64,000 bases of DNA from an uncultured Gemmatimonadales bacterium (GTDB taxonomy: Bacteria; Gemmatimonadota; Gemmatimonadetes; Gemmatimonadales; Gemmatimonadaceae), in assembly GCA_963851265.1 (NCBI GenBank), contig CAWKNZ010000003.1:64001-128000 (forward strand), in the 5' to 3' direction. Position 1 is the stretch's first letter. Each line of letters starts with the position of its first letter. Under the pieces are notes generated by a model. That model ran no database searches and was not told the DNA's origin. It was given only the letters and a program-made list of their open reading frames with translations. A program made the translations under genes and the position numbers. This document shows positions 1-64,000 of the stretch, in pieces.

Positions 1-2054
1 TGCGTCTGATCGCCGGGGAGGCCGGAGCCCTGCTGCGCGGCGGAGAAGAGTTGCGTCGGCGCGCGCCCGCGGAACTCGCCGACGCCGCCGCGCACGAACA
101 GCGTCGGGCCGCCGCGGAAGAGCGACGGCGCCCCGGTCGCCGCCTGGCGCGCCTGCGCGGCCGCCTGCTTGGCGCTGTCGGGGAAGAACGTGTACGTGAA
201 GCCCACGCGCGGGCTCGCCCGCAGCTCGCTCGGGAAGCGGTCGGTGCGCAGCCCGAACGCGGAGTCGACCGGGTGGTTGTAGGCCGGCGCGCCCGAGTAC
301 GTCGTCCCTTCCACGCGCACGCCGTACGTGAGCTGGAAGTTGCGGCTCTGGCGCCAGGTGTCGCCGAGGTACGCGTTCAGGTTGAGCGCGCCGCCGCGCA
401 CGTCGGGCGCCTGGAGCGTGCGCTGAAAGAGGGCCGGCGTGTTGCCGAGGAAGTCGGCGAGCGTGTTGTACGTGTACGTGCCGTACGGGCTCGTCGCCGT
501 CTGCTGGGCGAAGCGGCTCGCGTTGAGCAGGCCGCCGAGCTTGATGCGGTGCTGGCCGTTGCCGGTGAGCAGCGACAGCTCGTCCGTGGCCTCGACGTAG
601 TTGGTCTGCCCCTCGTTGGGCAGGCCGGCGTTGGAGCCGAAGCCGAACGACGAGATGCCGGTCGTGCCGTCGGCGAGCGTGCTGGTCACCCGCACGCGGC
701 CGCCCGGGATCTCGACGTAGGGCTGGGCGTTGTTGCTCGCGCGGTTGACGTACACGCGCCCTTCGTTGAGCAGCGCGCCGCCGAGGACCTCGTTCGGGAA
801 GCGCGACGAGAGGGAGGCGAAGAGGCCGCCGCCGCGGTTGGTGCTCTGCCCGCCGTTGGTCGGCACGGCGAACGGCGAGATGCGCGTCGCGTCCTGCGTC
901 TGCGAGCGGAGGTCGCCGCGCAGCGTGAGCGTCTGCGACTCGGAGAGGTTGAAGTCGAACCGCGCGATGCCGGTGACCTGGTCGTTGACGCGCGTGCCGG
1001 GGATGCCCGCCTGGCTGACCGGGATGCCGCGCGTGTTCAGCGCGGAGAGGAACCGCGCCGCCGAGTCGCTGCTCGCGCCGAGCCCGGCGAGGGCGCGCGG
1101 GTCGGCGCCTAACAGCGAGGTGAGCGGGTCGGTGCGGCGGCTCCCCTGGAGCGCGAGGAAGTAGAACGCCTTGTTGGGCGCGAACGCGCCGCCCACGCCC
1201 GCCGAGAGCTGGTTGGACGTGTAGCCGGTGCCGTACGCGCCCGTGTAGTCGGGAGTGACCTGCAGCTGCGGCGCGCGCAGCGTGTAGGTGCCGCCCACGT
1301 ACAGGTTGTTGGTGCCCGAGCGCGTCGTGCTCGCCACCTGCCCGCCCGAGAACTGGCCGCGCGCGACGTCGAACGTGTTGGTGATGACGCGCGTCGCGCG
1401 CACCGCCTCCTGCGGGAAGCTCGCGCCGCCGAAGGTGATGCCGTCGAGGGTGACGTTGTTCTGCGACGCGCGCTGCCCGGCCACGTTGAAGCCGGCCTGC
1501 GTGGTGTCGTTCCCGCCCTGGGAGATCACGCCCGGGGTGATGGCGGCGAGCGCGTTGGGGTCGGTGGCGTCGACCGGCAGGCGGAGCGCCTGCTCGGTGG
1601 TGACGGTGCGCTCCGAGTTGCCCGGCTCCTGGCCGCGGCCGTTGTTGGTGGGCGCGCGGGCCGTGACGCGAACCGGGGCGAGCTGCGTGGTGCTCTGGGC
1701 GAGCGAGACGTTGGCGACGAGGCGGTCCTCGTCGCCCTCACGCTGCACGTTGAGCGTGCGCGGCTGCTGGCCGATCGCGCGCACCACGATCCGGTAACGG
1801 CCGCCGCCGTCGGGAAAGAGCACGGTGTACGTGCCCTTCTCGTTGGTCGACCGCGTGCGGCTCACGCCCGTCTCGAGTGACGTGACCGTGACCTGCGCGT
1901 TCGCCACCGGCTGACCCTGCGTGCCGACGACCTTGCCGGTGACGATGTCGGTCGTGCTGCCGACCTGCGCGGCGGCGACGGCGGGCAGGGCGGCGGCGGC
2001 CGCGACGGCGAGGGCCGCGACGATAGAGCCGCCGGGGCGAGGATGTCGGGACAT
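1..2054 (-). CDS. TonB-dependent receptor-like outer membrane protein with N-terminal carboxypeptidase-regulatory-like domain (3' end runs off the window)
   Basis: Manual translation from ATG at 2054: MSRHPRPGGSIVAALAVAAAAALPAVAAAQVGSTTDIVTGKVVGTQGQPVANAQVTVTSLETGVSRTRSTNEKGTYTVLFPDGGGRYRIVVRAIG (signal peptide + CarboxypepD_reg), then plug-like NVTLDGITFGG...FDVARGQFSGGQV. Absent from the ORF track because no stop lies in the window. Confidence 0.85.
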   Translation of the reverse strand, partial: MSRHPRPGGSIVAALAVAAAAALPAVAAAQVGSTTDIVTGKVVGTQGQPVANAQVTVTSLETGVSRTRSTNEKGTYTVLFPDGGGRYRIVVRAIGQQPRTLNVQREGDEDRLVANVSLAQSTTQLAPVRVTARAPTNNGRGQEPGNSERTVTTEQALRLPVDATDPNALAAITPGVISQGGNDTTQAGFNVAGQRASQNNVTLDGITFGGASFPQEAVRATRVITNTFDVARGQFSGGQVASTTRSGTNNLYVGGTYTLRAPQLQVTPDYTGAYGTGYTSNQLSAGVGGAFAPNKAFYFLALQGSRRTDPLTSLLGADPRALAGLGASSDSAARFLSALNTRGIPVSQAGIPGTRVNDQVTGIARFDFNLSESQTLTLRGDLRSQTQDATRISPFAVPTNGGQSTNRGGGLFASLSSRFPNEVLGGALLNEGRVYVNRASNNAQPYVEIPGGRVRVTSTLADGTTGISSFGFGSNAGLPNEGQTNYVEATDELSLLTGNGQHRIKLGGLLNASRFAQQTATSPYGTYTYNTLADFLGNTPALFQRTLQAPDVRGGALNLNAYLGDTWRQSRNFQLTYGVRVEGTTYSGAPAYNHPVDSAFGLRTDRFPSELRASPRVGFTYTFFPDSAKQAAAQARQAATGAPSLFRGGPTLFVRGGVGEFRGRAPTQLFSAAQQGSGLPGDQT

Positions 2055-2265
2055 GGCGTGAAAGCGGTGCAGAGCGGGGCGACGCGGCAGGACGAACCGC
2101 CGGACGCACGAGGGCCGACGGGCCGGTCGGCCCGGCGGTCTCCCGTCTGAACGCGCAGCCGGCGCGATTCGCTGCTTCCGGCGACGCCGCCGCACGTCGC
2201 GCCAGAGTGCGCCACGCGCCAGCGCGCCGCGTCCAGCCGCGGACCGAGCCCGGGTAGATTCCGGG

Positions 2266-3072
2266 ATGGCCGAATCGTTTGCAGACGACGCGCCCGCGCC
2301 GTCGGTTGTTCCCGGCGCGGAGCTGATGGTCGCGCGCGCGGTGGCGCGCCGCTCCGGGCGCCCGGTGTTCGCGGTCCGCGACGCGACCACGGGCAATCGC
2401 CGCCTCGCGGGCGAGCCGCCCGACGACGTGCGCGACCTCGCCTACCTCGTCGACCGGCGGGGTGGCGTGCGCTACGGTCCCGCCGGGCGGCCCGACGCGC
2501 CGGCGGCCGGCTCGTCGCTCATCCGCGAGGCCGCGCGGATCCCGGCGGCCGAGCTGGCGGTGGCGCGAGACGTCGCCCTCGCGGCCGGCGCGACGGTGTT
2601 CGTGGCCGACCCGCCGGTCTCCGCCCTCGGGGCACTCGACGACGAGGACGACGAGGACGAGACCGTGCTGCTGGCCGACCAGGGCGGCCCGGCGTTCCGC
2701 TTCGAGCCGCCGGCCGACGGCACGCTCCGCTACGCCGTGCGCCCGTGGGGCGAACTCCTGCTCGGCGACGACGCCCGGCGCGAGACGCCGCGCGCGGTGG
2801 ACGACGCGGGGTGGACGCCGCGCGTGAGCGCGGTGCTCCGCACGCTCCGGCGCTTCCGCGAGCGCGGCGCCGCCCTCGCCCCACTCGGCGTGGTGGACGC
2901 GCGCGCGTGGGGACGGGTGGAGCGGCTCGTGCCCGACGCGGAGCGCAAGGCACTGCGCCCGGGCGTCGTCGTGGGACGGCCCGGGCGCGAAGTTGCGGCC
3001 GCCATCGAGGCGGCCGCGGACCGCGAGGTCGCGCGGCTCCGGGCCGAGGCGCGGCGCCGGGTGCGAGACTAA
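2266..3072 (+). CDS. hypothetical protein
   Basis: 268-aa ORF with ATG start, high-GC codon pattern, fills the gap between neighbours; no recognisable motif. Confidence 0.65.
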   Translation: MAESFADDAPAPSVVPGAELMVARAVARRSGRPVFAVRDATTGNRRLAGEPPDDVRDLAYLVDRRGGVRYGPAGRPDAPAAGSSLIREAARIPAAELAVARDVALAAGATVFVADPPVSALGALDDEDDEDETVLLADQGGPAFRFEPPADGTLRYAVRPWGELLLGDDARRETPRAVDDAGWTPRVSAVLRTLRRFRERGAALAPLGVVDARAWGRVERLVPDAERKALRPGVVVGRPGREVAAAIEAAADREVARLRAEARRRVRD

Positions 3073-3113
3073 CCCGACGCGCGGCCCGCCCGGCGCGCGG
3101 CCGCGGCGGTCAG

Positions 3114-3527
3114 TTAGGCCATCGGCCCGGGCGCGCCCTCGCGCACCGCGATCTGCACCCCGGCCTTGGCCTCGCCGTCGATCTCGAGCATGAACGTGTA
3201 GCGCCCGAACTCGGGCAGCCCGAACATGTCGAAGATCATCGGCAGGTCGATCGCGATCGAGTCGATGCCGGCCGGCACCTGCGGCACGTTGATCTCGCCG
3301 CCCGGACGGGCGAGTTCCTGACCCTTGGGGTCCTTGATGACGACTTCGGCCTTGTACGTGCGGCCCGTCTCGTCGCCGGTGAGGAGCAGGCGCGCGGCGA
3401 ACGAGAGGCGCGGCAGCGTGACCGGCACCTGCACCGCCTGGATGTCGCTGAAGACGCCGATGAGCGACGGCTTGCCGTCGGCCCCGACGAGGACGTGGTC
3501 GCACACGGCGACGTATTGGACGTGCAT
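3114..3527 (-). CDS. DUF6941-like small beta-sandwich protein
   Basis: MHVQYVAVCDHVLVGADGKPSLIGVFSDI...LPEFGRYTFMLEIDG; the CD...GKxSLIGVF pattern is typical of this family. ATG at 3527. Confidence 0.75.
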   Translation of the reverse strand: MHVQYVAVCDHVLVGADGKPSLIGVFSDIQAVQVPVTLPRLSFAARLLLTGDETGRTYKAEVVIKDPKGQELARPGGEINVPQVPAGIDSIAIDLPMIFDMFGLPEFGRYTFMLEIDGEAKAGVQIAVREGAPGPMA

Positions 3528-3739
3528 CGAGTAGCGCGGATTGAGTGCGAGAAGAAGCCGGCGGTGCCGGACAACGGGCGGCAATCTAATACCGCACGCC
3601 CGGGTCGCCCGCCGCGGCGCCCGCGACTAACTTTCGGCGGATCTTCGGGTACACGCCTAGGTAGCACGACTGGTCGGAGCACCCGGGGCGGGTCCCCGCG
3701 GGGTCGGGGAGCGGGGATGGCCGACGACGGGAGGATGGC

Positions 3740-5143
3740 GTGGAGCTCGAAGCGAAGCTGGCGGTGCTGGCCGACGCCGCCAAGTACGACGCCTCGTGCG
3801 CGTCGAGCGGGTCGAAGGGGCGCCGCGCTGCCGCGGGCTCGGGCGGGGTGGGCACCACAGAGGGGATGGGCATCTGCCACAGCTACACGCCCGACGGGCG
3901 CTGCGTGTCGCTCCTCAAAATCCTGCTCACCAACTACTGCGTCTACGACTGCCTGTACTGCGTCAACCGCCGGTCGAGCGGCGTCGAGCGCGCGCGTTTC
4001 ACCCCCGCCGAGGTCGTCCGCCTCACGCTCGACTTCTACCGGCGCAACTACATCGAGGGGCTGTTCCTCTCGTCCGGGATCGCGCGGTCGCCCGACCACA
4101 CGATGGAGCAACTCGTCGAGGTCGCGCGCACGCTGCGCGTCGTGCACGACTTCCAGGGCTACATCCACCTCAAGACGATCCCGCACGCGAGCCCCGGGCT
4201 GATCGCCGAGGCCGGGCGCTGGGCCGACCGGCTGAGCATCAACGCCGAGCTGCCCACGCAGGGCGACCTCGCCGCCCTCGCCCCCGAGAAGGACCTCGGC
4301 GTGATCCGCGGCGCGATGACGGCCATCCGCGGGCGGATCGACGAGGCGCGGGCGGCGGGGCCGGGCGCGCGCGCACCGCGCGGCCCCGAGCTCGTCACGC
4401 TCCGGCGCGCGGCGGCGCAGCGGCCCAACGACGCGGCCTCCACGACGCGCGCGCCCGCGCTCTTCGCGCCCGCGGGGCAGAGCACCCAGCTCATCGTCGG
4501 CGCGACCGCATCGACCGACGCCACGATCCTCGCGACCGCGACGTCGCTCTACCAGACGCACCGCCTGCGGCGCGTCTACTACTCCGCGTTCAGCCCGATC
4601 CCCGACGCGCCCACCGCGCTGCCGAGCATGTCGCCGCCGCTCGTGCGCGAGCACCGGCTGTACCAGGCCGACTGGCTCGTCAGGTTCTACGGGTTCCGCG
4701 CCGCGGAGCTGACCACGGCCGCCGCACCCGATCTCGACCTCGCGCTCGATCCCAAGCTCGCGTGGGCGCTCCGCAACCGCGCCGACTTTCCGGTCGACGT
4801 CAACCGCGCGCCGAGGGCGGTCCTGCTGCGCGTTCCCGGCGTCGGCGCGCGGAGCGTGCAGCGCATCCTCGCCACGCGGCGGTGGCGGCGACTGCGCCTC
4901 GCCGACCTCGTGGCACTCAAGGTGGCGGTGAAGCGCGCGCTGCCGTTCGTCGTCACCGCCGACCACACCCCGCGGTTGCTCGACAGCGCCGACCTGCGCG
5001 AGCGGCTGCTCGCCGCACGTCCGCGCGCCGCGGCGGTGCAGACCGACCTGTTCGCCCAGCCGCCCGCCACGTTAGGCGCGGACGGCTGGGCGGCGGCCCG
5101 GGCCGGTGCGTCCGCGCGGTCGGTGCTCTTCGGCGAGCTGTGA
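3740..5143 (+). CDS. putative DNA modification/repair radical SAM protein (TIGR03916-like) with C-terminal HhH
   Basis: KLAVLADAAKYDASCASSG, GICHSYTPDGRCVSLLKILLTNYCVYDCLYCVNR (CxxxCxxC), REHRLYQADWL, LLRVPGVG. Confidence 0.95.
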   Translation: MELEAKLAVLADAAKYDASCASSGSKGRRAAAGSGGVGTTEGMGICHSYTPDGRCVSLLKILLTNYCVYDCLYCVNRRSSGVERARFTPAEVVRLTLDFYRRNYIEGLFLSSGIARSPDHTMEQLVEVARTLRVVHDFQGYIHLKTIPHASPGLIAEAGRWADRLSINAELPTQGDLAALAPEKDLGVIRGAMTAIRGRIDEARAAGPGARAPRGPELVTLRRAAAQRPNDAASTTRAPALFAPAGQSTQLIVGATASTDATILATATSLYQTHRLRRVYYSAFSPIPDAPTALPSMSPPLVREHRLYQADWLVRFYGFRAAELTTAAAPDLDLALDPKLAWALRNRADFPVDVNRAPRAVLLRVPGVGARSVQRILATRRWRRLRLADLVALKVAVKRALPFVVTADHTPRLLDSADLRERLLAARPRAAAVQTDLFAQPPATLGADGWAAARAGASARSVLFGEL

Positions 5144-5153
5144 GCGCGCGCTG

Positions 5154-6818
5154 ATGCCGGAAGCCGCGTTCGACGGAACGCTCGACGGCTGGCGCGCGGC
5201 CGCGCGGGCGGCGCTCGCGGCCGGGCTCGCGCCCGCGCAGGTCGTTTGGGCGCCCGCCGACGATCCGCAGGAAGGGCTCGCGCTCGACCCGCCACCGGCC
5301 CCGCCCGGGACGCCGCCGGCCGCGCGGCCGGACGCGTCGCCCGCCGCGCCTCCGAGCGTCCCGCGCCGGTTCCTCGCGCTCGCTGCGCTGGTGGCCTGCC
5401 ACCGCGACCCGGAGCGCTGGGCCACGCTGTACCGCGTGCTGTGGCGCCTGACGCGCGGCGGCGAGCCGCACCTGCTCGCGGTGGCGGTCGACGCCGACGT
5501 CTTGCACCTCACGCGCATGGCGAAGGCGATCCGGCGCGAGGTGCACAAGATGCACGCGTTCGTACGCTTCCGGCTCGTGCACGCGGCTGACGGCGCGGAG
5601 GAGTACGTCGCGTGGTTCGAGCCGGAGCACGACGTGGTCGAAGCGGCGGCCGCGCTGTTCGTCCGCCGGTTCGCCAACATGCGGTGGGCGGTGCTCACGC
5701 CGCGCACCTCGGTGCGGTGGGACGGGCGCGCGCTCGCGGTCGGCCCAGGGGTCCCGCGCCGCGACGCGCCGTCGGCCGACGCGCTCGAACGGCTGTGGGG
5801 CACGTACTACGCGCACATCTTCAACCCCGCGCGCGTGAAGCTGCACGCGATGCGCGCGGAGATGCCGAAGCGGTACTGGCGCAACCTGCCGGAGGCGCCG
5901 CTCATCGCGCCGATGGTGCGCGACGCCCCGTCGCGCGTGCGGCGGATGGTCGAGGCGGCCGCGGCGCCGCGGCGGGCGATGTTAGGCACGGCCGACGTGC
6001 GCCGGCCCGCCGCCGCGGCGGCGCCTGACGTCGCGCACGCGGGCCCGCCCGCCCCGGACCCGCTCGGCCGGGAGCCGGTCGACGCGGACGCCCCGGCGGC
6101 GATCGCGCCCGCGCGCGTCGGCACGTCGCTCGTCTACGCGGGCACGAGTGATTGGGAGCAGGACGACGCGCTCGGCCCGGCAGATGCCGCGGAACGGCTG
6201 CGCCGCTACGCGGCCCGATACCCGATGGCGGTCGCCGAGTCGACGCGCCGCCGCGTGTTCGCCCCAGCCCTGGCCGCACTCTGGGCAGCCCGCTCGCCTC
6301 GCGGGTTGCTCTTCGACGTCTACGGCCACGACGCCATGCTCGGCGCGGGCGTTCGGCCGCACCGGCTCCCGCGTGCGATCCGCGACCGCCTTCCGGCTTC
6401 GCTCGCGGGCGCCGAGCGCGTGGACGGCGAACTGGTGCCCGACGCGGTCCGCGATGCGATCTGGGAACGGTTCGAGGCGGCCGTCGCGGTGCTCGCGTCG
6501 CACCGCAAGTTGGGCGTGGTCCTCCTCCGCGTCCCCAGCGGATTCGGGCCGACCCGCGAGCACGCCGAGGCACTCCGCGCCGGACTCCGGCGCATCGCGC
6601 GGTGGGACGTGGCGGTCGAGTTCGAAGCCCGCGAGTGGGTGAGCGGAAAGCTGAAGGCGAGGACGGACGACCTGATCGCGCGGGAAGGCGCGGTGCGCGT
6701 TCGGGAGGAAGGAGAGCCGGTGGAACCCGGGCGACTCGCCGTGGTCCGGGGCGGATTCGTCGGGGAGGGGGCGGAGCGGGTGCACGTGATCGGGAGCGCG
6801 GAGCGCCGTAGCCGTTAG
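5154..6818 (+). CDS. TIGR03915/DUF4130-family DNA-repair protein fused to a degenerate DUF72-like domain
   Basis: N-half: HKMHAFVRFR, WFEPEHDVV, FVRRFANMRWAVLTP, YYAHIFNPARVK, EMPKRYWRNLPEA. C-half: YAGTSDW...ERLRRYA...WERF...KLGVVLLRVP...VAVEF (DUF72 pattern). Starts 10 nt after the radical SAM stop. Confidence 0.85.
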   Translation: MPEAAFDGTLDGWRAAARAALAAGLAPAQVVWAPADDPQEGLALDPPPAPPGTPPAARPDASPAAPPSVPRRFLALAALVACHRDPERWATLYRVLWRLTRGGEPHLLAVAVDADVLHLTRMAKAIRREVHKMHAFVRFRLVHAADGAEEYVAWFEPEHDVVEAAAALFVRRFANMRWAVLTPRTSVRWDGRALAVGPGVPRRDAPSADALERLWGTYYAHIFNPARVKLHAMRAEMPKRYWRNLPEAPLIAPMVRDAPSRVRRMVEAAAAPRRAMLGTADVRRPAAAAAPDVAHAGPPAPDPLGREPVDADAPAAIAPARVGTSLVYAGTSDWEQDDALGPADAAERLRRYAARYPMAVAESTRRRVFAPALAALWAARSPRGLLFDVYGHDAMLGAGVRPHRLPRAIRDRLPASLAGAERVDGELVPDAVRDAIWERFEAAVAVLASHRKLGVVLLRVPSGFGPTREHAEALRAGLRRIARWDVAVEFEAREWVSGKLKARTDDLIAREGAVRVREEGEPVEPGRLAVVRGGFVGEGAERVHVIGSAERRSR

Positions 6819-6888
6819 GCGCCTGCCGCGCCGCGACGACCGGCCCCGCGGTACGCGTTCCGATCGACGGCCGCGACGGCGAAGCGCC

Positions 6889-9657
6889 TCAGAATCTCGC
6901 GCCCGACGAGACGTCCACCCGCCACCCGCCCTGGCGTCCCAACCCCCTCGCCACCTCGCCTCTCACCAACCCGTCCAGAAAGACCGCCCCGCCTCCCACG
7001 CCTTTCAGCGTCTCACCGCGCGCGAACGCCCGGTCGGCCGCCCTCCCCACGTCGTAGAACACCACGGGCTTGAAGAGCGTCCCCCCGCCGAGGCCGAGCT
7101 CCGAGCGTGTGAACCAGAACTGCCGCCCGACGTAGCCCTGCCCCGTCGGTTGCGGGAAGTTGCCTCGCACCGTCTCCAGCCCGCCCAGGTAGAACAGGCG
7201 TTGGTCCGGGACTCGCCCGCCAGCAATTCCGCCAGCCGCGCCCGTGACGCTCGCCGTGATCGGCCCGAGCGGCCGCGAGAACGTGAGCTCGCCCAGCCCG
7301 CGGCCGTACGGCGCGGTGCGGATCCCCGGCTCGTCCGCCGCGTAACGGGCGAACGCTCCTTCGCCCCTCGCACGCACCACCACCCGGAAGCGCGTCGGGT
7401 CCGCACCGAAGGTGCGAGCGAGCTCGCCGCTCAGGCCGGCCGTCGCGACCCGGTTCGCGCCGATGTTGGGCGCGTAGTGCGGACCCACGATTCCCTTGTG
7501 CACGTTTTCGTTCGCCCCGCCCTGCTCCTCGGCGAACACGCGCCAGCCGAGCGCGGCGCCGTGGAAGATCGCGAACGGATTCCAGGCGCTCGCGGGCGTC
7601 GCGTCGGGGTTGGTGATCGCGTCGGCCGGTCGCGTGCCGCGCAGCTCCGCCCCCCAGCTGCGGTAGTAGAAGCCTTCGTCGCGCCCGTACAGCGCCGCCC
7701 CGAGCGAGGCGCTAAACCCGAGCGGGTTCCCCCAGTCGTCGTTCGCGACCGCGAGGCGGCGGTACGCGGCGAGTCGGACCGTCGTCGCGTTCTGCGCGCC
7801 CTGCGTGCGTGAGAGCCCGAGTTCGGCGTTCGGCACGAAGTCCGCGAATCCAAGCCGGAGCGTCGCGTCCGCGCCGTAGCCGGCGGGCAGCGTCGTCGAG
7901 CCGGCAACACCCACCGACAGACCCTCGATACGGTTGAACCGGACGAGGTCGAGCCCCGTCCGGACGCGCGGCGCGTGCCCCGGCCAGCTACCCGGCACCA
8001 CCCCGTCGAGCGAGGCGAGTAGGGCCGCGCGGTCGGCGGCCGCCATCGGTGTCTCGTCCGGATCGTAGGGCGACTTCGGCAGATCGGGCGACGACGCGAG
8101 CGTCGACGGGTCGCAGGGCCGCCGGATGTGGAGCAGCGGACCGCCCGGTCCCTGGCGCACCGTGCCCGCGTCGTACGCGGACGCGCCGCCCGAACACTGC
8201 TGTTCGCGCAGGGCGAGCGCCGCCGCCCGGCGTTGGACGCGGTCGCGCTCCGAGCGCAGCCGCCGCGAGCCCGCCGAGTCGCCACGCGCCGCGAGCGAGT
8301 CGGCGCGGCGCGTCAGGTCGACGCCCGCGCGGGCCCACAGGCGCAGGAGCGAATCGACCCCCGCACGCCGATCCGACGTGGACACCGACATGCGCACGTG
8401 TGCCTGACGCGCGTCGCCCCGCCGATCGTGAGACGACGACACGTCCAGCTCGGCGACCCCGCGGTCCACGCTGTCCTTGGGCGCGAGGGCGAGCGCGGAG
8501 TCGATGGCCGTGCGCAGCACCGCGGGCGGCGACGCCGCTGGCGTGGGCGCCGCAGCCGTGGCAGGTGGCGGCGGCGCGTCCGAGATCTTCACCGCATCGT
8601 ACCGATACCGTTCTTCCAGCGTGATCGGCATGCGGAAGAATCCGCTCCGCGCCTCGCCTTCCGCGACGCTTCGGCGCGGCAGCCACACGCGCCCCTCGAA
8701 CAACCCGTACTCGACCGTGATGGCCGAGAGCGTCGCGCGCACCGGCCCCGTCGCGAAGGTGAACCAGCGCGGCGGCTTGTCCTCCGCGATCGCGCGCTCC
8801 TGCTCCGCCCGCGTCCGCCGCCGGTCGGCGGCACCCGACGCGACCGTGTCGCGCGCGGCCGCCTGCCGCAGCGAGTCGATCCGGCGCCGCATGTCCGCGT
8901 CGGCAGCCGCCCACAGGTCGAAGTCGACGCTCATGCGGTAGACCGCGCGCACCACGTGGCCGCTCGCCGTGTCGAACCAGAACGAGCCGACGAACGCGCG
9001 CGGGCTCGGACGGCGCGGGGTCACGCGCAGCTCGCGGAGCACGATCGACCGTCCGTCAGGCAGGTGGATCGCGGACGACTCGCCGAGCGCGTAGCGGTAG
9101 TACGCCTCCGAGCCGTTGGCGAGCGGGTGGATGAAGCTGGTCGGGTCGACGTCGGCCTTCGCGACGCCGAACGCCGGCGACGGAAACCAGAGCGTCTCGC
9201 GCCCCGGGAAGTACGGGATCGGCGTGGCCTCGACGAGGTCGACGCGCGCGTGCGCCTCGCTCGCGACCGGCACCACCGCGCGGCTCCCGGTCTGCTCGAC
9301 CGTCACGCCGGCCGTGCGTGACCACGTGACGTGCGCCGCGCTTTCGGTGCGCAGCAGCAGCCGCTCGCGCGCGAACGCGCTCACGCCCAGCCCGACCGAG
9401 AAGCGCTGGTAGCTGCGCGCGTCGTACGACGCGAGGGCCGCGTCCTGGGAAAGCCGCGCCGCGCGGGCGTGGGCGAGCAACGCGCGCGCCCCATCGTCGC
9501 CGGCATCGGCCCGCACGGGCGCGATTCGCCCGGGGGACGACGGCGCGACCGTGTCGCGCGCGACGGTATCGCGCGCGGCAGCGGGCGCCTGCGCCACCGC
9601 GGCCGGCCGGACGGAATGCAGCAGCGCGGACGCGGCGGTCAGAGCGGGCAGGAGCAT
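6889..9657 (-). CDS. large secreted/outer-membrane protein with C-terminal beta-barrel-like region
   Basis: Signal-like start MLLPALTAASALL...AVAQA; C-terminal RFNRIEGLSVG, QRLFYLGGLETVRG and terminal Phe resemble Omp85/BamA-type barrel ends. Confidence 0.75.
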   Translation of the reverse strand: MLLPALTAASALLHSVRPAAVAQAPAAARDTVARDTVAPSSPGRIAPVRADAGDDGARALLAHARAARLSQDAALASYDARSYQRFSVGLGVSAFARERLLLRTESAAHVTWSRTAGVTVEQTGSRAVVPVASEAHARVDLVEATPIPYFPGRETLWFPSPAFGVAKADVDPTSFIHPLANGSEAYYRYALGESSAIHLPDGRSIVLRELRVTPRRPSPRAFVGSFWFDTASGHVVRAVYRMSVDFDLWAAADADMRRRIDSLRQAAARDTVASGAADRRRTRAEQERAIAEDKPPRWFTFATGPVRATLSAITVEYGLFEGRVWLPRRSVAEGEARSGFFRMPITLEERYRYDAVKISDAPPPPATAAAPTPAASPPAVLRTAIDSALALAPKDSVDRGVAELDVSSSHDRRGDARQAHVRMSVSTSDRRAGVDSLLRLWARAGVDLTRRADSLAARGDSAGSRRLRSERDRVQRRAAALALREQQCSGGASAYDAGTVRQGPGGPLLHIRRPCDPSTLASSPDLPKSPYDPDETPMAAADRAALLASLDGVVPGSWPGHAPRVRTGLDLVRFNRIEGLSVGVAGSTTLPAGYGADATLRLGFADFVPNAELGLSRTQGAQNATTVRLAAYRRLAVANDDWGNPLGFSASLGAALYGRDEGFYYRSWGAELRGTRPADAITNPDATPASAWNPFAIFHGAALGWRVFAEEQGGANENVHKGIVGPHYAPNIGANRVATAGLSGELARTFGADPTRFRVVVRARGEGAFARYAADEPGIRTAPYGRGLGELTFSRPLGPITASVTGAAGGIAGGRVPDQRLFYLGGLETVRGNFPQPTGQGYVGRQFWFTRSELGLGGGTLFKPVVFYDVGRAADRAFARGETLKGVGGGAVFLDGLVRGEVARGLGRQGGWRVDVSSGARF

Positions 9658-9712
9658 GCGGCGGGGCGACGGCGGTGAACGCGGTCGAGCAAGCGCCGCG
9701 GTTGACTGCGTC

Positions 9713-10399
9713 CTACGCCGCCACGTCGGACGGGGTTTCCCCGGCCGTCGAATCGCCGCCCGCGACGCCGCCACCCGCGGCGCTGCCACCGGCGCCCGCG
9801 CGCGCGTCGGCCGCCGCCCCACTCGCCGTGCGGTCGGACGCAGCGCGCGCGCCCACGGGTACCCGCCGCGCCCGCGTCGCGAGCGCGATCCGCAACACGC
9901 CCGCCGCGATCGTGGCCGCGCCGATCTCCCACCCGACTCGCACCGCACCGGTCGCGACCGCGCCGAACAGGACGGCGGCGAGCGCGACGTGCGCCACGCC
10001 AGCGCCGGCGAGCAGCGCGGGCGCCGGAATCCGGCCGCGGTTGCGGAGCGCGAGCAGCAACTCGGGCACGCCCGTGACGAGCGCCCACGCGGCCACGATG
10101 CCCAGGAGCGCGGCCATCGCGACGTCGGACCACACCAGGGCGACCACGCCGAGCGCCGTCCCGCCGACGCCCGCCACGAGCACGAGGTCGCGCGGGCTCG
10201 CGACGTCGCGCGCGCGCGTGCGGTACCGCGCGGCCGTGAGCAGCGTGAGCAACCCGTCGACGAGCGCGTACAGCGTGAACAACCAGACGAACGTGCCGAC
10301 GGTCAGCTCCGGCCACGTCAGCGTCAGCACTCCAAAACCCAGCGCCGCCGCGCCACGCGCGCCGAGCGCCCACCAGTTGCGTATCAGACGGTCAGCCAT
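9713..10399 (-). CDS. HdeD/DUF308 family membrane protein
   Basis: RNWWALGARGAAALGFGVLTLTWP...LFTLYALVDG...AWALVTG pattern; several TM segments. Confidence 0.8.
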   Translation of the reverse strand: MADRLIRNWWALGARGAAALGFGVLTLTWPELTVGTFVWLFTLYALVDGLLTLLTAARYRTRARDVASPRDLVLVAGVGGTALGVVALVWSDVAMAALLGIVAAWALVTGVPELLLALRNRGRIPAPALLAGAGVAHVALAAVLFGAVATGAVRVGWEIGAATIAAGVLRIALATRARRVPVGARAASDRTASGAAADARAGAGGSAAGGGVAGGDSTAGETPSDVAA

Positions 10400-10536
10400 G
10401 ACGTAAACTCGCGATGTCACCTCGGCAGTCTTGCCGCCGACGCAGTCGGAAGGGCACGATCCCGGCCAGACGACCTCGAACCGCCGTCGCCACACCGTCC
10501 GCGACGCCCGTCCGCGGCCCCACTCCGCCCGCCCAT

Positions 10537-11352
10537 ATGTCTACCCTCACGCCCGGCCCGAGGTCACCGGAGCCGCGACCGCTCGCCGTGGTCACCGGAC
10601 CGACCTCCGGAATCGGACGTGCCTTCGCCGAGCGGCTCGCCGTAGCCGGCCACGACCTGTGGCTCGTCTCGCGCGATGCCGCGCGCCTGCACGCCGTCGC
10701 CGACGAGCTCGGCGCCGCCCACGGTGTCGGGACGCGGGTGCACCCGGCCGACCTCGCGGACGAGGCCGCCGTGCGCGGACTCGCCGCCCGTCTCGCCGCC
10801 GAGCCGCGCATCGACGTGCTCGTCAACAACGCGGGCTACGGGACGCACACCCGCATCGTCGGCCGCGATCCGGACGCCGAGGCGCGCATGCTCGCCGTGC
10901 ACTGCGCCGCGCCGCTCCGACTCGCTCAGGCGGTGCTGCCGGGCATGGTCGCGCGCCGCGCGGGCGCGGTCGTCAACGTCGCGTCGGTGGCCGCGTTCGT
11001 GCCCAACGCGCAGTACGCGACGTACAACGCGACCAAGGCGTTCCTCCAACTGCTGAGCGAGGGCATGGCCGCCGAGGTGGCGGCATCGGGGGTGCGCGTG
11101 CAGGCGCTGTGTCCCGGGTTCACGCGCACCGAGTTTCACGCGCGCATCGGGCGCCGGGGGGCGGCAATGGCCGAACGCGTGCCGCGCGCACTCTGGATGA
11201 CGCCCGAGGCGGTCGTCGACGCGTCGCTACGCGCCCTCGCGCGCGGCGGGCCGGTGACGGTGGTGCCGGGACTCGGCTACCGTACGGCGGTCGCCGTGCT
11301 CCGCCGGCTGCCGCTCCGCGCGCTCGCGTGGGGCGCGCGGCGGAGCGCCTAA
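10537..11352 (+). CDS. SDR family NAD(P)-dependent oxidoreductase
   Basis: VVTGPTSGIG, DVLVNNAG, YNATK (YxxxK), ALCPGFTRTEF. Confidence 0.93.
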   Translation: MSTLTPGPRSPEPRPLAVVTGPTSGIGRAFAERLAVAGHDLWLVSRDAARLHAVADELGAAHGVGTRVHPADLADEAAVRGLAARLAAEPRIDVLVNNAGYGTHTRIVGRDPDAEARMLAVHCAAPLRLAQAVLPGMVARRAGAVVNVASVAAFVPNAQYATYNATKAFLQLLSEGMAAEVAASGVRVQALCPGFTRTEFHARIGRRGAAMAERVPRALWMTPEAVVDASLRALARGGPVTVVPGLGYRTAVAVLRRLPLRALAWGARRSA

Positions 11353-11407
11353 CAGGGTCCGGCGCCGCGCCGTCCGCGGGCCACCACGCCTCACCGCCTT
11401 CATCGCC

Positions 11408-12406
11408 ATGCCGCCCGTCGTTCAGTTCGCCCGTTTCGGCGACCCCGCCGAGGTGCTCGACGTCGTCGACGCGCCGGACCCGGGGCCGCCGGGTCCGGGC
11501 GAGGTCGCCGTCGACTTCGTCGCCTCGCCGCTCAACCCGAGCGACCTGCTCACCGTGCGCGGCGAGTACGGCGTGCGTCCGGAGCTTCCCGCCACCCCGG
11601 GCTACGAGGGCGTGGGCCGCGTCGCCGCACTCGGCGACGGCGTGACGCACCTCGAGGTCGGCGACCTCGTGCTGCTCTGGGGCGCGCGCGGCACCTGGCG
11701 CGCGCGGGCCAGGCTCCAGGCGGCTCGCCTGTTCGCACTTCCGCCGGCCGACCCGCTGCAGCTCGGCATGCTCACGGCCAACCCGCCGACCGCGCTGCTC
11801 CTCCTCGAGGAATTCGTCGCACTCGCGCCCGGCCAGTGGGTGATCCAGAACGCGGCCAACTCGGGCGTCGGCGTTGCGCTGGTCGCGATCGCGCGCGCAC
11901 GCGGCTTCCGCACGCTCAACGTCGTCCGGCGCGAGGCGGCGGGCACGTCGCTTGTGGCGGCCGGCGCCGACGCGGTGCTCGTCGACGGGCCCGACCTCGC
12001 AAAGCGCGTCCGCACCGCACTCGCCGACGCCGGCGCCGCGCCGGACGCGCTCCGCCTCGGAATCGACGCGGTCGGCGGCCACGCGACGGGGCGCCTCGCG
12101 CGCGCGGTGGCGGAAGGCGGGACGGTCGTCAGCTACGGGTCGCTGTCCGGCGAGGCGTGCGTGATCGAGGCGCGCGATACCATCTTCCGCGACGTCTCGC
12201 TCCGCGGCTTCTGGCTCTCGCGTTGGATGACCGCGGCCTCCCCCGCCGAGATGTCGCGCGTGTTCGGCACCGTCGCCGGTCTCGTCGCCGACGGCACCAT
12301 CCGCGTCCCGGTCGAAGCCACGTACCCGCTCGCGCGCGTGCGCGAGGCCGCCGCCCACGCCGCGCGCGAGGGGCGCGACGGCAAGATCCTCCTCGTCGCC
12401 AGCTGA
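11408..12406 (+). CDS. MDR family oxidoreductase (2-enoyl thioester reductase-like)
   Basis: SPLNPSDL, PGYEGVG, TANPPTA, QNAANSGVG, GKILL. Confidence 0.92.
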   Translation: MPPVVQFARFGDPAEVLDVVDAPDPGPPGPGEVAVDFVASPLNPSDLLTVRGEYGVRPELPATPGYEGVGRVAALGDGVTHLEVGDLVLLWGARGTWRARARLQAARLFALPPADPLQLGMLTANPPTALLLLEEFVALAPGQWVIQNAANSGVGVALVAIARARGFRTLNVVRREAAGTSLVAAGADAVLVDGPDLAKRVRTALADAGAAPDALRLGIDAVGGHATGRLARAVAEGGTVVSYGSLSGEACVIEARDTIFRDVSLRGFWLSRWMTAASPAEMSRVFGTVAGLVADGTIRVPVEATYPLARVREAAAHAAREGRDGKILLVAS

Positions 12407-12413
12407 CGCCGCC

Positions 12414-13559
12414 ATGCGATTCCGCGTTCGCCTCCTCGCCGCCGCGCTCGTCGCGGCCGGTACACTCTCGCCGTCCGTGCGCACCCCGCTCGGCGCGCAG
12501 GTCAACCCCGGCTCGGTCTCCGCCCCGACGGGACCGCGGGCCGTCGCGACCGCCGCGGGCGACGTCACGCTGCGCGACTTCCGCTTCGACTCGGGCGGCA
12601 CGCTCCCCGCACTCCGCATGCACTACCGCACGCTCGGCCGCCCGCGCCGCGACGCGGGCGGCGTGGTGCGCAACGCCGTCCTCATCCTCCACGGCACCGG
12701 CGGCGCGGGTACGCAGTTCCTCGGCCCCAACTTCGCGGGCGAGCTGTTCGGCGCCGGGCAGCCGCTCGACACGACGCGCTACTACGTCGTCCTCCCGGAC
12801 GACATCGGCCACGGCCAGTCGAGCAAGCCGAGCGACGGACTGCGCGCGCGCTTCCCGCACTACACCTACGGCGACATGGTCCGCGCCGAGCGCCTGATGC
12901 TCGAGGAGGGGCTCGGCGTTAGGCACCTGCGCCTCATCCTGGGTACGTCGATGGGCTGCATGCACGCGTGGGTGTGGGGCACCACGCAGCCGGGCTACGC
13001 CGACGCGCTCGCGCCCTTCGCCTGCCTCCCGACGCAGATCGCCGGGCGCAACCGGATGTTCCGCCGCATGGCGATGGACGACATCCGCCTCGACCCGGCG
13101 TGGCAGAACGGCGAGTACCGCACGCAGCCGCCGGGGCTCACCGCGGCGCTGCAGATCCTGTTCATCATGGGCAGCGCGCCGCTCGTGCAGCAGGCGCAGG
13201 CGCCCACGCAGCGCGCGGCCGACAGCGTCATCACCGCGTTCCTCGCGGCGCGGCGCGCCGCGACCGACGCCAACGACTTCCTCTACCAGTTCGATTCGTC
13301 GCGCGACTACGACCCCTCGGCGCTACTCGAGCGCGTGCGCGTGCCGGTCCTCGCCATCAACTCCGCCGACGACGAGATCAACCCGCCCGACATCCACGTG
13401 ATGGAGCGCCTCATCCCACGCGTGCCGACCGCGCGCTACGTGCTCATCCCCGCGGGGCCGACCACGCGCGGGCACGGCACACACACGCAGGCGGCCGTGT
13501 GGAAGGGGGAGCTGGCGCGCTTCCTCGACGCGCTGCCGCCCGTCGCGGCGCTCCGGTGA
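12414..13559 (+). CDS. secreted alpha/beta hydrolase (homoserine O-acetyltransferase-like fold)
   Basis: Signal peptide; LILHGTGG, GTSMG nucleophile motif, NSADD, GHGTH. Confidence 0.88.
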   Translation: MRFRVRLLAAALVAAGTLSPSVRTPLGAQVNPGSVSAPTGPRAVATAAGDVTLRDFRFDSGGTLPALRMHYRTLGRPRRDAGGVVRNAVLILHGTGGAGTQFLGPNFAGELFGAGQPLDTTRYYVVLPDDIGHGQSSKPSDGLRARFPHYTYGDMVRAERLMLEEGLGVRHLRLILGTSMGCMHAWVWGTTQPGYADALAPFACLPTQIAGRNRMFRRMAMDDIRLDPAWQNGEYRTQPPGLTAALQILFIMGSAPLVQQAQAPTQRAADSVITAFLAARRAATDANDFLYQFDSSRDYDPSALLERVRVPVLAINSADDEINPPDIHVMERLIPRVPTARYVLIPAGPTTRGHGTHTQAAVWKGELARFLDALPPVAALR

Positions 13560-14365
13560 ACGGGCGCGCCGCGACGCTCGACGCGGTGATCGCGGTCGAC
13601 TGGAGCGGCGCGCTGACCGGCTCCGAACGCAAACTGTGGCTCTGCCAGGTCGAGCGCGGCGCCGTCGTTAGGCTCGCGTCGGGGCGGACGCGCGACGCGC
13701 TCGTCGACGACGTGATCGCGACGGCGCGGCGCATCCCGCACGTGGTCGCGGGCTTCGACTTCGCGTTCTCGTTCCCCGCGTGGTTCTTCGCCGAACGCGG
13801 GCTGCCCGACGCACGCGCCCTCTGGGCACTCGCCGCGCGCGAGGGCGAGGCCTGGCTCCGAGGCCCGGTCACGCCCTTCTGGGGGCGGGGTGGGTCGAAA
13901 CGCCCCGAACTCCCCGCCCACGTGCGCCGCACCGAGCAGGCCGCGGGCGAGCGTGCCGCCCGCCAACCATCCTCGGTGTTCAAGCTCGTCGGCGCGGATC
14001 AGGTGGGCGCCGGCTCGGTGCGCGGAATGCCCGCGTTGGCGCGACTGGCCGCGGCAGGGTTCGCGGTGTGGCCGTTCGACGATCCGCGCGCGGGGCGGCC
14101 GGTCGCGGTCGAGATCTGGCCGCGCCTGCTGTACGCCGCGCCGGTCGTGAAGTCGTCGGCCGACGCGCGGGCGGAGTACCTCGACCGCCACGCGCCGGAC
14201 ATCGCCGACGAGTTCCGGCGCGCGGCCGCGGCGAGCGACGACGCCTTCGACGCGCTCACCGCCGCCCTCGCCATGTGGGACGGCCGCGACGGGCTGGCCG
14301 CCCTGCCCGCCGCGCGCGACGCCGCGGAGCGCCTCGAGGGGCGCATCTGGGGTCCCGCGCCGTAG
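13556..14365 (+). CDS. DUF429-like predicted nuclease (RNase H-like fold)
   Basis: GTGA overlap with the upstream stop; AVDWSGA, GFDFAFSFP, VEIWP, DAFDA, EGRIW. Confidence 0.72.
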   Translation: MNGRAATLDAVIAVDWSGALTGSERKLWLCQVERGAVVRLASGRTRDALVDDVIATARRIPHVVAGFDFAFSFPAWFFAERGLPDARALWALAAREGEAWLRGPVTPFWGRGGSKRPELPAHVRRTEQAAGERAARQPSSVFKLVGADQVGAGSVRGMPALARLAAAGFAVWPFDDPRAGRPVAVEIWPRLLYAAPVVKSSADARAEYLDRHAPDIADEFRRAAAASDDAFDALTAALAMWDGRDGLAALPAARDAAERLEGRIWGPAP

Positions 14366-14397
14366 TAGGGCGCGCCGCGCAGACTACCTTGACCGCC

Positions 14398-15873
14398 ATG
14401 CCCGACCTGCCGCCCCCGCTCGCCGCCGCGTACCGCGGCGACCTCCCCATCGCCGAGTTCCAGCGCTACGGCCGCGAGCTCGTCGACTGGATCGCCGCCT
14501 ACCTCGCCGACCCCGAGCGATACCCCGTCCTGGCCCGCGTCCAGCCCGGCGACGTCGCCGGCGCGCTCCCGGCGTCTCCGCCGGAGCGCGGCGAGTCGCT
14601 CGCCGACATCCTCGCCGACGCCGAGCGCGTGCTCATGCCGGGCGTGACGCACTGGAACCACCCGGGCTTCTTCGCCTATTTCGCCATCTCGAGCAGCGTG
14701 CCCGGCATCCTCGGCGAGCTGCTGGCGGCGGCGCTCAACGTCAACGCGATGCTCTGGACCGCCGCCCCCGCGGCGACGGAGTTGGAGCAGGTCGCGCTCG
14801 ACTGGCTGCGGCAGCTGTTAGGCCTGGGCCCCGGCTGGTTCGGCCTCGTGCACGACACCGCGTCGGTCTCGACGCTCGTCGCGCTCGCCGCCGCGCGCGA
14901 GGCCGACCCGTCGCTCGCGGTGCGCGAGCGCGGCATGGCCGGCCGCGCCGACCTCCCCACCCTCCGCGTGTACTGCTCCGAGCAGGCGCACTCGTCGGTC
15001 GACAAGGCCGCGATCACGTTAGGCATCGGCCACGTCAACGTGGTCAAGGTCCCGGTCGACGACGCGTTCCGCCTGCGCCCCGACCTGCTCGCGGCGGCCA
15101 TGGACGCCGACGCCGCGAGCGGCATGCGCCCGACGGCCGTGGTCGCGACCGCCGGCACCACGGGCACGACGAGCGTCGACCCGGTGCGCGCCATCGCGGA
15201 GGTCTGCCGCGCGCGCGGCGTGTGGCTCCACGTCGACGGCGCGTACGGCGGCCCGGCCGCGATCGTCCCCGAACTGCGCGGGGTGCTCGACGGCGTGGAG
15301 CTCGCCGACTCGCTCGTCGTCAACCCGCACAAGTGGCTGTTCACCCCGCTCGACTGCTCCGTGCTCTACACGCGGCGCCCCGAGGTGCTGACGCGCGCGT
15401 TCTCGCTCGTCCCCGAGTTCCTCGTCACGCGCGTCGGCGCGGGCGACACCTCGCGCGTTGACCTCATGGACTACGGCGTGCAGCTCGGCCGCCGCTTCCG
15501 CGCGCTCAAGCTGTGGATGGTGCTGCGTGCGTTCGGGGCGGAGGGGCTCGCGGAGCGGATCCGCTACCACGTACAGCTCGCGCAAACGTTCGCGGCGTGG
15601 GTGCGCGCCGAACCGGGCTGGGAGGTGAGCGCCCCGCACCCGCTGTCGCTCGTCTGCTTCCGCCACGCGCCGGACGGCGTCGCGCCGGCCGAACAGGACG
15701 CGACCAACGCGCGCATCCTCGCGGCCGTCAACGCGGGCGGCGAGGTGTTCCTCTCGCACACCAAGCTGCGCGGGCGCTACGTGCTACGACTTGCCGTCGG
15801 GAACATCCGCACCGAGGAGCGCCACGTCGCACGCGCGTGGGCGCTCCTGCGTGCCGCCGCGCGCACCGCCTAG
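14398..15873 (+). CDS. PLP-dependent aromatic-L-amino-acid decarboxylase (group II)
   Basis: THWNHPGFFAYF, PAATELE, AHSSVDKA, HVDGAYGG, NPHKW (PLP Lys), RRFRALKLW. Confidence 0.95.
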   Translation: MPDLPPPLAAAYRGDLPIAEFQRYGRELVDWIAAYLADPERYPVLARVQPGDVAGALPASPPERGESLADILADAERVLMPGVTHWNHPGFFAYFAISSSVPGILGELLAAALNVNAMLWTAAPAATELEQVALDWLRQLLGLGPGWFGLVHDTASVSTLVALAAAREADPSLAVRERGMAGRADLPTLRVYCSEQAHSSVDKAAITLGIGHVNVVKVPVDDAFRLRPDLLAAAMDADAASGMRPTAVVATAGTTGTTSVDPVRAIAEVCRARGVWLHVDGAYGGPAAIVPELRGVLDGVELADSLVVNPHKWLFTPLDCSVLYTRRPEVLTRAFSLVPEFLVTRVGAGDTSRVDLMDYGVQLGRRFRALKLWMVLRAFGAEGLAERIRYHVQLAQTFAAWVRAEPGWEVSAPHPLSLVCFRHAPDGVAPAEQDATNARILAAVNAGGEVFLSHTKLRGRYVLRLAVGNIRTEERHVARAWALLRAAARTA

Positions 15874-15904
15874 CCGCGCCCCACGTTCCCGCACCCGCCC
15901 CGCC

Positions 15905-16414
15905 ATGCGCCCCACTCCGGCCGTCGTCGTCGCGGTCGCCGTTGCCCTCGCCGCCACGGCGGCCGGCGTCGCGCTCGCCATCCGCTCCGGCGGCTACGGC
16001 GCGGTCGCGACCTCCACCGGCCGCGTCACGATTCCGGCCGGCTCGCCCCTCGCGCCGGCGGGTAGCTACGCGGCCGTGTACTGCGGGTCGTACGGCAACG
16101 TTGCGACGCAGCAGGGCTACGCGTACACGGTCCGGCTGCCGGCCGGCCGCACGCTCACGCTCACCGATTCGGTCTCCCGCACGCCCGGTCCTCAGGAAGC
16201 CGCCCGCGTCACCCTCGCCCTCGACGGTCCCGACGGCCACTACGCGTGGCCCGCCCCGCGCGGCGGCGCGTCGACCGGCACGGTGGTGCTCACCGGCCCC
16301 GACCTGCTCGTCGCCGACGTCGACGCCCGACTCGTGGGGCCGCGACGGGACACGGTCCCCGTGCGCGCCCATTTCGCGTGTCGGCCGCGCGTGGCGCCGA
16401 AGCCGCGGCGCTGA
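15905..16414 (+). CDS. hypothetical exported protein
   Basis: ATG at 15905, hydrophobic N-terminal segment, two Cys; no family recognised. Confidence 0.6.
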   Translation: MRPTPAVVVAVAVALAATAAGVALAIRSGGYGAVATSTGRVTIPAGSPLAPAGSYAAVYCGSYGNVATQQGYAYTVRLPAGRTLTLTDSVSRTPGPQEAARVTLALDGPDGHYAWPAPRGGASTGTVVLTGPDLLVADVDARLVGPRRDTVPVRAHFACRPRVAPKPRR

Positions 16415-16582
16415 GTACGCCGCGGCCCGTGCTGCGTGGTGCGCGTCGAGGACGGCGTGCACCCCTGGTCGGTGATGTCGCGCTTACGCCGAAGCGGCTC
16501 GCCGCCGGACGACGTACCCGCCCACGACCGCCAGCGGAGCCTGCGGAGTCGAACACCCTGCATTCCCTCCGCCGCGGTAACG

Positions 16583-16878
16583 TAGTGGTCGGCACCGGAG
16601 ATTTGGAGACGTTTCGGCAGTTCTCGATGCCGTCGACCGGGACACGCCACCCGCGTTAGGCCTGCGCCTGGTTTTCGACCACGCGTCAACACGCGGAACG
16701 GCGCTGACCAAGGGATGGCTGCTCCAGCACTCGCGCGTTCACCCGCCCGCGCACCCGCGCCTGCACCCGCGTTCCAGCACGACGTCGACCCGAAGCGGTT
16801 CGTCTGGGCCGAGTCTGCCAACCGAATCCTCGCCGCGGTTGACCGGTATTGCCGGCGACCTTCCGGATCACACCACGA
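16583..16878 (+). mobile_element. degenerate IS630-like remnant
   Basis: Translation HDVDPKRFVWAESANRILAAVDRYCRRPSGSHH resembles IS630 transposase C-termini; ends TAGTGGTCGGCACCGGA and TCCGGATCACACCACGA form an imperfect inverted repeat (12/17). Confidence 0.55.
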
Positions 16879-16962
16879 CGCCGCGTCTCGCATCGCCGTC
16901 GCCACGTCCGGTGCGCCGACGGTGCCCACGCGACGAGTTCGCCCTTGCTGCCGCTCACCCTC

Positions 16963-16993
16963 TTGCACCTCACGCCGCGTGAGGGTCTAGCGT
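16963..16993 (+). promoter_or_regulatory. MerR/TipA-type promoter-operator
   Basis: TTGCAC-19 bp-TAGCGT with the dyad CCTCACG-CCG-CGTGAGG in the spacer, closely resembling the Streptomyces tipA promoter; GTG at 17000 follows the -10 by 6 nt. Confidence 0.8.
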
Positions 16994-16999
16994 GGTTCC

Positions 17000-17676
17000 G
17001 TGGCCACACCGCGTGGCCGGGGGCGGCCGTGGTCGGCCGTCCCGGAGGCCGTCTCAAGGTCGCGGAGCACCGACGTGAACGCATCCGGTACGCAGGATCC
17101 CCCGTGGAAAGTCGGCGAGCTCGCGCGCCGCACGGGGCTCACGGTGCGTGCGCTCCATCACTACGACGCCATCGGCCTGCTCACGCCGTCGCTCCGCACC
17201 GCGGCCGAGCACCGCCTCTATACGCGCCGCCGACGTCGAGCGCCTGCGCGGCGCTCCTCGACCGCTCGGAGGCCCCGAGCGTCGACGCCCTCTGCACCCT
17301 CCTTCAGGAGATGACCACGATGGACCAGCTCAGCCGCCACTTCACCCCCGAGCAGCAGGCCACGCTCACCGATCGCCGCGAGAGCTTCGGCGAGGCGCGC
17401 GCCCGGGAGATTCGCGCCGCGTGGGGCGAGATCCTCCCCGCCGTGCGCGCGGCCATGCAGCGGGGCACCGATCCGACGGCGCCCGAGGTGCTGGTCCTCG
17501 CGCGCCGGTGGCAGGCGCTCGTCGCGGAGCAGACCGGGGGCGACGCGGCCCTCGCGGCGGCGGCCCGCCGCATGTACGAGCAGGACGGCGCGTCTGCCGC
17601 CGCGGCGCTCGGGGACGCGCCGACGCCCGAGATGTTCGCCTATCTCGGGCCCGCCTTCGCGGCAGTCCGCACGTAG
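17000..17676 (+). pseudogene. TipA-like MerR family regulator, frameshifted and internally deleted
   Basis: HTH WKVGELARRTGLTVRALHHYDAIGLL...HRLYT in one frame, AADVERL in a second, and the TipAS-like domain (GTDPTAPEVLVLARRWQ) in a third; the coiled-coil linker is missing. Confidence 0.8.
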
Positions 17677-17724
17677 GTTCCCGGCGTGCGCGGGAAGCAC
17701 CGCGCCACGGACGGCGTACGGCCG

Positions 17725-18459
17725 TCAGGCCGCCAGCCGCTCCAGCCCGCCGCTCTCCGCCACCCCCGCCCCCGCGGCCGCCCACCGCTCGACCATCGCG
17801 TCCACACGCTCCAGCCCCAGCCCCCACGTCGCATCCCGCACGACCACCACCTCGTACCCCCGTGCCAGCAGCCCCTCCACCGCCTGCCGCACGCAGACGT
17901 CGGCCGCGACCCCGCACACCACGAACGCCGGCGCCGCCGCGGCTCCGCGCGCCACGGCCGCGGCCAGCGCCGCCACGAACGCGTCCGCCCCCGGGTTCCC
18001 GTCGAACACCGAGAACTCGCGCTTGTGCACGAACACCGGCTGCCCCGCCGCGGCCGCCTCCGCCGCCGCGCGCGCCTCGCCCTCGGTCGCGTCGCGGCCT
18101 AACACCACCGTCGCCGCCGGGTCGGGCGCGACGCTCGGCAGCAGCTCCGCCCCGCGCCGCTCCGCGGCGTCGGGCGAGAGCCCCATGCAGTGCGGCGGGT
18201 ACGTCCCGCGCGTGGCGTCGGGCGCGACCGCGTCGATCTCCCGGTCGTCGGCGGCGTGCCAGTCGCCGGTGTACACGAGCGCGTCCGCGTGCGCCCTCAG
18301 CCACGCCACCGTCCGCTCGATCGCCGGCAACGCCCGCGTCGCGCCCGCGTCGGCGGCGTCGAACAGGTCGTGCACGTAGAGCCGCCCCCCGGCGTCCGGC
18401 GGGTCCATGAAGTCGCGCTGCACGTCGACCACCCAGCCGATGAGCGGACGCGCGTTCAC
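17725..18459 (-). CDS. cysteine hydrolase (nicotinamidase/isochorismatase family)
   Basis: VVDVQRDF, DWH, YPPHC, HKREFSVF, GVAADVCV; GTGA overlap with the upstream gene. Confidence 0.88.
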   Translation of the reverse strand: MNARPLIGWVVDVQRDFMDPPDAGGRLYVHDLFDAADAGATRALPAIERTVAWLRAHADALVYTGDWHAADDREIDAVAPDATRGTYPPHCMGLSPDAAERRGAELLPSVAPDPAATVVLGRDATEGEARAAAEAAAAGQPVFVHKREFSVFDGNPGADAFVAALAAAVARGAAAAPAFVVCGVAADVCVRQAVEGLLARGYEVVVVRDATWGLGLERVDAMVERWAAAGAGVAESGGLERLAA

Positions 18460-18920
18460 GAACGCGCACCCCCGGCCGCCACGTCCGGCATGGGCACGAC
18501 CGCGATCGTACACCGCGACACGCACACCAGCCGGTCCGCCTCGTCGACGATTCGCACGTCCCACACCTGCGTCGACCGCCCGACGTGCGCCGGGATCGCC
18601 GTGGCCGTCACCACGCCCTCGCGCAAACCCCGGACGTGATTCGCGTTGATCTCCAGTCCGACCGCCGCCTGTCGCGCCTGGTCGATGTGCAGCCACGCCC
18701 CCACGCTCGCCACCGTTTCGGCGAGCGCGACGCTCGCGCCGCCGTGGAGCAGTCCGAACGGCTGGTGCACCCGCGCCTCGACCGGCATCCGTGCCACCAC
18801 GCGCTCGCGCCCGAGCTCGACGAAGGTGATGCCGAGCGTGGCCGCGAGCCCGTATGTGGAGAGGCGCTCGACGACCTCCGACACGATCGCCGCCCGATCG
18901 GGCTGCGCGTCAGCCACCAC
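18456..18920 (-). CDS. hotdog-fold thioesterase (MenI/PaaI family)
   Basis: QPFGLLHGGASVALAET, GLEINANH, HVGRSTQVW. Confidence 0.93.
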   Translation of the reverse strand: MVADAQPDRAAIVSEVVERLSTYGLAATLGITFVELGRERVVARMPVEARVHQPFGLLHGGASVALAETVASVGAWLHIDQARQAAVGLEINANHVRGLREGVVTATAIPAHVGRSTQVWDVRIVDEADRLVCVSRCTIAVVPMPDVAAGGARS

Positions 18921-19428
18921 GCGCCGCCGCGAGCGCGGGGGCCACCACGCGGGCGTGCCACGCCTCGGCGAGCGGCAGCTCGAAGCGCGCGCGCCAGTCG
19001 GCCGCGGTGGTCACGGTCGTGTCGAACACCGGCGTTCCCGGACCGACAGTTCCCGCGGCGACCGCCGCGCGCAGCGCGGCGCGATCCCCGCCCAGCACTC
19101 GCCCGTCCGCGGCGCGCCAGTACACGCGCCCCGCCGTGAGCAACGACGTGCCGAGCGCCGGCTCGATCGCGCGCAGCGAACGGAACAGCCCGTCGATCGA
19201 GCAGCCGCTCGCGCCGGCCGTGGACTGGTCCACCGCGATCGCGAGGAACCGACCGTCGCGCCACTCGCGCCCCGCGCGCAGCGGCGCGCCGTGCGCCGCC
19301 CACCCCGCGAGGAACGCGTCGGCGGCGGCGAGCAGGTCGGCCTCGCTCCCCGCCGCGAGCGGGGCGTCGGCCGCGAACACCCAGAGGCGGGCGTCGTCGG
19401 GAAGCGAGTCGAACGGGACGGCAGGCAT
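18910..19428 (-). CDS. conserved hypothetical protein
   Basis: LPDDARLWVF...WAAHG...ASGCSID motif; overlaps the thioesterase start in operon fashion. Confidence 0.8.
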   Translation of the reverse strand: MPAVPFDSLPDDARLWVFAADAPLAAGSEADLLAAADAFLAGWAAHGAPLRAGREWRDGRFLAIAVDQSTAGASGCSIDGLFRSLRAIEPALGTSLLTAGRVYWRAADGRVLGGDRAALRAAVAAGTVGPGTPVFDTTVTTAADWRARFELPLAEAWHARVVAPALAAARGG

Positions 19429-19562
19429 GGGCGTGCGCGGAGAGCGGTGCAGGAGCTACGGGACACCTCGAACGCGGTCCGGGGTCCAATGGCATCCAAT
19501 GTAGCGTACGCTTCGCGCGGCCCCGACCGGTGCGCGCGAACCCGGCACGTACCTTTCGCCTC

Positions 19563-22500
19563 GTGACTGACCGCCTTCCGCCTTCCGCCGTGACGCCCCC
19601 GCCCGCCGTCGCCGTTCCGACGTACGTCGGCCCGGAGCGCCGCGGCCCCGACCGCCTCCCGGTCTTTCTCGAGCCGACGGGGCGCCGGTGGGAGCGGATC
19701 CGCAGCACGGTCCGCGCGGTCGCGGTGGTCACGAGCCTGCTCGCCCTCGTCGTCGTCGTCGTCGCCCTCGTCGCGCCGAACCTCGGCGGACTCGGGAACA
19801 CGCTGCTCCCCGAGCATCGCGTGCTCGGCCACCCCGCACGGTTGCTGCTCACGAAGAACGCCCGCCAGCGCGCCATCCAGGAGAACCGGCTGTACGGCGC
19901 GCTCAAGGCCAACCGCACGCCCAAGGGCGTGCGCGCCTCCGAGATTCGCGTCGACCCGCGGGCCAAGAAGCCCGGCCGCGTCCCGCTCGCCGATGAGCGC
20001 ACCGATCCGATCGTCGCCGGCTTTTACGTGTCGTGGGACACCACGTCGCGCGTGTCGCTCGCGCGCTACGTCAAGCACCTCGACTGGGTGGTCGGCGAGT
20101 TCGCCTTCGTCGACTCCACCGGCGACTCGCTGCAGGTCAAGGTCGACAAGCGCATCTTCGACATCGTCGACACGGTCGCCGAGGCCGAACGGCCGCGCGT
20201 CTTCCTCATGGTGTCCAACGCCTTCCGCGGCGAGTTCACGCCGCGCGCCCTCGTTCGCCTCACGGGCAGCGCCGCCGGCCGCACGCGCGCGGTGACCCAG
20301 CTCGTCGCCGCCGTGCGCCAGTACGGCTTCGCCGGCGTCACGCTCGACTTCGAGAACTTCCCCCCGTCGGCCGACCCCGGGCTCCTCGCCTTCGCGCGCG
20401 AGCTGCACGACGCGCTCAAGCCCGCCGGCGCGATCCTCACCCAGACCATCGCCACCGACGAGATCGAAGCCGAACGCGCCGCGCGGTACGCGTCGTTCAG
20501 CGACTACGTGTTCCTGATGCTCTACGACGAGCACTACAACACGAGCGGCGCGGGTCCGGTGGCCAGCCAGGCGTGGTTCGAGGCGCACGCGCGCGATTAC
20601 CTGCGCTACATCCCCGCCCGCAAGTCGATCGTCGCACTCGGCGCCTACGGCTACGACTGGAACGACGCGGAGTCGAAGGTCACGACGGTCAAGTTCCAGG
20701 ACGTGATCGAGTTCGCGCGCAACAACGCGGCGACGATGCAGTGGGACGCCCGGTCGCTCAACCCGTACATCACCTGGACCGACCCCGACTCGACCGACCA
20801 CGTCGTCTGGTACCTCGACGGCGCGAGCGCGTTCAACCAGGCGCGCGCCGCGATGCGCATGGGCGTCGCGGGCCTCGGCGTCTGGCGCCTCGGCTCTGAA
20901 GACCCGTCGATGTGGCGCGTGATCGACCGCGCGGGCGTCGCGGCCAGCCCCGCGCCCCTCGCCACCATCGACTCGCTCTACGACGTGGACTTCGTCGGCA
21001 CCGGCGAGGTGCTCAAGATCATCGCCACGCCCACCGCCGGCGCGCGCACCCTCACGGTCGACCCCAACACCGGCTTCGTCACCGGACAGACCGTCACCGC
21101 GCTTCCCTCGCCCTACATCGTGCAGCGTGCGGGCGCGCACCCGGGCAACCCGCCCGGGAAGGGCGGTCGCAAGATCGCCCTCACCTTCGACGACGGCCCC
21201 GACGGCCAGTGGACGCCGCCGATCCTCGACACGCTCAAACGGTACGGCGTACCGGCGACGTTCTTCGTGATCGGGCAGAACGTGCAGAACCACCTCGCCC
21301 TCACGCGTCGCGTGTACCGCGAGGGGCACGAGATCGGGAACCACACCTACACGCACCCCAACCTCGCGCTCGAGCCGCGCTGGCTGCAGCGCCTCGAGAT
21401 CGACGCCACCGCGCGCATCCTCGAGGCCGCGCTCGACCGCCAGTCGGCCCTCTTCCGCCCGCCCTACTTCGGGGACGCCGAGCCGACCACCACCGACGAG
21501 CTCGGGCCGGTGAGCGTGGCCAGCCGCCTCGGCTTCGTCACGGCCGGCCTCCACCTCGACGGCGAGGACTGGGACCTCGCCAACACGCGCACGCCCGAGC
21601 AGATCGTCCAGAACGTGCTCGAGGCGCGCGACGCGCGCCCCCTCGACGGCAACGTCGTCCTGCTGCACGACGGCGGCGGCAACCGGCGGCTGACCGTCGC
21701 CGCGTTAGGCCCGCTCGTCGACTCGCTGCGCGCGCGCGGCGACACGCTCGTCCTCTTCTCCGAACTCACCGGGGTGCCGCGCGACGCGGCGATGCCGCCG
21801 CTCGCGCGCGGCAGCCTCGCGGTCCGCTGGCTCGAACTCGCCGGCTTCGGCCTCATCGGCGGCGGCGAGTGGGTGCTCTTCTGGGTGCTCACCGTCGCGG
21901 TCGTGCTCGGCCTCGCGCGGCTCGCCTTCATCATGACGCTCGCCGCCGTGCACCGCGTGCGCTCGGGCCGCGTCGCCGCGCGCCTCGACGCCCTCGCCGC
22001 GGAAGGGCGGCCCTCGCCGGGCCACGACTACGCGCCGAGCGTGAGCGTGATCGTCCCCGCGTACAACGAGGAGAAGGTCATCGTGAAGACGATCACCTCG
22101 CTCCTGACGCAGCGGTACGCCGGCCCGCTCGAGATCGTCGTCGTCGACGACGGCTCCCCCGACAGCACGTACGAGATCGCCGAGCACGCCTACGCCCAGC
22201 ACCCGCAGGTCTCCGTCTACACCAAGCCCAACGGCGGCAAGGCCAGCGCGCTCAACTACGGCATCGCCCGCGCGCGCGGCGAGATCGTCATCGGCCTCGA
22301 CGCCGACACGGTCTTCCTGCCCAACACCACCGCCGAGCTCATCGCCCCGCTCGCGGACCCGAAGGTGGGCGCGGTGGCCGGCAACGCGAAGGTCGGCAAC
22401 CGCGTCAACATCGTCACCCAGTGGCAAGCCGTCGAGTACGTGACGAGTCAGAACCTCGACCGGCGCGCCTTCGCCCTCCTCGACTGCATCACCGTCGTGC

Positions 22501-23198
22501 CGGGCGCCGTGGGCGCGTGGCGCCGCGCGCTCGTCCTCGAGGTGGGCGGCTTCAGCGACGACACCCTCGCCGAGGACCAGGACCTCACGCTCGAGATCCG
22601 CCGCCGCGGCTACTCGGTCGCCTACGCCGACCACGCCGTCGCCTACACCGAGGCGCCCGACACGCTCCGCGGCCTCGCCAAACAGCGCTTCCGTTGGAGC
22701 TTCGGCACCCTGCAGTGCATGTGGAAGCACCGCGACGTGCTGCTCCGCCCGCGCTACGGCTCGCTCGGCACGGTCGCGATGCCTAACGTGTGGATCTTCC
22801 AGCTCGTCTTCGCGGCGATCGGGCCCGTCGCCGACCTGATGTTCGTGCTGAGCATCCTGTCGGTGTGGCTCAACAAGCTGCAGCACGGCTCCACGTACGC
22901 GCTCGTCAACCTGCAGCAGATCCTCGCCTACTACGCGGTCTTCCTCGTCGTCGACTGGCTCGCCGCGGTGCTCGCCTTCCTCATGGAGCCGGGCGAGGAC
23001 AAGCGGCTCACCTGGCTCATCTTCCTGCAGCGCTTCGCCTACCGCCAGGTGATGTACTGGGTGGTGGTGCGCTCGTTCGCGGCCGCGCTGCGCGGCCGGG
23101 TCGTGGGCTGGGGTAAGCTCGACCGCACGGGCGCGGTCACCGTGCCGGGCGGCGCAGGAGGCGCGCGGCGGTGGTGGCAGCGGCCCCGCCCGGCCTAG
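19563..23198 (+). CDS. GH18-like / polysaccharide deacetylase (CE4) / GT2 glycosyltransferase fusion
   Basis: GH18-like GVTLDFE, MLYDEH, WRLGSED; NodB ALTFDDGP, GNHTYTH, FRPPY, LLHDGGG; GT2 PAYNE, VDDGS, DAD, AED, QRFRW, plus TM segments. Confidence 0.93.
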   Translation: MTDRLPPSAVTPPPAVAVPTYVGPERRGPDRLPVFLEPTGRRWERIRSTVRAVAVVTSLLALVVVVVALVAPNLGGLGNTLLPEHRVLGHPARLLLTKNARQRAIQENRLYGALKANRTPKGVRASEIRVDPRAKKPGRVPLADERTDPIVAGFYVSWDTTSRVSLARYVKHLDWVVGEFAFVDSTGDSLQVKVDKRIFDIVDTVAEAERPRVFLMVSNAFRGEFTPRALVRLTGSAAGRTRAVTQLVAAVRQYGFAGVTLDFENFPPSADPGLLAFARELHDALKPAGAILTQTIATDEIEAERAARYASFSDYVFLMLYDEHYNTSGAGPVASQAWFEAHARDYLRYIPARKSIVALGAYGYDWNDAESKVTTVKFQDVIEFARNNAATMQWDARSLNPYITWTDPDSTDHVVWYLDGASAFNQARAAMRMGVAGLGVWRLGSEDPSMWRVIDRAGVAASPAPLATIDSLYDVDFVGTGEVLKIIATPTAGARTLTVDPNTGFVTGQTVTALPSPYIVQRAGAHPGNPPGKGGRKIALTFDDGPDGQWTPPILDTLKRYGVPATFFVIGQNVQNHLALTRRVYREGHEIGNHTYTHPNLALEPRWLQRLEIDATARILEAALDRQSALFRPPYFGDAEPTTTDELGPVSVASRLGFVTAGLHLDGEDWDLANTRTPEQIVQNVLEARDARPLDGNVVLLHDGGGNRRLTVAALGPLVDSLRARGDTLVLFSELTGVPRDAAMPPLARGSLAVRWLELAGFGLIGGGEWVLFWVLTVAVVLGLARLAFIMTLAAVHRVRSGRVAARLDALAAEGRPSPGHDYAPSVSVIVPAYNEEKVIVKTITSLLTQRYAGPLEIVVVDDGSPDSTYEIAEHAYAQHPQVSVYTKPNGGKASALNYGIARARGEIVIGLDADTVFLPNTTAELIAPLADPKVGAVAGNAKVGNRVNIVTQWQAVEYVTSQNLDRRAFALLDCITVVPGAVGAWRRALVLEVGGFSDDTLAEDQDLTLEIRRRGYSVAYADHAVAYTEAPDTLRGLAKQRFRWSFGTLQCMWKHRDVLLRPRYGSLGTVAMPNVWIFQLVFAAIGPVADLMFVLSILSVWLNKLQHGSTYALVNLQQILAYYAVFLVVDWLAAVLAFLMEPGEDKRLTWLIFLQRFAYRQVMYWVVVRSFAAALRGRVVGWGKLDRTGAVTVPGGAGGARRWWQRPRPA

Positions 23199-23233
23199 CC
23201 ACGCGCCCGCGAAAGCCCGGCTACCTTGCGATC

Positions 23234-26200
23234 ATGACCGCGCCGTCAGCTCCACGGCCCCGCCCGCCGGCGGGCGGCCCATCGGCCGACGGCGCCGACG
23301 CGACCGGCGCGTCGAGGACGCCGGATCGGCGCGGGAACGGCACGTCGACGGGTGCGGCGTCGGTCGCGCCCGCCGGAGGGGGCCGGGCCGGCGACGACGC
23401 CGCCCGCCCCGTCGTCACCCCGGCCGCGGAGGCGCAGATCGCCGAGCGCACGCGCTGGATCGGACCCGCCATCGCCGTCGTGCTGTTCGCGGTCGCGCTC
23501 GTCGTCCTCCAGCGCGAGCTCGCCGCCTACCGTTTCGCCGACGTCACGCGCGCCTTCCACGCGATCCCCGGTTCGCGGCTCGGCACGGCGCTCGCCTTCA
23601 CGGCGCTGAGCTACGCGGTGCTCCCCGGATACGACGCGCTCGCACTCGCCTACGTGCGACGTGAGCTGCCGCTCCGCCGCGTCGCGTTCGCCTCGTTCCT
23701 CTCGTACGCCATCTCGCACACGCTCGGCTTCCCGGTGCTCACCGGCGGCGCCGTACGCGTGCGCTTCTGGAGCGGCTGGGGCCTTTCCACGGGCGAGATC
23801 GCGCAAGCCGTCAGCTTCGCCGGCTTCGCTTTCACGGTTGGCATGGTGCTCATGGCCGGCGTGGTGTTCGTCGCGGCACCGTCCGAAATGACGCGGCTGC
23901 TGCACCTGCCATTCGCGTCGCTGCAGCCCGTCGGGCTCGCCCTCCTCGCCCTCGTCGCCGCGTACGTGGCGTGGAGCGTCGTGACCGCCGTGCGCGGCGT
24001 GCAGGCCGAACCCGCGTACGGCCGCCGAGCCTTCGACCCGCCCGACACGGGTGGCACCGCCGCCGATGCCCGCGTGCACGAGGGGCCCGCCCTCGTCGCC
24101 TCGCCCACCGCGGGAGCGGGACTCACCCCCGTCATCCCCGTTCGCTCCGCGGGCCCCGACACCGCGATCGACGCGTCCGTCCTCTCCGACACCACGCCGC
24201 TCGCGCTCGACGCGGTGGTGCCCGACCGCACCGGTCCGCCAGGCACCGAGGGGCGCGGACGCGCGAGCGCCACGGGCCGCATCCGGATCGGCGGTTGGGC
24301 GTTCCCCGTCCCCAGCCCGCGCCTCGCGATCTCGCAGCTCGTCCTCGCCGCGCTCGACTGGACCATCGCCGGCGCGGTGCTCTGGGCGCTGCTCCCGCAC
24401 GGTGCCGACCTCGGGGCGGTCCCGTTCTTCCCGTTCCTCGGCGCGTTCCTCCTCGCCCAGTTCGCCGGCGTGCTGAGCCACGTGCCCGGCGGACTCGGCG
24501 TGTTCGAATCGCTGCTCGTGCTGCTGCTCGGCCGGTACGTGCCGGCAGCGCAGGTGCTCGGCGCCCTCGTCGCCTACCGCGCCGTCTACTACCTCCTGCC
24601 GTTCGTCACGGCGGTCGCGGCGTTCGGCGTCTACGAGACGCGACTGGGGCAGCACCGCGTCGCCATCGTCGCCGCGCGCAGCGCGCGCGCCTTCGGGCGC
24701 GTGGGGCCCGTCGTCGTGCCCGCGGCGCTCAGCTTCGCCACGTTCGCGGCCGGCGCGGTGCTGCTCGTCTCGGGCGCGACGCCCTCGCTTCACCATCGCC
24801 TCGTCGTCCTGCACACGGAGCTCCCGCTCGGCGTCATCGAGCTTTCGCACCTCGCCGCCTCGCTCGCCGGTGCCGCGCTCCTCGTCGTCGCGTGGGCCGT
24901 CCGCCGCCGCCTCGACGCGGCGTGGGGTCTCGCGGTCGCGCTGCTCGGCGTGGGCATAGTCGGCTCGCTGCTCAAGGGGCTCGACTACGAGGAGGCGATC
25001 GTTCTCACCCTCGTGCTGGCCGCCCTCCTGCCGAGTCGCAAGGCGTTCTACCGGAAGGCCGCCCTCATGAGCGAGTCCTTCACGCCGGGGTGGACGGTCG
25101 CGGTCGCCCTCGTGCTGGGCATCTCGGTCTGGCTCGGCTTCTTCTCGTACAAGCACGTCGAGTACTCCAACGACCTCTGGTGGCGTTTCACGGTCCGCGG
25201 CGACGCGCCCCGATTCCTCCGCGCCACGGTCGGCGCCGCCGGCGGGCTGCTCGTCTTCGGCCTGGCGCGGCTCCTCCGCCACGCCCCCGCCGACCCCGAG
25301 CCGCCAGCGCCGGCCGACCTCGCGCGCGCGGCCGCGGTCATCGCCACGGCCCCCAACACCGAAGCCAACCTCGCCCTCCTCGGCGACAAGTCGCTGCTCT
25401 TTTCGGCGCGCGGCAACGCCTTCGTCATGTACGGCGTGTCGGGCCGCAGCTGGGTCGCGTTAGGCGACCCCGTGGGGCCGGCCGACGAGCACGCGGAGCT
25501 CGCGTGGAAGTTCAAGGAGGCCGCCGACGAGCACGGCGGCTGGCCGGTGTTCTACCAGGTGAGCGTCGACCACCTGCCGCTCTACATCGACCTCGGCCTC
25601 ACGCTGTTGAAGCTCGGCGAGGAGGCGCGAATCCCGCTGCCCAAGTTCTCGCTCGACGGCGGCGCGCGGAAGAGCATGCGCCGCATCGTGAACGCGGTGG
25701 ACAAGACCGGCGCGAGTTTCGAGGTCGTCGGCCCCGAGCAGGTGCCGGCCCTGCTGCCCGAGCTGCGCCGCGTGAGCGACGCGTGGCTCGCGAGCAAGCG
25801 GGTGCGCGAGAAGGGCTTCTCGTTAGGCTACTTCGACGAGGACTATCTGCGCCACTTCCCGCTCGCCCTCGTCCGCGCCCCGCGCCGCGACGGCGGCGAT
25901 CGCACCGGCGACCAGATCGTCGCGTTCGCCAACCTCTGGACCGGCGCCGGAAAGCACGAGCTGTCCATGGACCTCATGCGCTACGCCCCCGAGGCGCCCG
26001 AGAGCGTGATGGAATACCTCTTCCTCCAACTCATGACCTGGGGCAAGGCGCAGGGCTTCGAGGAGTTCAACCTCGGCATGGCCCCGCTCTCCGGATTCGA
26101 GAGCCGGTCGCTCGCCCCGCTCTGGATTCGCGCCGGCGCCCTCGTGTACCAGCACGGCGAGAACTTCTACAATTTCCAGGGCCTCCGCCGCTACAAGGAG

Positions 26201-26323
26201 AAGTTCGACCCCGTCTGGGAACCGCGCTACCTCGCCTCACCCGGCGGACTCGCCCTGCCGCGCATCCTCGCCAACGTCACCGCGCTCATCTCGGGCGGGC
26301 TCAAGGGCGTGGTGGCGCGGTGA
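23234..26323 (+). CDS. mprF: bifunctional aminoacyl-phosphatidylglycerol flippase/synthetase MprF
   Basis: HVPGGLGVFE, LALLGDK, VALGDPVG, KLGEEA, EKGFSLG, DLMRY, LGMAPL, FYNFQGLRRYKEKF. Confidence 0.95.
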   Translation: MTAPSAPRPRPPAGGPSADGADATGASRTPDRRGNGTSTGAASVAPAGGGRAGDDAARPVVTPAAEAQIAERTRWIGPAIAVVLFAVALVVLQRELAAYRFADVTRAFHAIPGSRLGTALAFTALSYAVLPGYDALALAYVRRELPLRRVAFASFLSYAISHTLGFPVLTGGAVRVRFWSGWGLSTGEIAQAVSFAGFAFTVGMVLMAGVVFVAAPSEMTRLLHLPFASLQPVGLALLALVAAYVAWSVVTAVRGVQAEPAYGRRAFDPPDTGGTAADARVHEGPALVASPTAGAGLTPVIPVRSAGPDTAIDASVLSDTTPLALDAVVPDRTGPPGTEGRGRASATGRIRIGGWAFPVPSPRLAISQLVLAALDWTIAGAVLWALLPHGADLGAVPFFPFLGAFLLAQFAGVLSHVPGGLGVFESLLVLLLGRYVPAAQVLGALVAYRAVYYLLPFVTAVAAFGVYETRLGQHRVAIVAARSARAFGRVGPVVVPAALSFATFAAGAVLLVSGATPSLHHRLVVLHTELPLGVIELSHLAASLAGAALLVVAWAVRRRLDAAWGLAVALLGVGIVGSLLKGLDYEEAIVLTLVLAALLPSRKAFYRKAALMSESFTPGWTVAVALVLGISVWLGFFSYKHVEYSNDLWWRFTVRGDAPRFLRATVGAAGGLLVFGLARLLRHAPADPEPPAPADLARAAAVIATAPNTEANLALLGDKSLLFSARGNAFVMYGVSGRSWVALGDPVGPADEHAELAWKFKEAADEHGGWPVFYQVSVDHLPLYIDLGLTLLKLGEEARIPLPKFSLDGGARKSMRRIVNAVDKTGASFEVVGPEQVPALLPELRRVSDAWLASKRVREKGFSLGYFDEDYLRHFPLALVRAPRRDGGDRTGDQIVAFANLWTGAGKHELSMDLMRYAPEAPESVMEYLFLQLMTWGKAQGFEEFNLGMAPLSGFESRSLAPLWIRAGALVYQHGENFYNFQGLRRYKEKFDPVWEPRYLASPGGLALPRILANVTALISGGLKGVVAR

Positions 26324-27087
26324 GCGCGATCGAGACACCACCCTTCCGCGTCATGTACCGCCTCCTCGTCCTCCTGGCGGTGGCCGCGCGCCCACTCGCG
26401 GCACAACAGCCCGCCGCCGTCCCCGACGTGCGCGACCTGCCGCTGGTCGAAGTGGCCGCGGCGGCGACGCCCGCCACCGCGCCGTCCCCGGCCGCCCAAC
26501 GCGCGTTCGCCATCCTCATCACCGGCGACGGCGACTGGGCGGCGATCGACAAGGGCATCGCCGGCGCCGTCGCGGCCGGCGGCGTGCCCGTCGTGGGCCT
26601 CAAAATCCGCGCCTACCTCGAGCACGGCAAGCGCACGCCCGACGGCCTCGCGCGCGACGTCGAACGCCTCGCCCGCGCGTACGCGGCGCGCTGGAACCGC
26701 GACCGCGTCGTGCTGCTCGGCTTCTCGCGCGGGGCCGAGTTTGCGCCGTTCATCGTCAACCGGCTCGCCCCCGACGTGCGCGACCTCGTCGCCCTCGTCG
26801 GCATGTACGGCCCCGAGCAGAACGCGAGCTTCGAGTTCCACTTCTTCGACCTCTTCTCCAACCCGCACCGCGCGAGCGACGTCCCCGTCGCGCCCGAGTT
26901 CGCGCGCATGGTGGCGCGCCCGCAGCCCCGCGCATTCTGCGTCTACGGCGCCGACGAGCGCGAGTCGGCGTGCACCACCGCCCCCGACACGCCCACCCTG
27001 CACAAGATCGAACGCGGCGGCGCCCACCACTTCGACAAGAACTACCCCGGCCTCGGGCGCCTCGCGCTGGAAGAGCTCGCGCGATGA
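26320..27087 (+). CDS. AcvB/VirJ family aminoacyl-PG hydrolase (single hydrolase domain)
   Basis: GTGA overlap with the mprF stop (alternative ATG at 26353); signal peptide, DLPLVEV, TGDGDW, LGFSRGAE, CVYG, GAHHFD. Confidence 0.85.
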   Translation: MSAIETPPFRVMYRLLVLLAVAARPLAAQQPAAVPDVRDLPLVEVAAAATPATAPSPAAQRAFAILITGDGDWAAIDKGIAGAVAAGGVPVVGLKIRAYLEHGKRTPDGLARDVERLARAYAARWNRDRVVLLGFSRGAEFAPFIVNRLAPDVRDLVALVGMYGPEQNASFEFHFFDLFSNPHRASDVPVAPEFARMVARPQPRAFCVYGADERESACTTAPDTPTLHKIERGGAHHFDKNYPGLGRLALEELAR

Positions 27088-28376
27088 GCCACGCGCCCCA
27101 CACCGGCGACTCACGCGCAGCCACCTCCGAGACCGCACAGGTCCCCTGCCCGCTCGCCCTCACCCTCGCCGGCCGACTCCGCGACGCGCGCGACGACCTC
27201 ACCGCACGCTGGCTCGAGCGAATCACTCAGCGGGTCGCGCTCGACGCGAACCGCGTCTTCCCCACCGACGAACTGCTCGACCACGTCCCGCTCCTGCTCG
27301 CCGGCGTCGCCGACTACATCGAGAGCCCGGGCGCCGCGGTCCAGGCCGACTCGGCCGTCATGGCGAAGGCCATGGAGTTAGGCGCACTCCGCCACTCGCA
27401 GGGCTTCGACGCCTACGAGGTGCTGAAGGAGTACGAGATCCTCGGCGGCATCGTCTTCGCCTACCTCACCACCGTCGTCGACCAGATCCCCGAGGAGTGC
27501 TCGCGCGCGGAGCTGTTCGTGTGCGCGCACCGCGTGTTCCACGCGATCACCCTCATCCAGCAAGCGACCACCGTCCAGTTCCTGCAGCGCACCACCGAGC
27601 GCCTGCACGAGCGCGACGAGCGCCTGCGCGCCTTCAACCGCACGCTCGCCCACGAGTTCCGCAACCGCATCGGCGCGGCCTCGGGCGCGGCCCAGCTGTT
27701 AGGCCTCGTCGAACTTCCCGAGACCGACCGGCGCGCGATGGCCGACGTGGTCGTGCGCAACGTCGACGGGATGCGCGCCACGCTCGAGAACCTGCTCGAG
27801 CTCTCGCGCATGGGCCAGGCCGACACTCGGCAGCAGCGCCACGTGCTGCTCCCGCGCGCCGCCGCCGAGGTGGCGCGCTCGCTCCGCGACTTCGCCGCCG
27901 CGCACCGCGTCGACGTGCGCGTCGACGCGCTCCCCGACGTCGAAGTCAACGCGGCCGCCGTCGAGCTCTGCCTCACGAACCTCGTCTCCAACGCCGTCAA
28001 GTACGCCGACCCCGCCAAGCCCGTCCGCTGGGTTGTCGTCGACGGCGAGCTCGCCTCCGACGCCGACGAGGGCCGCGAGGTGGTCATCCGCGTCCGCGAC
28101 AACGGCCTCGGCGTCCCCGAGCCGCAGCGCGAGGGGCTCTTCCGCCGCTTCTTCCGCGCCCACGAGCACTCCGCCTCGCACGTCGAGGGCACCGGCCTCG
28201 GCCTCAGCATCGTCCGCGAGACCGTGCGTGCGTTAGGCGGCCGCGTCTGGGCCGAGTTCCCCGACGTGGGTACCGTCTTCGCCTTCGCCCTCCCCGCGCG
28301 CCGCGGGACCGACCGCTCTCCCGCCGCTGCCGCCCCCACCGCTGCCGCCCCTGCCGCGGGCGACCCCGCAGCGTGA
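27084..28376 (+). CDS. cytoplasmic sensor histidine kinase with RsbRD-like N-terminal domain
   Basis: AHEFRN H-box, NLVSNAVKY, DNGLG, GTGLGL; no TM segment; ATGA overlap with the upstream stop. Confidence 0.9.
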   Translation: MSHAPHTGDSRAATSETAQVPCPLALTLAGRLRDARDDLTARWLERITQRVALDANRVFPTDELLDHVPLLLAGVADYIESPGAAVQADSAVMAKAMELGALRHSQGFDAYEVLKEYEILGGIVFAYLTTVVDQIPEECSRAELFVCAHRVFHAITLIQQATTVQFLQRTTERLHERDERLRAFNRTLAHEFRNRIGAASGAAQLLGLVELPETDRRAMADVVVRNVDGMRATLENLLELSRMGQADTRQQRHVLLPRAAAEVARSLRDFAAAHRVDVRVDALPDVEVNAAAVELCLTNLVSNAVKYADPAKPVRWVVVDGELASDADEGREVVIRVRDNGLGVPEPQREGLFRRFFRAHEHSASHVEGTGLGLSIVRETVRALGGRVWAEFPDVGTVFAFALPARRGTDRSPAAAAPTAAAPAAGDPAA

Positions 28377-28837
28377 GCGGCATCACCTGGCGTGTCGCCG
28401 CGTTCCACGACCTCTCCCTCGGCGACCTGTACGCCGCGCTCCAGCTCCGCTCCCTCGTCTTCGTCGTCGAGCAGACGTGCCCCTTCCTCGACCTCGACGG
28501 CGACGACGACCGCGCCTGGCACCTGCTCGGCTGGCATGAGCGCGACGGCGGCCCGCGGCTCGCCGCGTACGCCCGCCTCTTCGCCCCGGGCATCAAGTAC
28601 GCCGAAGCCTCCATCGGCCGCGTCGTCACCCACCCCGACGTCCGCCGATCCGGCGCCGGCCGCGCCCTCATGGCAGAGGCCATCGCTCGGTTAGGCACCC
28701 TCGCCCCGGGTGCCCCCGTCCGCATCGGCGCGCAGAAATACCTCGAGCAGTTCTACGCCCGATTCGGCTTCACCCGCGCCGGCGACGACTACCTGGAAGA
28801 CGGCATCGTCCACCTCGAGATGACGCGCCCCGCGTAA
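28373..28837 (+). CDS. elaA: GNAT family N-acetyltransferase (ElaA-like)
   Basis: LRSLVFVVEQTCPFLDLDG, SIGRVV, GAQKYL, YLEDGIVH. Confidence 0.9.
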   Translation: MSGITWRVAAFHDLSLGDLYAALQLRSLVFVVEQTCPFLDLDGDDDRAWHLLGWHERDGGPRLAAYARLFAPGIKYAEASIGRVVTHPDVRRSGAGRALMAEAIARLGTLAPGAPVRIGAQKYLEQFYARFGFTRAGDDYLEDGIVHLEMTRPA

Positions 28838-28878
28838 GCCTCGAACGCCGGGCGGGGCCTATCGGCCGCCGACCACCC

Positions 28879-30096
28879 TCACGGCCGCGCGCCCTCCTCC
28901 CCGAACACGAGGTCGTCGACCCCGCCATCGCCGGGCCGCATCTGCGCGTCCGGCTCCCCGCCGCGCCCCGCGATCCGCGCCAACACCGGCGGCGCCATGA
29001 AGGTCGTCGCGAGCACCATCAGGGCCACGGCACTGAACAACGCGGGCGACAGGGCGTGACTCGCCAGCCCCGCCTGCGCGAAGATCAACCCCACTTCCCC
29101 GCGCGGAATCATCGCCGCCCCGATCAGCGACTTGCGCCCACGGAACCACACCGGCGCATACCCGGCGAGGAACTTCCCCACCACCCCCGTCGCGACCAGC
29201 GCCGCCCCGACGGCGAGCGTCTGCGGGTCGCCTAACGTTCGGACGTCCACCGACGCACCGACCGCGGCGAAGAACACCGGCACCACGAGGTGCCCGACCG
29301 TCGTCGTCGCCTGCTCGACCTCCGCACGCTGCGGCGTCTCGTGCAGCACGAGTCCCGCGGCGAACGCGCCGATGATCGTCGCCGACCCGACCCCCTCGGC
29401 GAGCCACGCCAGCGCGAACGCGAACGCCAGCCCGACCACCACCAGCGTCCCGGGCGCCTGCATCCGCGCCGCGGCGCGGAACATCGGCGGCGCGAGCAAC
29501 CGACCGAGCAGCAGCGCGCCCGCGATGAACCCCGCGGCGACCGCCGTCGTCCGCGCGACCAGCAACACGCCGACGCCCGCGCCCGCCACCACCGCGCCCA
29601 CCACGGCGAGGATCACGAGCCCCACCACGTCGTCGAGCACCGCCGCGCCTAACACTACCTGGCCTTCCGGCGTTTCCAGCTGGCCGAGGTCGCTCAGCAC
29701 CCGCGCCGAGATCCCGATCGACGTGGCCGAGAGCGACGCGGCCGCGACCACCGCGGCGAGCGGCGGCAACCCGAGCGCGGTCACCGCCGCGTAGCCCATC
29801 ACGCACGGCAGCGCGACGCCTACCAGCGCCACCGTCGTCGCCGCACCGCCCACGCGCACCAGCGCCCGCAGGTCGGTTTCCAGCCCGATCTCGAACAACA
29901 GCACGAGCACGCCGATCTGCGACAGCGCGTGGATCACCGGGTCCGCCGGATCGAGAACCCGGAGCAACGACCCGCCGAGCAGCACGCCCGCAACGAGCTC
30001 GCCCAGCACTGCGGGTTGTCCGAAGCGCTGGGCGAGGGCCCCGAGCAATTTGGTCGCGACGAGAAGGGCGACGAGCGCGCCGAGCAGGTGGTGCAT
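28879..30096 (-). CDS. cation:proton antiporter (CPA2/NapA-like)
   Basis: GQPAVLGEL, LLFEIGLE, ATSIGI, AAVLDDV, MIPRGEVG. Confidence 0.93.
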   Translation of the reverse strand: MHHLLGALVALLVATKLLGALAQRFGQPAVLGELVAGVLLGGSLLRVLDPADPVIHALSQIGVLVLLFEIGLETDLRALVRVGGAATTVALVGVALPCVMGYAAVTALGLPPLAAVVAAASLSATSIGISARVLSDLGQLETPEGQVVLGAAVLDDVVGLVILAVVGAVVAGAGVGVLLVARTTAVAAGFIAGALLLGRLLAPPMFRAAARMQAPGTLVVVGLAFAFALAWLAEGVGSATIIGAFAAGLVLHETPQRAEVEQATTTVGHLVVPVFFAAVGASVDVRTLGDPQTLAVGAALVATGVVGKFLAGYAPVWFRGRKSLIGAAMIPRGEVGLIFAQAGLASHALSPALFSAVALMVLATTFMAPPVLARIAGRGGEPDAQMRPGDGGVDDLVFGEEGARP

Positions 30097-30168
30097 GCCG
30101 GAACGCTAACCCGGCCGGCCGCCCCCTTCTACCACGGCCGCGGGTGCAGAAACCGCCGAGTGCCGCGC

Positions 30169-31650
30169 CTACCGCGAACGCGGCGTGCCGATCCGCGCCG
30201 GCGCGACCGGCGCGTCCAGCGGACCCCGCCCGAGCACGTTCCCGCCGTTCGTGACCGGTACCGCGACCGGAGCGGCGTTGACGGGCGACACGCGCGAGGT
30301 TCCGACCGGCTCGCGCGCGCTGTCACCGTTGCTCACGCCGTTGCCACTCTCGCCGGCACCCGCGTCGCCGAGCACGTTCGCGCGCGTCACGAGCTGCGCG
30401 GCGAGCACGGTCTGGATCACGCCGGTGATGCTCTGCGTCGCCGAATCCGGAGCGCTGCGCCCGTCGCTCGACACGGTCACCAGCCGTGCCGCCGCCAGGG
30501 CCCGCGCGATGGCCGGCGCGACCTGCGGCACGAGCTCGATCTGCCGGTAGCGGAAGTACGCTTCCCCGCCCGCCTCGATGGCCTCGTTCACCTTCTGAAT
30601 GCTCTCGGCCTGCGCGGCCGCGACCGTCGTGATCCGGATCGCCTCCGCCTGCGCCGCGGCCTGCGCCTCGATGCGCACGCGCTCCGCGTCCGCCCGCGCC
30701 TGCGCGATTTGCGTCGCGTCCAGCTCGGCCGTCCGCTGCACCGCGAGCGCGTCCTGCTTCTTCGCCTCGGCCTGCGCGATGAGCGCCGCGTTGGCGGCGC
30801 GCGTCTGCTCCAACTCGCGCTGCTTGTCCGAGATCGCGCGGTCCGCCTCGAGCTGCGCCTCGCGCGCACGCCGCGTCTGGTTGGCCGCGACGATTTCCGC
30901 GTTCGCCTGCGCCTCGGCCGCGCTCTGGCGTCGCCGCGCGTCGGCGACCTCGCTCTGGACCACCTTGATGTTGAGCGAATTGAAGATCAGCCCCAGGTCG
31001 GTCAGCTCGCGCGAGCACGCCTTGCGGATGATCACCGCGAGCGGGTCGTCGTCGTCCTCGACGGCCGCGACCGCACCCGCGGCCGAGGGCACGACCTCCA
31101 TTCCTCCGAGCGTCGTGAGCGCACCGCCGCCCGCCGAGAGCATCGCCGGCGCGCTCGGTGCGGGCAACGTGCGCACCGGCGCCGTTTTGGCCGAGAACAG
31201 CTGGTCGTGCGTGAGCAGGTTGATCGCGCGACGCCCCGAACTCGAGAGCAGGTCGGTGAGCGTGCTCACCTGGTCCCCCTCGCCCTTCGAGAAGAAACGG
31301 TTCGCCGCGGTCTTGATCAGCGTGTCCGTGTCGCCGACCGAGACGATCGCGCTCGCGAGCACGCGCACCTTGATCGGCCGCGGTACGCCGGCGTCGTCCA
31401 CGTCCGCAGTCTGGTCGGTGATGTCGAGGTCGACGTTGATGACCTTCGACGAGATGGTGGTCCCGGTCGTGAGCAGCGGGATCTCCTTGCTCTTGCCCGG
31501 GCCACGGTAGATGACGGTCCCCCCGTGCAGCCAGCTCACGAGGCGGATCTCGCCCGCCTCCACGTTGCGCAGGAACGACGCGACGACGAGCGGCACGAGC
31601 AGAAACACGGCCGCGATGACGATGACGATGACGACGGCGGACGACAGCAT
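30169..31650 (-). CDS. flotillin-like SPFH domain protein
   Basis: N-terminal TM, SPFH-like core (ELTDLGLIFNSLNI), Ala/Glu/Gln-rich coiled coil. Confidence 0.8.
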   Translation of the reverse strand: MLSSAVVIVIVIAAVFLLVPLVVASFLRNVEAGEIRLVSWLHGGTVIYRGPGKSKEIPLLTTGTTISSKVINVDLDITDQTADVDDAGVPRPIKVRVLASAIVSVGDTDTLIKTAANRFFSKGEGDQVSTLTDLLSSSGRRAINLLTHDQLFSAKTAPVRTLPAPSAPAMLSAGGGALTTLGGMEVVPSAAGAVAAVEDDDDPLAVIIRKACSRELTDLGLIFNSLNIKVVQSEVADARRRQSAAEAQANAEIVAANQTRRAREAQLEADRAISDKQRELEQTRAANAALIAQAEAKKQDALAVQRTAELDATQIAQARADAERVRIEAQAAAQAEAIRITTVAAAQAESIQKVNEAIEAGGEAYFRYRQIELVPQVAPAIARALAAARLVTVSSDGRSAPDSATQSITGVIQTVLAAQLVTRANVLGDAGAGESGNGVSNGDSAREPVGTSRVSPVNAAPVAVPVTNGGNVLGRGPLDAPVAPARIGTPRSR

Positions 31651-31708
31651 GTGAGATAGAGGAAGTGGAGGGGGAAGGTTCGGGAGGAGGGAGAAACGTG
31701 CGGCAGCG

Positions 31709-32347
31709 TCACCCGGGCCCGGCGACCGACACGATGCAGCGGTTCCGCTCCGCGTCGACCTCCTCGACCCGCAGGCGGTCGCCCAGGCGTACGCGGCGCT
31801 CCTGGTCCGCCGGGCACAGTCGACCGAGCAGCTGCACGACCTGGCCGTCCAGCTCGAGCGCCACGAGCCCTTCGCCGCGCGCGTCGAAGCCACTCGCCGC
31901 GCGCGCGTGGTCGTACAGCGCGGTTTCCAACGTCTGCGCCGGCGCCGACGCGAACCGCTCGACGAATCGCCACATCGGCGACACCGCCGCACGCTCGAAC
32001 AGCACGCCGAGCGCGACCGCCGCGGCCGCGAGTGGCAGCGCCGCGTGCAACACCGGACGCAACAGCAGCCCCGCCGCACCCAGCCCGAGTAGCACCGAGA
32101 AGAGCACGCGCGGCGACGCGACCGCCAGCAGCAGGTCGCGCGCAGCGCCCGCCGCGTCTCGCGACCCGCGGGAGCCGTGGCCGCGCGAGCCGCGGCTCCC
32201 GCGGGCGGCGTGCCCGGCGTGGCCGTGCCCCGCGTGGCCGTGCCCGGCATGGGCGCGACCCACGCCGCCATGGTGCCCGAGCGCGCCCACCGCCATCACC
32301 GCCAGCCCGGCCACGCCGAGCACGAACGCCAGCAGGTAGAGGTCCAT
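31709..32347 (-). CDS. NfeD-like membrane protein with His/Gly-rich loop
   Basis: TM segments and a C-terminal OB-like domain (GEGLVALELDGQ...GDRLRVEEVD); lies directly upstream of the flotillin gene. Confidence 0.72.
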   Translation of the reverse strand: MDLYLLAFVLGVAGLAVMAVGALGHHGGVGRAHAGHGHAGHGHAGHAARGSRGSRGHGSRGSRDAAGAARDLLLAVASPRVLFSVLLGLGAAGLLLRPVLHAALPLAAAAVALGVLFERAAVSPMWRFVERFASAPAQTLETALYDHARAASGFDARGEGLVALELDGQVVQLLGRLCPADQERRVRLGDRLRVEEVDAERNRCIVSVAGPG

Positions 32348-32399
32348 ATGAGGGAAACGCGTGATCGGCGGCCCGCGTTCGCGCGGGCCGCCGCCCGAC

Positions 32400-33512
32400 T
32401 CACGGCTTCTGCCCGGGCATCTGGATCATCGGCATCGCGCTGCCCGAGACCGTCGGCATCTGGCCGTTCCACTTGTTTGCCATCTGATACTGCACCAGCG
32501 TCGGCGTGATGCTCCGCGACAACAGCTCGTTGGCCTTGGCCTGCGCCTCCGCCTCCGCCGTGATCGCCTTCGCACGCCCCGCCGCCTTGATCGAATCGCC
32601 CTGCGCGTTGAACGTGTTCTTCTGCAGCTCGTTCTGGGCCGTGAGGGCCTGCTGTTGCATCACGTTCTTCTGGTTGATCGCCTGCATCACCGCGTCGGGC
32701 GCCCGCAGCTCGTTGATCGTGAACTGCTTTACCACGATTCCGTACTGCGCGAGTCGCTGCGCGATCAGCTGCTGCGTCCGGTTCACCACCTCGGCCTTCT
32801 TCGGCCCGATGATGTCGGCGATCTGCTCGCTGCCGATCACCTCCTGCAGCGCCTGGCGGATCGTCTGCTTCACGTAGCCGTGCTGGATCGTGCTGATGTC
32901 CGTGCGGAACGTCTGGTACAGCTGCGGTACCTTCGTCTGGTCCAGCTCGAACGACATCGAGGCGTCCACCGACAGCGGCTGCCCCTCCTGCGAGTTGACG
33001 TTGATCTCGTCGTTCTGCGGCGAGCCCTCCGTCGCGGCGCGCGTCAGCACGAGCGTCTGCATGAACGTCGGGTACTCCTCCACGGCCGTGAGCATCGGGT
33101 TCCGCAGGTGCAGCCCCGGACCCCAGGGCGTGCGGTCCACGCCGCCGCCGGCGCGGTGGATCACGATGCCCACGTGCCCCGGGTTGATGTACGTGAGCAT
33201 CGTCGGAAGCATGACCAGCAGCACGAGCAGTACGCCCGCCACCGCGAGCGCCCGCCGCACCACGTGTCCCACCTCCTCGCGCGTGCGCCCCGGGGGTGCC
33301 GCGCGCAATCCGCCGCCGTTTACCCCGGCGTTCGCCTCCGCGAACGCGTCATCGAGTGCATTCCGGCCCGCGGTGGCACGCCGCGCCGCACGCGCGGCGA
33401 ATGGTGGAGTGAACGCTGGGGCGAACGGCGCGGCATCGGGGGCCGGAGTGGCGGTCGTCGCGTTGAGCGGCGTGCGGTCATCGAGCGGACGACCGTTATC
33501 GGACGTCGACAT
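32400..33512 (-). CDS. prohibitin/band 7 (SPFH) family protein
   Basis: YINPGHVGIV, SQEGQPLSVD, AEAEAQAKANELLSRSITPTLVQY, KWNGQMP. Confidence 0.9.
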   Translation of the reverse strand: MSTSDNGRPLDDRTPLNATTATPAPDAAPFAPAFTPPFAARAARRATAGRNALDDAFAEANAGVNGGGLRAAPPGRTREEVGHVVRRALAVAGVLLVLLVMLPTMLTYINPGHVGIVIHRAGGGVDRTPWGPGLHLRNPMLTAVEEYPTFMQTLVLTRAATEGSPQNDEINVNSQEGQPLSVDASMSFELDQTKVPQLYQTFRTDISTIQHGYVKQTIRQALQEVIGSEQIADIIGPKKAEVVNRTQQLIAQRLAQYGIVVKQFTINELRAPDAVMQAINQKNVMQQQALTAQNELQKNTFNAQGDSIKAAGRAKAITAEAEAQAKANELLSRSITPTLVQYQMANKWNGQMPTVSGSAMPMIQMPGQKP

Positions 33513-33666
33513 GTGATCTCCTCGGAGTCGCGGGCCGCGAAGGGGCCCGAAAGCGACAGGGGTGCCCAGCGCCGCCGCGATCTCGCGGCGAACCAGGCAC
33601 CCCCATCATGGCTATGACCATCGTGCCCCACAATACGGGGCCGACTGCGAGGAAGTTGCGAACCGC

Positions 33667-34326
33667 TTACCGGTTCGCGCCCGCCGCCTCGGGCGTCGCG
33701 CCCGCGCCCACACCCTGCGCCGACTTGCCGGCCAGGAACTGCGCCGTCACCTCGGCCACGCGCTTGCCCTGGAACCGCGCGCCGGCGAGCGCCGTGTCGT
33801 CGGGCTTCACGGTCCCGTTCTGACTCGTCCAGCTCGTGCCGTACGGGTTACCGGCCGCAAACTGAATCGGGTCCGCGAACCCCGGCGCGACCGTGATGCT
33901 GCTCCAGTGGTAGAACGTGTTGTACAGCGCGAGCAGCGTCGCCTCCTGCCCACCGTGCGACGTCGCCGAGCTCGTGAACCCCGACGTGATCTTGTTCACC
34001 AGCTTGCCCGTGGCCCACAGCGGCCCGGTCGTGTCGAGGAACTGCTTGAGCTGCGCCGTCGGAAGCCCGTACCGCGTCGGCGTGCCGAAGATCAGCGCGT
34101 CGCATTCCTCGAGGTCGGTGAGCGTCGCCTCGGGCACGTTCTGCGTCTCGAGCCGGTGTGCCGCCCACCCCGCGTTGCTCGCGATCGCCTCCTCGGGCGC
34201 CAGCTCGCGCACCTTCAGGATGCGAACGTCCGCACCCGTGGACTTGGCGCCCTCTGCGATCGCCTTCGCGAGCTCGTACGTCGTGCCCGTGGCGCTGTAG
34301 TAGATGACGGCGACTTTGACGGCCAT
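33667..34326 (-). CDS. wrbA: NAD(P)H:quinone oxidoreductase WrbA
   Basis: YYSATGT, GTPTRYG, HGGQE, GNPYG. Confidence 0.95.
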   Translation of the reverse strand: MAVKVAVIYYSATGTTYELAKAIAEGAKSTGADVRILKVRELAPEEAIASNAGWAAHRLETQNVPEATLTDLEECDALIFGTPTRYGLPTAQLKQFLDTTGPLWATGKLVNKITSGFTSSATSHGGQEATLLALYNTFYHWSSITVAPGFADPIQFAAGNPYGTSWTSQNGTVKPDDTALAGARFQGKRVAEVTAQFLAGKSAQGVGAGATPEAAGANR

Positions 34327-34385
34327 GCGGGAGTCCTGAAAAGAGGGGCGGAGGCGACGTGGTCAGCGGAACGCGGACTCACGTT

Positions 34386-34403
34386 TATCTTAGCGGTAAG
34401 ATA
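34386..34403. promoter_or_regulatory. palindromic MarR/MhqR-type operator upstream of wrbA
   Basis: TATCTTA-GCGG-TAAGATA, perfect 7-bp arms, AT-rich in a GC-rich background, 60 nt upstream of the wrbA ATG. Confidence 0.75.
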
Positions 34404-34457
34404 TCACCGTTTCCACACGGCGCCGCTACATCGGACCGCGCAACCGCGGTGTAACGC

Positions 34458-35057
34458 TTACAGGTGGTACTCCGGTTCGTGCGCGGGCTCGTCCTCGCCC
34501 ACCCCGACGTCCGAGCCCGGCAATGCCGCCCCCCGCCCGAGCCGCCGGACGAGCACCGTCGCCGCGAGTTGCTCGTCTCGCGTCAGTCCACGCATCGCCT
34601 CCGCCACGGCCGCCGCGTGCAGCGGGAACGCCTCCCGCACGAACGCCTCCCCCGCCGCCGTGAGCGCCGCGTAACGTGCGCGCCGATCGCCCGGACACGC
34701 TTCGCGCCGTACCCACCCGCGCTTCACCAACCGGTCGATGAGGTAAGTCACCCCGCCGCTCGACACGAGCAGCGACCGCTGCACCTCGCCCAACAACATG
34801 CGCCCTTTGTGGTGCAGCGCCTCCAGCACGCCGAATTCGGCCAGCGTGAGCCCATATCGCGCCACGTCGGCCGCCGCGCGCGCCGCGATCGCCGCGTGCG
34901 CCCGCGCCAGCACCACCCACAGCTTCAGTGCGTCCCGCTCGGCGGGCGTCACGTCCGGCTCGGTCGGCTTTCGGCAAGGCACGGGCGCGGCCGAGTCGGC
35001 GCGCGGCGGGCGGTCGCCACGAAGCGGCGTGGGGCGGACGGTCGGAGAGGACGACAT
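34458..35057 (-). CDS. MarR family regulator (MhqR-like); alternative GTG start at 34952
   Basis: ALKLWVVLARA...GLTLAEFGVLEALHHKG...SSGGVTYLIDRL...DRR...FPLHA closely parallels MhqR. Confidence 0.9.
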   Translation of the reverse strand: MSSSPTVRPTPLRGDRPPRADSAAPVPCRKPTEPDVTPAERDALKLWVVLARAHAAIAARAAADVARYGLTLAEFGVLEALHHKGRMLLGEVQRSLLVSSGGVTYLIDRLVKRGWVRREACPGDRRARYAALTAAGEAFVREAFPLHAAAVAEAMRGLTRDEQLAATVLVRRLGRGAALPGSDVGVGEDEPAHEPEYHL

Positions 35058-35196
35058 GCGGAGCGTGGGTCGGCAACGGGCGGATGGTCCACAAGCTAGC
35101 GCTTCACCCTCCGCAGCCCCGCCACGCGGCACAGCGTTGCGCGCCGCCCGACCGTAGCTGACACCGTCCCCCGCCCGCCTCCGCCCCTGCGCCACG

Positions 35197-37050
35197 ATGC
35201 CCCAGACGCCCTTGCCCTCGCCCACGGCCGCCCCGGCCCCCGATCGGCGCACCTTCATGCGCTACTTCGCCGGCACCAGCCTCGGCGCCACGCTCTTTCC
35301 CGGCGTCCTCTGGGCCAGCGTGGCCGCAGGCGCCGAGCTCACCCCGGCCACCGTAGCCGCCGCGGAGGAGGTCGCGGGCCTGCACTTCGATGCCGCCGAG
35401 CGCGAGATGCTCCTCGACGGACTCAAACGCCAGGAGCAGCAGATCGAAGCCCTGCACGCGCTCCCGCTCGACAACGCCGTCGCCCCGGCCGTCCACTTCG
35501 ACCCGTTGGGCGCGCTCGCCCCGGACACTCGCACCGAGCTGGTCGCGCACCTCGCGGCCGGAGCCAGATCGGCCCCCCGCCCCGCCCCCGCAACCCACGC
35601 GGCGCCCGCCACGGCCGTGCCACGCGATGCGGACCTCGCGTTCCAACCCGTGACGGTGCTGGGAGAGTTGCTCCGCACGCGCCGTATTACGTCGACGCAG
35701 CTCACCCGCGTCTACCTCGACCGCATCCGGCGGTTCGACCCGACGCTCAGGTGCGTCATCACCCTCACCGACGAACGCGCCCTGCAGCACGCGGCGGCCG
35801 CGGACGACGAGATCGCGCGCGGCCACTACCGCGGCCCGCTGCACGGCATTCCGTGGGGCGCCAAGGACCTGCTCGCCGTCCGCGGCTACCCCACCACATG
35901 GGGCGCCGGCCCCTATCGCGACCAGGTCATCGACGCCGACGCGGAGGTCGTACGGCGCCTCGACGCCGCGGGCGCCGTGCTCGTCGCCAAGCTCACACTC
36001 GGGGAACTCGCCCAGGGCGACGTCTGGTTCGGCCGCGGCGCCACCGACGCCGCCGGTGATGAGGCGAAAACCCGCAGCGGCCAGCGCACCCGCAACCCGT
36101 GGAAGCCAGACCAGGGCTCCAGCGGCTCGAGCGCCGGGCCGGCCAGCGCCACGGCGGCCGGCCTCGTCGGCTTCGCGATCGGCAGCGAGACGTTGGGCAG
36201 CATCTCGTCGCCGAGCACGCGGTGCGGCGTCACCGGACTCCGCCCCACCTTCGGCCGCGTCCCCCGAACCGGCGCGATGGCCCTCTCGTGGAGCATGGAC
36301 AAGCTCGGCCCCATCGCGCGCTCCGCGGCCGACTGCGCCCTCGTCCTCGACGCCATCCGCGGCCCCGACGGACGCGACGCGACGTGCGTCGACCTGCCCT
36401 ACACCTGGCGCCCAGACCGTACGTTAGGCGAGATCCGCGTCGGCTACGTGCGGAGTTCGTTCGACGCGCCCGCCGCCGACCCCAGCGACCCCAAGCGCGT
36501 CCTCCACCCCACCAAGGCGTTCGACGACGCGGCGCTCGCCGTCCTCCGCGACCGCCTCGGCGTGCGCCTCATTCCGGTCGAGCTCCCGGACGCGCCGTAC
36601 GACGCGATGCGCCTCATCCTGACCGCCGAGGCGGCGGCCGCGTTCGACGAGCTCACGCGCACGCACCGCGACCGCCTGCTCGTGCAGCAGGGCCGGGGCG
36701 ACTGGCCTAACACGTTCCGGACGGCACGCTTCATCCCGGCGGTCGACTACATCAACGCCAACCGGCACCGCACCCTCGCCGTGCAGCGCTGGGAAGCGCT
36801 GTTCGCCGGGCCCAACGCGGTCGACGTCATCGTCACCCCGACGTTCGCGGCGGGGCTCACCCAACTCGTCGCGACCAACCTCACCGGCCACCCGTCGGTC
36901 ATCGTCCCACACGGCTTCCGCGAGGACGGCACCCCGGTCTCGCTCAGCTTCCTCGGCCGCCTCTACGGCGAAGCCGACATGCTGCGCGTCGCCGCCGCGT
37001 ACCAGACGGCGACGGACTTCCACACGCGACGCCCGCCAACCTTTGCGTGA
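35197..37050 (+). CDS. amidase signature family protein with Tat-like signal
   Basis: DRRTFM twin-Arg motif; GPLHGIPWGAKD, GSSGSSAG, GSETLGSI. Confidence 0.93.
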   Translation: MPQTPLPSPTAAPAPDRRTFMRYFAGTSLGATLFPGVLWASVAAGAELTPATVAAAEEVAGLHFDAAEREMLLDGLKRQEQQIEALHALPLDNAVAPAVHFDPLGALAPDTRTELVAHLAAGARSAPRPAPATHAAPATAVPRDADLAFQPVTVLGELLRTRRITSTQLTRVYLDRIRRFDPTLRCVITLTDERALQHAAAADDEIARGHYRGPLHGIPWGAKDLLAVRGYPTTWGAGPYRDQVIDADAEVVRRLDAAGAVLVAKLTLGELAQGDVWFGRGATDAAGDEAKTRSGQRTRNPWKPDQGSSGSSAGPASATAAGLVGFAIGSETLGSISSPSTRCGVTGLRPTFGRVPRTGAMALSWSMDKLGPIARSAADCALVLDAIRGPDGRDATCVDLPYTWRPDRTLGEIRVGYVRSSFDAPAADPSDPKRVLHPTKAFDDAALAVLRDRLGVRLIPVELPDAPYDAMRLILTAEAAAAFDELTRTHRDRLLVQQGRGDWPNTFRTARFIPAVDYINANRHRTLAVQRWEALFAGPNAVDVIVTPTFAAGLTQLVATNLTGHPSVIVPHGFREDGTPVSLSFLGRLYGEADMLRVAAAYQTATDFHTRRPPTFA

Positions 37051-37125
37051 TCGCGCTTGCGCCCGCTCCGCCGCGGGTGCATCGTAGCGCTCCCTGCCCC
37101 GCTCGCCATCCCCCTTCCGCCCGCC

Positions 37126-37449
37126 ATGCGACTCCTCGCCCTACCACTCGCCCTCGCCCTCTACGCCGGCGCCGCGAGCGCACAGACCGCCGCGCGGTCG
37201 GCCAAACCGGCCGTCGCGGCGACGAAAGCCGCCCCCGCCGCCGCGGCCGCCGCGAAGGCCGACCCGATCGACATCAACACGGCGACCAAGGCCGATCTGC
37301 AAGCCATCCCGGGCATCGGCGACGTGTACGCCACCAAGATCATCGCCGGCCGCCCGTACCACAGCAAGGACGAACTGACGCGCAAGAAGGTCCTCCCCGC
37401 CGGCGTGTACGCCAAGGTCAAGGACCGCGTCATCGCCCGGCAGCACTGA
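37126..37449 (+). CDS. ComEA-like helix-hairpin-helix DNA-binding protein, exported
   Basis: Signal peptide; IDINTATKADLQAIPGIG...KIIAGRPY. Confidence 0.88.
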   Translation: MRLLALPLALALYAGAASAQTAARSAKPAVAATKAAPAAAAAAKADPIDINTATKADLQAIPGIGDVYATKIIAGRPYHSKDELTRKKVLPAGVYAKVKDRVIARQH

Positions 37450-37607
37450 GCGCGACCCGCGCGTCTGCCGGCTCGTGCCGGGGCACGCCGACCCGCGCCT
37501 CATCAGCGCGTCGACGGCCTCGGGCGCGAGCGGCCGCGCGGAGCGATACCTCTCGTTGCAGCTCGTTGCAGCGGCGTGTACCTGGAGCGGCCGGGCCTCG
37601 CCTCCGG

Positions 37608-39008
37608 TCAGCGCCCCAATTCGAACCGCAGCGTGCCATCGACCGTCGGCCGCCGGAACTCGAAGCCGGCCGCGAGAAGTCGCGCCGGCACGACACGCTG
37701 ACTCGCCAGCAGCACCTCATCCGCCTGTTCTCGGCCGAGCGCGAGCCGGAGCGCGAACGCGGGCGCTGGCATCAGGGCCGGCCGGTGCAGCACGTGGCCG
37801 AGCGCGTGCGCGAAATCGGCGTTTCGTATCGGCTCGGGAAGAACCACGTTCACCGGGCCTTCCAGCGCCTCGCGTGCGATCGCTGCGTGAATCGCGCCGA
37901 CCACGTCGTCCAGCCCCACCACGCTCAACCACTGGCGCCCGCTCCCCATCGGCCCGCCCACGCCGAGTTGTGCCGGCAGTAGCAGCTTCGCGAGCGCACC
38001 GCCGGCGGGCGTGAGCACCACGCCGAGTCGCGGGTGCACGACCCGTACGCCGGCTAGGCGTGCCGGCTCGGCCGCATCCTCCCACGCCACGCAGACGTCG
38101 GCGAGGAATCCGCGCCCCGGCCCGGCACCTTCGTCGAGCACCTCGTCCCCACGATCGCCGTAGTAGCCGACCGCGCTCGCCGAGACGAGCACGCGCGGCG
38201 GACGCTCCATCGCGGCAATCGTCCGCGCGATGAGTCCTGTCCCCTGCACCCGGCTGTCCCGGATCGCGCGGCGGTGCTGGGGCGTCCACCGCTCGCCCAC
38301 GTTGGCGCCCGCGAGGTGCACCACCGCGTCCACCCCGTCCAGCGCCCGCGGATCGAGACGACCGGCAGCCGGGTCCCACTGCACGTCGCGCAGTTGGGCA
38401 GAGGGCGGCGACGCTCCACCCGCGCCGCGTCCGATCCGCACCACCGTGTGCCCGCCCGTGGTGAGGAAGTGCGTCAGCGCGTGACCGATGAGTCCCGAGG
38501 CCCCCGTCACGGCGACGGTCATCGGCGGCAGTGCGGCCGCGGCATGGCGTTCGAGGTCGGCGAGGGTCACGGCGTGTCGGTATCCGAAGAGTCGGGTCAA
38601 CTCGGCCCGGGCGACGGCGCCGCCGCCCAGCGCGCCTAACGCACCGAACGGGAGGGCGTAGTCGATCGCGTCGGTGAGCGTGCTCGCCGCCGCGCCCGGC
38701 CCGTCATCGACCCGATGCAGGTGCGACCATCGGGCGAACGGGCCCGCAAGCTGCACGTCACGAAACTGGCGGCCGGCGACGTAGTCCCGGTGTTCGAGCC
38801 GCCACCGCACGCGAACGCCGACCGGCAGTCCCGGCGGCAACCACGTGCGCAGCTCCACGCGCGCCCCGTCCGTGATGCGCCCGTCGCTGCGCACGACCTC
38901 CACGCGCTGCCACGGCGGCGACAGGCGCTCGAACGCGCCAGGACGCGCGTGCCACGCGAACAGCACGTCGCGCGGCACGGGAACGGTGACGGAACGCGAG
39001 AAATGCAC
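37608..39008 (-). CDS. SRPBCC + TIGR01777 (YfcH-like) epimerase/oxidoreductase fusion
   Basis: WHARPGAFERLSPPW...GPFARWSHLH (SRPBCC), then VTGASGLIG, HLAG, SAVGYYG, C-terminal SQRVVP; GTG at 39008. Confidence 0.9.
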   Translation of the reverse strand: MHFSRSVTVPVPRDVLFAWHARPGAFERLSPPWQRVEVVRSDGRITDGARVELRTWLPPGLPVGVRVRWRLEHRDYVAGRQFRDVQLAGPFARWSHLHRVDDGPGAAASTLTDAIDYALPFGALGALGGGAVARAELTRLFGYRHAVTLADLERHAAAALPPMTVAVTGASGLIGHALTHFLTTGGHTVVRIGRGAGGASPPSAQLRDVQWDPAAGRLDPRALDGVDAVVHLAGANVGERWTPQHRRAIRDSRVQGTGLIARTIAAMERPPRVLVSASAVGYYGDRGDEVLDEGAGPGRGFLADVCVAWEDAAEPARLAGVRVVHPRLGVVLTPAGGALAKLLLPAQLGVGGPMGSGRQWLSVVGLDDVVGAIHAAIAREALEGPVNVVLPEPIRNADFAHALGHVLHRPALMPAPAFALRLALGREQADEVLLASQRVVPARLLAAGFEFRRPTVDGTLRFELGR

Positions 39009-39022
39009 GAGACGGGTGAGGG

Positions 39023-39682
39023 TCAGAGAGCCGACTGCCCGTCGCCGTTGTCGAGGGACCGCCAGAGATACCACGCGGCCACCGTGCGCCACGGCGCCCA
39101 CCGCTCCGCAAGCACCGCCACTTCGGCCGGCCTCGGTAGCGACGAGCGGCCGTAAGCGAGTTGTATGCCCTTCTGTATGCCGAGGTCCAGCTCCGGCATC
39201 ACGTCCGGCCGACCGAGCCGGAACATGAGAAAGATCTGCGCGGTCCACCGGCCTACGCCCTTCACGCGAGTCAGCGCGGCGATGATTGCCGCGTCGTCCA
39301 ACGTGTGGATCGCATCGAGCGGGACGTCGCCCGCCGCGACGCGCGCGGCGAGGTCTCGCAGGTAGGCGACCTTCTGCCGCGAGAGCCCCGCACCACGCAA
39401 CGCCTCGTCGGTCGTCTTAAGGAGTTCGACCGGCTCCGGGGCGCGCCCGCCGTAGAGTGCATGAAATCGGCCGTGAATCGTGCCCGCCGCCTTGCCCGAT
39501 AGCTGCTGGTACACGATCGCGCGCGCGACCGCCTCGAAGTGCGTGCCGTCGGCCCGCGGCGTGAACCGACAGGGTCCGACGCGGGCGATCACGGCGGCGA
39601 GCCGCGGATCTACGCGCTTGAGATGCGCGACGCCGCGCCGGTAGTCGCGCGCGGCGCCGGCCGACGGCGATGGGTCCGACAC
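39023..39682 (-). CDS. DNA-3-methyladenine glycosylase (AlkA family)
   Basis: IVYQQLS, GLSRQK, VKGVGRWTA (HhH), PELDLG, WAPWRT. Confidence 0.92.
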   Translation of the reverse strand: MSDPSPSAGAARDYRRGVAHLKRVDPRLAAVIARVGPCRFTPRADGTHFEAVARAIVYQQLSGKAAGTIHGRFHALYGGRAPEPVELLKTTDEALRGAGLSRQKVAYLRDLAARVAAGDVPLDAIHTLDDAAIIAALTRVKGVGRWTAQIFLMFRLGRPDVMPELDLGIQKGIQLAYGRSSLPRPAEVAVLAERWAPWRTVAAWYLWRSLDNGDGQSAL

Positions 39683-39715
39683 GGCGCGTCAGCCGCTCGG
39701 CGTCGGCACCGCGCG

Positions 39716-40171
39716 TTACGAGTGCCCGTGGTCGTGCTTCGACCGGTTCCCGCCACCTTCGCCCGTGTTCTTGACCGTCGCACCATGACCCGATCGCTCC
39801 GACGCGTCGTGCCCCTGCAACATCGACTCGTCGTGCCCGTGACGCTCGGCGTCGCTGTTCCGCCGATTCTGCTCCGAATCCGCTTCGGCTTCGTCGTGCT
39901 GGATCCGGTTCTCGAACAGCCGATGGCGGCCGTCGTTCTCGAACTCGGGATTCGCGATCATGCGGTCGTGCTGCTCGGCGTCGTGACTCCCCTTACCTCC
40001 GCGGTTCGGGTCGTTCGCTTCACGCTGCGAGTGCGTTTCGAGCCGCCGCCCGTCGTTGTTGATGCCGGCCTTGATCGCCGACCGCGTCTTCGCGCCGTGC
40101 TGGCCTTCCGCCTGCTCTTGCGCGCCCTTCTGGTCTCCGCGCGTGTCGTCGCTGTGCTTGGGCTTGCCCAT
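39716..40171 (-). CDS. small highly hydrophilic hypothetical protein
   Basis: ATG at 40171 with GAGGAGG RBS; rich in H/D/E/R/G/N/Q with almost no hydrophobic core. Confidence 0.75.
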   Translation of the reverse strand: MGKPKHSDDTRGDQKGAQEQAEGQHGAKTRSAIKAGINNDGRRLETHSQREANDPNRGGKGSHDAEQHDRMIANPEFENDGRHRLFENRIQHDEAEADSEQNRRNSDAERHGHDESMLQGHDASERSGHGATVKNTGEGGGNRSKHDHGHS

Positions 40172-40209
40172 GGTCCGTGCCTCCTCGTGTTCGGGGAAGG
40201 CCGGGGTTG

Positions 40210-40224
40210 GCAACGCGCGTGCCC
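40210..40224 (-). promoter_or_regulatory. putative sigma54 (-24/-12) promoter
   Basis: Minus strand reads GGGCACG-CGCG-TTGC, matching TGGCACG-N4-TTGC, ~39 nt upstream of the hydrophilic gene. Confidence 0.6.
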
Positions 40225-40228
40225 GCGG

Positions 40229-41350
40229 TCAGATCGCGGCCAACTTCCCCGCCGGGGCCGGCAACATCCGCCGCATCACGACCTCGGCGACGTGCCCCAG
40301 ATCGACGATCTCCACCGCCGCCCCGAGCCGCGCCGCTTCGCGCGGCATCCCGTACACCACGCAACTCGCCTCGTCCTGCGCCACCGTGTGCGCGCCCGCC
40401 TCCCGCATCGCGAGTAGCCCCTTCGCGCCGTCCGCACCCATGCCGGTGAGCAGCACACCCACCGCGTTGCGGCCGACGTGGCGAGCCGTGCTCTGGAACA
40501 GCACGTCGACCGCGGGCCGCTGGTGATGCACGGGCGGGCCGTCCTTGACCCGCGCCACGTACCGCGCTCGGCTACCGGCCCCCGCCGGCTGGACGACCAT
40601 GTGCTGGTTCCCGGGCGCGATCAGCGCGACACCGGGTACGACCGCATCGCCGTCCCGCGCCTCGCGCACCTGCATCGCGCAGAGCCCGTCGAGTCGCGCC
40701 GCGAAGGCGGCCGTGAAGTGCTCGGGCATGTGCTGGACGATGACCGTGCCGGGCGCGTTCGCGGGAAGCGCGCGCAGCAGCCGCTCGATCGCCTGCGTCC
40801 CCCCGGTCGACGCTCCGACGGCGAGCACCGCGTGCGCCGCGTCGAGCGGCGTCGGGTCGACAACCGAGCCGCGCGGAACCGGCCCGGCAGGTGCGACGCG
40901 CGCCGGCGCGCGCCGGACGCGCGCACCCGCGGCCGCGTGCACGGCGCGCGCGACGTCGGTCGCGACCCCGCGCGCCACGAATGCCGACGCCGGCTTGGCG
41001 ATCACCTCCACGGCGCCTAACGCAAGCGCGTGGACCGCCGTCGCGCTGTCGCGCGGCGTGAGCGAACTCACCACCACGACCGGCAGCGGGTGGTGCCGCA
41101 TCAGCTGTGCGAGAAAGCTCAGCCCGTCCATCCGTGGCATCTCGACGTCGAGCGTCAGGACGTCGGGACGCAGCCGCGCGATCTGCTCGCGCGCGTCGTA
41201 CGGGTCCGCCGCGGTTCCCACCACGACCAACTCGGGGTGTCGCGCCAGCTCGTCGCACAGGATCCGCCGGACGAGCGCGGAGTCGTCGACCACCAGCACG
41301 CGGACGCGACGCTCCGGCGCGAGGGGACGGGCAGCAGTAGCGTGAGTCAT
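40229..41350 (-). CDS. cheB: chemotaxis methylesterase CheB
   Basis: Receiver VVDDS...LDVEMP; GASTGG, VQHMP, RPAVDVLF, LTGMGADG, VVYGMP. Confidence 0.97.
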   Translation of the reverse strand: MTHATAARPLAPERRVRVLVVDDSALVRRILCDELARHPELVVVGTAADPYDAREQIARLRPDVLTLDVEMPRMDGLSFLAQLMRHHPLPVVVVSSLTPRDSATAVHALALGAVEVIAKPASAFVARGVATDVARAVHAAAGARVRRAPARVAPAGPVPRGSVVDPTPLDAAHAVLAVGASTGGTQAIERLLRALPANAPGTVIVQHMPEHFTAAFAARLDGLCAMQVREARDGDAVVPGVALIAPGNQHMVVQPAGAGSRARYVARVKDGPPVHHQRPAVDVLFQSTARHVGRNAVGVLLTGMGADGAKGLLAMREAGAHTVAQDEASCVVYGMPREAARLGAAVEIVDLGHVAEVVMRRMLPAPAGKLAAI

Positions 41351-41381
41351 CGGCCGTTGGTCTGTCGGTCGCCGGCGCGCG

Positions 41382-41915
41382 TCACAGGCACGCGTCGCGG
41401 CCGCTCGCGCGGACCGTCAACACGCCGCTGTCGACGTCGAGTACCACGGTGCGCGGGCGGCCATACCCTCCCACGTCCTCCGCGGCGACCGGGATCCCGT
41501 TCCGCTCCAGTATTCGCCGGACGGCCGCGAGGTTGCGCTGCCCGATCTGAAACTGGTCGTCCTCCGCGCGCGCGGCCGAGCGCGCGCCCCCCACCACCTT
41601 GACGACGAGCCGCTCCTTGCGCGCACCGAGACGATAACTCGTCCGGAAGAGCAGCGGCACGCCCGTGTCGACGAACATGGCGGGCGTGCGCCCGGCCTTC
41701 ACCTCGTCAATCGCAGAGTCCGGCAGCATGACGTGCAGCAGGCCGCCGACGCGCGCCACCGGATCGTGGATCACGACGCCCAAGCAACTGCCCAACGCGT
41801 ACGTGACGATGCGCGCACCCGGCTCGGCGGTCACGCACATGTCTCCGACGCCCACCACGACCGCGCCCGCGCCAACCGACGCCAGCCCCGGTGCGTACTC
41901 GGTGACGGTCCTCAC
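41382..41915 (-). CDS. cheD: chemoreceptor glutamine deamidase CheD
   Basis: TYALGSCLGV, GGLLHVMLP, FQIGQRN, EDVGG; GTGA overlap with the cheR stop. Confidence 0.93.
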   Translation of the reverse strand: MRTVTEYAPGLASVGAGAVVVGVGDMCVTAEPGARIVTYALGSCLGVVIHDPVARVGGLLHVMLPDSAIDEVKAGRTPAMFVDTGVPLLFRTSYRLGARKERLVVKVVGGARSAARAEDDQFQIGQRNLAAVRRILERNGIPVAAEDVGGYGRPRTVVLDVDSGVLTVRASGRDACL

Positions 41916-42781
41916 CTGCGGTATACCGCTGGACGCACGTACGTGAACTCGTGCGCCAGCGCGGTGAGGCTCTCCGAGTGCCCGACGAACAGGTACCCGC
42001 CAGGCGCGAGCAGGGCGTGGAACCGCGCCACGAGCGCTTCCTGGGTCGGCTTGTCGAAGTAGATCATGACGTTCCGGCAGAAAATCATCTGGAACGGCCC
42101 GCGCATCGGCCACGGCCCGAGCAGGTTCAGCCCGGCGAAGCGGACCTGCGAGCGGAGCGAGGGCCCGACGGTCCAATCGCCGTCGGCCTCGCGCGTGAAA
42201 TACCGGCGGCGTAGCGCGTCGGGCACGTCGGCCGTCTGCGCGTCCGTGTACGTCCCGCGGATGGCATGCTCTAGCACGCGGCGCGACAGGTCGGTCGCGA
42301 GCACGCGCGCGCCCTCGGGCGTTCCGTTGCCCGCGAGCGTCTCCCGCAGCACCATGGCGATCGTGTACGGCTCCTCCCCCGACGAACACCCCGCGCTCCA
42401 CACCCGGATGGGCGAGCCCGCTCCGGCGAACGCGGGGATGACGGTGTCGCGCAGCAGGTCGAAATGCGCTGATTCCCGGAAGAAGCTCGTCTTGTTCGTC
42501 GTCAACAGGTCGATCATCTCGGCCCGCTCGCGCCCGCTCGCGTCGTCGCGCACGCGCGTCAGATACGCGTCGAACGACGGCACACCGAGTTGCCGCAGGC
42601 GCCGAGAGAGCCGCGACTGCACGAGCCCTTCCTTACCCGGGGGCAGCTGGATGCCCGCGATGCTCGCGACCGTCCGGCTGATTTCGGCGAACTGCGCCGG
42701 ACGGAGTTCCGCGTCGTAAGACGCGCCGAACGGATCGCTCGCCGGTGCGGTCGCGGCAGCGCCGCGTGTGGAGGTCGACAT
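41912..42781 (-). CDS. cheR: chemotaxis methyltransferase CheR
   Basis: LTTNKTSFFRE, WSAGCSSGEEPY, IFCRNVMIYF, GHSESL. Confidence 0.97.
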   Translation of the reverse strand: MSTSTRGAAATAPASDPFGASYDAELRPAQFAEISRTVASIAGIQLPPGKEGLVQSRLSRRLRQLGVPSFDAYLTRVRDDASGRERAEMIDLLTTNKTSFFRESAHFDLLRDTVIPAFAGAGSPIRVWSAGCSSGEEPYTIAMVLRETLAGNGTPEGARVLATDLSRRVLEHAIRGTYTDAQTADVPDALRRRYFTREADGDWTVGPSLRSQVRFAGLNLLGPWPMRGPFQMIFCRNVMIYFDKPTQEALVARFHALLAPGGYLFVGHSESLTALAHEFTYVRPAVYRR

Positions 42782-42911
42782 CCGGGTCAGCAGCTCGCGA
42801 GAACGTCGACGTCACCGTCGAACGGCAGCGCGCCGAAACCGGCTGTCAGTCCGGTTCGCGTGCGCAGGGTGCGACGCACGGGCGACGTTGAGCGGAGACG
42901 AGGCACCCGCG

Positions 42912-43520
42912 TCAGATCCCGGCGTCTGCGATGATCGGCAGCTGCTCGACCTCGTCGGCCGCGAGCACCCGGTCCAAGTCGAGCAGCAGCCGCACGCGGC
43001 CACCCTCGTCGGTCGCCCTGCCGCGTTGCGCGTCAGCGCCCGCCGGCTTGGCGATCCCGAGCAGATAGTCCGTCCGCACCCCCGGACCGAAGCTCGGTGC
43101 GTCCTCGATGTCCCCCTCCGCGATCGGCGCGACCTCGCTCACGCGATCGACGACGATCCCCATCGACACGTGGTGCGCGCGCGCGCCCTCGTCCTCGGCG
43201 CGCAGCGCGACCTCGACGACGATGATGCAACGAAGGGCGGCCGCCGCGGCCGATCCGCGCTCGTCGGCAGTCGTCGTCTCGTCGGACGACGGCATGCCGA
43301 AACGCTCGCGCAGGTCCACGATCGGAATGACCTTCCCGCGCAGATTGATCACGCCCCGCATGAAGGGCGGCGTGCGCGGGACGCGCGTGATCGGCTGGAG
43401 GCCGATGATCTCCTGCACCTTCATGATCGCGACGCCGTACTCCTCGTCGGCGAGGAAGAAGGTGAGGTACTTGCCACCGCGCGCGGCGTCACGCGTGGTC
43501 GGAGCGATCGCGGTACTCAT
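42912..43520 (-). CDS. cheW: chemotaxis coupling protein CheW
   Basis: KYLTFFLADEEYG, VQEII, GVINLRGKVIPIVDLR, GIVVDRVSEV. Confidence 0.95.
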   Translation of the reverse strand: MSTAIAPTTRDAARGGKYLTFFLADEEYGVAIMKVQEIIGLQPITRVPRTPPFMRGVINLRGKVIPIVDLRERFGMPSSDETTTADERGSAAAAALRCIIVVEVALRAEDEGARAHHVSMGIVVDRVSEVAPIAEGDIEDAPSFGPGVRTDYLLGIAKPAGADAQRGRATDEGGRVRLLLDLDRVLAADEVEQLPIIADAGI

Positions 43521-43592
43521 TGCTAGGTCGGGATCAGAGGAAGGCGGAAGGGCGTGTGCGGCCGGCCGGTGTAGGGCCGCCGCCACCCGCAC

Positions 43593-43619
43593 GTATCGGC
43601 GGGTGCGAGATCGACTGCA
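43593..43619 (-). promoter_or_regulatory. possible internal sigma28 promoter upstream of cheW
   Basis: Minus strand TGCAGTCG-N11-GCCGATAC; good -10, weak -35. Confidence 0.4.
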
Positions 43620-43651
43620 TTGCGGCCGCGTGGCTCCGGCCGCCACCGGGA

Positions 43652-45883
43652 TCACGCGGCGTGGCGGGCGCCCCGCAGAGGGCCGGATTCGTCCAGCGCT
43701 TCGCCGCGTTCGGCGAGCGCAACCACCTCGGCTACGTCCAGGATGAGTCCCACGCGCCCGTCGCCGAGAATCGCACCGCCCGCGACGCCCGCGACCCGAC
43801 CGACGCCGCTGCCTAACGACTTGGCGACGACCTGCTGTTGACTCAACAGCTCGTCGACGAGGAGCGCGGACCGTCGCTGCCGCCCGTCGCCGACGATGAC
43901 GAGCAGGGCGCGTGCGGGGTCGAGTTCGGCGCCGTCGATCTGGAACAGGCGGTGCAGGCGGACGACCGGAAGCACCTCGCCACGGAGCGTGACCACCTCT
44001 CCCCGTCCGCCAATCGTCCGGATCGCGTCGGGCGACGGGCGGAAACTCATGTGGATGTTCGTGGTCGGGACGACGTAGCGCTCGGTACCGACACGCACGA
44101 GCATGCCGTCCGTCACCGCGAGCGTGAGCGGCAGGCGTACGGTGAACGTGCTGCCCATCCCGGCCCGGGAGGTGATCTCGACGCGACCGCGCGCGCGCTC
44201 GACGTTCCGGCGCACGACGTCCATCCCGACGCCGCGGCCCGAAAGGTCGGTCACCTGGTCGACCGTCGAGAACCCGGGCGCGAAGATGAGCTGGTACACG
44301 TCCGCGTCGCTCATCCCGTGCTCGCTCGCGATGATCCCCTTCTCGATCGCCTTGCGGACGATGCGCTCGCGGTTGAGCCCGCGCCCGTCGTCGACCAGTT
44401 CGACGACGACGCTCCCGCCCGAGTGGAACGCGGAAAGCCGGACCGTGCCGTGACGCGGCTTGCCGGCCGCGACGCGCTCGTCGGCCGGTTCGATGCCGTG
44501 GTCGATCGCGTTGCGCACCATGTGCACGAGCGGGTCGCCGATCACGCCGACGAGGGCGCGGTCGATCTCCGTGTCGTCTCCCTCGGTGACGAACTCGACC
44601 TCCTTGCTGACCTTCGCCGACACGTCGCGCACGAGCCGCGTCATCTTCTGGAACGTCGCCTTGAGCGGCACCATGCGCATGCCCATCGACAGCTCCTGCA
44701 ACTCGCGCACGATCTTGCCAGCGTGTCCGAGCTTCTTGGTCAGGGTCGCGAGTGCCTGGTGCGTCTCTCCGGTCTCGGCGAGGGCGTCGTCGCCGGCGAT
44801 CATCGCCTGCGCGATCACGAGCTCGCCGACGAGGTCGACCAGTCGGTCGAGGCGGTCGGTGCGGACGCGGAGGAACTGATCCGCGTCGCCAGCGCCCGAC
44901 GCCTGCCGACGATCGGCACCCTGCCGCCGGTCCTCCTGTCGGCGCTCCTCGTGACGCCGCTCCTCGGAGCGGCGCTCGGTACCGGTCTGCGTGGCCGCGT
45001 CGGCAGTCGCCGCGGGTGGCGGCGCCGGGACGTCCGCACGTACCGTGGCGACGGCGGGCGCGTCGACCGGCGCCGCCGTGGGGTCGTACGCCGCGAGGGC
45101 TCCGGCGAGGGTCGCGTACTCGCCGGGCACGAAGATCGTGCCGCCCGGGCCGTGCGCTCGCAGCGTGTCGTCGATCGCGTCGAGCAGCGCCTTGAGCATG
45201 TCGACGGAGCGGAGCGCGAGTTCGGCGCACGCCGTGGTGTATGCGATCTCTCCGGCACGCACGCGGGCGAGCAGCGACTCCGCCTCGTGCGCGAAAGCGC
45301 TCATCCGGACGAGGCCGAGGAACGCGCTCGTGCCCTTGATCGTGTGAAACGCCCGGAACACGGTATTGATCGCCTCGCCGTCGTCGGGCGCATGCTCGAG
45401 AGCGAGGAGGGCGGCCTCGCTCCCCCCGAGGCAGTCGCGGCTCTCGGCGAGGAAGTCCGCGAGCAGGTCGAGGTCGACGTCGGTGGGCAGCACCTCGGGC
45501 GCGGCCGCGGCGCTCGCCGGCTCGGCGGTCGCCGGCTCGGCGGGGCGCGCTTCAACCGTCGGCGTGATCGTCACAGGCGCCACCGATGGCGCGGTCGCGG
45601 CGGGCGCCGGGGCGGCGACTCCGGACGCCGGCGCCCCGGCCATCACCTGCTCCAGCAGCGCTCCGACCTCCGCCAGCACTGCGGCGGGGTCCGGGGCCTT
45701 TCCTTCGACGAGTGGCTTCAAGGTGCGCACCGCGCGCGCCAGAAGTGGTTGTACGCTAATCGCGACCTTGTTTCCGAACGCCAGATCGGCGAGTTGGTCG
45801 CGCACGCGCCCAAGGTCGTCGCGATCCTCCGGTTCGAGTTGGAGGAAGTACGTTGCGACGTCGTCGAGGGTAGGCTCGGGCAT
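43652..45883 (-). CDS. cheA: chemotaxis histidine kinase CheA
   Basis: Hpt FRAFHTIKG, dimerisation LDRLVDLVGELVI, HMVRNAIDHGIE, DDGRG, FAPGFST, SGRGVGMDVV, C-terminal CheW domain. Confidence 0.97.
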   Translation of the reverse strand: MPEPTLDDVATYFLQLEPEDRDDLGRVRDQLADLAFGNKVAISVQPLLARAVRTLKPLVEGKAPDPAAVLAEVGALLEQVMAGAPASGVAAPAPAATAPSVAPVTITPTVEARPAEPATAEPASAAAAPEVLPTDVDLDLLADFLAESRDCLGGSEAALLALEHAPDDGEAINTVFRAFHTIKGTSAFLGLVRMSAFAHEAESLLARVRAGEIAYTTACAELALRSVDMLKALLDAIDDTLRAHGPGGTIFVPGEYATLAGALAAYDPTAAPVDAPAVATVRADVPAPPPAATADAATQTGTERRSEERRHEERRQEDRRQGADRRQASGAGDADQFLRVRTDRLDRLVDLVGELVIAQAMIAGDDALAETGETHQALATLTKKLGHAGKIVRELQELSMGMRMVPLKATFQKMTRLVRDVSAKVSKEVEFVTEGDDTEIDRALVGVIGDPLVHMVRNAIDHGIEPADERVAAGKPRHGTVRLSAFHSGGSVVVELVDDGRGLNRERIVRKAIEKGIIASEHGMSDADVYQLIFAPGFSTVDQVTDLSGRGVGMDVVRRNVERARGRVEITSRAGMGSTFTVRLPLTLAVTDGMLVRVGTERYVVPTTNIHMSFRPSPDAIRTIGGRGEVVTLRGEVLPVVRLHRLFQIDGAELDPARALLVIVGDGRQRRSALLVDELLSQQQVVAKSLGSGVGRVAGVAGGAILGDGRVGLILDVAEVVALAERGEALDESGPLRGARHAA

Positions 45884-45925
45884 GGCGGGGGACGGGACCG
45901 AACGGGAACGAGTGCTGGACCCTGA

Positions 45926-46663
45926 CTACCGGCCAGCTGCGGCGGAGAAGAACGAGGACGAGCGGCTCTGGAGCGCCTGATCGAACGCGGCGAGCTCGAT
46001 CGTCAGGGCGGCGTGCAAGTCGGCCACGTCCTCGGGTGTGATGCGGCCCGACCAGAGGAAGTCGACCAGTTGCACGGTGCGGATGGCGCCGACGTTCAGC
46101 GCCGCACCGCGCATGCGGAGGACCTTCGCGGAGAGCTCTTCGCGGCCGTAGCCCTCGAGGGTCTCTCGCCCATCCTTCAGGCGCGCCAGCAACTGCACCA
46201 GCTCGCCGAGGTGATCGCGCGCGAGCGCGAGCAGCGGATGGAAGGTCCGGCTATCGACGCGCAACCGCTTCACCATGTCACGCCAGCTCTCCCAGCGCGC
46301 CGGCGCACGCTTGAGCGCCCGGTCGATGCGGCCGGCGAACGCGTCGACGTTGATCGGCTTCTTCACGAAATCCACGGCGCCGAGCGCGAGCGCGCGCTCG
46401 ACCGTCTTGGCGTCCGCGTTCGCCGTGCAGAACATGACCGGGATGTCCTGCAGGTACGGCTTCACGACGAGCCGCTCAACGAGGTCGAGGCCGTGGCCGT
46501 CAGGCAGCAGGAGGTCGGCGATGATCAGGTCGACCGGTTGGCGGTCCAGATGCTCGAGCGCCGCGTCGCCGTCGTGCGCCACCACGTGCGGACGGCGCAT
46601 CCGCTTGAGGAGCGCCGTCATGATGTGGCACGTGACGAGGTCGTCTTCGATGAGGAGAATCAC
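45926..46663 (-). CDS. response regulator with C-terminal Hpt-like helical domain
   Basis: Receiver LLIEDD...IIADLLLP...CTA...KKP; C-terminal VLRMRGAALNVGA resembles the Hpt HxLKGxAxxxGA motif. Confidence 0.85.
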   Translation of the reverse strand: MILLIEDDLVTCHIMTALLKRMRRPHVVAHDGDAALEHLDRQPVDLIIADLLLPDGHGLDLVERLVVKPYLQDIPVMFCTANADAKTVERALALGAVDFVKKPINVDAFAGRIDRALKRAPARWESWRDMVKRLRVDSRTFHPLLALARDHLGELVQLLARLKDGRETLEGYGREELSAKVLRMRGAALNVGAIRTVQLVDFLWSGRITPEDVADLHAALTIELAAFDQALQSRSSSFFSAAAGR

Positions 46664-46722
46664 GCCCCGGAGTGTCGACGCAGTCTCCGCGGCGGTTGAG
46701 CACGGAGCTGGCGCCCTGTCGC

Positions 46723-47409
46723 TCAGGCAGGTGGCGGCTCGTCCAGTGGCACTCGGAGCGTGAATACACTCCCGAGCCGCGGCGTGCTCTCAACGGTCAG
46801 CTCACCGCCCATGCGCGAGGCGAGTTCCGCCGCGAGCACGAGGCCGATTCCGATGCCGCCTTGCTCACCGGAGGACGCCCATGCGCGGAACAGGTCCGCG
46901 CGCCGCGCATCGGTCATCCCCGAACCCGTGTCCGCGACCGCACACGCGAGCGTGCCATCCGCGTCGACGTCGGCGGTGATCCGGACTTCCCCGCGGCGCG
47001 TCGCACGCACGGCGTTCGCGCCCAGGTTGAGAACGACGCGCCGCAGCGCGCCGGCGTCGGCCCACACGGTGGCGGGCACGCGGTCGGCGACGTCGACCGT
47101 CAGCGCCAGACCGCGCCGGCGCGCACTCGGCGCGAGCGTCCGCGCGACGCCTGCAAGGGCGTCGCGTATGTCGCACGGACCGCACGCGACCGCGGCGTGC
47201 GCCATAGGGTCGCCGAGGCGCGCGAGTTCCAGCGCGTCGTCGGCGAACGCCGCGAGCGCGGCGGCCGCCTCCCGAAGTGCCGCGAGGTGCGTGCGCTGTT
47301 CGGCGTCGAGCGGCGTGGTCGCGAGCAGATCGGCGCACCCCAGGATGCCTCCCAGTGGGGTGCGCAATTCGTGCGCGACCGCCGCGAGCGGTGGGACGAC
47401 CGTGCGCAC
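46723..47409 (-). CDS. sensor-less histidine kinase (HisKA + HATPase)
   Basis: AHELRTPL, NLGANA, DTGSGM, GIGIGL; start uncertain (GTG at 47409 chosen). Confidence 0.85.
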   Translation of the reverse strand: MRTVVPPLAAVAHELRTPLGGILGCADLLATTPLDAEQRTHLAALREAAAALAAFADDALELARLGDPMAHAAVACGPCDIRDALAGVARTLAPSARRRGLALTVDVADRVPATVWADAGALRRVVLNLGANAVRATRRGEVRITADVDADGTLACAVADTGSGMTDARRADLFRAWASSGEQGGIGIGLVLAAELASRMGGELTVESTPRLGSVFTLRVPLDEPPPA

Positions 47410-47440
47410 GACGCCCGGCGCCTTCCCACCGCCCGCGTGT

Positions 47441-48136
47441 CTACCGAACGACGACGAAGACTTCGTCGGCAAGCGCCTGACGGCACTCGGCGTTGCGGGT
47501 CGTCGCGCCGGGGTCGAACGTGCGCGGGTCGGGGCCCTGCGCGCCCGCGCGGGCGCTCGCCGCGTGGGGGTCGAACAGCTTTGCGATGAGCATGAGGCGG
47601 TTCTCCATGTCGGTCAACACGCTCGCGGCGTACGTCAGCTGCTGCGTCGTGATGTCCTGGAACTGGAGCGCCCCCATCATCCCGAAGATCTCACTCCGGA
47701 GGTCGTCGCGTAGCTCCTGCGCACGTGCCTTGTCGTCCGCGTGATCGGCGGCTTCGAGCGCGTCGACCGTGTTCCCGGCGCGGTCGAGCGCGTCGAGGAT
47801 GTCGGTGGCTGCGACCTCGGTGGCCGACGTGACTTCGCGCAGCTTTTCGCTCGTGTGCTGGAGCTTCTGGACCGTCGCGGTTTCGAGCGCGTCGAGGGCC
47901 GCCCGGCTCTGGCGCAGGTTGGCGAGGACGGCGTGGATTTCGCCGTTCGCGCGTTCGAGAATGAACGGGAGCGCCGCGAGCGTCGACCCACCGCGCGCCG
48001 CATCCTGCAGCGGGTCGGACGGCGCGGGCGTCGCGCGGCGCGGCTCGCCGGTCATCGCGCGCACCTCGCCGTCCACCATACTCAGCGCCGTTTCCGTGTT
48101 GTAGAACAGCTCGTGCCGGCCGTCCATCCCCGTCAC
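47441..48136 (-). CDS. cheZ: CheZ-like phosphatase
   Basis: ATEVAATDILD...ALQFQDITTQQL (DxxxQ catalytic motif); translationally coupled to cheY. Confidence 0.75.
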   Translation of the reverse strand: MTGMDGRHELFYNTETALSMVDGEVRAMTGEPRRATPAPSDPLQDAARGGSTLAALPFILERANGEIHAVLANLRQSRAALDALETATVQKLQHTSEKLREVTSATEVAATDILDALDRAGNTVDALEAADHADDKARAQELRDDLRSEIFGMMGALQFQDITTQQLTYAASVLTDMENRLMLIAKLFDPHAASARAGAQGPDPRTFDPGATTRNAECRQALADEVFVVVR

Positions 48137-48507
48137 CCGCCGACCCCGGCCGAGACCGACACGAGCGCGTCGATCTTTTCCTTCAGGATCTGCGGCGTGA
48201 ACGGCTTGACGATGTAGTTGTTCACGCCAGCCTCCATCGCCTCGATAATGTCCTCACGCACCGACCGCGCCGTGACCATGAGGATGGGCACCTGCTCGCC
48301 GCGCTCGCGGAGCGCCTTCGCCAGCTCGGTGCCGGTCATGTTCGGCATGTTCCAGTCGGTGATGACGAAGCGCACCGACGCGTCGAACCGGTCGAGCGCC
48401 TCTTGTCCGTCGCCGGCCTCGACGGTGTCGGTAAAGCCGATACGCTGGAGGGAGTTGACGACGATGCGTCGCATCGTCGAAGAGTCGTCCACGACCAGGA
48501 ACTTCAT
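48133..48507 (-). CDS. cheY: chemotaxis response regulator CheY
   Basis: LVVDDSSTMRRI, TDWNMP, MVTA, YIVKPF. Confidence 0.95.
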   Translation of the reverse strand: MKFLVVDDSSTMRRIVVNSLQRIGFTDTVEAGDGQEALDRFDASVRFVITDWNMPNMTGTELAKALRERGEQVPILMVTARSVREDIIEAMEAGVNNYIVKPFTPQILKEKIDALVSVSAGVGG

Positions 48508-48522
48508 GTCGATCCTTTTCGG

Positions 48523-48837
48523 TCAGACGTCGCCGGTCGAGAGTAGCCGTTTGGCCACCGTATCGACGACGTGGGTGGAGTTGTAGGCGCCTTCGAGCAC
48601 CTTCTTTCGCAGGTCTGCCACGCGTTCCGGCGTGAGCGAACCCGTCGCTTTGGTGGACGCCTGGTTGCCCGAAAGGGCACGCCCCGCGTCTGAGATCGCG
48701 ACGGAGTCCTGACGCGGCGCGGTCGCCGCCGCCGGCTTCGCCGACGCCGCAGCGTCGCCCTTCTTGTCCGCAGGCGCGGAGGTGGTCGGGGCGACGCGCT
48801 GCGACGCGTACGGGTTCGAGATCGAGCGGATGGTCAT
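48523..48837 (-). CDS. flgM: anti-sigma28 factor FlgM
   Basis: DSVAISDAGR...ERVADLRKKVLEGAY...VAKRLL; AGGAGG RBS; sigma28 promoter upstream. Confidence 0.9.
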   Translation of the reverse strand: MTIRSISNPYASQRVAPTTSAPADKKGDAAASAKPAAATAPRQDSVAISDAGRALSGNQASTKATGSLTPERVADLRKKVLEGAYNSTHVVDTVAKRLLSTGDV

Positions 48838-48859
48838 GGTATTCCTCCTGTACAGGCCA

Positions 48860-48886
48860 ATATCGGCGCGCGCCCGCCGAAGTTGA
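48860..48886 (-). promoter_or_regulatory. sigma28 (FliA) promoter of flgM
   Basis: Minus strand TCAA-N15-GCCGATAT. Confidence 0.8.
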
Positions 48887-48889
48887 GCG

Positions 48890-49435
48890 TCAGAAACGCA
48901 GGTCGAGCCGCGCGACCGGCGCTTCCGAGGGCTGCGGACCGCCCGCGCTGAGCGCGGGGATCGGGCTGCGCGGCCCCGGATCGCGCCCCGCCGCAAACCG
49001 GGTCGCGTCGCCGAGGGCACGGAGGCGGCGCCCCAGCGCGTCGTCCACGGCGTCCTGGTGCCGCAGCTCGTGCAGCGCGTCGGTCAGCGCGTCGGAGAAT
49101 GCCGGCGTGCCGAGCGTGTCGACCGCGGACGCGGCGCGCAACTCCGCGAAGTGTTCGGCGGTAGCGCCACGTTCGGAGTTGAGCTCGGCGCGCCGCACGT
49201 CGTCCCCCGCGACCGCCGCGGCCGCCTCTTCGGCCACCACGGCGGCATACTGCGCGTAGACGGTGAGCCGCGCCTCGAGGCGCGCGGCGCGCGCCGCGAC
49301 GGGGTCCGGAACGCTCGGCGCGGTGCACGTGCCGACGTGCCACCCGGGCCCAGTCTCCGCGACCACCGGGTCGGCGATCAGTGCGCGAACACCCACGCCG
49401 ATCGTTGCGGCGACGTCCTGATCAAGAGCAGGCAT
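48890..49435 (-). CDS. hypothetical helical protein in flagellar cluster
   Basis: Co-oriented ORF with helical composition ending in RLDLRF; start uncertain. Confidence 0.55.
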   Translation of the reverse strand: MPALDQDVAATIGVGVRALIADPVVAETGPGWHVGTCTAPSVPDPVAARAARLEARLTVYAQYAAVVAEEAAAAVAGDDVRRAELNSERGATAEHFAELRAASAVDTLGTPAFSDALTDALHELRHQDAVDDALGRRLRALGDATRFAAGRDPGPRSPIPALSAGGPQPSEAPVARLDLRF

Positions 49436-49510
49436 GGGCCGGCCGAGGCGAGGTCATGCCCGAGGACGCTCGGCGGGAACGCGCGTCACACCACGTCGCA
49501 CCCGCGGCGC

Positions 49511-49876
49511 TCAGCGAACGAGCGTGAGGCTTCGGTGACGCGAGGACGACGTGAAATCGTCGTCGGCGACGCGTTCGTGTAGCAGCTGCGCATGGCGGAG
49601 CGCCGCGTCTACCGGGCAGAGCGCGGCGGAGATCTGGGCGTCGGTCGCGCCGTCGTGAAGCGCGACCTGCCGCGCGACGGCCAGCGCTGCGAGTCGGGTG
49701 CCGAGTGCCGCCGTCACCCGCGTCCGCTCCGCGACCGCGACGGCGAAGTCCTCGTCCGCACCCCGCCCGGCGGCGTCGAGCGCCTCCGAGAGCAGGTCGC
49801 CAAAGCGCTCCAGCAACCGGACGATCGCGGCGGCATCGCGCGCCAGCGCCGGGAGCGTGGCGCGCTCCGTGATCAC
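49511..49876 (-). CDS. hypothetical protein, possibly FliT-like chaperone
   Basis: GTGA-coupled to fliS; 121 aa, helical; position matches fliT but no motif was confirmed. Confidence 0.55.
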   Translation of the reverse strand: MITERATLPALARDAAAIVRLLERFGDLLSEALDAAGRGADEDFAVAVAERTRVTAALGTRLAALAVARQVALHDGATDAQISAALCPVDAALRHAQLLHERVADDDFTSSSRHRSLTLVR

Positions 49877-50367
49877 GCCGTACCGACGCGCGTAGCCGCC
49901 TGCGCGGCGCTGACCTGGGCGTTCGCGCCCGCGAACGCGTCGCGCAGTTCGCTGACGACGTGGAGGACGGACGCGAGCTTGGCGGGGTCCTGCGCGCTAT
50001 TGGCGGCAAACAGTTCGCGGATGCTGTACGCGTACAGGGCATCGAGCTGCCGACTGATGTCGCCGCCCGCCTCGAAATCGAGCGACGAACGCAGCTCACC
50101 GACGATGTCGGCCGCCGCGCAGATGTGCGTGGTACGCGCGGGGATGTCGCCCGCGGCGAGCGCGGCCTGGGCGCGCCGGACGGTCAGCACGCACTTGTCG
50201 AACAGCATGACGACGAGTTGCCCGGGCGTGGCGCCCGCGAGTTCCGCGTCGCGGTACCGTGCGACCTGCGCGGCCTGGGGCCGGACGGGGGCGAGGGCCG
50301 CCGCGGGCGGGCGGGGGGCGAGGCGCTGGGCCGTGGACGGGGCGTAGGCGTACGCGGGGTAGCTCAT
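49873..50367 (-). CDS. fliS: flagellin export chaperone FliS
   Basis: ATPGQLVVMLFD, ELRSSLDFEAGGDISRQLDALYAY, ELRDAF. Confidence 0.93.
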   Translation of the reverse strand: MSYPAYAYAPSTAQRLAPRPPAAALAPVRPQAAQVARYRDAELAGATPGQLVVMLFDKCVLTVRRAQAALAAGDIPARTTHICAAADIVGELRSSLDFEAGGDISRQLDALYAYSIRELFAANSAQDPAKLASVLHVVSELRDAFAGANAQVSAAQAATRVGTA

Positions 50368-50441
50368 CGAAAGCGGTCGGGCAGTGCGGACGTGAGGGCG
50401 GCGGGAGTCGCGGTCGTGACGCGGGTCGCGTCTACCCTGTG

Positions 50442-50469
50442 GTATCGGCAGCCCGTGCGTTCGACTACA
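50442..50469 (-). promoter_or_regulatory. possible sigma28 promoter upstream of fliS
   Basis: Minus strand TGTAGTCG-N12-GCCGATAC; good -10, weak -35. Confidence 0.45.
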
Positions 50470-50483
50470 ACGGGCGCCGCGCG

Positions 50484-51116
50484 TCAGCCGAATCGGTTGA
50501 GCAGCGTCGGCGCCGGGCGTAAGACGCCGGCCTGCCCGCGAGGGCCGTACCCGCGCTGGTCATGCGCCCGGGGCTCGCCAGGTTCTGGCGTGACCGCGCC
50601 GCGATCGGAACCGCGCGACGTGCCGGTCGCGGCCGGATCGGTCGCAGTGGACGTGGTGGGTGTGGCACCGGCTGCCGAATCACCTCCCGCCCCGGTGGTC
50701 AGCCCAGCGCCGCTCCCCGGCGTGAGCCCGACCTCGGATAGTTGGCGCTTGGACGCGACGCGCCAGGCGTCGAGCTGGGCGGTGAGGTTCTGGATGGCCG
50801 ACTGGGCACGGTTGGCATCGCCCGACAGCGTTTCGAGGCGGAGCTGTACGTCGGCCTGTTGGTCGGGCGATCCCTCCTGTCGCACGCGATCGAGATGGGG
50901 CTGGAGCGCCTGCGCTCCGGCGTCCAGCTCGTCCAATCCACGTGCGGCTACGGTCGCCGCCGTCATGGCGCCGTCCGCGTCACCTCCGACAACAGACTTG
51001 GTCTGGTCGTCGACGGTGCGCGCGTAACGTCGGTACGCCGCGCGCTGCGCCTCGAGCGCGTCGATCGCAGCGCGCTGTGCGAGGGGGTCCAGAGCGGGGC
51101 GAACCGGCGGGAGCAT
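50484..51116 (-). CDS. hypothetical helical protein, possibly FlgN-like chaperone
   Basis: Follows fliD by 21 nt; coiled-coil-like N-terminal ~130 aa with a low-complexity tail. Confidence 0.6.
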   Translation of the reverse strand: MLPPVRPALDPLAQRAAIDALEAQRAAYRRYARTVDDQTKSVVGGDADGAMTAATVAARGLDELDAGAQALQPHLDRVRQEGSPDQQADVQLRLETLSGDANRAQSAIQNLTAQLDAWRVASKRQLSEVGLTPGSGAGLTTGAGGDSAAGATPTTSTATDPAATGTSRGSDRGAVTPEPGEPRAHDQRGYGPRGQAGVLRPAPTLLNRFG

Positions 51117-51137
51117 GGGATGGCGGTGCGGACGCGG

Positions 51138-52619
51138 TTACGAGGTCCGGGACTGCGTGAGGGCGGTGAACTGCGTCGAGAGCGCGGTGCCGGTCGCCTG
51201 CAACTGGCTCAGGGCCGTCTCGAACTTCGCGTACTGCGCGAGGAGCGCCGCCTGCTGCTTGGCCACGCGGCTGTCCAGGGTGTCGATGCGGCTCTGAAGC
51301 TTCGCGCTCTGCCCGTCGATGCTGGACTCGCGCTGGGCGATCGTTCCGATGGTCGGTAGTGCGGTCGAGGTGGCGTACGTCGACACGGCGGACATCCGGT
51401 CCGTGAACAGGGCCGACAGATCGCTGGGACTCGCCTGCAACGCCTTCTGGAACGCGGTCGCATCGAGCGTCATGGAGCCGTCAGCCTGAAGCGAGACGCC
51501 GGCCGTAGCCAGCGTCGGGAACGCCGGTGGTGCGGCGTTCGGCGCCGGAGCGGCGGCGTTCGCGAGCATCGCGGTCGTGAGCTGCGATTGCGCGTCGCGC
51601 AGGCTGGGATCGTTGTGGAGCGGCGGCCACGTCCCGTCCGCCTGTACCGTGTTCTGCGTCTTGATGAATTTCTGCACGGCGTTGTAGCTGTCGACGAACG
51701 CCTGCACGTTCGCCTGGGCCTTGTCGGGTTGCCGGGTGAGCGTCACGGTGCTGGATCCGACTGCCCCGAGGACCAGGCTGACGCCCCCGATCGCGTCCGA
51801 CACGGTGTTGGACGGGCGTGTGATCGCCACGCCGTCGACCGTGAGCTTGGCATCCTGGGCGGCGACCGTCGGGGCCCCGAGTCCGAGCGTGGTCATGAGC
51901 GACGGCGACGTGCCCGAGGCGTCGGCGAGTGTGAACCCGCCGGCCTGGCCCGACGCGCTCGCCGTCAGCACGAGATGGGCGCCGCTGCCGTCGGGGTTCG
52001 CACTCACGATCGACGCCTGCACGCCCGTCTGGCTCTGGACGAGGTTCAGACTGTCGCGGATCGACGCGAGAGTGTCCGTGCTCGCCACGTTGACCGTGAT
52101 CGCCTTCCCCGCGCCCGTCGTGAGCGTCAGCCCTCCGGTGACACCGAGCGCGCTCGTGCTGCTTGCGAGCGCCACCGACCCCACGGTTTTCTGTGCCTGG
52201 GCGAGTTGCTGGACGCTCACGCCGTACGTCCCGGCGCTCGCGGCACTCGTCGAGGTCGCGGCGACGACGGCCCGGCCGCTCGCGTCGGTGCCGTTGGCGG
52301 TCACGGCGTACGTGTTGAAGCCGGCCCCGTACGTCAGTGCGTTAGCCGCGGCGCCGAGGGCCGTCAGGTCCTGCGCCAGCGTGTCGAGCGCAGACTTGCG
52401 GGCGCCGTTCGCGCTGATCTGCGCCGTCCACGCCACCTCGGGCTGCTTCATCTGCGCGACGAGGCTGTTCACGAGCGCGGTCGTGTCGATGCCGCTCGCG
52501 AGGCCGGTGACCGAGCTCGCCGCGCCGCCGACGCCGGTCGAGGTCGCGGAGGACGTCACGAGGGACGACGGAATCGTTGACGCGGAGGTCGTCGACGAGG
52601 AGCCGCTGACGGAAGCCAT
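51138..52619 (-). CDS. fliD: flagellar filament cap FliD
   Basis: GLASGIDTTALV, VQQLAQAQ, AQDAKLTVDG...SNTVSDAIGGV, FVDSYN, QYAKFETALSQL. Confidence 0.95.
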   Translation of the reverse strand: MASVSGSSSTTSASTIPSSLVTSSATSTGVGGAASSVTGLASGIDTTALVNSLVAQMKQPEVAWTAQISANGARKSALDTLAQDLTALGAAANALTYGAGFNTYAVTANGTDASGRAVVAATSTSAASAGTYGVSVQQLAQAQKTVGSVALASSTSALGVTGGLTLTTGAGKAITVNVASTDTLASIRDSLNLVQSQTGVQASIVSANPDGSGAHLVLTASASGQAGGFTLADASGTSPSLMTTLGLGAPTVAAQDAKLTVDGVAITRPSNTVSDAIGGVSLVLGAVGSSTVTLTRQPDKAQANVQAFVDSYNAVQKFIKTQNTVQADGTWPPLHNDPSLRDAQSQLTTAMLANAAAPAPNAAPPAFPTLATAGVSLQADGSMTLDATAFQKALQASPSDLSALFTDRMSAVSTYATSTALPTIGTIAQRESSIDGQSAKLQSRIDTLDSRVAKQQAALLAQYAKFETALSQLQATGTALSTQFTALTQSRTS

Positions 52620-52746
52620 GCGAAGTGCGGGGACGCCAGGAAGGAGGGTGGCGACAGCGGTCGCCCGGACAACGCCCGATAAACGGTCGCCGCGGGTGGC
52701 GGGTCACGGGGCCGGCGCGATAGCGCCAGCTTCGTGACCCGCCGCC

Positions 52747-52781
52747 CGCGGTTCCCCCAAGTGAGGAACGGGGGAACCGCG
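52747..52781 (-). terminator. strong hairpin immediately downstream of fliC (terminator/stabiliser)
   Basis: CGCGGTTCCCCC-11 nt-GGGGGAACCGCG, perfect 12-bp stem 7 nt past the stop; no U-tract; a second imperfect hairpin lies at 52701-52740. Confidence 0.6.
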
Positions 52782-52788
52782 TGTTGAC

Positions 52789-53988
52789 TTACTGCAGGAG
52801 CTTCAGGACGCTCTGCGTGCTCTGATTCGCCTGCGACAGCATCGACTGCGCGGCCTGCTGCAGGATGTTGCTCTTCGTGAAGCTCGTCATTTCCGCCGCC
52901 ATGTCGGTGTCGCGGATGGTCGACTCCGCCGCATTCGTGTTCTGGAGCGCGGTCGCGACGTTGGTCGAGGCGAAGCCGAGGCGGCTTTCCGAGGCGCCGA
53001 GACTGCCGAGCGAGGTGTTGATGCTGCTCGTCGCCGCGTCGATGGCGGTCAGGGCCGAGGCCGCACCCGCCGCAGTCGTGAGGTCGACCGAGGAGAGGCC
53101 GAGCCCCGCCGAGCTGACGTTGATCGAACCGACCTGGATCTGGTCGTTTCCGCCGAACGCATAGCTGCCGCTCGAGCTGACCTGGAAGGCGCCCGTCTTC
53201 TGGACCGCGAACGCCGCTCCGCCGGTCGCGGCGAGGGTGGCCGCGTCGGTGCCGGTGCCCGCGGCGAGATCGAAGTTCGACGGGATCGCGAAGCCGAAGC
53301 TGCCCTTACCGCCCGACGTGGTCACCGTCGTTCCGAGGCTCGCCGAGGTGAGCGCGGCCGTGGTGGACGCGGCGTTCGCGATCGCCGTGCCTGTGCTGTC
53401 CTGGGGCGTGAAGGTCAGCTTCTTGCTCGTGGCGTCATAGCTGACCGCGACGGTCGCCGTGTTGGCCGGCAGCCCAGAACCCGCGATGGGGACCGTGATG
53501 GTGTTCGCGAGCCCACCCGCGCCCTTGAAGACGGCGTTGGTGCCCGTCGCGCTCTGGTCCACGCCGGCGCCGAAGGACCCGTCGAGCAGGTTCGTGCCCT
53601 GATAGTTCGTCGTCGACGCGATACGATCGACTTCGCCCTTCAGCTGCGTGAACTCCTTCTGGAGCTGGACCGACTGATTCCCGATGTTGGAGGAGTTCGC
53701 CTGCGTGGCGAGCTCCTTCATGCGGTCCAGGATCGACGAGACGGTCTGCGTCGCGCCGTCCATCACCTGCAGCATCGAGGTCGCCTGGGCGACGTTCTTC
53801 TGCGCCTGGCCGAGGCCCTTCGTGTCGGAGCGGAGCTTGTTCGCGATGGCGAGGCCTGCCGCGTCATCACCCGCGTTGTTGATCCGGAAGCCCGACGACA
53901 GGCGCTGGATCGACTGCTGCGTGTTCTTCTCGTTCACGCTCATGTAGTTGAGCGCGAAGCTGGCCGAGGCGTTGGTCTGGATCTTCAT
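52789..53988 (-). CDS. fliC: flagellin
   Basis: RLSSGFRINNAGDDAAGLAI...; STIRDTDMAAEM...ILQQAAQSMLSQAN...VLKLLQ. Confidence 0.98.
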   Translation of the reverse strand: MKIQTNASASFALNYMSVNEKNTQQSIQRLSSGFRINNAGDDAAGLAIANKLRSDTKGLGQAQKNVAQATSMLQVMDGATQTVSSILDRMKELATQANSSNIGNQSVQLQKEFTQLKGEVDRIASTTNYQGTNLLDGSFGAGVDQSATGTNAVFKGAGGLANTITVPIAGSGLPANTATVAVSYDATSKKLTFTPQDSTGTAIANAASTTAALTSASLGTTVTTSGGKGSFGFAIPSNFDLAAGTGTDAATLAATGGAAFAVQKTGAFQVSSSGSYAFGGNDQIQVGSINVSSAGLGLSSVDLTTAAGAASALTAIDAATSSINTSLGSLGASESRLGFASTNVATALQNTNAAESTIRDTDMAAEMTSFTKSNILQQAAQSMLSQANQSTQSVLKLLQ

Positions 53989-54067
53989 GGTGTGTCAGTC
54001 CCTGACGTGGTGGACGGAGCGTCCGTGCTCCGGTTGTGCGTGGGCCGGTGTGGCCTCGCAGGAACAG

Positions 54068-54094
54068 GTGTCGGCGGCGGGCGCGAAAACTTGA
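54068..54094 (-). promoter_or_regulatory. sigma28 (FliA) promoter of fliC
   Basis: Minus strand TCAAGTTT-N11-GCCGACAC, 80 nt upstream of the fliC ATG. Confidence 0.8.
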
Positions 54095-54123
54095 GCGCGG
54101 CGCTCGGGCGCCGCCGTGGTGCG

Positions 54124-54585
54124 TCAGGCGACCGCGAGTGGGACGCGCACGCGGCCCTGGCCGTCGTCGATCACGACCTGTCGCGCGGTGTGCGACGGCG
54201 CGTGGAAGACCACCGGGGCCTGCAGGTTGGCCGTGGCGGTCCCGCGCGTTTCGCCGAGGGTGACAACGACCAACGCGGCGAAGTCGTCGCCGGACGCGGC
54301 GGGGCCGGCGAGGGCCTCGAGGTCGTGGGCGGACACGTCGATCTCGTGCTGCGGGAAGAAGTGGCCGGGGTCGGCGAGGAGGAACACCAGGTCGGCCGCT
54401 TCCGTCGACTGCAGCCAGTAGAGCGCGGGGCGGCCGGCGGGGACGAGCACGAAGCCGCGGCACGCGTCGAAGCCGTACAGGCCGGCGGGGAACGCGTAGC
54501 GGGCGCCGGGCGCGGCCGCGATGGGCCCGAGCAGGTCGGACATGACGGTCTCGGCGGGCGCGGGGGCGATCATCGTCGTTGGCAT
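54124..54585 (-). CDS. fliW: flagellar assembly factor FliW
   Basis: FPAGLYGF, YWLQS, FLLADPGHFFP, TANLQAPVV, ARQVV. Confidence 0.9.
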   Translation of the reverse strand: MPTTMIAPAPAETVMSDLLGPIAAAPGARYAFPAGLYGFDACRGFVLVPAGRPALYWLQSTEAADLVFLLADPGHFFPQHEIDVSAHDLEALAGPAASGDDFAALVVVTLGETRGTATANLQAPVVFHAPSHTARQVVIDDGQGRVRVPLAVA

Positions 54586-54587
54586 GG

Positions 54588-55541
54588 TCAGCGGAGGTAT
54601 TCCGTTAGGCTCAGCCCCATCACCTTCGACGAGGCCATCATGGCAGTCTGGTACGCGGTCTGGCGTGCGACCATCTCGGTGTAGGCCTGCGCGGTGTCGA
54701 CCTGGCTCAGGTCGGACTTCTGCTGCGTGAACGTCGTTTGCAGCGCGGCGAGGCTGGTCTTCACGGCGTCGACCCGGTTCTGGCGCGCGCCGAGGTCGCC
54801 GACGCGGACCTGGACCGAGTCGACCGCGGCATCGACCGACGTGAGGGCGTTGCCGATCGTGGACGGGTCGGCGCTGGAGAGCGATTGCTGCAGCTGCTGG
54901 AGCGCGGCGAGTACGCCCTTGCTGCTGTCGGGCGCTCCGTTGGTCGTACCCAGGAAGACCGACGTGCCGTCGTGCGGTCCGGGGAGGGTCTGGCCGCCGG
55001 CGCCGACGTCGACCGAACGTTCACCCGTCGGGTAGCGCGGAACGGGCGGTGCGCCGACCGTCGCCGCCGGATCGGTGGGGACGAAGTTCGGTTGCGTGGC
55101 GTCGAACGGCTCGCGCCCGTCGTTGCTGGTGCCGCCGAAGAGATAGGTGTTGCCGACCTTCGTGTTGCCGAGGTTCACGGCCTGCGCGAAGAGTTGCTGC
55201 ACCTCCGCGGCGGCGGCGGCGCGCGAGCTCGCGCTCGCCGTCGAGGAGTTCCCGGCGGTGCCGAGTTCCTTCGCCCGGTTCAGGATGTCGGTGATCTGCT
55301 GGAGCGCGCCGTCTTCTGCGTTGAGGAGCGTGCTCGTGCCCGTCGCGTTGCGCGTGTACTGGTCGATGCCGCGCAGCGAGGCCTGGGCTCGCACGACCTG
55401 ACTCGCCGCGGTCGGGTCGTCGCTCATCTTGGTCAGCTTGAGGCCGGACGAGACCTGGTCCTGGGCGTCGGACAGCTTGGAGGACGCGTCCATCAAGCGG
55501 GCGATGATGGCCTGCGTCTGGCCGGCGGTAGTTACGCGCAT
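54588..55541 (-). CDS. flgL: flagellar hook-associated protein FlgL
   Basis: MRVTT...QVSSGLKLTKMSDDP, YLFGG, LGARQNR, LSLTEYLR. Confidence 0.95.
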   Translation of the reverse strand: MRVTTAGQTQAIIARLMDASSKLSDAQDQVSSGLKLTKMSDDPTAASQVVRAQASLRGIDQYTRNATGTSTLLNAEDGALQQITDILNRAKELGTAGNSSTASASSRAAAAAEVQQLFAQAVNLGNTKVGNTYLFGGTSNDGREPFDATQPNFVPTDPAATVGAPPVPRYPTGERSVDVGAGGQTLPGPHDGTSVFLGTTNGAPDSSKGVLAALQQLQQSLSSADPSTIGNALTSVDAAVDSVQVRVGDLGARQNRVDAVKTSLAALQTTFTQQKSDLSQVDTAQAYTEMVARQTAYQTAMMASSKVMGLSLTEYLR

Positions 55542-55685
55542 GCGACGGTGGCGGTGCGGGACGAACAGGAGCGCCCCAGCGGGCGGGACGGGCCGCGAAG
55601 CGACCCGCGGAGGACGCCCGAACGGTTTCCGCGGTCACGACAGCGGCACGGTGCGCCGAGGCTGGGCCGGCAATACCTTCCGCCC

Positions 55686-57134
55686 ATGGCCACCATCCTC
55701 TGGGTCGACGACGACGCTGCCGTCGGCCTGATTCTCGACGACACGCTGCGCCGCGCGGGGCACGAACCGGTGGGCGCGCGGCACGTCGCCGAGGCGCTGC
55801 ACGTGCTCGAGCGGTCGGCGATCGACCTCGTGATCTCGGACTACCGGATGCCGGGAATCACGGGCCTCGAGTTCCTGACGATGTTGCAGCGCGAGGGGCA
55901 CGACGTGCCGGTGATCATGCTGACCGGGCACGCGTCGATCGAGCACGCGGTGACGGCGATCAAGGCCGGCGCGGTGGACTACATCACCAAGCCCGTGCGC
56001 CCGCAGCAGCTCGAGCTGGCGGTGGACCAGGCGCTCGAGTACGTACGGCTCAAGCGCGAGAACGAGGCGTTACGGCGCGAGGTGAGCGCGATCCGGAGCG
56101 AGCGGCAGATCGTCGGCGAGTCGCCGGCGATGCGCCGGCTGCTGCAGACGGTGAAGACGGCCGCGCCGACGCGCGCCACGGTGCTGCTCCAAGGGGAGAG
56201 CGGAACGGGCAAGGAGCTGTTCGCGCGCGCGGTGCACGACCAGAGCGAGCGGCGCGACCGGCCCTTCATCCAGCTCAATTGCGCGGCGCTCCCGGAGGGG
56301 CTCATCGAGAGCGCGTTGTTCGGGCACGAGAAGGGCGCGTTCACGGGGGCGATCCGGCGGGTGGAGGGCGCGTTCGAGCGCGCGCACCGCGGGACGCTGC
56401 TGCTGGACGAGGTGAGCGAGATGCGGCTCGACCTGCAGGCGAAGCTGCTGCGCGTGCTGCAGGAGCAGGAGTTCGAGCGGGTGGGCGGGACGCAGCCGGT
56501 GAAGGTGGACGTACGGATCATCGCGACGACGAACCGCGACCTCGCGTCGGAGGCGGCGGCGGGCACGTTCCGGCAGGACCTCTACTACCGGCTGAGCGTC
56601 ATCCCGCTGTCGATTCCGCCGTTGCGGGAGCGGCCCGAGGACGTGCCGCTGCTGGCGACGCGATTCGCCGTGCGGACGGCGGACGAGATGGGGAAGCGGT
56701 TCGACGGGATCGCGCCGGAGACCATGCTGGCACTGCAGCGCTACACGTGGCCGGGGAACGTGCGCGAGCTGCAGCACGTGATCGAGCGGGCGGTCATCCT
56801 GTCGCCGGAGGCGACGCTGCTGCCGCACGCGCTGGAGCCGGCGCGGTTTGGGCTGACGGGTGCGGGGATCGGTTCGGGCGGGCCGGGGGCTCGCGGCGCG
56901 GCGCTGGCCGCACTCGCGGCGTCGAACGGCGCGGCGGGGGAGGGCGGCGGCGCCGCGGACGACCCGATGCGGGTGGTGCTCCATTCGCTCGACGTGACGC
57001 GCGCCGAGGCGGTGTTGATCGAGCGCGCGCTGGAGGTCGCCAAAGGCAACCGGACGCGCGCGTCGGAGCTGCTCGGGATTTCGGTGCGGACGCTGCGGAA
57101 CAAGCTGAACGGACCGGGGCGCGAGGTGGCCTAA
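55686..57134 (+). CDS. sigma54-dependent response regulator (NtrC family)
   Basis: Receiver domain, GESGTGKE, GAFTGA, LDEV, QAKLLRVLQE, WPGNVREL, Fis-type HTH. Confidence 0.96.
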   Translation: MATILWVDDDAAVGLILDDTLRRAGHEPVGARHVAEALHVLERSAIDLVISDYRMPGITGLEFLTMLQREGHDVPVIMLTGHASIEHAVTAIKAGAVDYITKPVRPQQLELAVDQALEYVRLKRENEALRREVSAIRSERQIVGESPAMRRLLQTVKTAAPTRATVLLQGESGTGKELFARAVHDQSERRDRPFIQLNCAALPEGLIESALFGHEKGAFTGAIRRVEGAFERAHRGTLLLDEVSEMRLDLQAKLLRVLQEQEFERVGGTQPVKVDVRIIATTNRDLASEAAAGTFRQDLYYRLSVIPLSIPPLRERPEDVPLLATRFAVRTADEMGKRFDGIAPETMLALQRYTWPGNVRELQHVIERAVILSPEATLLPHALEPARFGLTGAGIGSGGPGARGAALAALAASNGAAGEGGGAADDPMRVVLHSLDVTRAEAVLIERALEVAKGNRTRASELLGISVRTLRNKLNGPGREVA

Positions 57135-57165
57135 CGCACGGGTCGCGCAGGCGCGGGCGGCCCTG

Positions 57166-58170
57166 TCAGGCGACCTCGTCGCCGGCGAGCGCGGTAAGGA
57201 GCATGTGCGGCGCCGTGAGCGCGGCGAGGCCGGCGAAGAGCACGCGTACCGCCGCGGGGGTGGCCGTGGCTGGTGCGGCGTGCGCGCCGCCGGCGAGGGC
57301 GAGCCAGGCGACCGCGCCTAGCACGAGCGTCGCGAGCGTGGCCGGAAGTGCGGCGCGGGCGAACCAACCCCACGCGCGGCGCGGGTGCGCGGGGTCGAGC
57401 GATGCGGCCAGGGCGAGCGCGTGGCGGGCGGAGTGGAGGAGGCAGAAGTAGACGAGGAACCCGACGAACGGCGGGAGTGTCGCGGCGACGGCGGGTACGG
57501 CGAGGCACTCGAGCGCGTCGGCGACGTGTGCGCGGCGGTTCGGGCGGCGGCGTGCGGCCGCGGCGTGGGCGAGCGCGAAGACGACACAGCCGGGCGCGAC
57601 GACGCACCAGGCGAGACGACCCGATGCGGCAGTGATGAGGTCCAGCGCGGCCACCGACGCGCCCGGTGCGACCCACGCGAAGGCCTGGCGGACAGCGACG
57701 GGGTGTGCGGCCGCGGGGACCAGGATCGGCGCCGCGCCACGCACCATCACCTCGGCCCACGCGAGGCCGCGGGGTGCGCGAGCGGCGGCGACGTCGCCGA
57801 GGCCGAAGTGGAGCGCGGACGCCGCAAGGAACGCGGCGAGCGTGATGGCGGGCGCCGACCACCAGCCGACAACGATCACCGCGCCGAGGAGGACGTAACC
57901 GGCGTGGAAGGGCGCCCACCAGTGCCGACCGAGGCGCCGGGCGAGCCAGCGCCGGCCGACGAGGGGATCGAGGGCGCCGTGCGGAACGCCGAAGACCGCG
58001 ACCGCCGCGACGAGGACGGCGACCTGCACCGCGAGCGCCGGCTGCACCGAGGCGGGGCGGAGGGTCGCCACGACAACGATCGACCAGCAGAGCGCGCCCG
58101 CGGCGACGGTGTGTCGCGCGCGCCACCTCGGGAGCCAGACCGACACGTCGGAGACGCGGGCCGCGGTCAC
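57166..58170 (-). CDS. blh: Brp/Blh beta-carotene 15,15'-dioxygenase
   Basis: His motifs GVPHGALD, SALHFG, FCLLHSARH, LTAPH; multi-TM; GTGA overlap with the crtY stop. Confidence 0.93.
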   Translation of the reverse strand: MTAARVSDVSVWLPRWRARHTVAAGALCWSIVVVATLRPASVQPALAVQVAVLVAAVAVFGVPHGALDPLVGRRWLARRLGRHWWAPFHAGYVLLGAVIVVGWWSAPAITLAAFLAASALHFGLGDVAAARAPRGLAWAEVMVRGAAPILVPAAAHPVAVRQAFAWVAPGASVAALDLITAASGRLAWCVVAPGCVVFALAHAAAARRRPNRRAHVADALECLAVPAVAATLPPFVGFLVYFCLLHSARHALALAASLDPAHPRRAWGWFARAALPATLATLVLGAVAWLALAGGAHAAPATATPAAVRVLFAGLAALTAPHMLLTALAGDEVA

Positions 58171-59336
58171 ACGGCGGCGAGGCGACACGCTTCGGCCGCG
58201 AACGGCAGCGGCGGCAGCGCCGCAATCACGCGGGCCGCGTCGGAGGGCGAGCCGACGTCCGAAAGAAAGCGGACGAGCGCGTCGGGATCTGCGGCCGCGA
58301 ACAGGCGCACGAACATGGCCGGCGCCGCCGCGGGGTCGCTCCGCAGTCGTCGCAGGAAGACGTGGTCGAGCCAGCGCGCGACGGCCCCGCGCGGGCGTGG
58401 CACGGCTGCGGGTCCGGGCGTGGTGAGCGTGTGGGCGAGCGCCGCCGCGTCGCGCTGGATGGCGAGGAAGGCGTACCCGGTGGACGGCTTGGCCATGCCG
58501 CCGGCGACGCCGATGCGGGTGACGCGCGGCGCGGGACGGCGGACGACGGGTGCGGCGTCCATGGGGATGACGCCGGCCTCGCGCGAACGCACCCCGTACG
58601 CGCCCCCCGTGAGGCGGTCGGCGTAGCGCGCGAGGGCCGCATCGAGGGCGACAGGCGCCGGCGCGCGCTCGGCGACGACGGCCACCTCGACCAGCGCGTC
58701 GTGGGCCGTGTAGGGGAGCACGTAGCCGAACGCGAATCCGTCGCCGGGCTGCTCGACCGTGAAGTCCATCAGCGTGGCAACGCCGGCGTCGAAGGCGGCG
58801 TGGGTCGTGTGCACCACGGCGCCGGCGAACGCCTGGACGAGGCGCGCGGCGCGCGGCGCGGCGCTGGCGGGCGGCGCCGCGCTCGCCGCGGCGCTCGGCC
58901 GGCTGTCGAACACACGCGCGGCGTGCAGTGCGCCCCCCGTGGCGTACACATGCACCGCGCTACCCACGTCGGCGAGCGCGTCGACGCGTTCGCCGAGGCG
59001 CAGTTCGACGTGGCGCGCGCGGCTGATGCGCGCGAGGGCCTCGGCGTAGAACGCGTCGGCGGGGACGTGCTGATACGCGTAGCGCGTCGAGCCGCGCTCC
59101 ACGACCGCCCCGTCGGGCGCGACGACGCGCCAGCGCGACCAGCGGTGCGTAACGGCCGCGGCGAACGGGTGCTCGTGGACGTCCCAATAGCACCACGTGC
59201 GGTCGCGGCCGAACGTCGTCCGCTCGTCGAGGACGACGACGCGACCCGCGCGTGGTCCCGCGTCGGCGAGGCGTGCGGCGAGGCTCAGCCCCGCGCACCC
59301 CGCGCCGACGATCACGACGTTGGCGTCGCGCGGCAC
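58167..59336 (-). CDS. crtY: lycopene beta-cyclase
   Basis: IVGAGCAGLSLA, DRTWCYW, TLMDF, GGMAKPSTGYAF. Confidence 0.92.
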   Translation of the reverse strand: MPRDANVVIVGAGCAGLSLAARLADAGPRAGRVVVLDERTTFGRDRTWCYWDVHEHPFAAAVTHRWSRWRVVAPDGAVVERGSTRYAYQHVPADAFYAEALARISRARHVELRLGERVDALADVGSAVHVYATGGALHAARVFDSRPSAAASAAPPASAAPRAARLVQAFAGAVVHTTHAAFDAGVATLMDFTVEQPGDGFAFGYVLPYTAHDALVEVAVVAERAPAPVALDAALARYADRLTGGAYGVRSREAGVIPMDAAPVVRRPAPRVTRIGVAGGMAKPSTGYAFLAIQRDAAALAHTLTTPGPAAVPRPRGAVARWLDHVFLRRLRSDPAAAPAMFVRLFAAADPDALVRFLSDVGSPSDAARVIAALPPLPFAAEACRLAAV

Positions 59337-59373
59337 CGCCGGTCCGTGCGGTCAGAGTGGATGGAACGCCAGG

Positions 59374-60201
59374 CTAGCGCACCCCCGTACCGGCGACATC
59401 GCGACGCTCACGAGCGCGCTCGCGCTCCGACCCGACGCGGCCCGAGCTCGGATTCGGCGGCAGCGAGGTGATGGGCTCGACCACCGGGCGATAGTTGGCC
59501 GAGTGCGGTTCGAGCTGCGCGCTGCCGGCGAGGGTCATGAAGCCGTAGCCGACCTTCGCGATGATGTCGAGCACGAGGAAGATCAGTGCTTCGGTCGGGG
59601 CCTCGAAGAGGCGGAACCCTTCGGGCGCGCCGAGCCAGACGAGCGGGTACAGGAGCCAGAGCACGGACAGGACGGTCGCGTTGCGCGTGAACACGGCGCC
59701 GACCGTCGGGCTGGTCTGGCTTTTGGCCTCGCGGCGGAGCGGCCCCCAGATCAGCGCGTACACAGCCAACTGGAACGCGCAGCTCACGATGTACCAGGTG
59801 ACCTTGGAGCCCTGCACGTGCGACAGCGCGGCGGCGAGGCCGGTGCCCATGATCGCGACGTCGGCGACGAGGATGCCGACGACGAGCGCGGGGCGGCGCC
59901 GCAGCTCACCGAGCGCCGTGGTGCAGAGCGCGGCGAGCAGGAGTGGCGTCGTGATCGACCAGTCGACGTAGCGGGCGAGGTAGACGTGCCGCGACTGCTC
60001 GGGGATCTCGACCCGGAGCTGGTCGAGGCCCATGAACGTGTAGAAGACGGCCGCCGTTAGGCAGACGAGGAGGTGGAAGACGTACTCCGGCTCGGAGTCG
60101 CGCGGCTTGCCGCGCGACCGCGCGATCATCGCGAACGCGCCGAGCGCGAGGACCACCGTGCCCACCCAGTAAAACTGCCGCTCACTTGCGTACGGTTCCA
60201 T
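59374..60201 (-). CDS. microbial (type 1) rhodopsin, DTA motif
   Basis: Seven TM segments; helix C ARYVDWSITTPLLLAAL, helix F LWLLYPLVW, helix G LDIIAKVGYG (retinal Lys); purine-rich RBS before ATG 60201. Confidence 0.96.
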   Translation of the reverse strand: MEPYASERQFYWVGTVVLALGAFAMIARSRGKPRDSEPEYVFHLLVCLTAAVFYTFMGLDQLRVEIPEQSRHVYLARYVDWSITTPLLLAALCTTALGELRRRPALVVGILVADVAIMGTGLAAALSHVQGSKVTWYIVSCAFQLAVYALIWGPLRREAKSQTSPTVGAVFTRNATVLSVLWLLYPLVWLGAPEGFRLFEAPTEALIFLVLDIIAKVGYGFMTLAGSAQLEPHSANYRPVVEPITSLPPNPSSGRVGSERERARERRDVAGTGVR

Positions 60202-60367
60202 ATTCCCCCTCCCCTCCCTCGAACCAGTGTCGTTAGTCGACGCGGCGCGTCGATCCCGCCCGGCCCCGCGCCGGCGCGTGTTGCGTACAGGCTGGTGGCA
60301 TGCCTCACGCCAGCAGGCGCTCAACGCGCCGGCACGTGCGCGGGTTCACAACGCCTCACGGGCGGCG

Positions 60368-61429
60368 CTACGGCGCGAACCGCTCGCCCTGGTTGTACTC
60401 GCCGACCGCGCGGTCCTGGACGGCGCGCGCCCAGCCGGGCAGGCCGTCGCTGACCTCGTGTCCCGCGCGCCGGGCCGTGCCGCCGGCCGCGGGTGCCGGG
60501 AGGGTGCGCTCGGCGAGTCCGGCCACGTCGGCGGCCAGACCCGGCGCGAGGTCGTGGAATTTGGCGAGGAGCCACGCGCTGGCCGGCGTGATCAACTCGG
60601 CGTCGCCGTGCGCTGCGGCGTCGAGGATGCGGCGGGCCATGAGGTCGGGCGCGATGCTCGCGAACGGCGCCGAGCTGTTGGTCGCGAACCAGCGGTATTC
60701 TTCCGGCTGGTCGCCCTTGAACACGGCGTGCACCGTGCTGCCGGTGCGGATCTCGCCGGGACACACCGTGGTCACGAGTACCCCGTGCTTGGCGAGCGAG
60801 GCGCGGAGCCCTTCGGAGAGCCCGACGAGGGCGAACTTGCTCGCCGAGTAGGGAAGCAGGTGCGGCACCGACACCTTGCCGCCGATGGACGCGATGTTGA
60901 CGATGCGCCCCGAGCGGCGCGCGCGCATGCCCGGCGACACGGCCAGCACCGCGTGCAGCGCGCCGTAGAAGTTAGTCGCCAGTGCCTCGTCGAAGTCGGC
61001 GCGCGCCATCTGTTCGGAGGGGCCGACCTCGATGGTGCCGGCGTTGCTGATGAGCAGGTCGATGGGGCCGAGGCGGCGCTCGACGCCCGCGACCAGATCG
61101 TTCACGTCCTGCTCGACCGTGACGTCGCACCGCAGGGCGAGCACGTCGTCGGCGCTGCCGCCGCGGTCGGCGGCGCGCTCGACGAGTTCGGCGAGGGCGC
61201 GACTCAGGGCGACCTCGTCGCGCGCGCAGATCGCGACGCGGGTGCCGCCGTCGACGAGCTGGCGGGCGAGCTCGAGGCCCAGGCCGCGCGAGCCGCCGGT
61301 GACGAGGGCGACCTTGCTGCGGAAATCGACGCGGCGCGCGCGGCGGGTGAGCGCGCGCGCGGTCCAGTAGGCCGCACCGGCCGCGGTGAGCCAGAGGGCG
61401 GTGTTGGGCGGACGACGAGTGGCACGCAT
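60368..61429 (-). CDS. SDR family oxidoreductase
   Basis: VTGGSRGLG, SNAG, SIGG, YSASK. Confidence 0.92.
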   Translation of the reverse strand: MRATRRPPNTALWLTAAGAAYWTARALTRRARRVDFRSKVALVTGGSRGLGLELARQLVDGGTRVAICARDEVALSRALAELVERAADRGGSADDVLALRCDVTVEQDVNDLVAGVERRLGPIDLLISNAGTIEVGPSEQMARADFDEALATNFYGALHAVLAVSPGMRARRSGRIVNIASIGGKVSVPHLLPYSASKFALVGLSEGLRASLAKHGVLVTTVCPGEIRTGSTVHAVFKGDQPEEYRWFATNSSAPFASIAPDLMARRILDAAAHGDAELITPASAWLLAKFHDLAPGLAADVAGLAERTLPAPAAGGTARRAGHEVSDGLPGWARAVQDRAVGEYNQGERFAP

Positions 61430-61486
61430 GACGTCGGGGCGGAGGTGAAGCACGCGCCCCGTGCCCATTTCGTACCAGTCCGCCGC

Positions 61487-62377
61487 TCAGCCCTCGAACG
61501 GCTCCATGTGCACGAGCACGCCGTCGACAGCGGGAACCTCGCGGCGGATGGCGCCCTTTACCATGCCGCCGAGCACGTGCGCCTCGTCGAGCGGCGTCTT
61601 GGGCGCGGCCTGGACGTGGATGTCGACGTGGTACACCGTGCCCGCGCGCCGCACGTTGAGCTTCTCGACGTCGAGCACACCGTCTACGGCCCGCGCGGCG
61701 CGTTCGACGGCGCCGACGACGCTGCCGTCGGGCATGCGGTCCATGAGGTCGTGGAGCGCGGGCCGGAGCAGGTGCACGCCGTTGTACGCAATGACGCCCG
61801 AGGCGAGCAACGCGGCCCAATCGTCGGCCGACGCCCACGCGGGGTGACCGTGCATGCGGCTGCCGACCACGGCCACCGCGATGCCGACGAACGCCGCGGC
61901 CGACGTGACGGCGTCGCTCAGGTGGTGGCCCGCGTCGGCCCGCACGACCGGGCTGCCGGAGTCGTCTCCGACCGCGCCGGCCCGCTGCATGAGTCGCCAC
62001 TTGACCGCAAATGCGACGACGAGCACGCCGAGCGTCCAGGGCGCGGGCACTTGATGCGGTGTCCGGATCTCGCGGATCGCTTCGACGGCGATGCCGAGCG
62101 CCGCGACGACGAGCATCGCCGAGACGACCGCCGCCGCGAGCGCCTCGGCCTTGCCGTGGCCGTAGGGGTGGTCGTGGTCGGCGGGGCGGGCCGCGACGGC
62201 GAGGCCGCCCCACACGACGGCCGAGGCGAGAATGTCGGCCCCGCTCTCGACCGCGTCGGCCACGAGGGCGTACGTGTGCCCAAAAATGCCAGCCGCGAGC
62301 TTGGTCCCTGCGAGCGCGGCGTTGACGACGAGCCCGAGTTGCGCGACGCGGATCGCGCGGCGGTGGTGGTCCGTCAC
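61487..62377 (-). CDS. cation diffusion facilitator family transporter
   Basis: ALVADAVES, HPYGHGKAE, HHLSD, HMEP; GTG at 62377. Confidence 0.93.
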   Translation of the reverse strand: MTDHHRRAIRVAQLGLVVNAALAGTKLAAGIFGHTYALVADAVESGADILASAVVWGGLAVAARPADHDHPYGHGKAEALAAAVVSAMLVVAALGIAVEAIREIRTPHQVPAPWTLGVLVVAFAVKWRLMQRAGAVGDDSGSPVVRADAGHHLSDAVTSAAAFVGIAVAVVGSRMHGHPAWASADDWAALLASGVIAYNGVHLLRPALHDLMDRMPDGSVVGAVERAARAVDGVLDVEKLNVRRAGTVYHVDIHVQAAPKTPLDEAHVLGGMVKGAIRREVPAVDGVLVHMEPFEG

Positions 62378-62421
62378 GGGCGCTCGGAAGGAAGCGTGGC
62401 GACGCTCAGCGGGCCGACAAT

Positions 62422-64000
62422 CTACCAAATGCTCGCCCGCTGCTGGGCGGGACGTACCATCTGGTCGCCGTCCTTGCAGCCCCACGCCGCCTTGAATTCC
62501 GGCATGTTGGAGAGCGGGCCGTTGACCCGCCAGAGTGCCGGCGCGTGCGGGTCGACGGCCACCTGCGAGCGGGCGGCTTCGGGGCGCTGCAGCTCGCGCC
62601 ACACCTGGGCCCAGCCGAGGAAGAAGCGCTGCTCGGGGGTGAAGCCGTCGATGCGCGTGCGCGGCTGGTTGGCGTAGGCTTTCTGCATGGCCGCATACGC
62701 GACCGTGAGGCCGCCGAAGTCGGCGATGTTCTCGCCGGTGGTGAGGCGGCCGTTGACGTGCGTGGACGAGTCGACGACGGTGTAGGCGTCGAACTGGTCG
62801 ATGACCTTCTGCGCCTCGGCGCTGTAGCGCTTCGCGTCGCCCGCGGTCCACCAGTCGCGCAGGTTGCCCTGGGCGTCGTACTGCCGGCCCTGGTCGTCGA
62901 AGCCGTGTGTCATCTCGTGCCCGATCACCGCGCCCATGGCGCCGTAGTTGACCGCGTCGTCGGCCTGCGGGTCGTAGAACGGCGGCTGGAGGATGCCCGC
63001 GGGGAAGACGATCTCGTTCCAGGTCGGGTTGTAGTACGCGTTGACCGTGGGCGGGGTCATGCCCCACTCGGTCTTGTCCACCGGCTTGCCGAGCTTGGCC
63101 CAGTCGCGCGCCTCCTCGAAGAGCGCGGCGCGGCGGCGATTCCCGACATAGTCGCCATCGGCAACTTGAAGAGCCGAGTAGTCGCGCCAGCGGTCGGGGT
63201 ATCCGATCTTGCGCGTGAACGCGCCGAGCTTGGTGAGCGCCTGCCGCTTGGTGCTGTCGCTCATCCAGTCGAGCGCGCGGATCCGGTCGCCGAGCGCCGA
63301 CTGGAGGTTGGCGACCATGGCGAGGGCGCGGGCTTTGGCTTCGGGCGTGAACGTGCGCTGCACGTACTCCTGACCGACCATCTCGCCGAGCGCGTTGTTG
63401 ACCGCGGCGGTGCAGCGCTTCCAGCGGGGGAGCTGCTCGGTGGCGCCGGTGAAGTTGCGTTCGAAGGCGAACGCCTCCTTCACGAACGGCGTGGGCAACG
63501 CCGGGGCGGCGCCTTCGAGCGCGTGGTAGCGAAGGTAGGTGCGCCACGCGCCGACGGGCTCGCGCGCGAGGAGCGTGTCGACCGTCGCGAAGTAGGCGGG
63601 CTCCATCACGTTGACCAGCGCGGTCGGCGACACCGTGCGCGGCCCGGCCAGGTCGGCGAGGTAGCGCGTCCAGTCGAACCCCGGCGTGAGGCGCTGCGCC
63701 TCGGCCACCGTCATGCGGTGGTAGATCGCGTTAGGGTCGCGCATCGCGACGCGCGTGAGCTGCGCGCGGGCCATGCGGGTTTCGAGCGCGAGCACCTGCT
63801 GCGCGGCCGACGCCGCCTCCGAGGCCGGCGCGCCCGCGAGTTCGAGCATGCGTGCGACGTGAGCGACGTACTTGGTCCGCAGGTCGCGCGCGCGCGCGTC
63901 GTCGTTGGTGTAATAATCGCGGTCGGGCAGCCCGAGCCCGCCCTGGGCGACGACGACGAGGGTCGAGTCCGAGCGCTTGTCGTCGGTGCCGACCCCCGCA
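62422..64000 (-). CDS. M13 family metallopeptidase (5' end outside the window)
   Basis: VNAYY, FPAGILQPPF, HEMTH (HExxH), GENIAD, DPH. Confidence 0.95.
   Translation of the reverse strand, partial: AGVGTDDKRSDSTLVVVAQGGLGLPDRDYYTNDDARARDLRTKYVAHVARMLELAGAPASEAASAAQQVLALETRMARAQLTRVAMRDPNAIYHRMTVAEAQRLTPGFDWTRYLADLAGPRTVSPTALVNVMEPAYFATVDTLLAREPVGAWRTYLRYHALEGAAPALPTPFVKEAFAFERNFTGATEQLPRWKRCTAAVNNALGEMVGQEYVQRTFTPEAKARALAMVANLQSALGDRIRALDWMSDSTKRQALTKLGAFTRKIGYPDRWRDYSALQVADGDYVGNRRRAALFEEARDWAKLGKPVDKTEWGMTPPTVNAYYNPTWNEIVFPAGILQPPFYDPQADDAVNYGAMGAVIGHEMTHGFDDQGRQYDAQGNLRDWWTAGDAKRYSAEAQKVIDQFDAYTVVDSSTHVNGRLTTGENIADFGGLTVAYAAMQKAYANQPRTRIDGFTPEQRFFLGWAQVWRELQRPEAARSQVAVDPHAPALWRVNGPLSNMPEFKAAWGCKDGDQMVRPAQQRASIW

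Follow-up and report, generated by a model that had tools for sequence, protein, structure and literature searches.

The stretch of DNA analysed here, a window of 64,000 nucleotides from an uncultured Gemmatimonadales bacterium, carries the heptamer GTTAGGC again and again, within genes and at their ends. The question it raises is whether this word is a signal in its own right, on which level it acts and what might maintain it. The window holds 30 exact copies (19 GTTAGGC and 11 GCCTAAC on the plus strand), and our recount agrees in number, strand and position with the earlier sequence-only reading. The mean over 100 dinucleotide-preserving shuffles of the window was 2.41 and the maximum 7, so that none of the 100 reaches 30 and the excess is confirmed. 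The 5' neighbour of the word is a pyrimidine in 27 of the 30 copies (19 C and 8 T), again as had been reported.

Abundance, specificity and spread of the word

The source genome (G000; 4.6 Mb in 12 contigs, 73% GC, 94% complete) comes from a soil-dwelling member of the family Gemmatimonadaceae, which carries about 1,800 chromosomal copies of (C)GTTAGGC contrary to its own codon habits. GTTAGGC itself occurs 1,762 times and on all 12 contigs, at 0.33–0.55 copies per kb or approximately one per 2.6 kb, against 96–160 expected under Markov models of orders 1–3. This is about 14 times the third-order expectation. Within coding sequence, 1,279 copies were found where shuffling synonymous codons within genes yields 70 ± 9, and the enrichment of about 18-fold thus survives a codon-preserving null. 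No other heptamer of the genome is nearly as over-represented, the top 6-, 7- and 8-mers all belong to the same word, and the octamer CGTTAGGC occurs 1,396 times against 58 expected. The 21 single-substitution siblings are all ordinary or rare, and none shows an enrichment like that of the motif; with TTA intact, a sibling has between 8 and 64 copies. GTTGGGC is over-represented about twofold (1,393 copies against 558–687 expected, Markov orders 1–3), and GCTAGGC, with 56 copies, shows no enrichment. Neither of the two refuting outcomes named by the sequence-only reading, a lack of enrichment over a codon- and dinucleotide-preserving null or a similar excess of sibling words, was thus observed, and the over-representation of GTTAGGC is real.

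The word is spread throughout the family. An enrichment of at least threefold was found in approximately 55 of the 201 genomes from Gemmatimonadaceae, with a maximum of 7,821 copies. The enrichment recurs in dozens of independent assemblies that differ widely in contiguity, and extends to the two megaplasmids of the cultured Gemmatirosa kalamazoonensis KBS708, which has a finished isolate record. Both the word and its flanks are unchanged in carrier genomes spanning 59–74% GC. Sister species differ, one with and one without the word (G190 and G019, G068 and G126, G000 and G051), and no "dialect" word was detected in the non-carrier genomes. Literature searches returned no description of GTTAGGC, in agreement with the sequence-only reading, which knew of none for this lineage.

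Individual copies are conserved above background and yet turn over. In-frame copies are retained at 25 of 43 sites in species G001 and at 15 of 28 in G004, compared with 26–28% for same-phase heptamers overall. Where a copy is not retained, the other genome usually shows the synonymous GCTCGGC or GTTGGGC.

Placement relative to genes

Codon contexts in the window were assigned from our own gene calls. The frame nnG-TTA-GGC (Leu-Gly) accounts for 19 of the 30 copies. On the plus strand these lie at 5071..5077 (gene 3740-5143), 5981..5987 (gene 5154-6818), 14817..14823 and 15018..15024 (decarboxylase gene 14389-15873), 21704..21710 (gene 19590-23198), 25459..25465 and 25822..25828 (gene 23234-26323), 27377..27383, 27698..27704 and 28232..28238 (histidine kinase gene 27084-28376), 28690..28696 (gene 28373-28837) and 36423..36429 (amidase gene 35197-37050). 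The copies of this frame on the minus strand lie in sense at 1107..1113 in a minus-strand gene, at 18097..18103 (minus-strand gene 17725-18459), 29230..29236 and 29647..29653 (minus-strand gene 28879-30096), 38634..38640 (minus-strand gene 37608-38978), 41015..41021 (cheB-like gene 40229-41299) and 43811..43817 (cheA-like gene 43652-45883). The copies at 25822, 27377 and 29230 are reproduced exactly in contigs of public run X1, which may be the source sample.

Four copies form stop codons: TAA (GCC-TAA) of the minus-strand gene 3114-3527 (3113..3119, plus strand), TAG (nGT-TAG) of gene 5154-6818 (6814..6820, plus), and TAA (GCC-TAA) of the plus-strand genes 10588-11352 (11347..11353, minus) and 55686-57134 (57129..57135, minus). 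Two plus-strand copies are read as GTT-AGG (Val-Arg), at 12918..12924 in gene 12477-13559 and at 13667..13673 in gene 13556-14365. Two minus-strand copies are antisense to their genes and are read there as CCT-AAC (Pro-Asn), at 22781..22787 in gene 19590-23198 and at 36705..36711 in the amidase gene. Two plus-strand copies, also antisense, appear as nGC-CTA-ACn (Leu-Thr), at 54604..54610 in gene 54588-55541 and at 60056..60062 in the rhodopsin gene 59374-60201. One plus-strand copy is intergenic (16655..16661). The contexts assigned by the sequence-only reading, namely TTA-GGC at 5071, 14817 and 25822 and every stop, GTT-AGG, CCT-AAC and CTA-AC copy given here, are all correct on these independent gene calls. 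Its description of a word embedded in many frames holds in that several frames are used, but their use is very uneven.

Across the source genome, the TTA-GGC frame holds 56% of the copies; about 44% lie in antisense, at stop codons or in non-coding DNA, 189 overlap stop codons, and 83% are genic or overlap stop codons. The flanks are alike in the non-coding copies and in five coding contexts, with C at position -1 in 73–89% and T at position +7 in only 2–5%, and the information is confined to positions -1 to +7 of the word, with nothing conserved beyond about 9 bp. Among synonymous host sites, 991 of 10,705 (9.3%) are occupied for sense x-Leu-Gly and 195 of 1,419 (13.7%) for antisense x-Pro-Asn, and the corresponding values for the octamer are 16.7% and 21.1%. 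Because the flanks do not differ between reading frames or between coding and non-coding DNA, and both strands are filled equally per synonymous opportunity, these data support the earlier proposal that GTTAGGC acts as a genome-wide signal on DNA and not on protein.

A codon or translation effect, such as regulation through the rare TTA codon, could be invoked in place of a DNA-level signal, as 992 of the 1,276 in-frame TTA codons (78%) fall within the word; a sequencing artefact could likewise be suspected from the frame breaks in the dnaA and hsdM-like genes of the assembly. Against this stand the unchanged flanks of the copies outside the sense frames, the presence of tRNA-Leu(UAA), the enrichment in independent assemblies and in the finished isolate record, and the three copies repeated in run X1. 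The remains of mobile repeats, the third form of this explanation, are opposed by the lack of conservation past the word, and a REP or MITE element was rejected on the same ground together with the largely genic location of the copies. The explanation as a whole is already contradicted by the present results and is extremely improbable.

Placement of the copies is permissive. Their density is highest where constraint is lowest, at stop codons and in spacers between the 3' ends of convergent genes (0.99 copies per kb in 3'-3', 0.47 in tandem and 0.33 in 5'-5' spacers), and in the comparison of spacer classes neither promoters nor functional sites of any other kind are favoured. Occupancy increases with GC3, from 3.7% in the lowest class, the most atypical genes as judged by GC3 and codon score only, to 15.7% in the highest.

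Strand, spacing and candidate readers

The word is symmetric between strands, with 885 forward and 877 reverse copies in the source genome, and 85 copies along and 83 against the gene direction in tandem spacers. On contig C2, between 1.0 and 1.83 Mb, where the direction of replication was inferred from gene-strand bias alone, sense and antisense copies number 136 and 20 in presumed leading-strand genes and 33 and 5 in lagging-strand genes, 87% being sense in both, and no replication polarity is seen in this region once gene strand is controlled. These results bear on the suggestion that GTTAGGC resembles Chi (RecBCD/AddAB) or KOPS (FtsK), which are also asymmetric 7- to 8-mers of roughly kilobase density. 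A helicase-nuclease or an accessory defence system would then spare DNA that bears this short and asymmetric word. The density of one per 2.6 kb is similar to that of Chi in E. coli, the word is present on both megaplasmids, and its presence or absence at the species level is as expected of accessory defence genes. Chi and KOPS, however, are skewed with replication, whereas GTTAGGC is not and fills both strands equally per opportunity. In addition, RecC (PF04257) was not found in the source genome or in 21 of the 22 enriched members of a panel of 44 genomes (22 enriched, 22 without the word); it occurs in five of the 44, only one of them enriched. The Chi or KOPS analogy raised by the sequence-only reading is therefore disfavoured, and a self-marker of this kind is very unlikely.

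The letters of GTTAGGC and GCCTAAC also match the integron attC/attI core (GTTRRRY / RYYYAAC), and GCCTAAC is reported to occur in an integron paper (PMC12901181). Only 26 pairs of copies lie within 100 bp of each other, 9 of them inverted, and most copies stand singly inside genes without cassette structure. Integron attC sites were rejected on this basis, in line with the initial remark that the consensus is matched but not the attC arrangement.

A binding site for an abundant chromosomal protein (nucleoid-associated, acting in segregation or condensation, or accessory to replication or repair) was also considered, with weak selection on site density across chromosome and megaplasmids. The footprint of about 9 bp, fixed in every context, and the occurrence of copies on all contigs and on both G. 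kalamazoonensis megaplasmids are consistent with this possibility. The intervals between copies are nearly random (CV 1.07), not even. Pairs within 100 bp number 26 where 66 would be expected, and this deficit also agrees with a bound protein. A 45-kb core region of the source genome around gidA-parA-parB-mnmE contains no copy at all, and the same zone is poor in other genomes of genus g1 (3 copies in 38 kb in G001, 9 in 43 kb in G004), which would fit exclusion from a partition-complex domain; the parAB zone is, however, undepleted in G012, G207 and G059. Selection per site on some 1,800 rare-codon positions could only be very weak but would still have to be effective, sister species manage entirely without the word, functional-site classes such as promoters are not preferred, and no candidate protein was identified. 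We consider a chromosomal protein of this type unlikely.

The word might instead be written inside the cell, by a sequence-specific modification enzyme and a mismatch repair of the very-short-patch type that converts near-cognates into the word. GCCTAAC is presumably similar to the asymmetric motifs that Type IIG/IIL enzymes methylate at A, and the patchiness among sister species is as expected of mobile methyltransferase genes. The one-step neighbour GTTGGGC is moderately enriched and a common orthologous replacement, but no enrichment is seen for GCTAGGC, also one step away, and known VSP-type effects are generally far weaker than 14- to 28-fold. The 94% complete source genome has no detectable C5 (PF00145), N4/N6 beta-class (PF01555) or D12-class (PF02086) methyltransferase and no Vsr. 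Its sole intact gamma-class candidate, a 1,141-aa Eco57I/MmeI-like protein, is present in 187 of the 201 genomes of the family, with or without the motif, the PF02384 candidates do not follow motif presence, and the enriched G190 and G068 lack any further N6_Mtase match, unlike their motif-free sisters. Methylation-directed repair, an option of the sequence-only reading, is thus without support from gene content. The precedent is HIP1 (GCGATCGC) of cyanobacteria, likewise a hyper-abundant and conserved octamer in coding DNA, restricted at the phylum or family level and missing from exceptional lineages; Elhai (PMC4390886) proposed such a mechanism for HIP1 and alternate HIPs. HIP1 is, however, palindromic and recognized by the methyltransferases DmtA and DmtC, whereas GTTAGGC is asymmetric and no cognate methyltransferase was found in the gene content. 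A mechanism of this type appears distinctly unlikely here.

Comparison with uptake sequences

Among the analogues named by the sequence-only reading, an uptake sequence appears to fit best, Chi/KOPS and methylation-directed repair being disfavoured or unsupported. HIP1, the other word known to be hyper-abundant, has recently been interpreted as a recognition sequence for uptake (PMC13756078). The DUS of Neisseriaceae (receptor ComP) and the USS of Pasteurellaceae are likewise short non-palindromic words, present in thousands of copies on both strands without replication polarity. They also lie inside genes at permissive positions and are more common at gene 3' ends, a placement described for DUS in parts of PMC2397512, they are poor in atypical genes, and they are conserved above background yet turning over and common to related genera. 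The genes for a type IV pilus, ComEA and ComEC that accompany both are also present in the GTTAGGC carrier. Several differences were found. DNA near DUS is reported to be more divergent in the same parts of PMC2397512, whereas the flanks of GTTAGGC copies slightly exceed random DNA in conservation (0.81–0.86 against 0.80). Inverted terminator-type pairs are rare, with only nine close ones genome-wide, and spacing is no more even than random. Finally, GTTAGGC contains A+T within a genome of 73% GC and forces the rarest Leu codon, and close sister species are wholly without the word or a dialect of it.

The uptake machinery is present in the source genome, with ComEC at C2:1510102-1510974, PilM and a secretin on contig C5, HHH_3 domains and nine prepilin-like genes. 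In the 44-genome panel, ComEC was found in all 22 enriched genomes and in 20 of the 22 without the word, PilM in 44, the secretin in 43 and a ComEA-type HHH_3 domain in 44, and these genes do not separate carriers from non-carriers. One PilA-like paralogue, tried as the reader, shares approximately 48% identity with its orthologues whether or not these come from genomes with the word. Literature searches returned no uptake or transformation data for this phylum.

With a likelihood that we place just short of even, GTTAGGC may be a self tag that resembles an uptake sequence and spreads by biased transmission. C-GTTAGGC-(not T) would be an asymmetric recognition word of about 9 bp for a putative sequence-specific factor, acting on double-stranded or incoming DNA, and we infer that this reader belongs to DNA uptake or transformation. 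Preferential transmission of word-bearing DNA would cause copies to pile up genome-wide. The likeliest route is that competent cells equipped with type IV pili, ComEA and ComEC favour word-bearing fragments, as in the Neisseriaceae and Pasteurellaceae, and that imported fragments replace homologous DNA by recombination, a molecular drive to which selection for "safe" conspecific DNA may or may not contribute. Point mutation would supply new copies, which would survive only where their cost is low, in 3' spacers, at stop codons and at Leu-Gly and Pro-Asn sites where the change is synonymous. They would be maintained by biased transmission rather than by selection on each site. The uptake reading does not explain the copy-free 45-kb core region, and the sister species with and without the word imply that it would need repeated loss or transfer of the putative specificity factor. 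The word of this soil bacterium is much like the self tags by which Neisseria and Haemophilus recognize their own DNA in uptake.

Abundance of GTTAGGC in the source genome

The window contains 30 copies of the heptamer GTTAGGC (reverse complement GCCTAAC), 19 on the forward and 11 on the reverse strand, against a mean of 2.4 and a maximum of 7 in dinucleotide shuffles of the same DNA. A pyrimidine stands immediately 5′ of 27 of the 30 copies, and three copies were confirmed in public reads, thin data that possibly come from the source sample and whose three runs yield just short contigs of low depth for the region. The source genome (G000) is assembled in 12 contigs totalling 4.60 Mb at 73% GC, and the window corresponds to C3:64001-128000. 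The best matches of its DnaA are Gemmatimonadaceae or Gemmatimonadales MAGs with 58–64% identity, relatives that place the organism in the Gemmatimonadaceae.

Genome-wide, 1,762 copies are found on all 12 contigs at 0.33–0.55 per kb, compared with 160, 96 and 127 expected under Markov models of order 1, 2 and 3, respectively. The word heads the over-representation ranking of hexamers, heptamers and octamers in this genome, in each case by a wide margin. With its preferred 5′ C, as the octamer CGTTAGGC, it reaches 1,396 copies vs 58 expected (z ~174), and the next unrelated octamer has a z of ~47. The ranking was done at lower Markov orders and not at the maximal order, which hides the word because its own sub-words are also enriched. 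The top heptamers of the maximal-order model have the form AGC/AGS...GCT (AGGCGCT, AAGCGCT, AGCGGCT and AGACGCT), which hints at a second compositional peculiarity of this genome around AGCGCT-like words.

G precedes 1,762 of the 1,794 TTAGGC, and the one-letter siblings of GTTAGGC that keep TTA number 8 to 64 copies each. Shuffling synonymous codons within each gene, a procedure that preserves the proteins and the per-gene codon counts, including the TTA codons derived from the word, left 70 ± 9 copies in coding sequence (maximum 95 in 20 shuffles) where 1,279 are observed. The sequence-only reading had named two outcomes that would speak against a genuine signal, the loss of enrichment under a codon-preserving null and a similar enrichment of sibling words; the shuffles and the sibling counts therefore fail to refute it on either account. 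An origin of the word at the codon level, from a mobile repeat or as an artefact is essentially excluded.

Codon contexts, recognised unit and placement

A self-trained codon model gave an approximate set of 3,677 genes, which together account for 87% of the genome. Checked against this set, all codon contexts listed in the sequence-only reading are correct. Frame use is very uneven. The sense phase nnG-TTA-GGC (Leu-Gly) holds 19 of the 30 window copies and 992 of the 1,762 in the genome, followed by antisense copies reading CCT-AAC (Pro-Asn; 195) or nGC-CTA-ACn (67) and sense copies reading GTT-AGG (Val-Arg; 23). A further 189 overlap stop codons (108 GCC-TAA, 67 nGT-TAG and 14 shared by two convergent genes), 294 are non-coding and 2 are other boundary cases. 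That sense copies dominate is a matter of opportunity. Of the synonymous sites able to hold the heptamer, 9.3% of x-Leu-Gly (991/10,705) and 13.7% of x-Pro-Asn (195/1,419) are occupied, rising to 16.7% (780/4,660) and 21.1% (165/782) for the octamer; frames that require two rare codons are occupied much less (Val-Arg, 0.7%). TTA is the rarest leucine codon of the genome, which nevertheless encodes tRNA-Leu(UAA), and 992 of the 1,276 in-frame TTA codons (78%) sit inside the word. The word likewise supplies 122 of the 429 TAA stops (28%) and 83 of the 732 TAG stops.

At position −1, C is found in 73–89% of copies and T ranks second in every context but one; at position +7, G is found in 50–64% and T in just 2–5%. 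These flanks are shared by non-coding copies and all five coding contexts, and further out only codon periodicity is visible. The recognised unit is therefore C-GTTAGGC-(not T), about 9 bp long, and acts at the DNA level. Such a unit might be the site of a chromosomal binding protein, a reading that we consider unlikely.

Orientation in the genome is balanced, with 885 forward and 877 reverse copies. The GC skew is too weak and noisy for placing the origin or terminus, and the direction of replication of contig C2 was inferred from its gene-strand bias, which suggests two converging replichores. In regions of this contig where the bias is strong, sense and antisense copies number 136 and 20 in presumed leading-strand genes and 33 and 5 in lagging-strand genes; a replication polarity of the Chi/KOPS type was therefore rejected. 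The spacing of copies is near-exponential (CV 1.07), with 26 gaps below 100 bp against 66 expected; just 9 of these 26 are inverted pairs, a few of which form hairpins. Non-coding copies are densest in convergent gene spacers (0.99 per kb, vs 0.47 in tandem and 0.33 in divergent ones) and run with (85) or against (83) the neighbouring genes about equally. Occupancy rises steadily with gene GC3, being 3.7% in the quintile with the lowest values and 15.7% in that with the highest; thus the most 'native' genes by this measure carry the most copies. Separately, two similar elements of ~100 nt (C10:194557-194653 and C10:202949-203045) each have inverted copies of the word at their two ends, with a hairpin, TTGCAAAGC...GCTTTG, in between, and could be a small repeat or a structured RNA.

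An exception to this distribution lies outside the window at C1:182876-227962, where 45 kb contain no copy vs ~17 expected. This desert is core DNA that includes gidA, parA, parB and mnmE, and it is syntenic, at 75–82% identity, with two other species of the same genus (G001 and G004); for this reason, the idea that it is foreign DNA was rejected. Few copies are likewise found in the orthologous zones of G001 (3 in 38 kb) and G004 (9 in 43 kb), and those of three other genera enriched in the word (G012, G207 and G059) have normal density.

Conservation and distribution among genomes

Between G000 and its congeners, at ~80% DNA identity, 31 of 59 motif sites are kept in G001 and 18 of 40 in G004; of all heptamers, 30–32% are identical. 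In the Leu-Gly phase, 25 of 43 and 15 of 28 copies are retained, vs 26–28% of all heptamers of the same phase, and for the preferred-codon equivalent G-CT(C/G)-GGC retention is 28% and 50% in the two comparisons. The commonest replacements at sites that were not kept, GCTCGGC and GTTGGGC, are both synonymous. The copies are thus retained above background and at the same time turn over.

A survey of 201 Gemmatimonadaceae genomes compared octamer counts with a reversed-word control, the genomes in each class being tallied by hand; it includes the unpublished genomes G011, G053, G054 and G152, on which no specific claim depends. The octamer is present at no less than three times the control in ~55 genomes (at least tenfold in 23 of them, with a maximum of 7,821 copies in G207), at one to three times in 18, and below the control in ~128. 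Its level is mostly uniform within a genus, the exceptions being G126 (66 copies vs ~3,500–4,100 in congeners) and G019 (173 vs 858–1,991). Outside the family, none of 119 genomes of the phylum, including the unpublished G255 and G282, has the octamer at threefold or more, the highest value being 2.5 times the control (G323); when the heptamer is counted, one genome of a neighbouring family (G040) reaches ~3 times. On small contigs of another genome from a neighbouring family (G027, for example C43 and C80), GTTAGGC forms inverted pairs ~83 bp apart every 450–550 bp, which look like a tandemly repeated gene or element and not like a dispersed word.

Genomes enriched in the word (carriers) range from 59 to 74% GC with identical flanks. 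Stretches of 200 kb from two non-carriers, G070 and G051, contain 1 and 0 copies, respectively, and no alternative hyper-abundant word ('dialect') was detected in them. A GidA tree, a quick single-gene tree made without a full search, interleaves carriers and non-carriers, and statements based on it are confined to three supported sister pairs: G000/G051 (support 96), G190/G019 (99) and G068/G126 (91). This interleaving implies that the determinant of the word has been lost or gained many times in the Gemmatimonadaceae. In the cultured Gemmatirosa kalamazoonensis KBS708, which is a non-pathogenic isolate from soil, the word is present on both megaplasmids, with 42 GTTAGGC per 50 kb on plasmid 1 and 30 CGTTAGGC per 50 kb on plasmid 2, where ~1 is expected in either case.

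Candidate determinants and interpretation

Gene absences rest on six-frame family searches of MAGs and are to be read as 'not found' and not as 'absent'. In G000, which is 94% complete, no methyltransferase of the C5, beta-class N4/N6 or D12 classes (PF00145, PF01555, PF02086) and no Vsr (PF03852) was found. The gamma class (PF02384) is represented by fragments with broken frames at two contig ends and by a single intact Eco57I/MmeI-like protein of 1,141 aa, which adjoins a 759-aa SNF2 helicase outside the window (C7:579717-585511). PADLOC reports this gene pair as DrmMI/DrmD-like, and these genes resemble DrmMI/DrmD or Type IIG enzymes. The intact protein occurs in 187 of the 201 family genomes regardless of the word, so it is not the determinant; its identity of ~45–60% across these genomes is unusually high conservation for a look-alike of a defence module. 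Other N6_Mtase genes were rejected as well, as none is found in the carriers G190 and G068 and they are present in their motif-free sisters. That the word is written by a methylation- or repair-driven process is distinctly unlikely. Three genes of G000 appear defective: dnaA (C1:11433-12854) lacks an in-frame N-terminal part, and two hsdM-like genes at contig ends (C7:771474-772495 and C9:923-1858) are split into pieces in different frames; indel errors of the assembly or pseudogenes are the two explanations for all three.

We further analyzed a panel of 44 genomes, of which 22 are carriers. RecC (PF04257) was found in five, one of them a carrier, and was rejected as the reader on these counts; the RecC-positive genomes include both members of the sister genus (g42) and none of the genus of G000. 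Function as a Chi-like signal or as a self-marker in defence is highly improbable. ComEC is present in 42 of the 44 genomes, including all 22 carriers, a secretin in 43, and PilM and HHH_3 in all 44; being near-universal in the family, none of the four discriminates carriers. Nine prepilin-like genes are found in G000. A PilA-like paralogue adjoining polA showed, in a small first panel, 60% identity to one carrier vs 50–52%; in a panel of 30 genomes it did not separate carriers from non-carriers and was rejected as a ComP-like reader.

Two further features of the window were observed. A 107-aa protein with a ComEA-type HHH_3 domain (37126-37449, forward strand) is an additional copy besides the ComEA-like gene at C7:759936. 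Matches lie at the syntenic positions of G001 and G004, and two non-carriers (G070 and G169) have short HHH_3 ORFs that score similarly; both findings suggest that the protein is not carrier-specific. On the reverse strand, at 57166-60201, genes for a beta-carotene 15,15'-dioxygenase, a lycopene cyclase and a bacteriorhodopsin-like protein form a cluster that looks like a retinal-based light-harvesting module and adjoins flagellar and chemotaxis genes.

The abundance, DNA-level action, distribution and evolution of the word match descriptions of the uptake sequences of Neisseriaceae (DUS) and Pasteurellaceae (USS). For HIP1, the hyper-abundant word of cyanobacteria, one paper (PMC13756078) reports a correlation with type IV pilus and competence genes and an enhancing effect on transformation, and a role as an uptake signal is now being argued. 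On the basis of these likenesses, we rank first, with a little less than even confidence, the reading that GTTAGGC may be a self tag similar to uptake sequences and owe its spread to biased transmission. Its weak points are that no discriminating gene was found among those tested, that no dialect word was seen in the two non-carriers inspected, that spacing is random and not even, that inverted pairs of the terminator type are scarce, that the flanks are no more divergent than background, and that it does not account for the 45-kb desert. A more speculative proposal, which we regard as rather unlikely, is that the word is written and maintained by a horizontally mobile, accessory determinant distinct both from classical methyltransferase/Vsr pairs and from the parts of the core uptake machinery. 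It would have been repeatedly gained and lost among sister species and, where present, would recode as many as one in five compatible sites, on megaplasmids as well as on chromosomes. The determinant would amount to a sequence-specific drive that 'writes' the word; a biased gene-conversion or repair factor and a portable module of uptake or entry specificity are two examples.

In full-text searches of the literature, the word itself turned up just in an integron paper and in a primer. Searches combining Gemmatimonadota or Gemmatirosa with uptake, competence, over-representation or methylation gave no paper naming the taxon among the best-ranked matches, and those on hyper-abundant words in prokaryotic genomes gave none on GTTAGGC. 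To our knowledge, hyper-abundant self-words of known function are established in two proteobacterial families only, those of the DUS and the USS; HIP1 is a third such case, being linked to uptake only now. The same kind of signal is here seen in a soil phylum, Gemmatimonadota, of which few strains are in culture.

Regardless of its function, the word skews codon usage, stop-codon choice and k-mer composition, and gene finders, codon-bias studies and binning tools applied to such genomes may need to allow for it. Sister species in which the word is on or off should make the reader gene findable by comparative genomics, and with Gemmatirosa kalamazoonensis as a cultured carrier, the function of the word can be put to the test. 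Should the word prove to be an uptake tag, it would be the first evidence of sequence-specific natural transformation in Gemmatimonadota and may offer a practical handle for the genetics of these bacteria.

Follow-up and report, generated by a model that had tools for sequence, protein, structure and literature searches.

A donor-less His/Tyr rhodopsin of Gemmatimonadota, encoded with retinal-forming genes, as a probable outward proton pump

A rhodopsin gene in the window (the whole stretch of 64,000 nucleotides analysed, from an uncultured Gemmatimonadales bacterium) probably encodes a light-driven outward H+ pump of the donor-less His/Tyr type, taking protons directly from the cytoplasm. The best explanation of the locus joins this reading, held with equal confidence, to production of the rhodopsin alongside a lycopene cyclase and a retinal-forming dioxygenase from its own cassette. 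Judged from sequence, the protein belongs to a deep, small branch of the donor-less His/Tyr (DTG/DTS) rhodopsins, outside the characterised clades. The donor-less kind is already known; the clade itself is so far unstudied.

The gene is intact, encodes a seven-transmembrane protein and is under purifying selection. Its coding sequence (59374..60201, (-) strand; 275 amino acids plus stop) was defined by the open reading frame, a Pfam match and the residue map. A purine-rich ribosome-binding stretch read from the sequence, the Shine-Dalgarno stretch GAGGGAGGGGAGGGGG (60204..60220, (-)), directly precedes the ATG at 60201; a longer, TTG-started frame is unnecessary, since relatives begin at the same Met. 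Residues 9–227 match Bac_rhodopsin (PF01036, E 9.9e-45, 153 bits against a cut-off of 24.6), and no NCBIfam family matched at E ≤ 1e-5. The AlphaFold2 (AF2) model has seven helices (pLDDT 88.1), and dN/dS is 0.11 against a 90%-identical copy in a congener. A scan of positions 56900–60600 found no sigma-70-like promoter, and its one terminator-like site was no excess over shuffled sequences.

The rhodopsin is the first gene of a cassette ordered rhodopsin-crtY-blh. A CrtY-type lycopene cyclase gene (58167..59336, (-); PF05834, 4.7e-60) lies 37 nt 3′ of the rhodopsin stop; its product falls below the NCBIfam equivalog cut-offs, and the gene is syntenic in relatives, as is the cassette within the genus. 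The end of crtY is overlapped by 22 nt by the start of blh, which encodes a retinal-making Brp/Blh β-carotene 15,15′-dioxygenase (57166..58188, (-); PF15461, 7.7e-51; TIGR03753, 180.8 bits against a cut-off of 95.25). With crtB and crtI elsewhere, on contig C5, the genome holds the complete route to retinal. Of four further genomes of the genus, two were found to have the cassette, against none of 400 others sampled from the phylum, and one congener has an empty site where it would sit.

Key residues were placed in three ways: by a printed alignment to deltarhodopsin 4fbz, by a gap-free span in which query residues 11–228 correspond to 11–228 of the bacteriorhodopsin (BR) chain, and by the columns of a MAFFT alignment where T, EE, D and F stand in BR-like DTD sequences. 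We take the BR numbering, and the match of the helix C and helix B residues of 4fbz to those of BR, as assumptions. The map comprises H43, R77, D80, T84, A91, D114, I117-M118, Q144, W182, Y185, P186, W189, E194, E200, E204, D212, A215, K216 and Y219. The motif is DTA, with D80, T84 and A91 at BR D85, T89 and D96 and R77 at BR R82, so that the position of the BR proton donor holds nothing protonatable. K216 aligns with the Schiff-base lysine of solved rhodopsins, Tyr219 lies at BR F219 and Gln144 at BR M145. His43 lies at BR T46: T46 of deltarhodopsin, its counterpart in the DTD sequences and the His of Pantoea, SpaR and PspR all align with it. The checks returned the residues that the initial annotation had assigned (R77/D80/T84/A91, H43 and the set from W182 to K216), including the alignment of His43 with T46, on which its reading hung; only its D115 becomes D114 in the protein's own numbering, a shift that leaves the reading untouched. 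Its description of a donor-less D-T-x protein that has the helix-B His of DTG/DTS rhodopsins but not the Pro of xenorhodopsins at D212 likewise stands.

A careful maximum-likelihood tree of 93 rows placed the Gemmatimonadota sequences in a separate clade (support 100/100), inside a 62-row group (96/96) of 60 D85/T89/K216 His-type rows plus P0076, a TTG row with Gln at BR T46, and P0066, a Lys-less ETA row. SpaR/PspR-like and Methylobacterium clades fall within the same group, and both exclude the query: the former (100/100) is anchored by Pantoea L048, which matches 8anq at 1.9e-108 and 7w74 at 3.9e-71, and the latter (100/99) contains the named Methylobacterium/Methylorubrum loci that served as proxies for MpR. 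A sister relationship of the query to the SpaR/PspR clade was not recovered in the tree and was not rejected by the AU test (p 0.114). The query thus nests in no characterised clade, as the initial annotation had anticipated. A Rubrobacteraceae DTG group does not simply qualify as RxR-like: RxR carries DTD, and the match of L026 to it goes no further than 4.5e-47.

Identity between the rhodopsin and anything outside its clade is at most 46%, and 32–37% to characterised or solved relatives; phmmer E-values are 4.7e-32 to SpaR and 1.2e-25 to PspR. The closest solved folds to the AF2 model are SsGHR (8xx8), RxR (6kfq), SpaR (8anq), deltarhodopsin (4fbz) and PspR (7w74). A scan of the genome collection, from which records near the window's genome may have been omitted, gave 279 relatives among 290 stretches; the 80 retained did not exceed 45% identity. 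A scan of metagenome contigs returned a single relative, a decayed copy. The host proposed earlier, a member of Gemmatimonadota, is borne out by a 90%-identical protein named 'rhodopsin [Gemmatimonadetes bacterium T265]'.

The third motif residue varies among relatives. Among 133 sampled His-type rows (those with D85, T89, K216 and His46, gathered by similarity to the query and so no unbiased population) it is G in 59, S in 35, A in 30 and T in 9, and within the 15-sequence clade it is A in 7, G in 7 and S in 1; DTA is therefore not the unusual motif that it had been taken for. The motif set is no chance match: each of the 15 sequences in the clade has H43, D80, T84, D212, K216 and Y219. Tyr219 is found in 127 of the 133 His-type rows. 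The features rarer than DTA are the E194 plus E204 pair, Gln144, the Ile-Met swap at 117/118, W189 and the conserved tail. Gln at BR M145 occurs in at most 1% of 246 other sampled sequences. The two release glutamates reported at the outset are present in the query, although they occur jointly in only 8 of the 133 His-type rows and 5 of the 15 clade members; they are no property of the lineage, and a BR-like release step is therefore not general in the clade.

The counterion pair D80/D212 with R77, T84 and the Schiff-base Lys216 are all present. On the proposed mechanism, photoisomerisation would be followed by transfer of the Schiff base proton to D80, and a proton would leave to the outside through the R77/E194/E204 region, BR-like in this subclade. 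The Schiff base would then be reprotonated straight from cytoplasmic water, with no carboxylic donor, by way of a cavity that H43, Y219 and T223 organise. PspR, PaR and SpaR are reported to pump H+ outwards; for PspR-type pumps the reprotonation rate is described as following [H+], and a hydrated cytoplasmic cavity is described in PspR, lined by His37, His33, Tyr213 and Ser217; for Tyr213, a conservation of 95% across the family is stated. His43 and Tyr219 correspond to two of these lining residues. If reprotonation is direct, turnover should slow with rising pH. At the β-ionone end of the pocket, the clade-specific Gln144, Ile117-Met118 swap and Phe143 may remodel the site, which probably shifts the colour, and the Gln is a candidate colour-tuning site.

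That His43 is itself the internal donor to the Schiff base of an outward H+ pump, as the term 'His-donor' in the initial annotation implied, seems improbable to us. The residue is invariant in the clade and sits at BR T46, beside the donor position; a donor role for the helix-B His was originally argued, according to citing papers, and substitution of SpaR His37 by a bulky residue is reported to block pumping. Against this, PspR H37N is reported to have a wild-type photocycle, the reprotonation rate is reported to be proportional to [H+], and the authors regard a donor role as minor at most and favour direct uptake through the water-filled cavity. 'His-donor' is accordingly an overstatement, and direct uptake from the cytoplasm remains our preferred reading; His43 would then do no more than organise the water cavity on that side.

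One close comparison is with SpaR, PspR and PaR (mirror proteorhodopsins and pantorhodopsins; 8ANQ, 7W74). Like these, the query has a D-T-small motif without a carboxylic donor, shows His, Tyr, Leu and Glu at BR T46, F219, L93 and E194, respectively, and comes from a terrestrial host; its fold is close to SpaR and PspR (TM 0.75 normalised to the query, 0.91–0.92 to the chain). Unlike them, it lies in its own 100/100 clade at about 32–33% identity. The threshold for the SpaR-like clade is a blastp E of 1e-65 (Okhrimenko et al. 2023), against a query value of 4.7e-32 to SpaR from a different program, phmmer. The query has Ala at 96 where SpaR and PspR have Gly/Ser, Glu39 for their second cytoplasmic His (His33), E204 for Thr/Ser, W189 for Phe, Gln144 for Phe and Ile-Met for Met-Ile at 117/118, and has in addition the conserved 47-residue tail. 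PspR Tyr91 aligns with Gly98. Points counted against the pump reading were an identity of only 32–37%, a position outside the clades with assayed members, Glu39 in place of the second cavity His, Gly98 at PspR Tyr91, an anion pump at the base of the 62-row group, the Na+/Li+ transport reported for MpR-like relatives, the lack of conservation of E194/E204 in the clade, and a motif census drawn by similarity to the query.

The stretch before the helix-B His raises the question of the transported ion. MpR-like relatives are reported, via a citing paper, to pump Na+/Li+, a claim made for MpR, a DTG rhodopsin from Methylobacterium populi, and their clade is said to have carboxylates E32/E33/D35 before that His (E-E-x-D in the Methylorubrum proxy). 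The query, S36-E37-P38-E39, has two of the three carboxylates, and its Glu39 is unlike most of its clade. It also shares the donor-less His46/Tyr219 arrangement with the MpR-like DTG/DTS clade. We nevertheless regard a pump for a non-H+ cation as very unlikely. The MpR-like signature is only partial here (S36, E37, E39); the query has Trp189 where that clade has Leu, and E/E at 194/204 where it has D/(A, S, G, T); it lies outside the Methylobacterium-containing clade; and 12 of 15 clade members (92 of the 133 His-type rows) have His39, the SpaR-like state. D80, T84, E194 and E204 form a classical H+ path.

The best solved match in both sequence and fold is SsGHR, a TTG inward anion pump (8XX8; E 2.4e-35, TM 0.80, 36–37% identity). 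The two share the 62-row group, a small residue 96 facing a cytoplasmic cavity, Tyr219 and a soil host; in SsGHR, Thr replaces BR D85 and Gln replaces T46, whereas the query has Asp80 and His43, as in cation (H+) pumps. Since an anion pump sits at the base of the group, function has changed within the radiation. With BR, deltarhodopsin and RxR the query shares R82/D85/T89/D212/K216, W182/Y185/P186/W189, E194/E204 and identical numbering of helices F and G, and it differs from BR-type DTD/DTE pumps in Ala for the D96 donor, His for T46, Tyr for F219 and Gln for M145.

Inward H+ transport of the xenorhodopsin type was rejected as extremely improbable. Xenorhodopsins are reported to include DTA/DSA/DTL-type motifs and share a non-carboxylic residue 96 with the query, and BcXeR turned up in both the fold and the sequence comparisons. 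The group is described, however, by Pro at BR D212 and by lacking the proton-release glutamates, whereas the query retains Asp212 and has E194/E204; DTA sequences with Pro212 make up the outgroup clade of the tree (100/100), far from that of the query.

The charged C-terminal tail, earlier put at about 45 residues, measures 47 (residues 229–275; coding region 59377..59517, (-)) and is R/E-rich at its end. The motifs LEPH..YRP..EP and GSERERA..RR are conserved across the clade, and comparison with the 90% copy in the congener G404 gives a dN/dS of 0.105 over the tail. This cytoplasmic stretch probably serves some role under selection. In the AF2 model it has low confidence, with a possible helix at 258–270. 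One might take this conservation, and the sigma-54 response regulator and flgL beside the cassette, as signs of a photosensor or regulated pump whose tail couples to a partner, possibly those regulatory or flagellar genes. We hold this to be very unlikely: every pump residue is retained, the cassette has no transducer-like gene, second-copy loci lack such neighbours, and in one natural paralogue (253 amino acids) the final portion of the tail is missing. The proposed link to the sigma-54 regulator and flagellar genes was itself discarded: both are conserved backbone and remain next to the SDR gene where a congener lacks the cassette.

A bolder reading departs further from a simple outward pump of known type: a functionally distinct donor-less pump combining BR-like early release with direct uptake, a uniquely polar retinal pocket (Gln at BR M145) shifting colour and a selected tail gating the pump or coupling it to a partner. 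We consider it unlikely, if less so than the alternatives above; were it true, the Gemmatimonadota clade would be a regulated or sensory-energetic rhodopsin, more than another pantorhodopsin.

For the probable outward pump, the setting is itself of interest. Gemmatimonadota rhodopsins are described as very rare, and where more than 400 genomes were surveyed, proteorhodopsin and xanthorhodopsin types alone were noted; the cassette rhodopsin is of a different type, terrestrial and donor-less. In the literature searched, DTG, DTS and DTA rhodopsins are treated together only in Okhrimenko 2023, and DTA members are recorded only within the MpR-like clade (2 of 60); the same literature yielded no paper on a rhodopsin 'DTA motif' under that name and none on the gemmatimonad T265. 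The clade is a natural experiment for the DTG/DTS family, with A, G and S toggling at the donor site and E194/E204 present or absent. This variation allows one to ask what His46 and an empty donor site do, and whether BR-like release alters an acid restriction like that reported for pumping by SpaR. The near-identical gene in the named strain T265 would make native-host physiology accessible if that strain is cultured, and presence and absence of the cassette within the genus supply matched strains for a fitness comparison. Matches to sequencing runs are taken as evidence of neither habitat nor expression: no RNA run was among those listed, and the share of sampled words was 0.27 in one soil-metagenome DNA run and 0.05–0.06 in two runs from air metagenomes.

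The rhodopsin is encoded by a 275-codon open reading frame on the minus strand (59374–60201). A strong purine-rich ribosome-binding stretch precedes the ATG at 60201, and the 12 related cluster representatives share this start methionine, so a longer, TTG-started frame is not needed. The protein is the sole rhodopsin of its 4.6-Mb genome and matches the Pfam Bac_rhodopsin family over residues 9–227 (E 9.9e-45). An AlphaFold2 model, computed with 27 aligned sequences as input, has seven helices and a mean pLDDT of 88.1, and is poorly defined only over the last ~45 residues. Comparison with a 90% identical copy, a single pair of high-GC sequences analysed by the rough NG86 method, gave a dN/dS of 0.11 overall, 0.108 for the seven-transmembrane core and 0.105 for the tail. 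Constraint acts on both the pump and its tail; a sensor, or a regulated pump acting through that tail, is an improbable reading.

Residues were assigned from an alignment to deltarhodopsin (4fbz), a gap-free match of query residues 11–228 to residues 11–228 of the bacteriorhodopsin (BR) chain, and a MAFFT alignment of 261 sequences whose BR-like DTD rows have Thr, Glu/Glu, Asp and Phe at the positions concerned. The alignments were computed, while the BR numbers attached to query positions are those we take to apply. The motif (BR D85/T89/D96) is DTA, with R77, D80, T84 and A91, and H43 aligns with BR T46. Also present are D114 (BR D115), W182, Y185, P186, W189, E194, E204, D212, A215 and K216. 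The initial annotation is thereby correct at every residue, including the helix B histidine. Tyr219 corresponds to BR F219 and PspR Tyr213, Thr223 lies at PspR Ser217, and position 39, His33 in PspR and SpaR, is Glu.

This places the protein beside a known family that lacks a proton donor. Okhrimenko et al. (2023, PMC10154332) describe Harris et al.'s DTG group (PspR, PaR) as having Gly in place of BR D96 and a His conserved at the T46 position, and report a SpaR-like clade of 103 DTG, DTS and DTT proteins that pumps protons outward, SpaR doing so at acidic pH. Suzuki et al. (2022, PMC8927995) describe that, with no donor present, the Schiff base takes its proton straight from the cytoplasmic solvent, the rate being proportional to proton concentration, and that a hydrated cavity in PspR is lined by His33, His37, Tyr91, Tyr213 and Ser217. 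The same study reports that E188 (BR E194) matters for release, the BR E204 position being Thr, and that G84D and G84E raise activity. The query likewise has no protonatable donor and carries the His/Tyr pair of the donor-less family. The initial annotation, which proposed a His-donor outward pump, was right about the kind of rhodopsin but overstated both the oddity of DTA and the role of the histidine: in PspR, H37N is indistinguishable in behaviour from wild type, with H37Y and H37R slowing reprotonation (PMC8927995), and H43 is unlikely to be a true proton donor.

The His-type residue set (D85/T89/K216 plus His at T46) occurs in 133 of the 261 aligned rows, which were gathered by similarity to the query from mixed kinds of representative, so that all such fractions describe the sample and not nature. 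Within the 133, the third motif residue is Gly in 59, Ser in 35, Ala in 30 and Thr in nine; Tyr219 is present in 127 and His at position 39 in 92. DTA is also found in seven of the 15 rows of the query's clade, alongside seven DTG and one DTS, and cannot be called an unusual motif. Closely related His-type sequences from named genomic loci (L009–L081) switch among DTG, DTS, DTA and DTT, which indicates that the third residue is evolutionarily labile. Many of these loci are from Acetobacteraceae, Acidobacteriaceae, Lichenihabitans and Lichenibacterium; judged by record titles, donor-less rhodopsins of the His type are abundant among terrestrial bacteria, lichen-associated ones included. The TTG paper (PMC11532467) lists DTE, DTK, DTG and DTS as known outward-pump motifs, and a 2026 numbering paper (PMC13739731) gives xenorhodopsins Pro at D212, DSA, DTL or DTS motifs and an absent release group. 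The searched, largely non-subscription literature yielded nothing on a pump with a DTA motif or on the query's clade.

The release glutamates are scarcer. E194 and E204 occur together in eight of the 133 His-type rows, five of them among the 15 of the query's clade, and the combination of DTA, His and both glutamates in only three of all 261 rows (the query, P0002 and P0214). Glu/Asp200 and Arg197 are retained throughout the clade. Its signatures include Gln144, aligned with BR M145 (115 of 119 other His-type rows have Phe; Gln in ≤1% of all 246 non-clade rows), Ile117-Met118 (Met-Ile in others), Phe143 (Ala in 101 of 119) and Trp189 (Trp in only six of 119; Phe, Leu or Val in 108). Pro38 and the extracellular residues His72, His128, Asp60 and Arg63 are likewise rare or absent in those 119 rows. 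Positions 117, 143 and 144 presumably face the beta-ionone end of the BR retinal pocket.

Phylogenies were built with FastTree (261 sequences, comprising all usable hits and the ORFs of 80 named loci) and IQ-TREE (LG+C20+F+G4 PMSF; 93 rows, picked to represent each FastTree group, by 248 columns), the latter with four Pro212/Ser212 DTA sequences as outgroup. Both recover a fully supported Gemmatimonadota-type clade (12 rows, 100/100, stem 0.55), which groups with the unusual metagenome sequences P0066 and P0113 (100/99), inside a 62-row group (96/96). Members of that group are 60 His-type rows with D85/T89/K216, row P0066 (ETA, lacking the Lys) and row P0076, a TTG sequence with Gln for BR T46 whose match to the anion pump SsGHR (TTG; 8XX8) reaches 1.5e-117. 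The SpaR/PspR ‘mirror proteorhodopsin’ clade (six rows, 100/100) is marked by a Pantoea anthophila locus matching SpaR (8ANQ, 1.9e-108) and PspR (7W74, 3.9e-71), and an 11-row clade (100/99) by Methylobacterium and Methylorubrum loci. The Methylorubrum sequence carries E-E-x-D, the signature given for Methylobacterium populi rhodopsin (MpR)-like proteins by Okhrimenko et al. These two clades share a 47-row group (88/87) from which the query's clade is excluded. The secure result is that the query falls inside no characterised clade, and it is at most 46% identical to every sequence outside its own. Forcing its group together with the SpaR/PspR clade costs 7.6 log-likelihood units and is not rejected (AU p = 0.114), so the order of the deep branches is not secure.

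Outside the clade, the nearest sequence (40% identity) is P0066, a 275-aa protein on a 1.5-kb metagenome contig. Arg replaces its Schiff-base lysine (K216), with Glu for BR D85 and Leu for W182; the protein retains His43, D212 and the tail motif LEP....YR, and may be a retinal-less rhodopsin relative. Loci from Rubrobacteraceae MAGs (L011, L015, L024, L026 and others) form a DTG group of their own, which has Ser in place of BR T46, keeps Phe at F219 and carries both release glutamates, matching the DTD pump RxR (6KFQ) only at 4.5e-47; they represent another donor-less lineage, without the His/Tyr pair.

The query has the Schiff-base lysine, both counterion aspartates, Arg77, Thr84 and a BR-like pair of release glutamates. 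From these residues, it probably pumps protons outward: D80 would act as acceptor, release would proceed via the R77/E194/E204 region, and the Schiff base would be reprotonated directly, in a pH-dependent manner, through a hydrated cytoplasmic cavity, with Gln144 probably tuning colour and the tail under selection. Glu37 and Glu39 sit where MpR-like proteins carry carboxylates, yet we regard Na+ or Li+ pumping as a slim prospect, and inward pumping as very improbable. What is new is the lineage, a small, deep clade of donor-less rhodopsins in which the ionone pocket is remodelled, the release group varies, the tail is conserved and the retinal cassette is mobile or losable. This lineage merits an expression experiment, but holds no surprise in principle.

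A search of 5.8 billion proteins (65 hits among 8000 scored candidates) returned only 12 other 90% clusters 65–88% identical to the query, the next best being 46%. The 1.84-billion representative library held 14 proteins at E ≤ 1e-30 and a single 50% cluster above 46% identity, represented by P0005 (74%). The query's own 90% cluster includes GJG86622.1, ‘rhodopsin [Gemmatimonadetes bacterium T265]’ (90% identity across 273 residues); GJG89584.1, from the same organism, represents a 75% paralogue-type cluster. NCBI taxonomy places T265 in Gemmatimonadota, and the rhodopsin host is Gemmatimonadota. Mujakic et al. (2023, PMC10581226) describe rhodopsins as very rare in this phylum, noting just proteorhodopsins in 5 genomes and xanthorhodopsins in 3 MAGs; the Ortiz et al. 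preprint reports novel soil clades from other phyla that share <50% identity with bacteriorhodopsins and ‘pantorhodopsins’. None of 400 other genomes from the phylum (395 at least 90% complete) gave a match at E ≤ 1e-10. One genome of the host's taxonomic family (G287) matches only weakly (1.2e-7). Two of the four other genus genomes carry two copies each (G404, 90% and 74%; G401, both 74%); the remaining two, with no match, have completeness values of 78% and 85%. Among the genomes searched, the clade within Gemmatimonadota is restricted to one genus.

The rhodopsin heads a retinal cassette. A lycopene cyclase gene, crtY (58167–59336; PF05834, 4.7e-60), lies 37 bases downstream, and its end is overlapped by 22 nt by the Brp/Blh beta-carotene dioxygenase gene blh (57166–58188; PF15461, 7.7e-51; TIGR03753 above cut-off). 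Since another contig encodes phytoene synthase right beside a desaturase of the crtI family (scoring above its cut-off), the genome could plausibly make retinal. The cassette is flanked by a short-chain dehydrogenase (SDR) gene on one side and, on the other (within 54588–57134), by a convergent sigma-54 response-regulator gene (plus strand) beside a flgL-like flagellar hook-associated gene (minus strand). The regulator's best NCBIfam matches are AtoC/NtrC/FlbD-type, all under their cut-offs.

Searching with the window genes (tblastn) recovered the order M13 peptidase–CDF–SDR–[rhodopsin–crtY–blh]–sigma-54 regulator–flgL in G404, and the same order without crtY at one G401 locus. In a third genus genome, G403, the SDR and regulator genes are only ~118 bp apart (L105:7898–8015, contig C186), and homology to the window stops at their ends. 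A 58-nt stretch of this spacer weakly matches (72%, E 1e-4) window positions 59777–59834, inside the rhodopsin gene, which hints at cassette loss rather than an ancestral empty site. A decayed cassette occupies the same site on a metagenome contig (L088:6001–7143): between intact SDR and regulator genes lie rhodopsin residues 1–147, with a break in the frame, and fragments of blh, but crtY is missing. At this one site the cassette is polymorphic for presence or absence.

The second rhodopsin copies of G404 and G401 are located elsewhere, without these neighbours. As the regulator and flgL are kept where the cassette is absent and missing at the second copies, they are conserved genus backbone, and a functional link of the rhodopsin to either was ruled out. 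At the paralogous G401 loci the accessory genes are split, one (L091, contig C3) keeping only blh and the other (L092, contig C5) only crtY. G404 has a second full cassette on a 208-kb contig (L090, contig C5), whose rhodopsin stops early, at 253 aa (the match contains a TAG), and lacks the final part of the tail.
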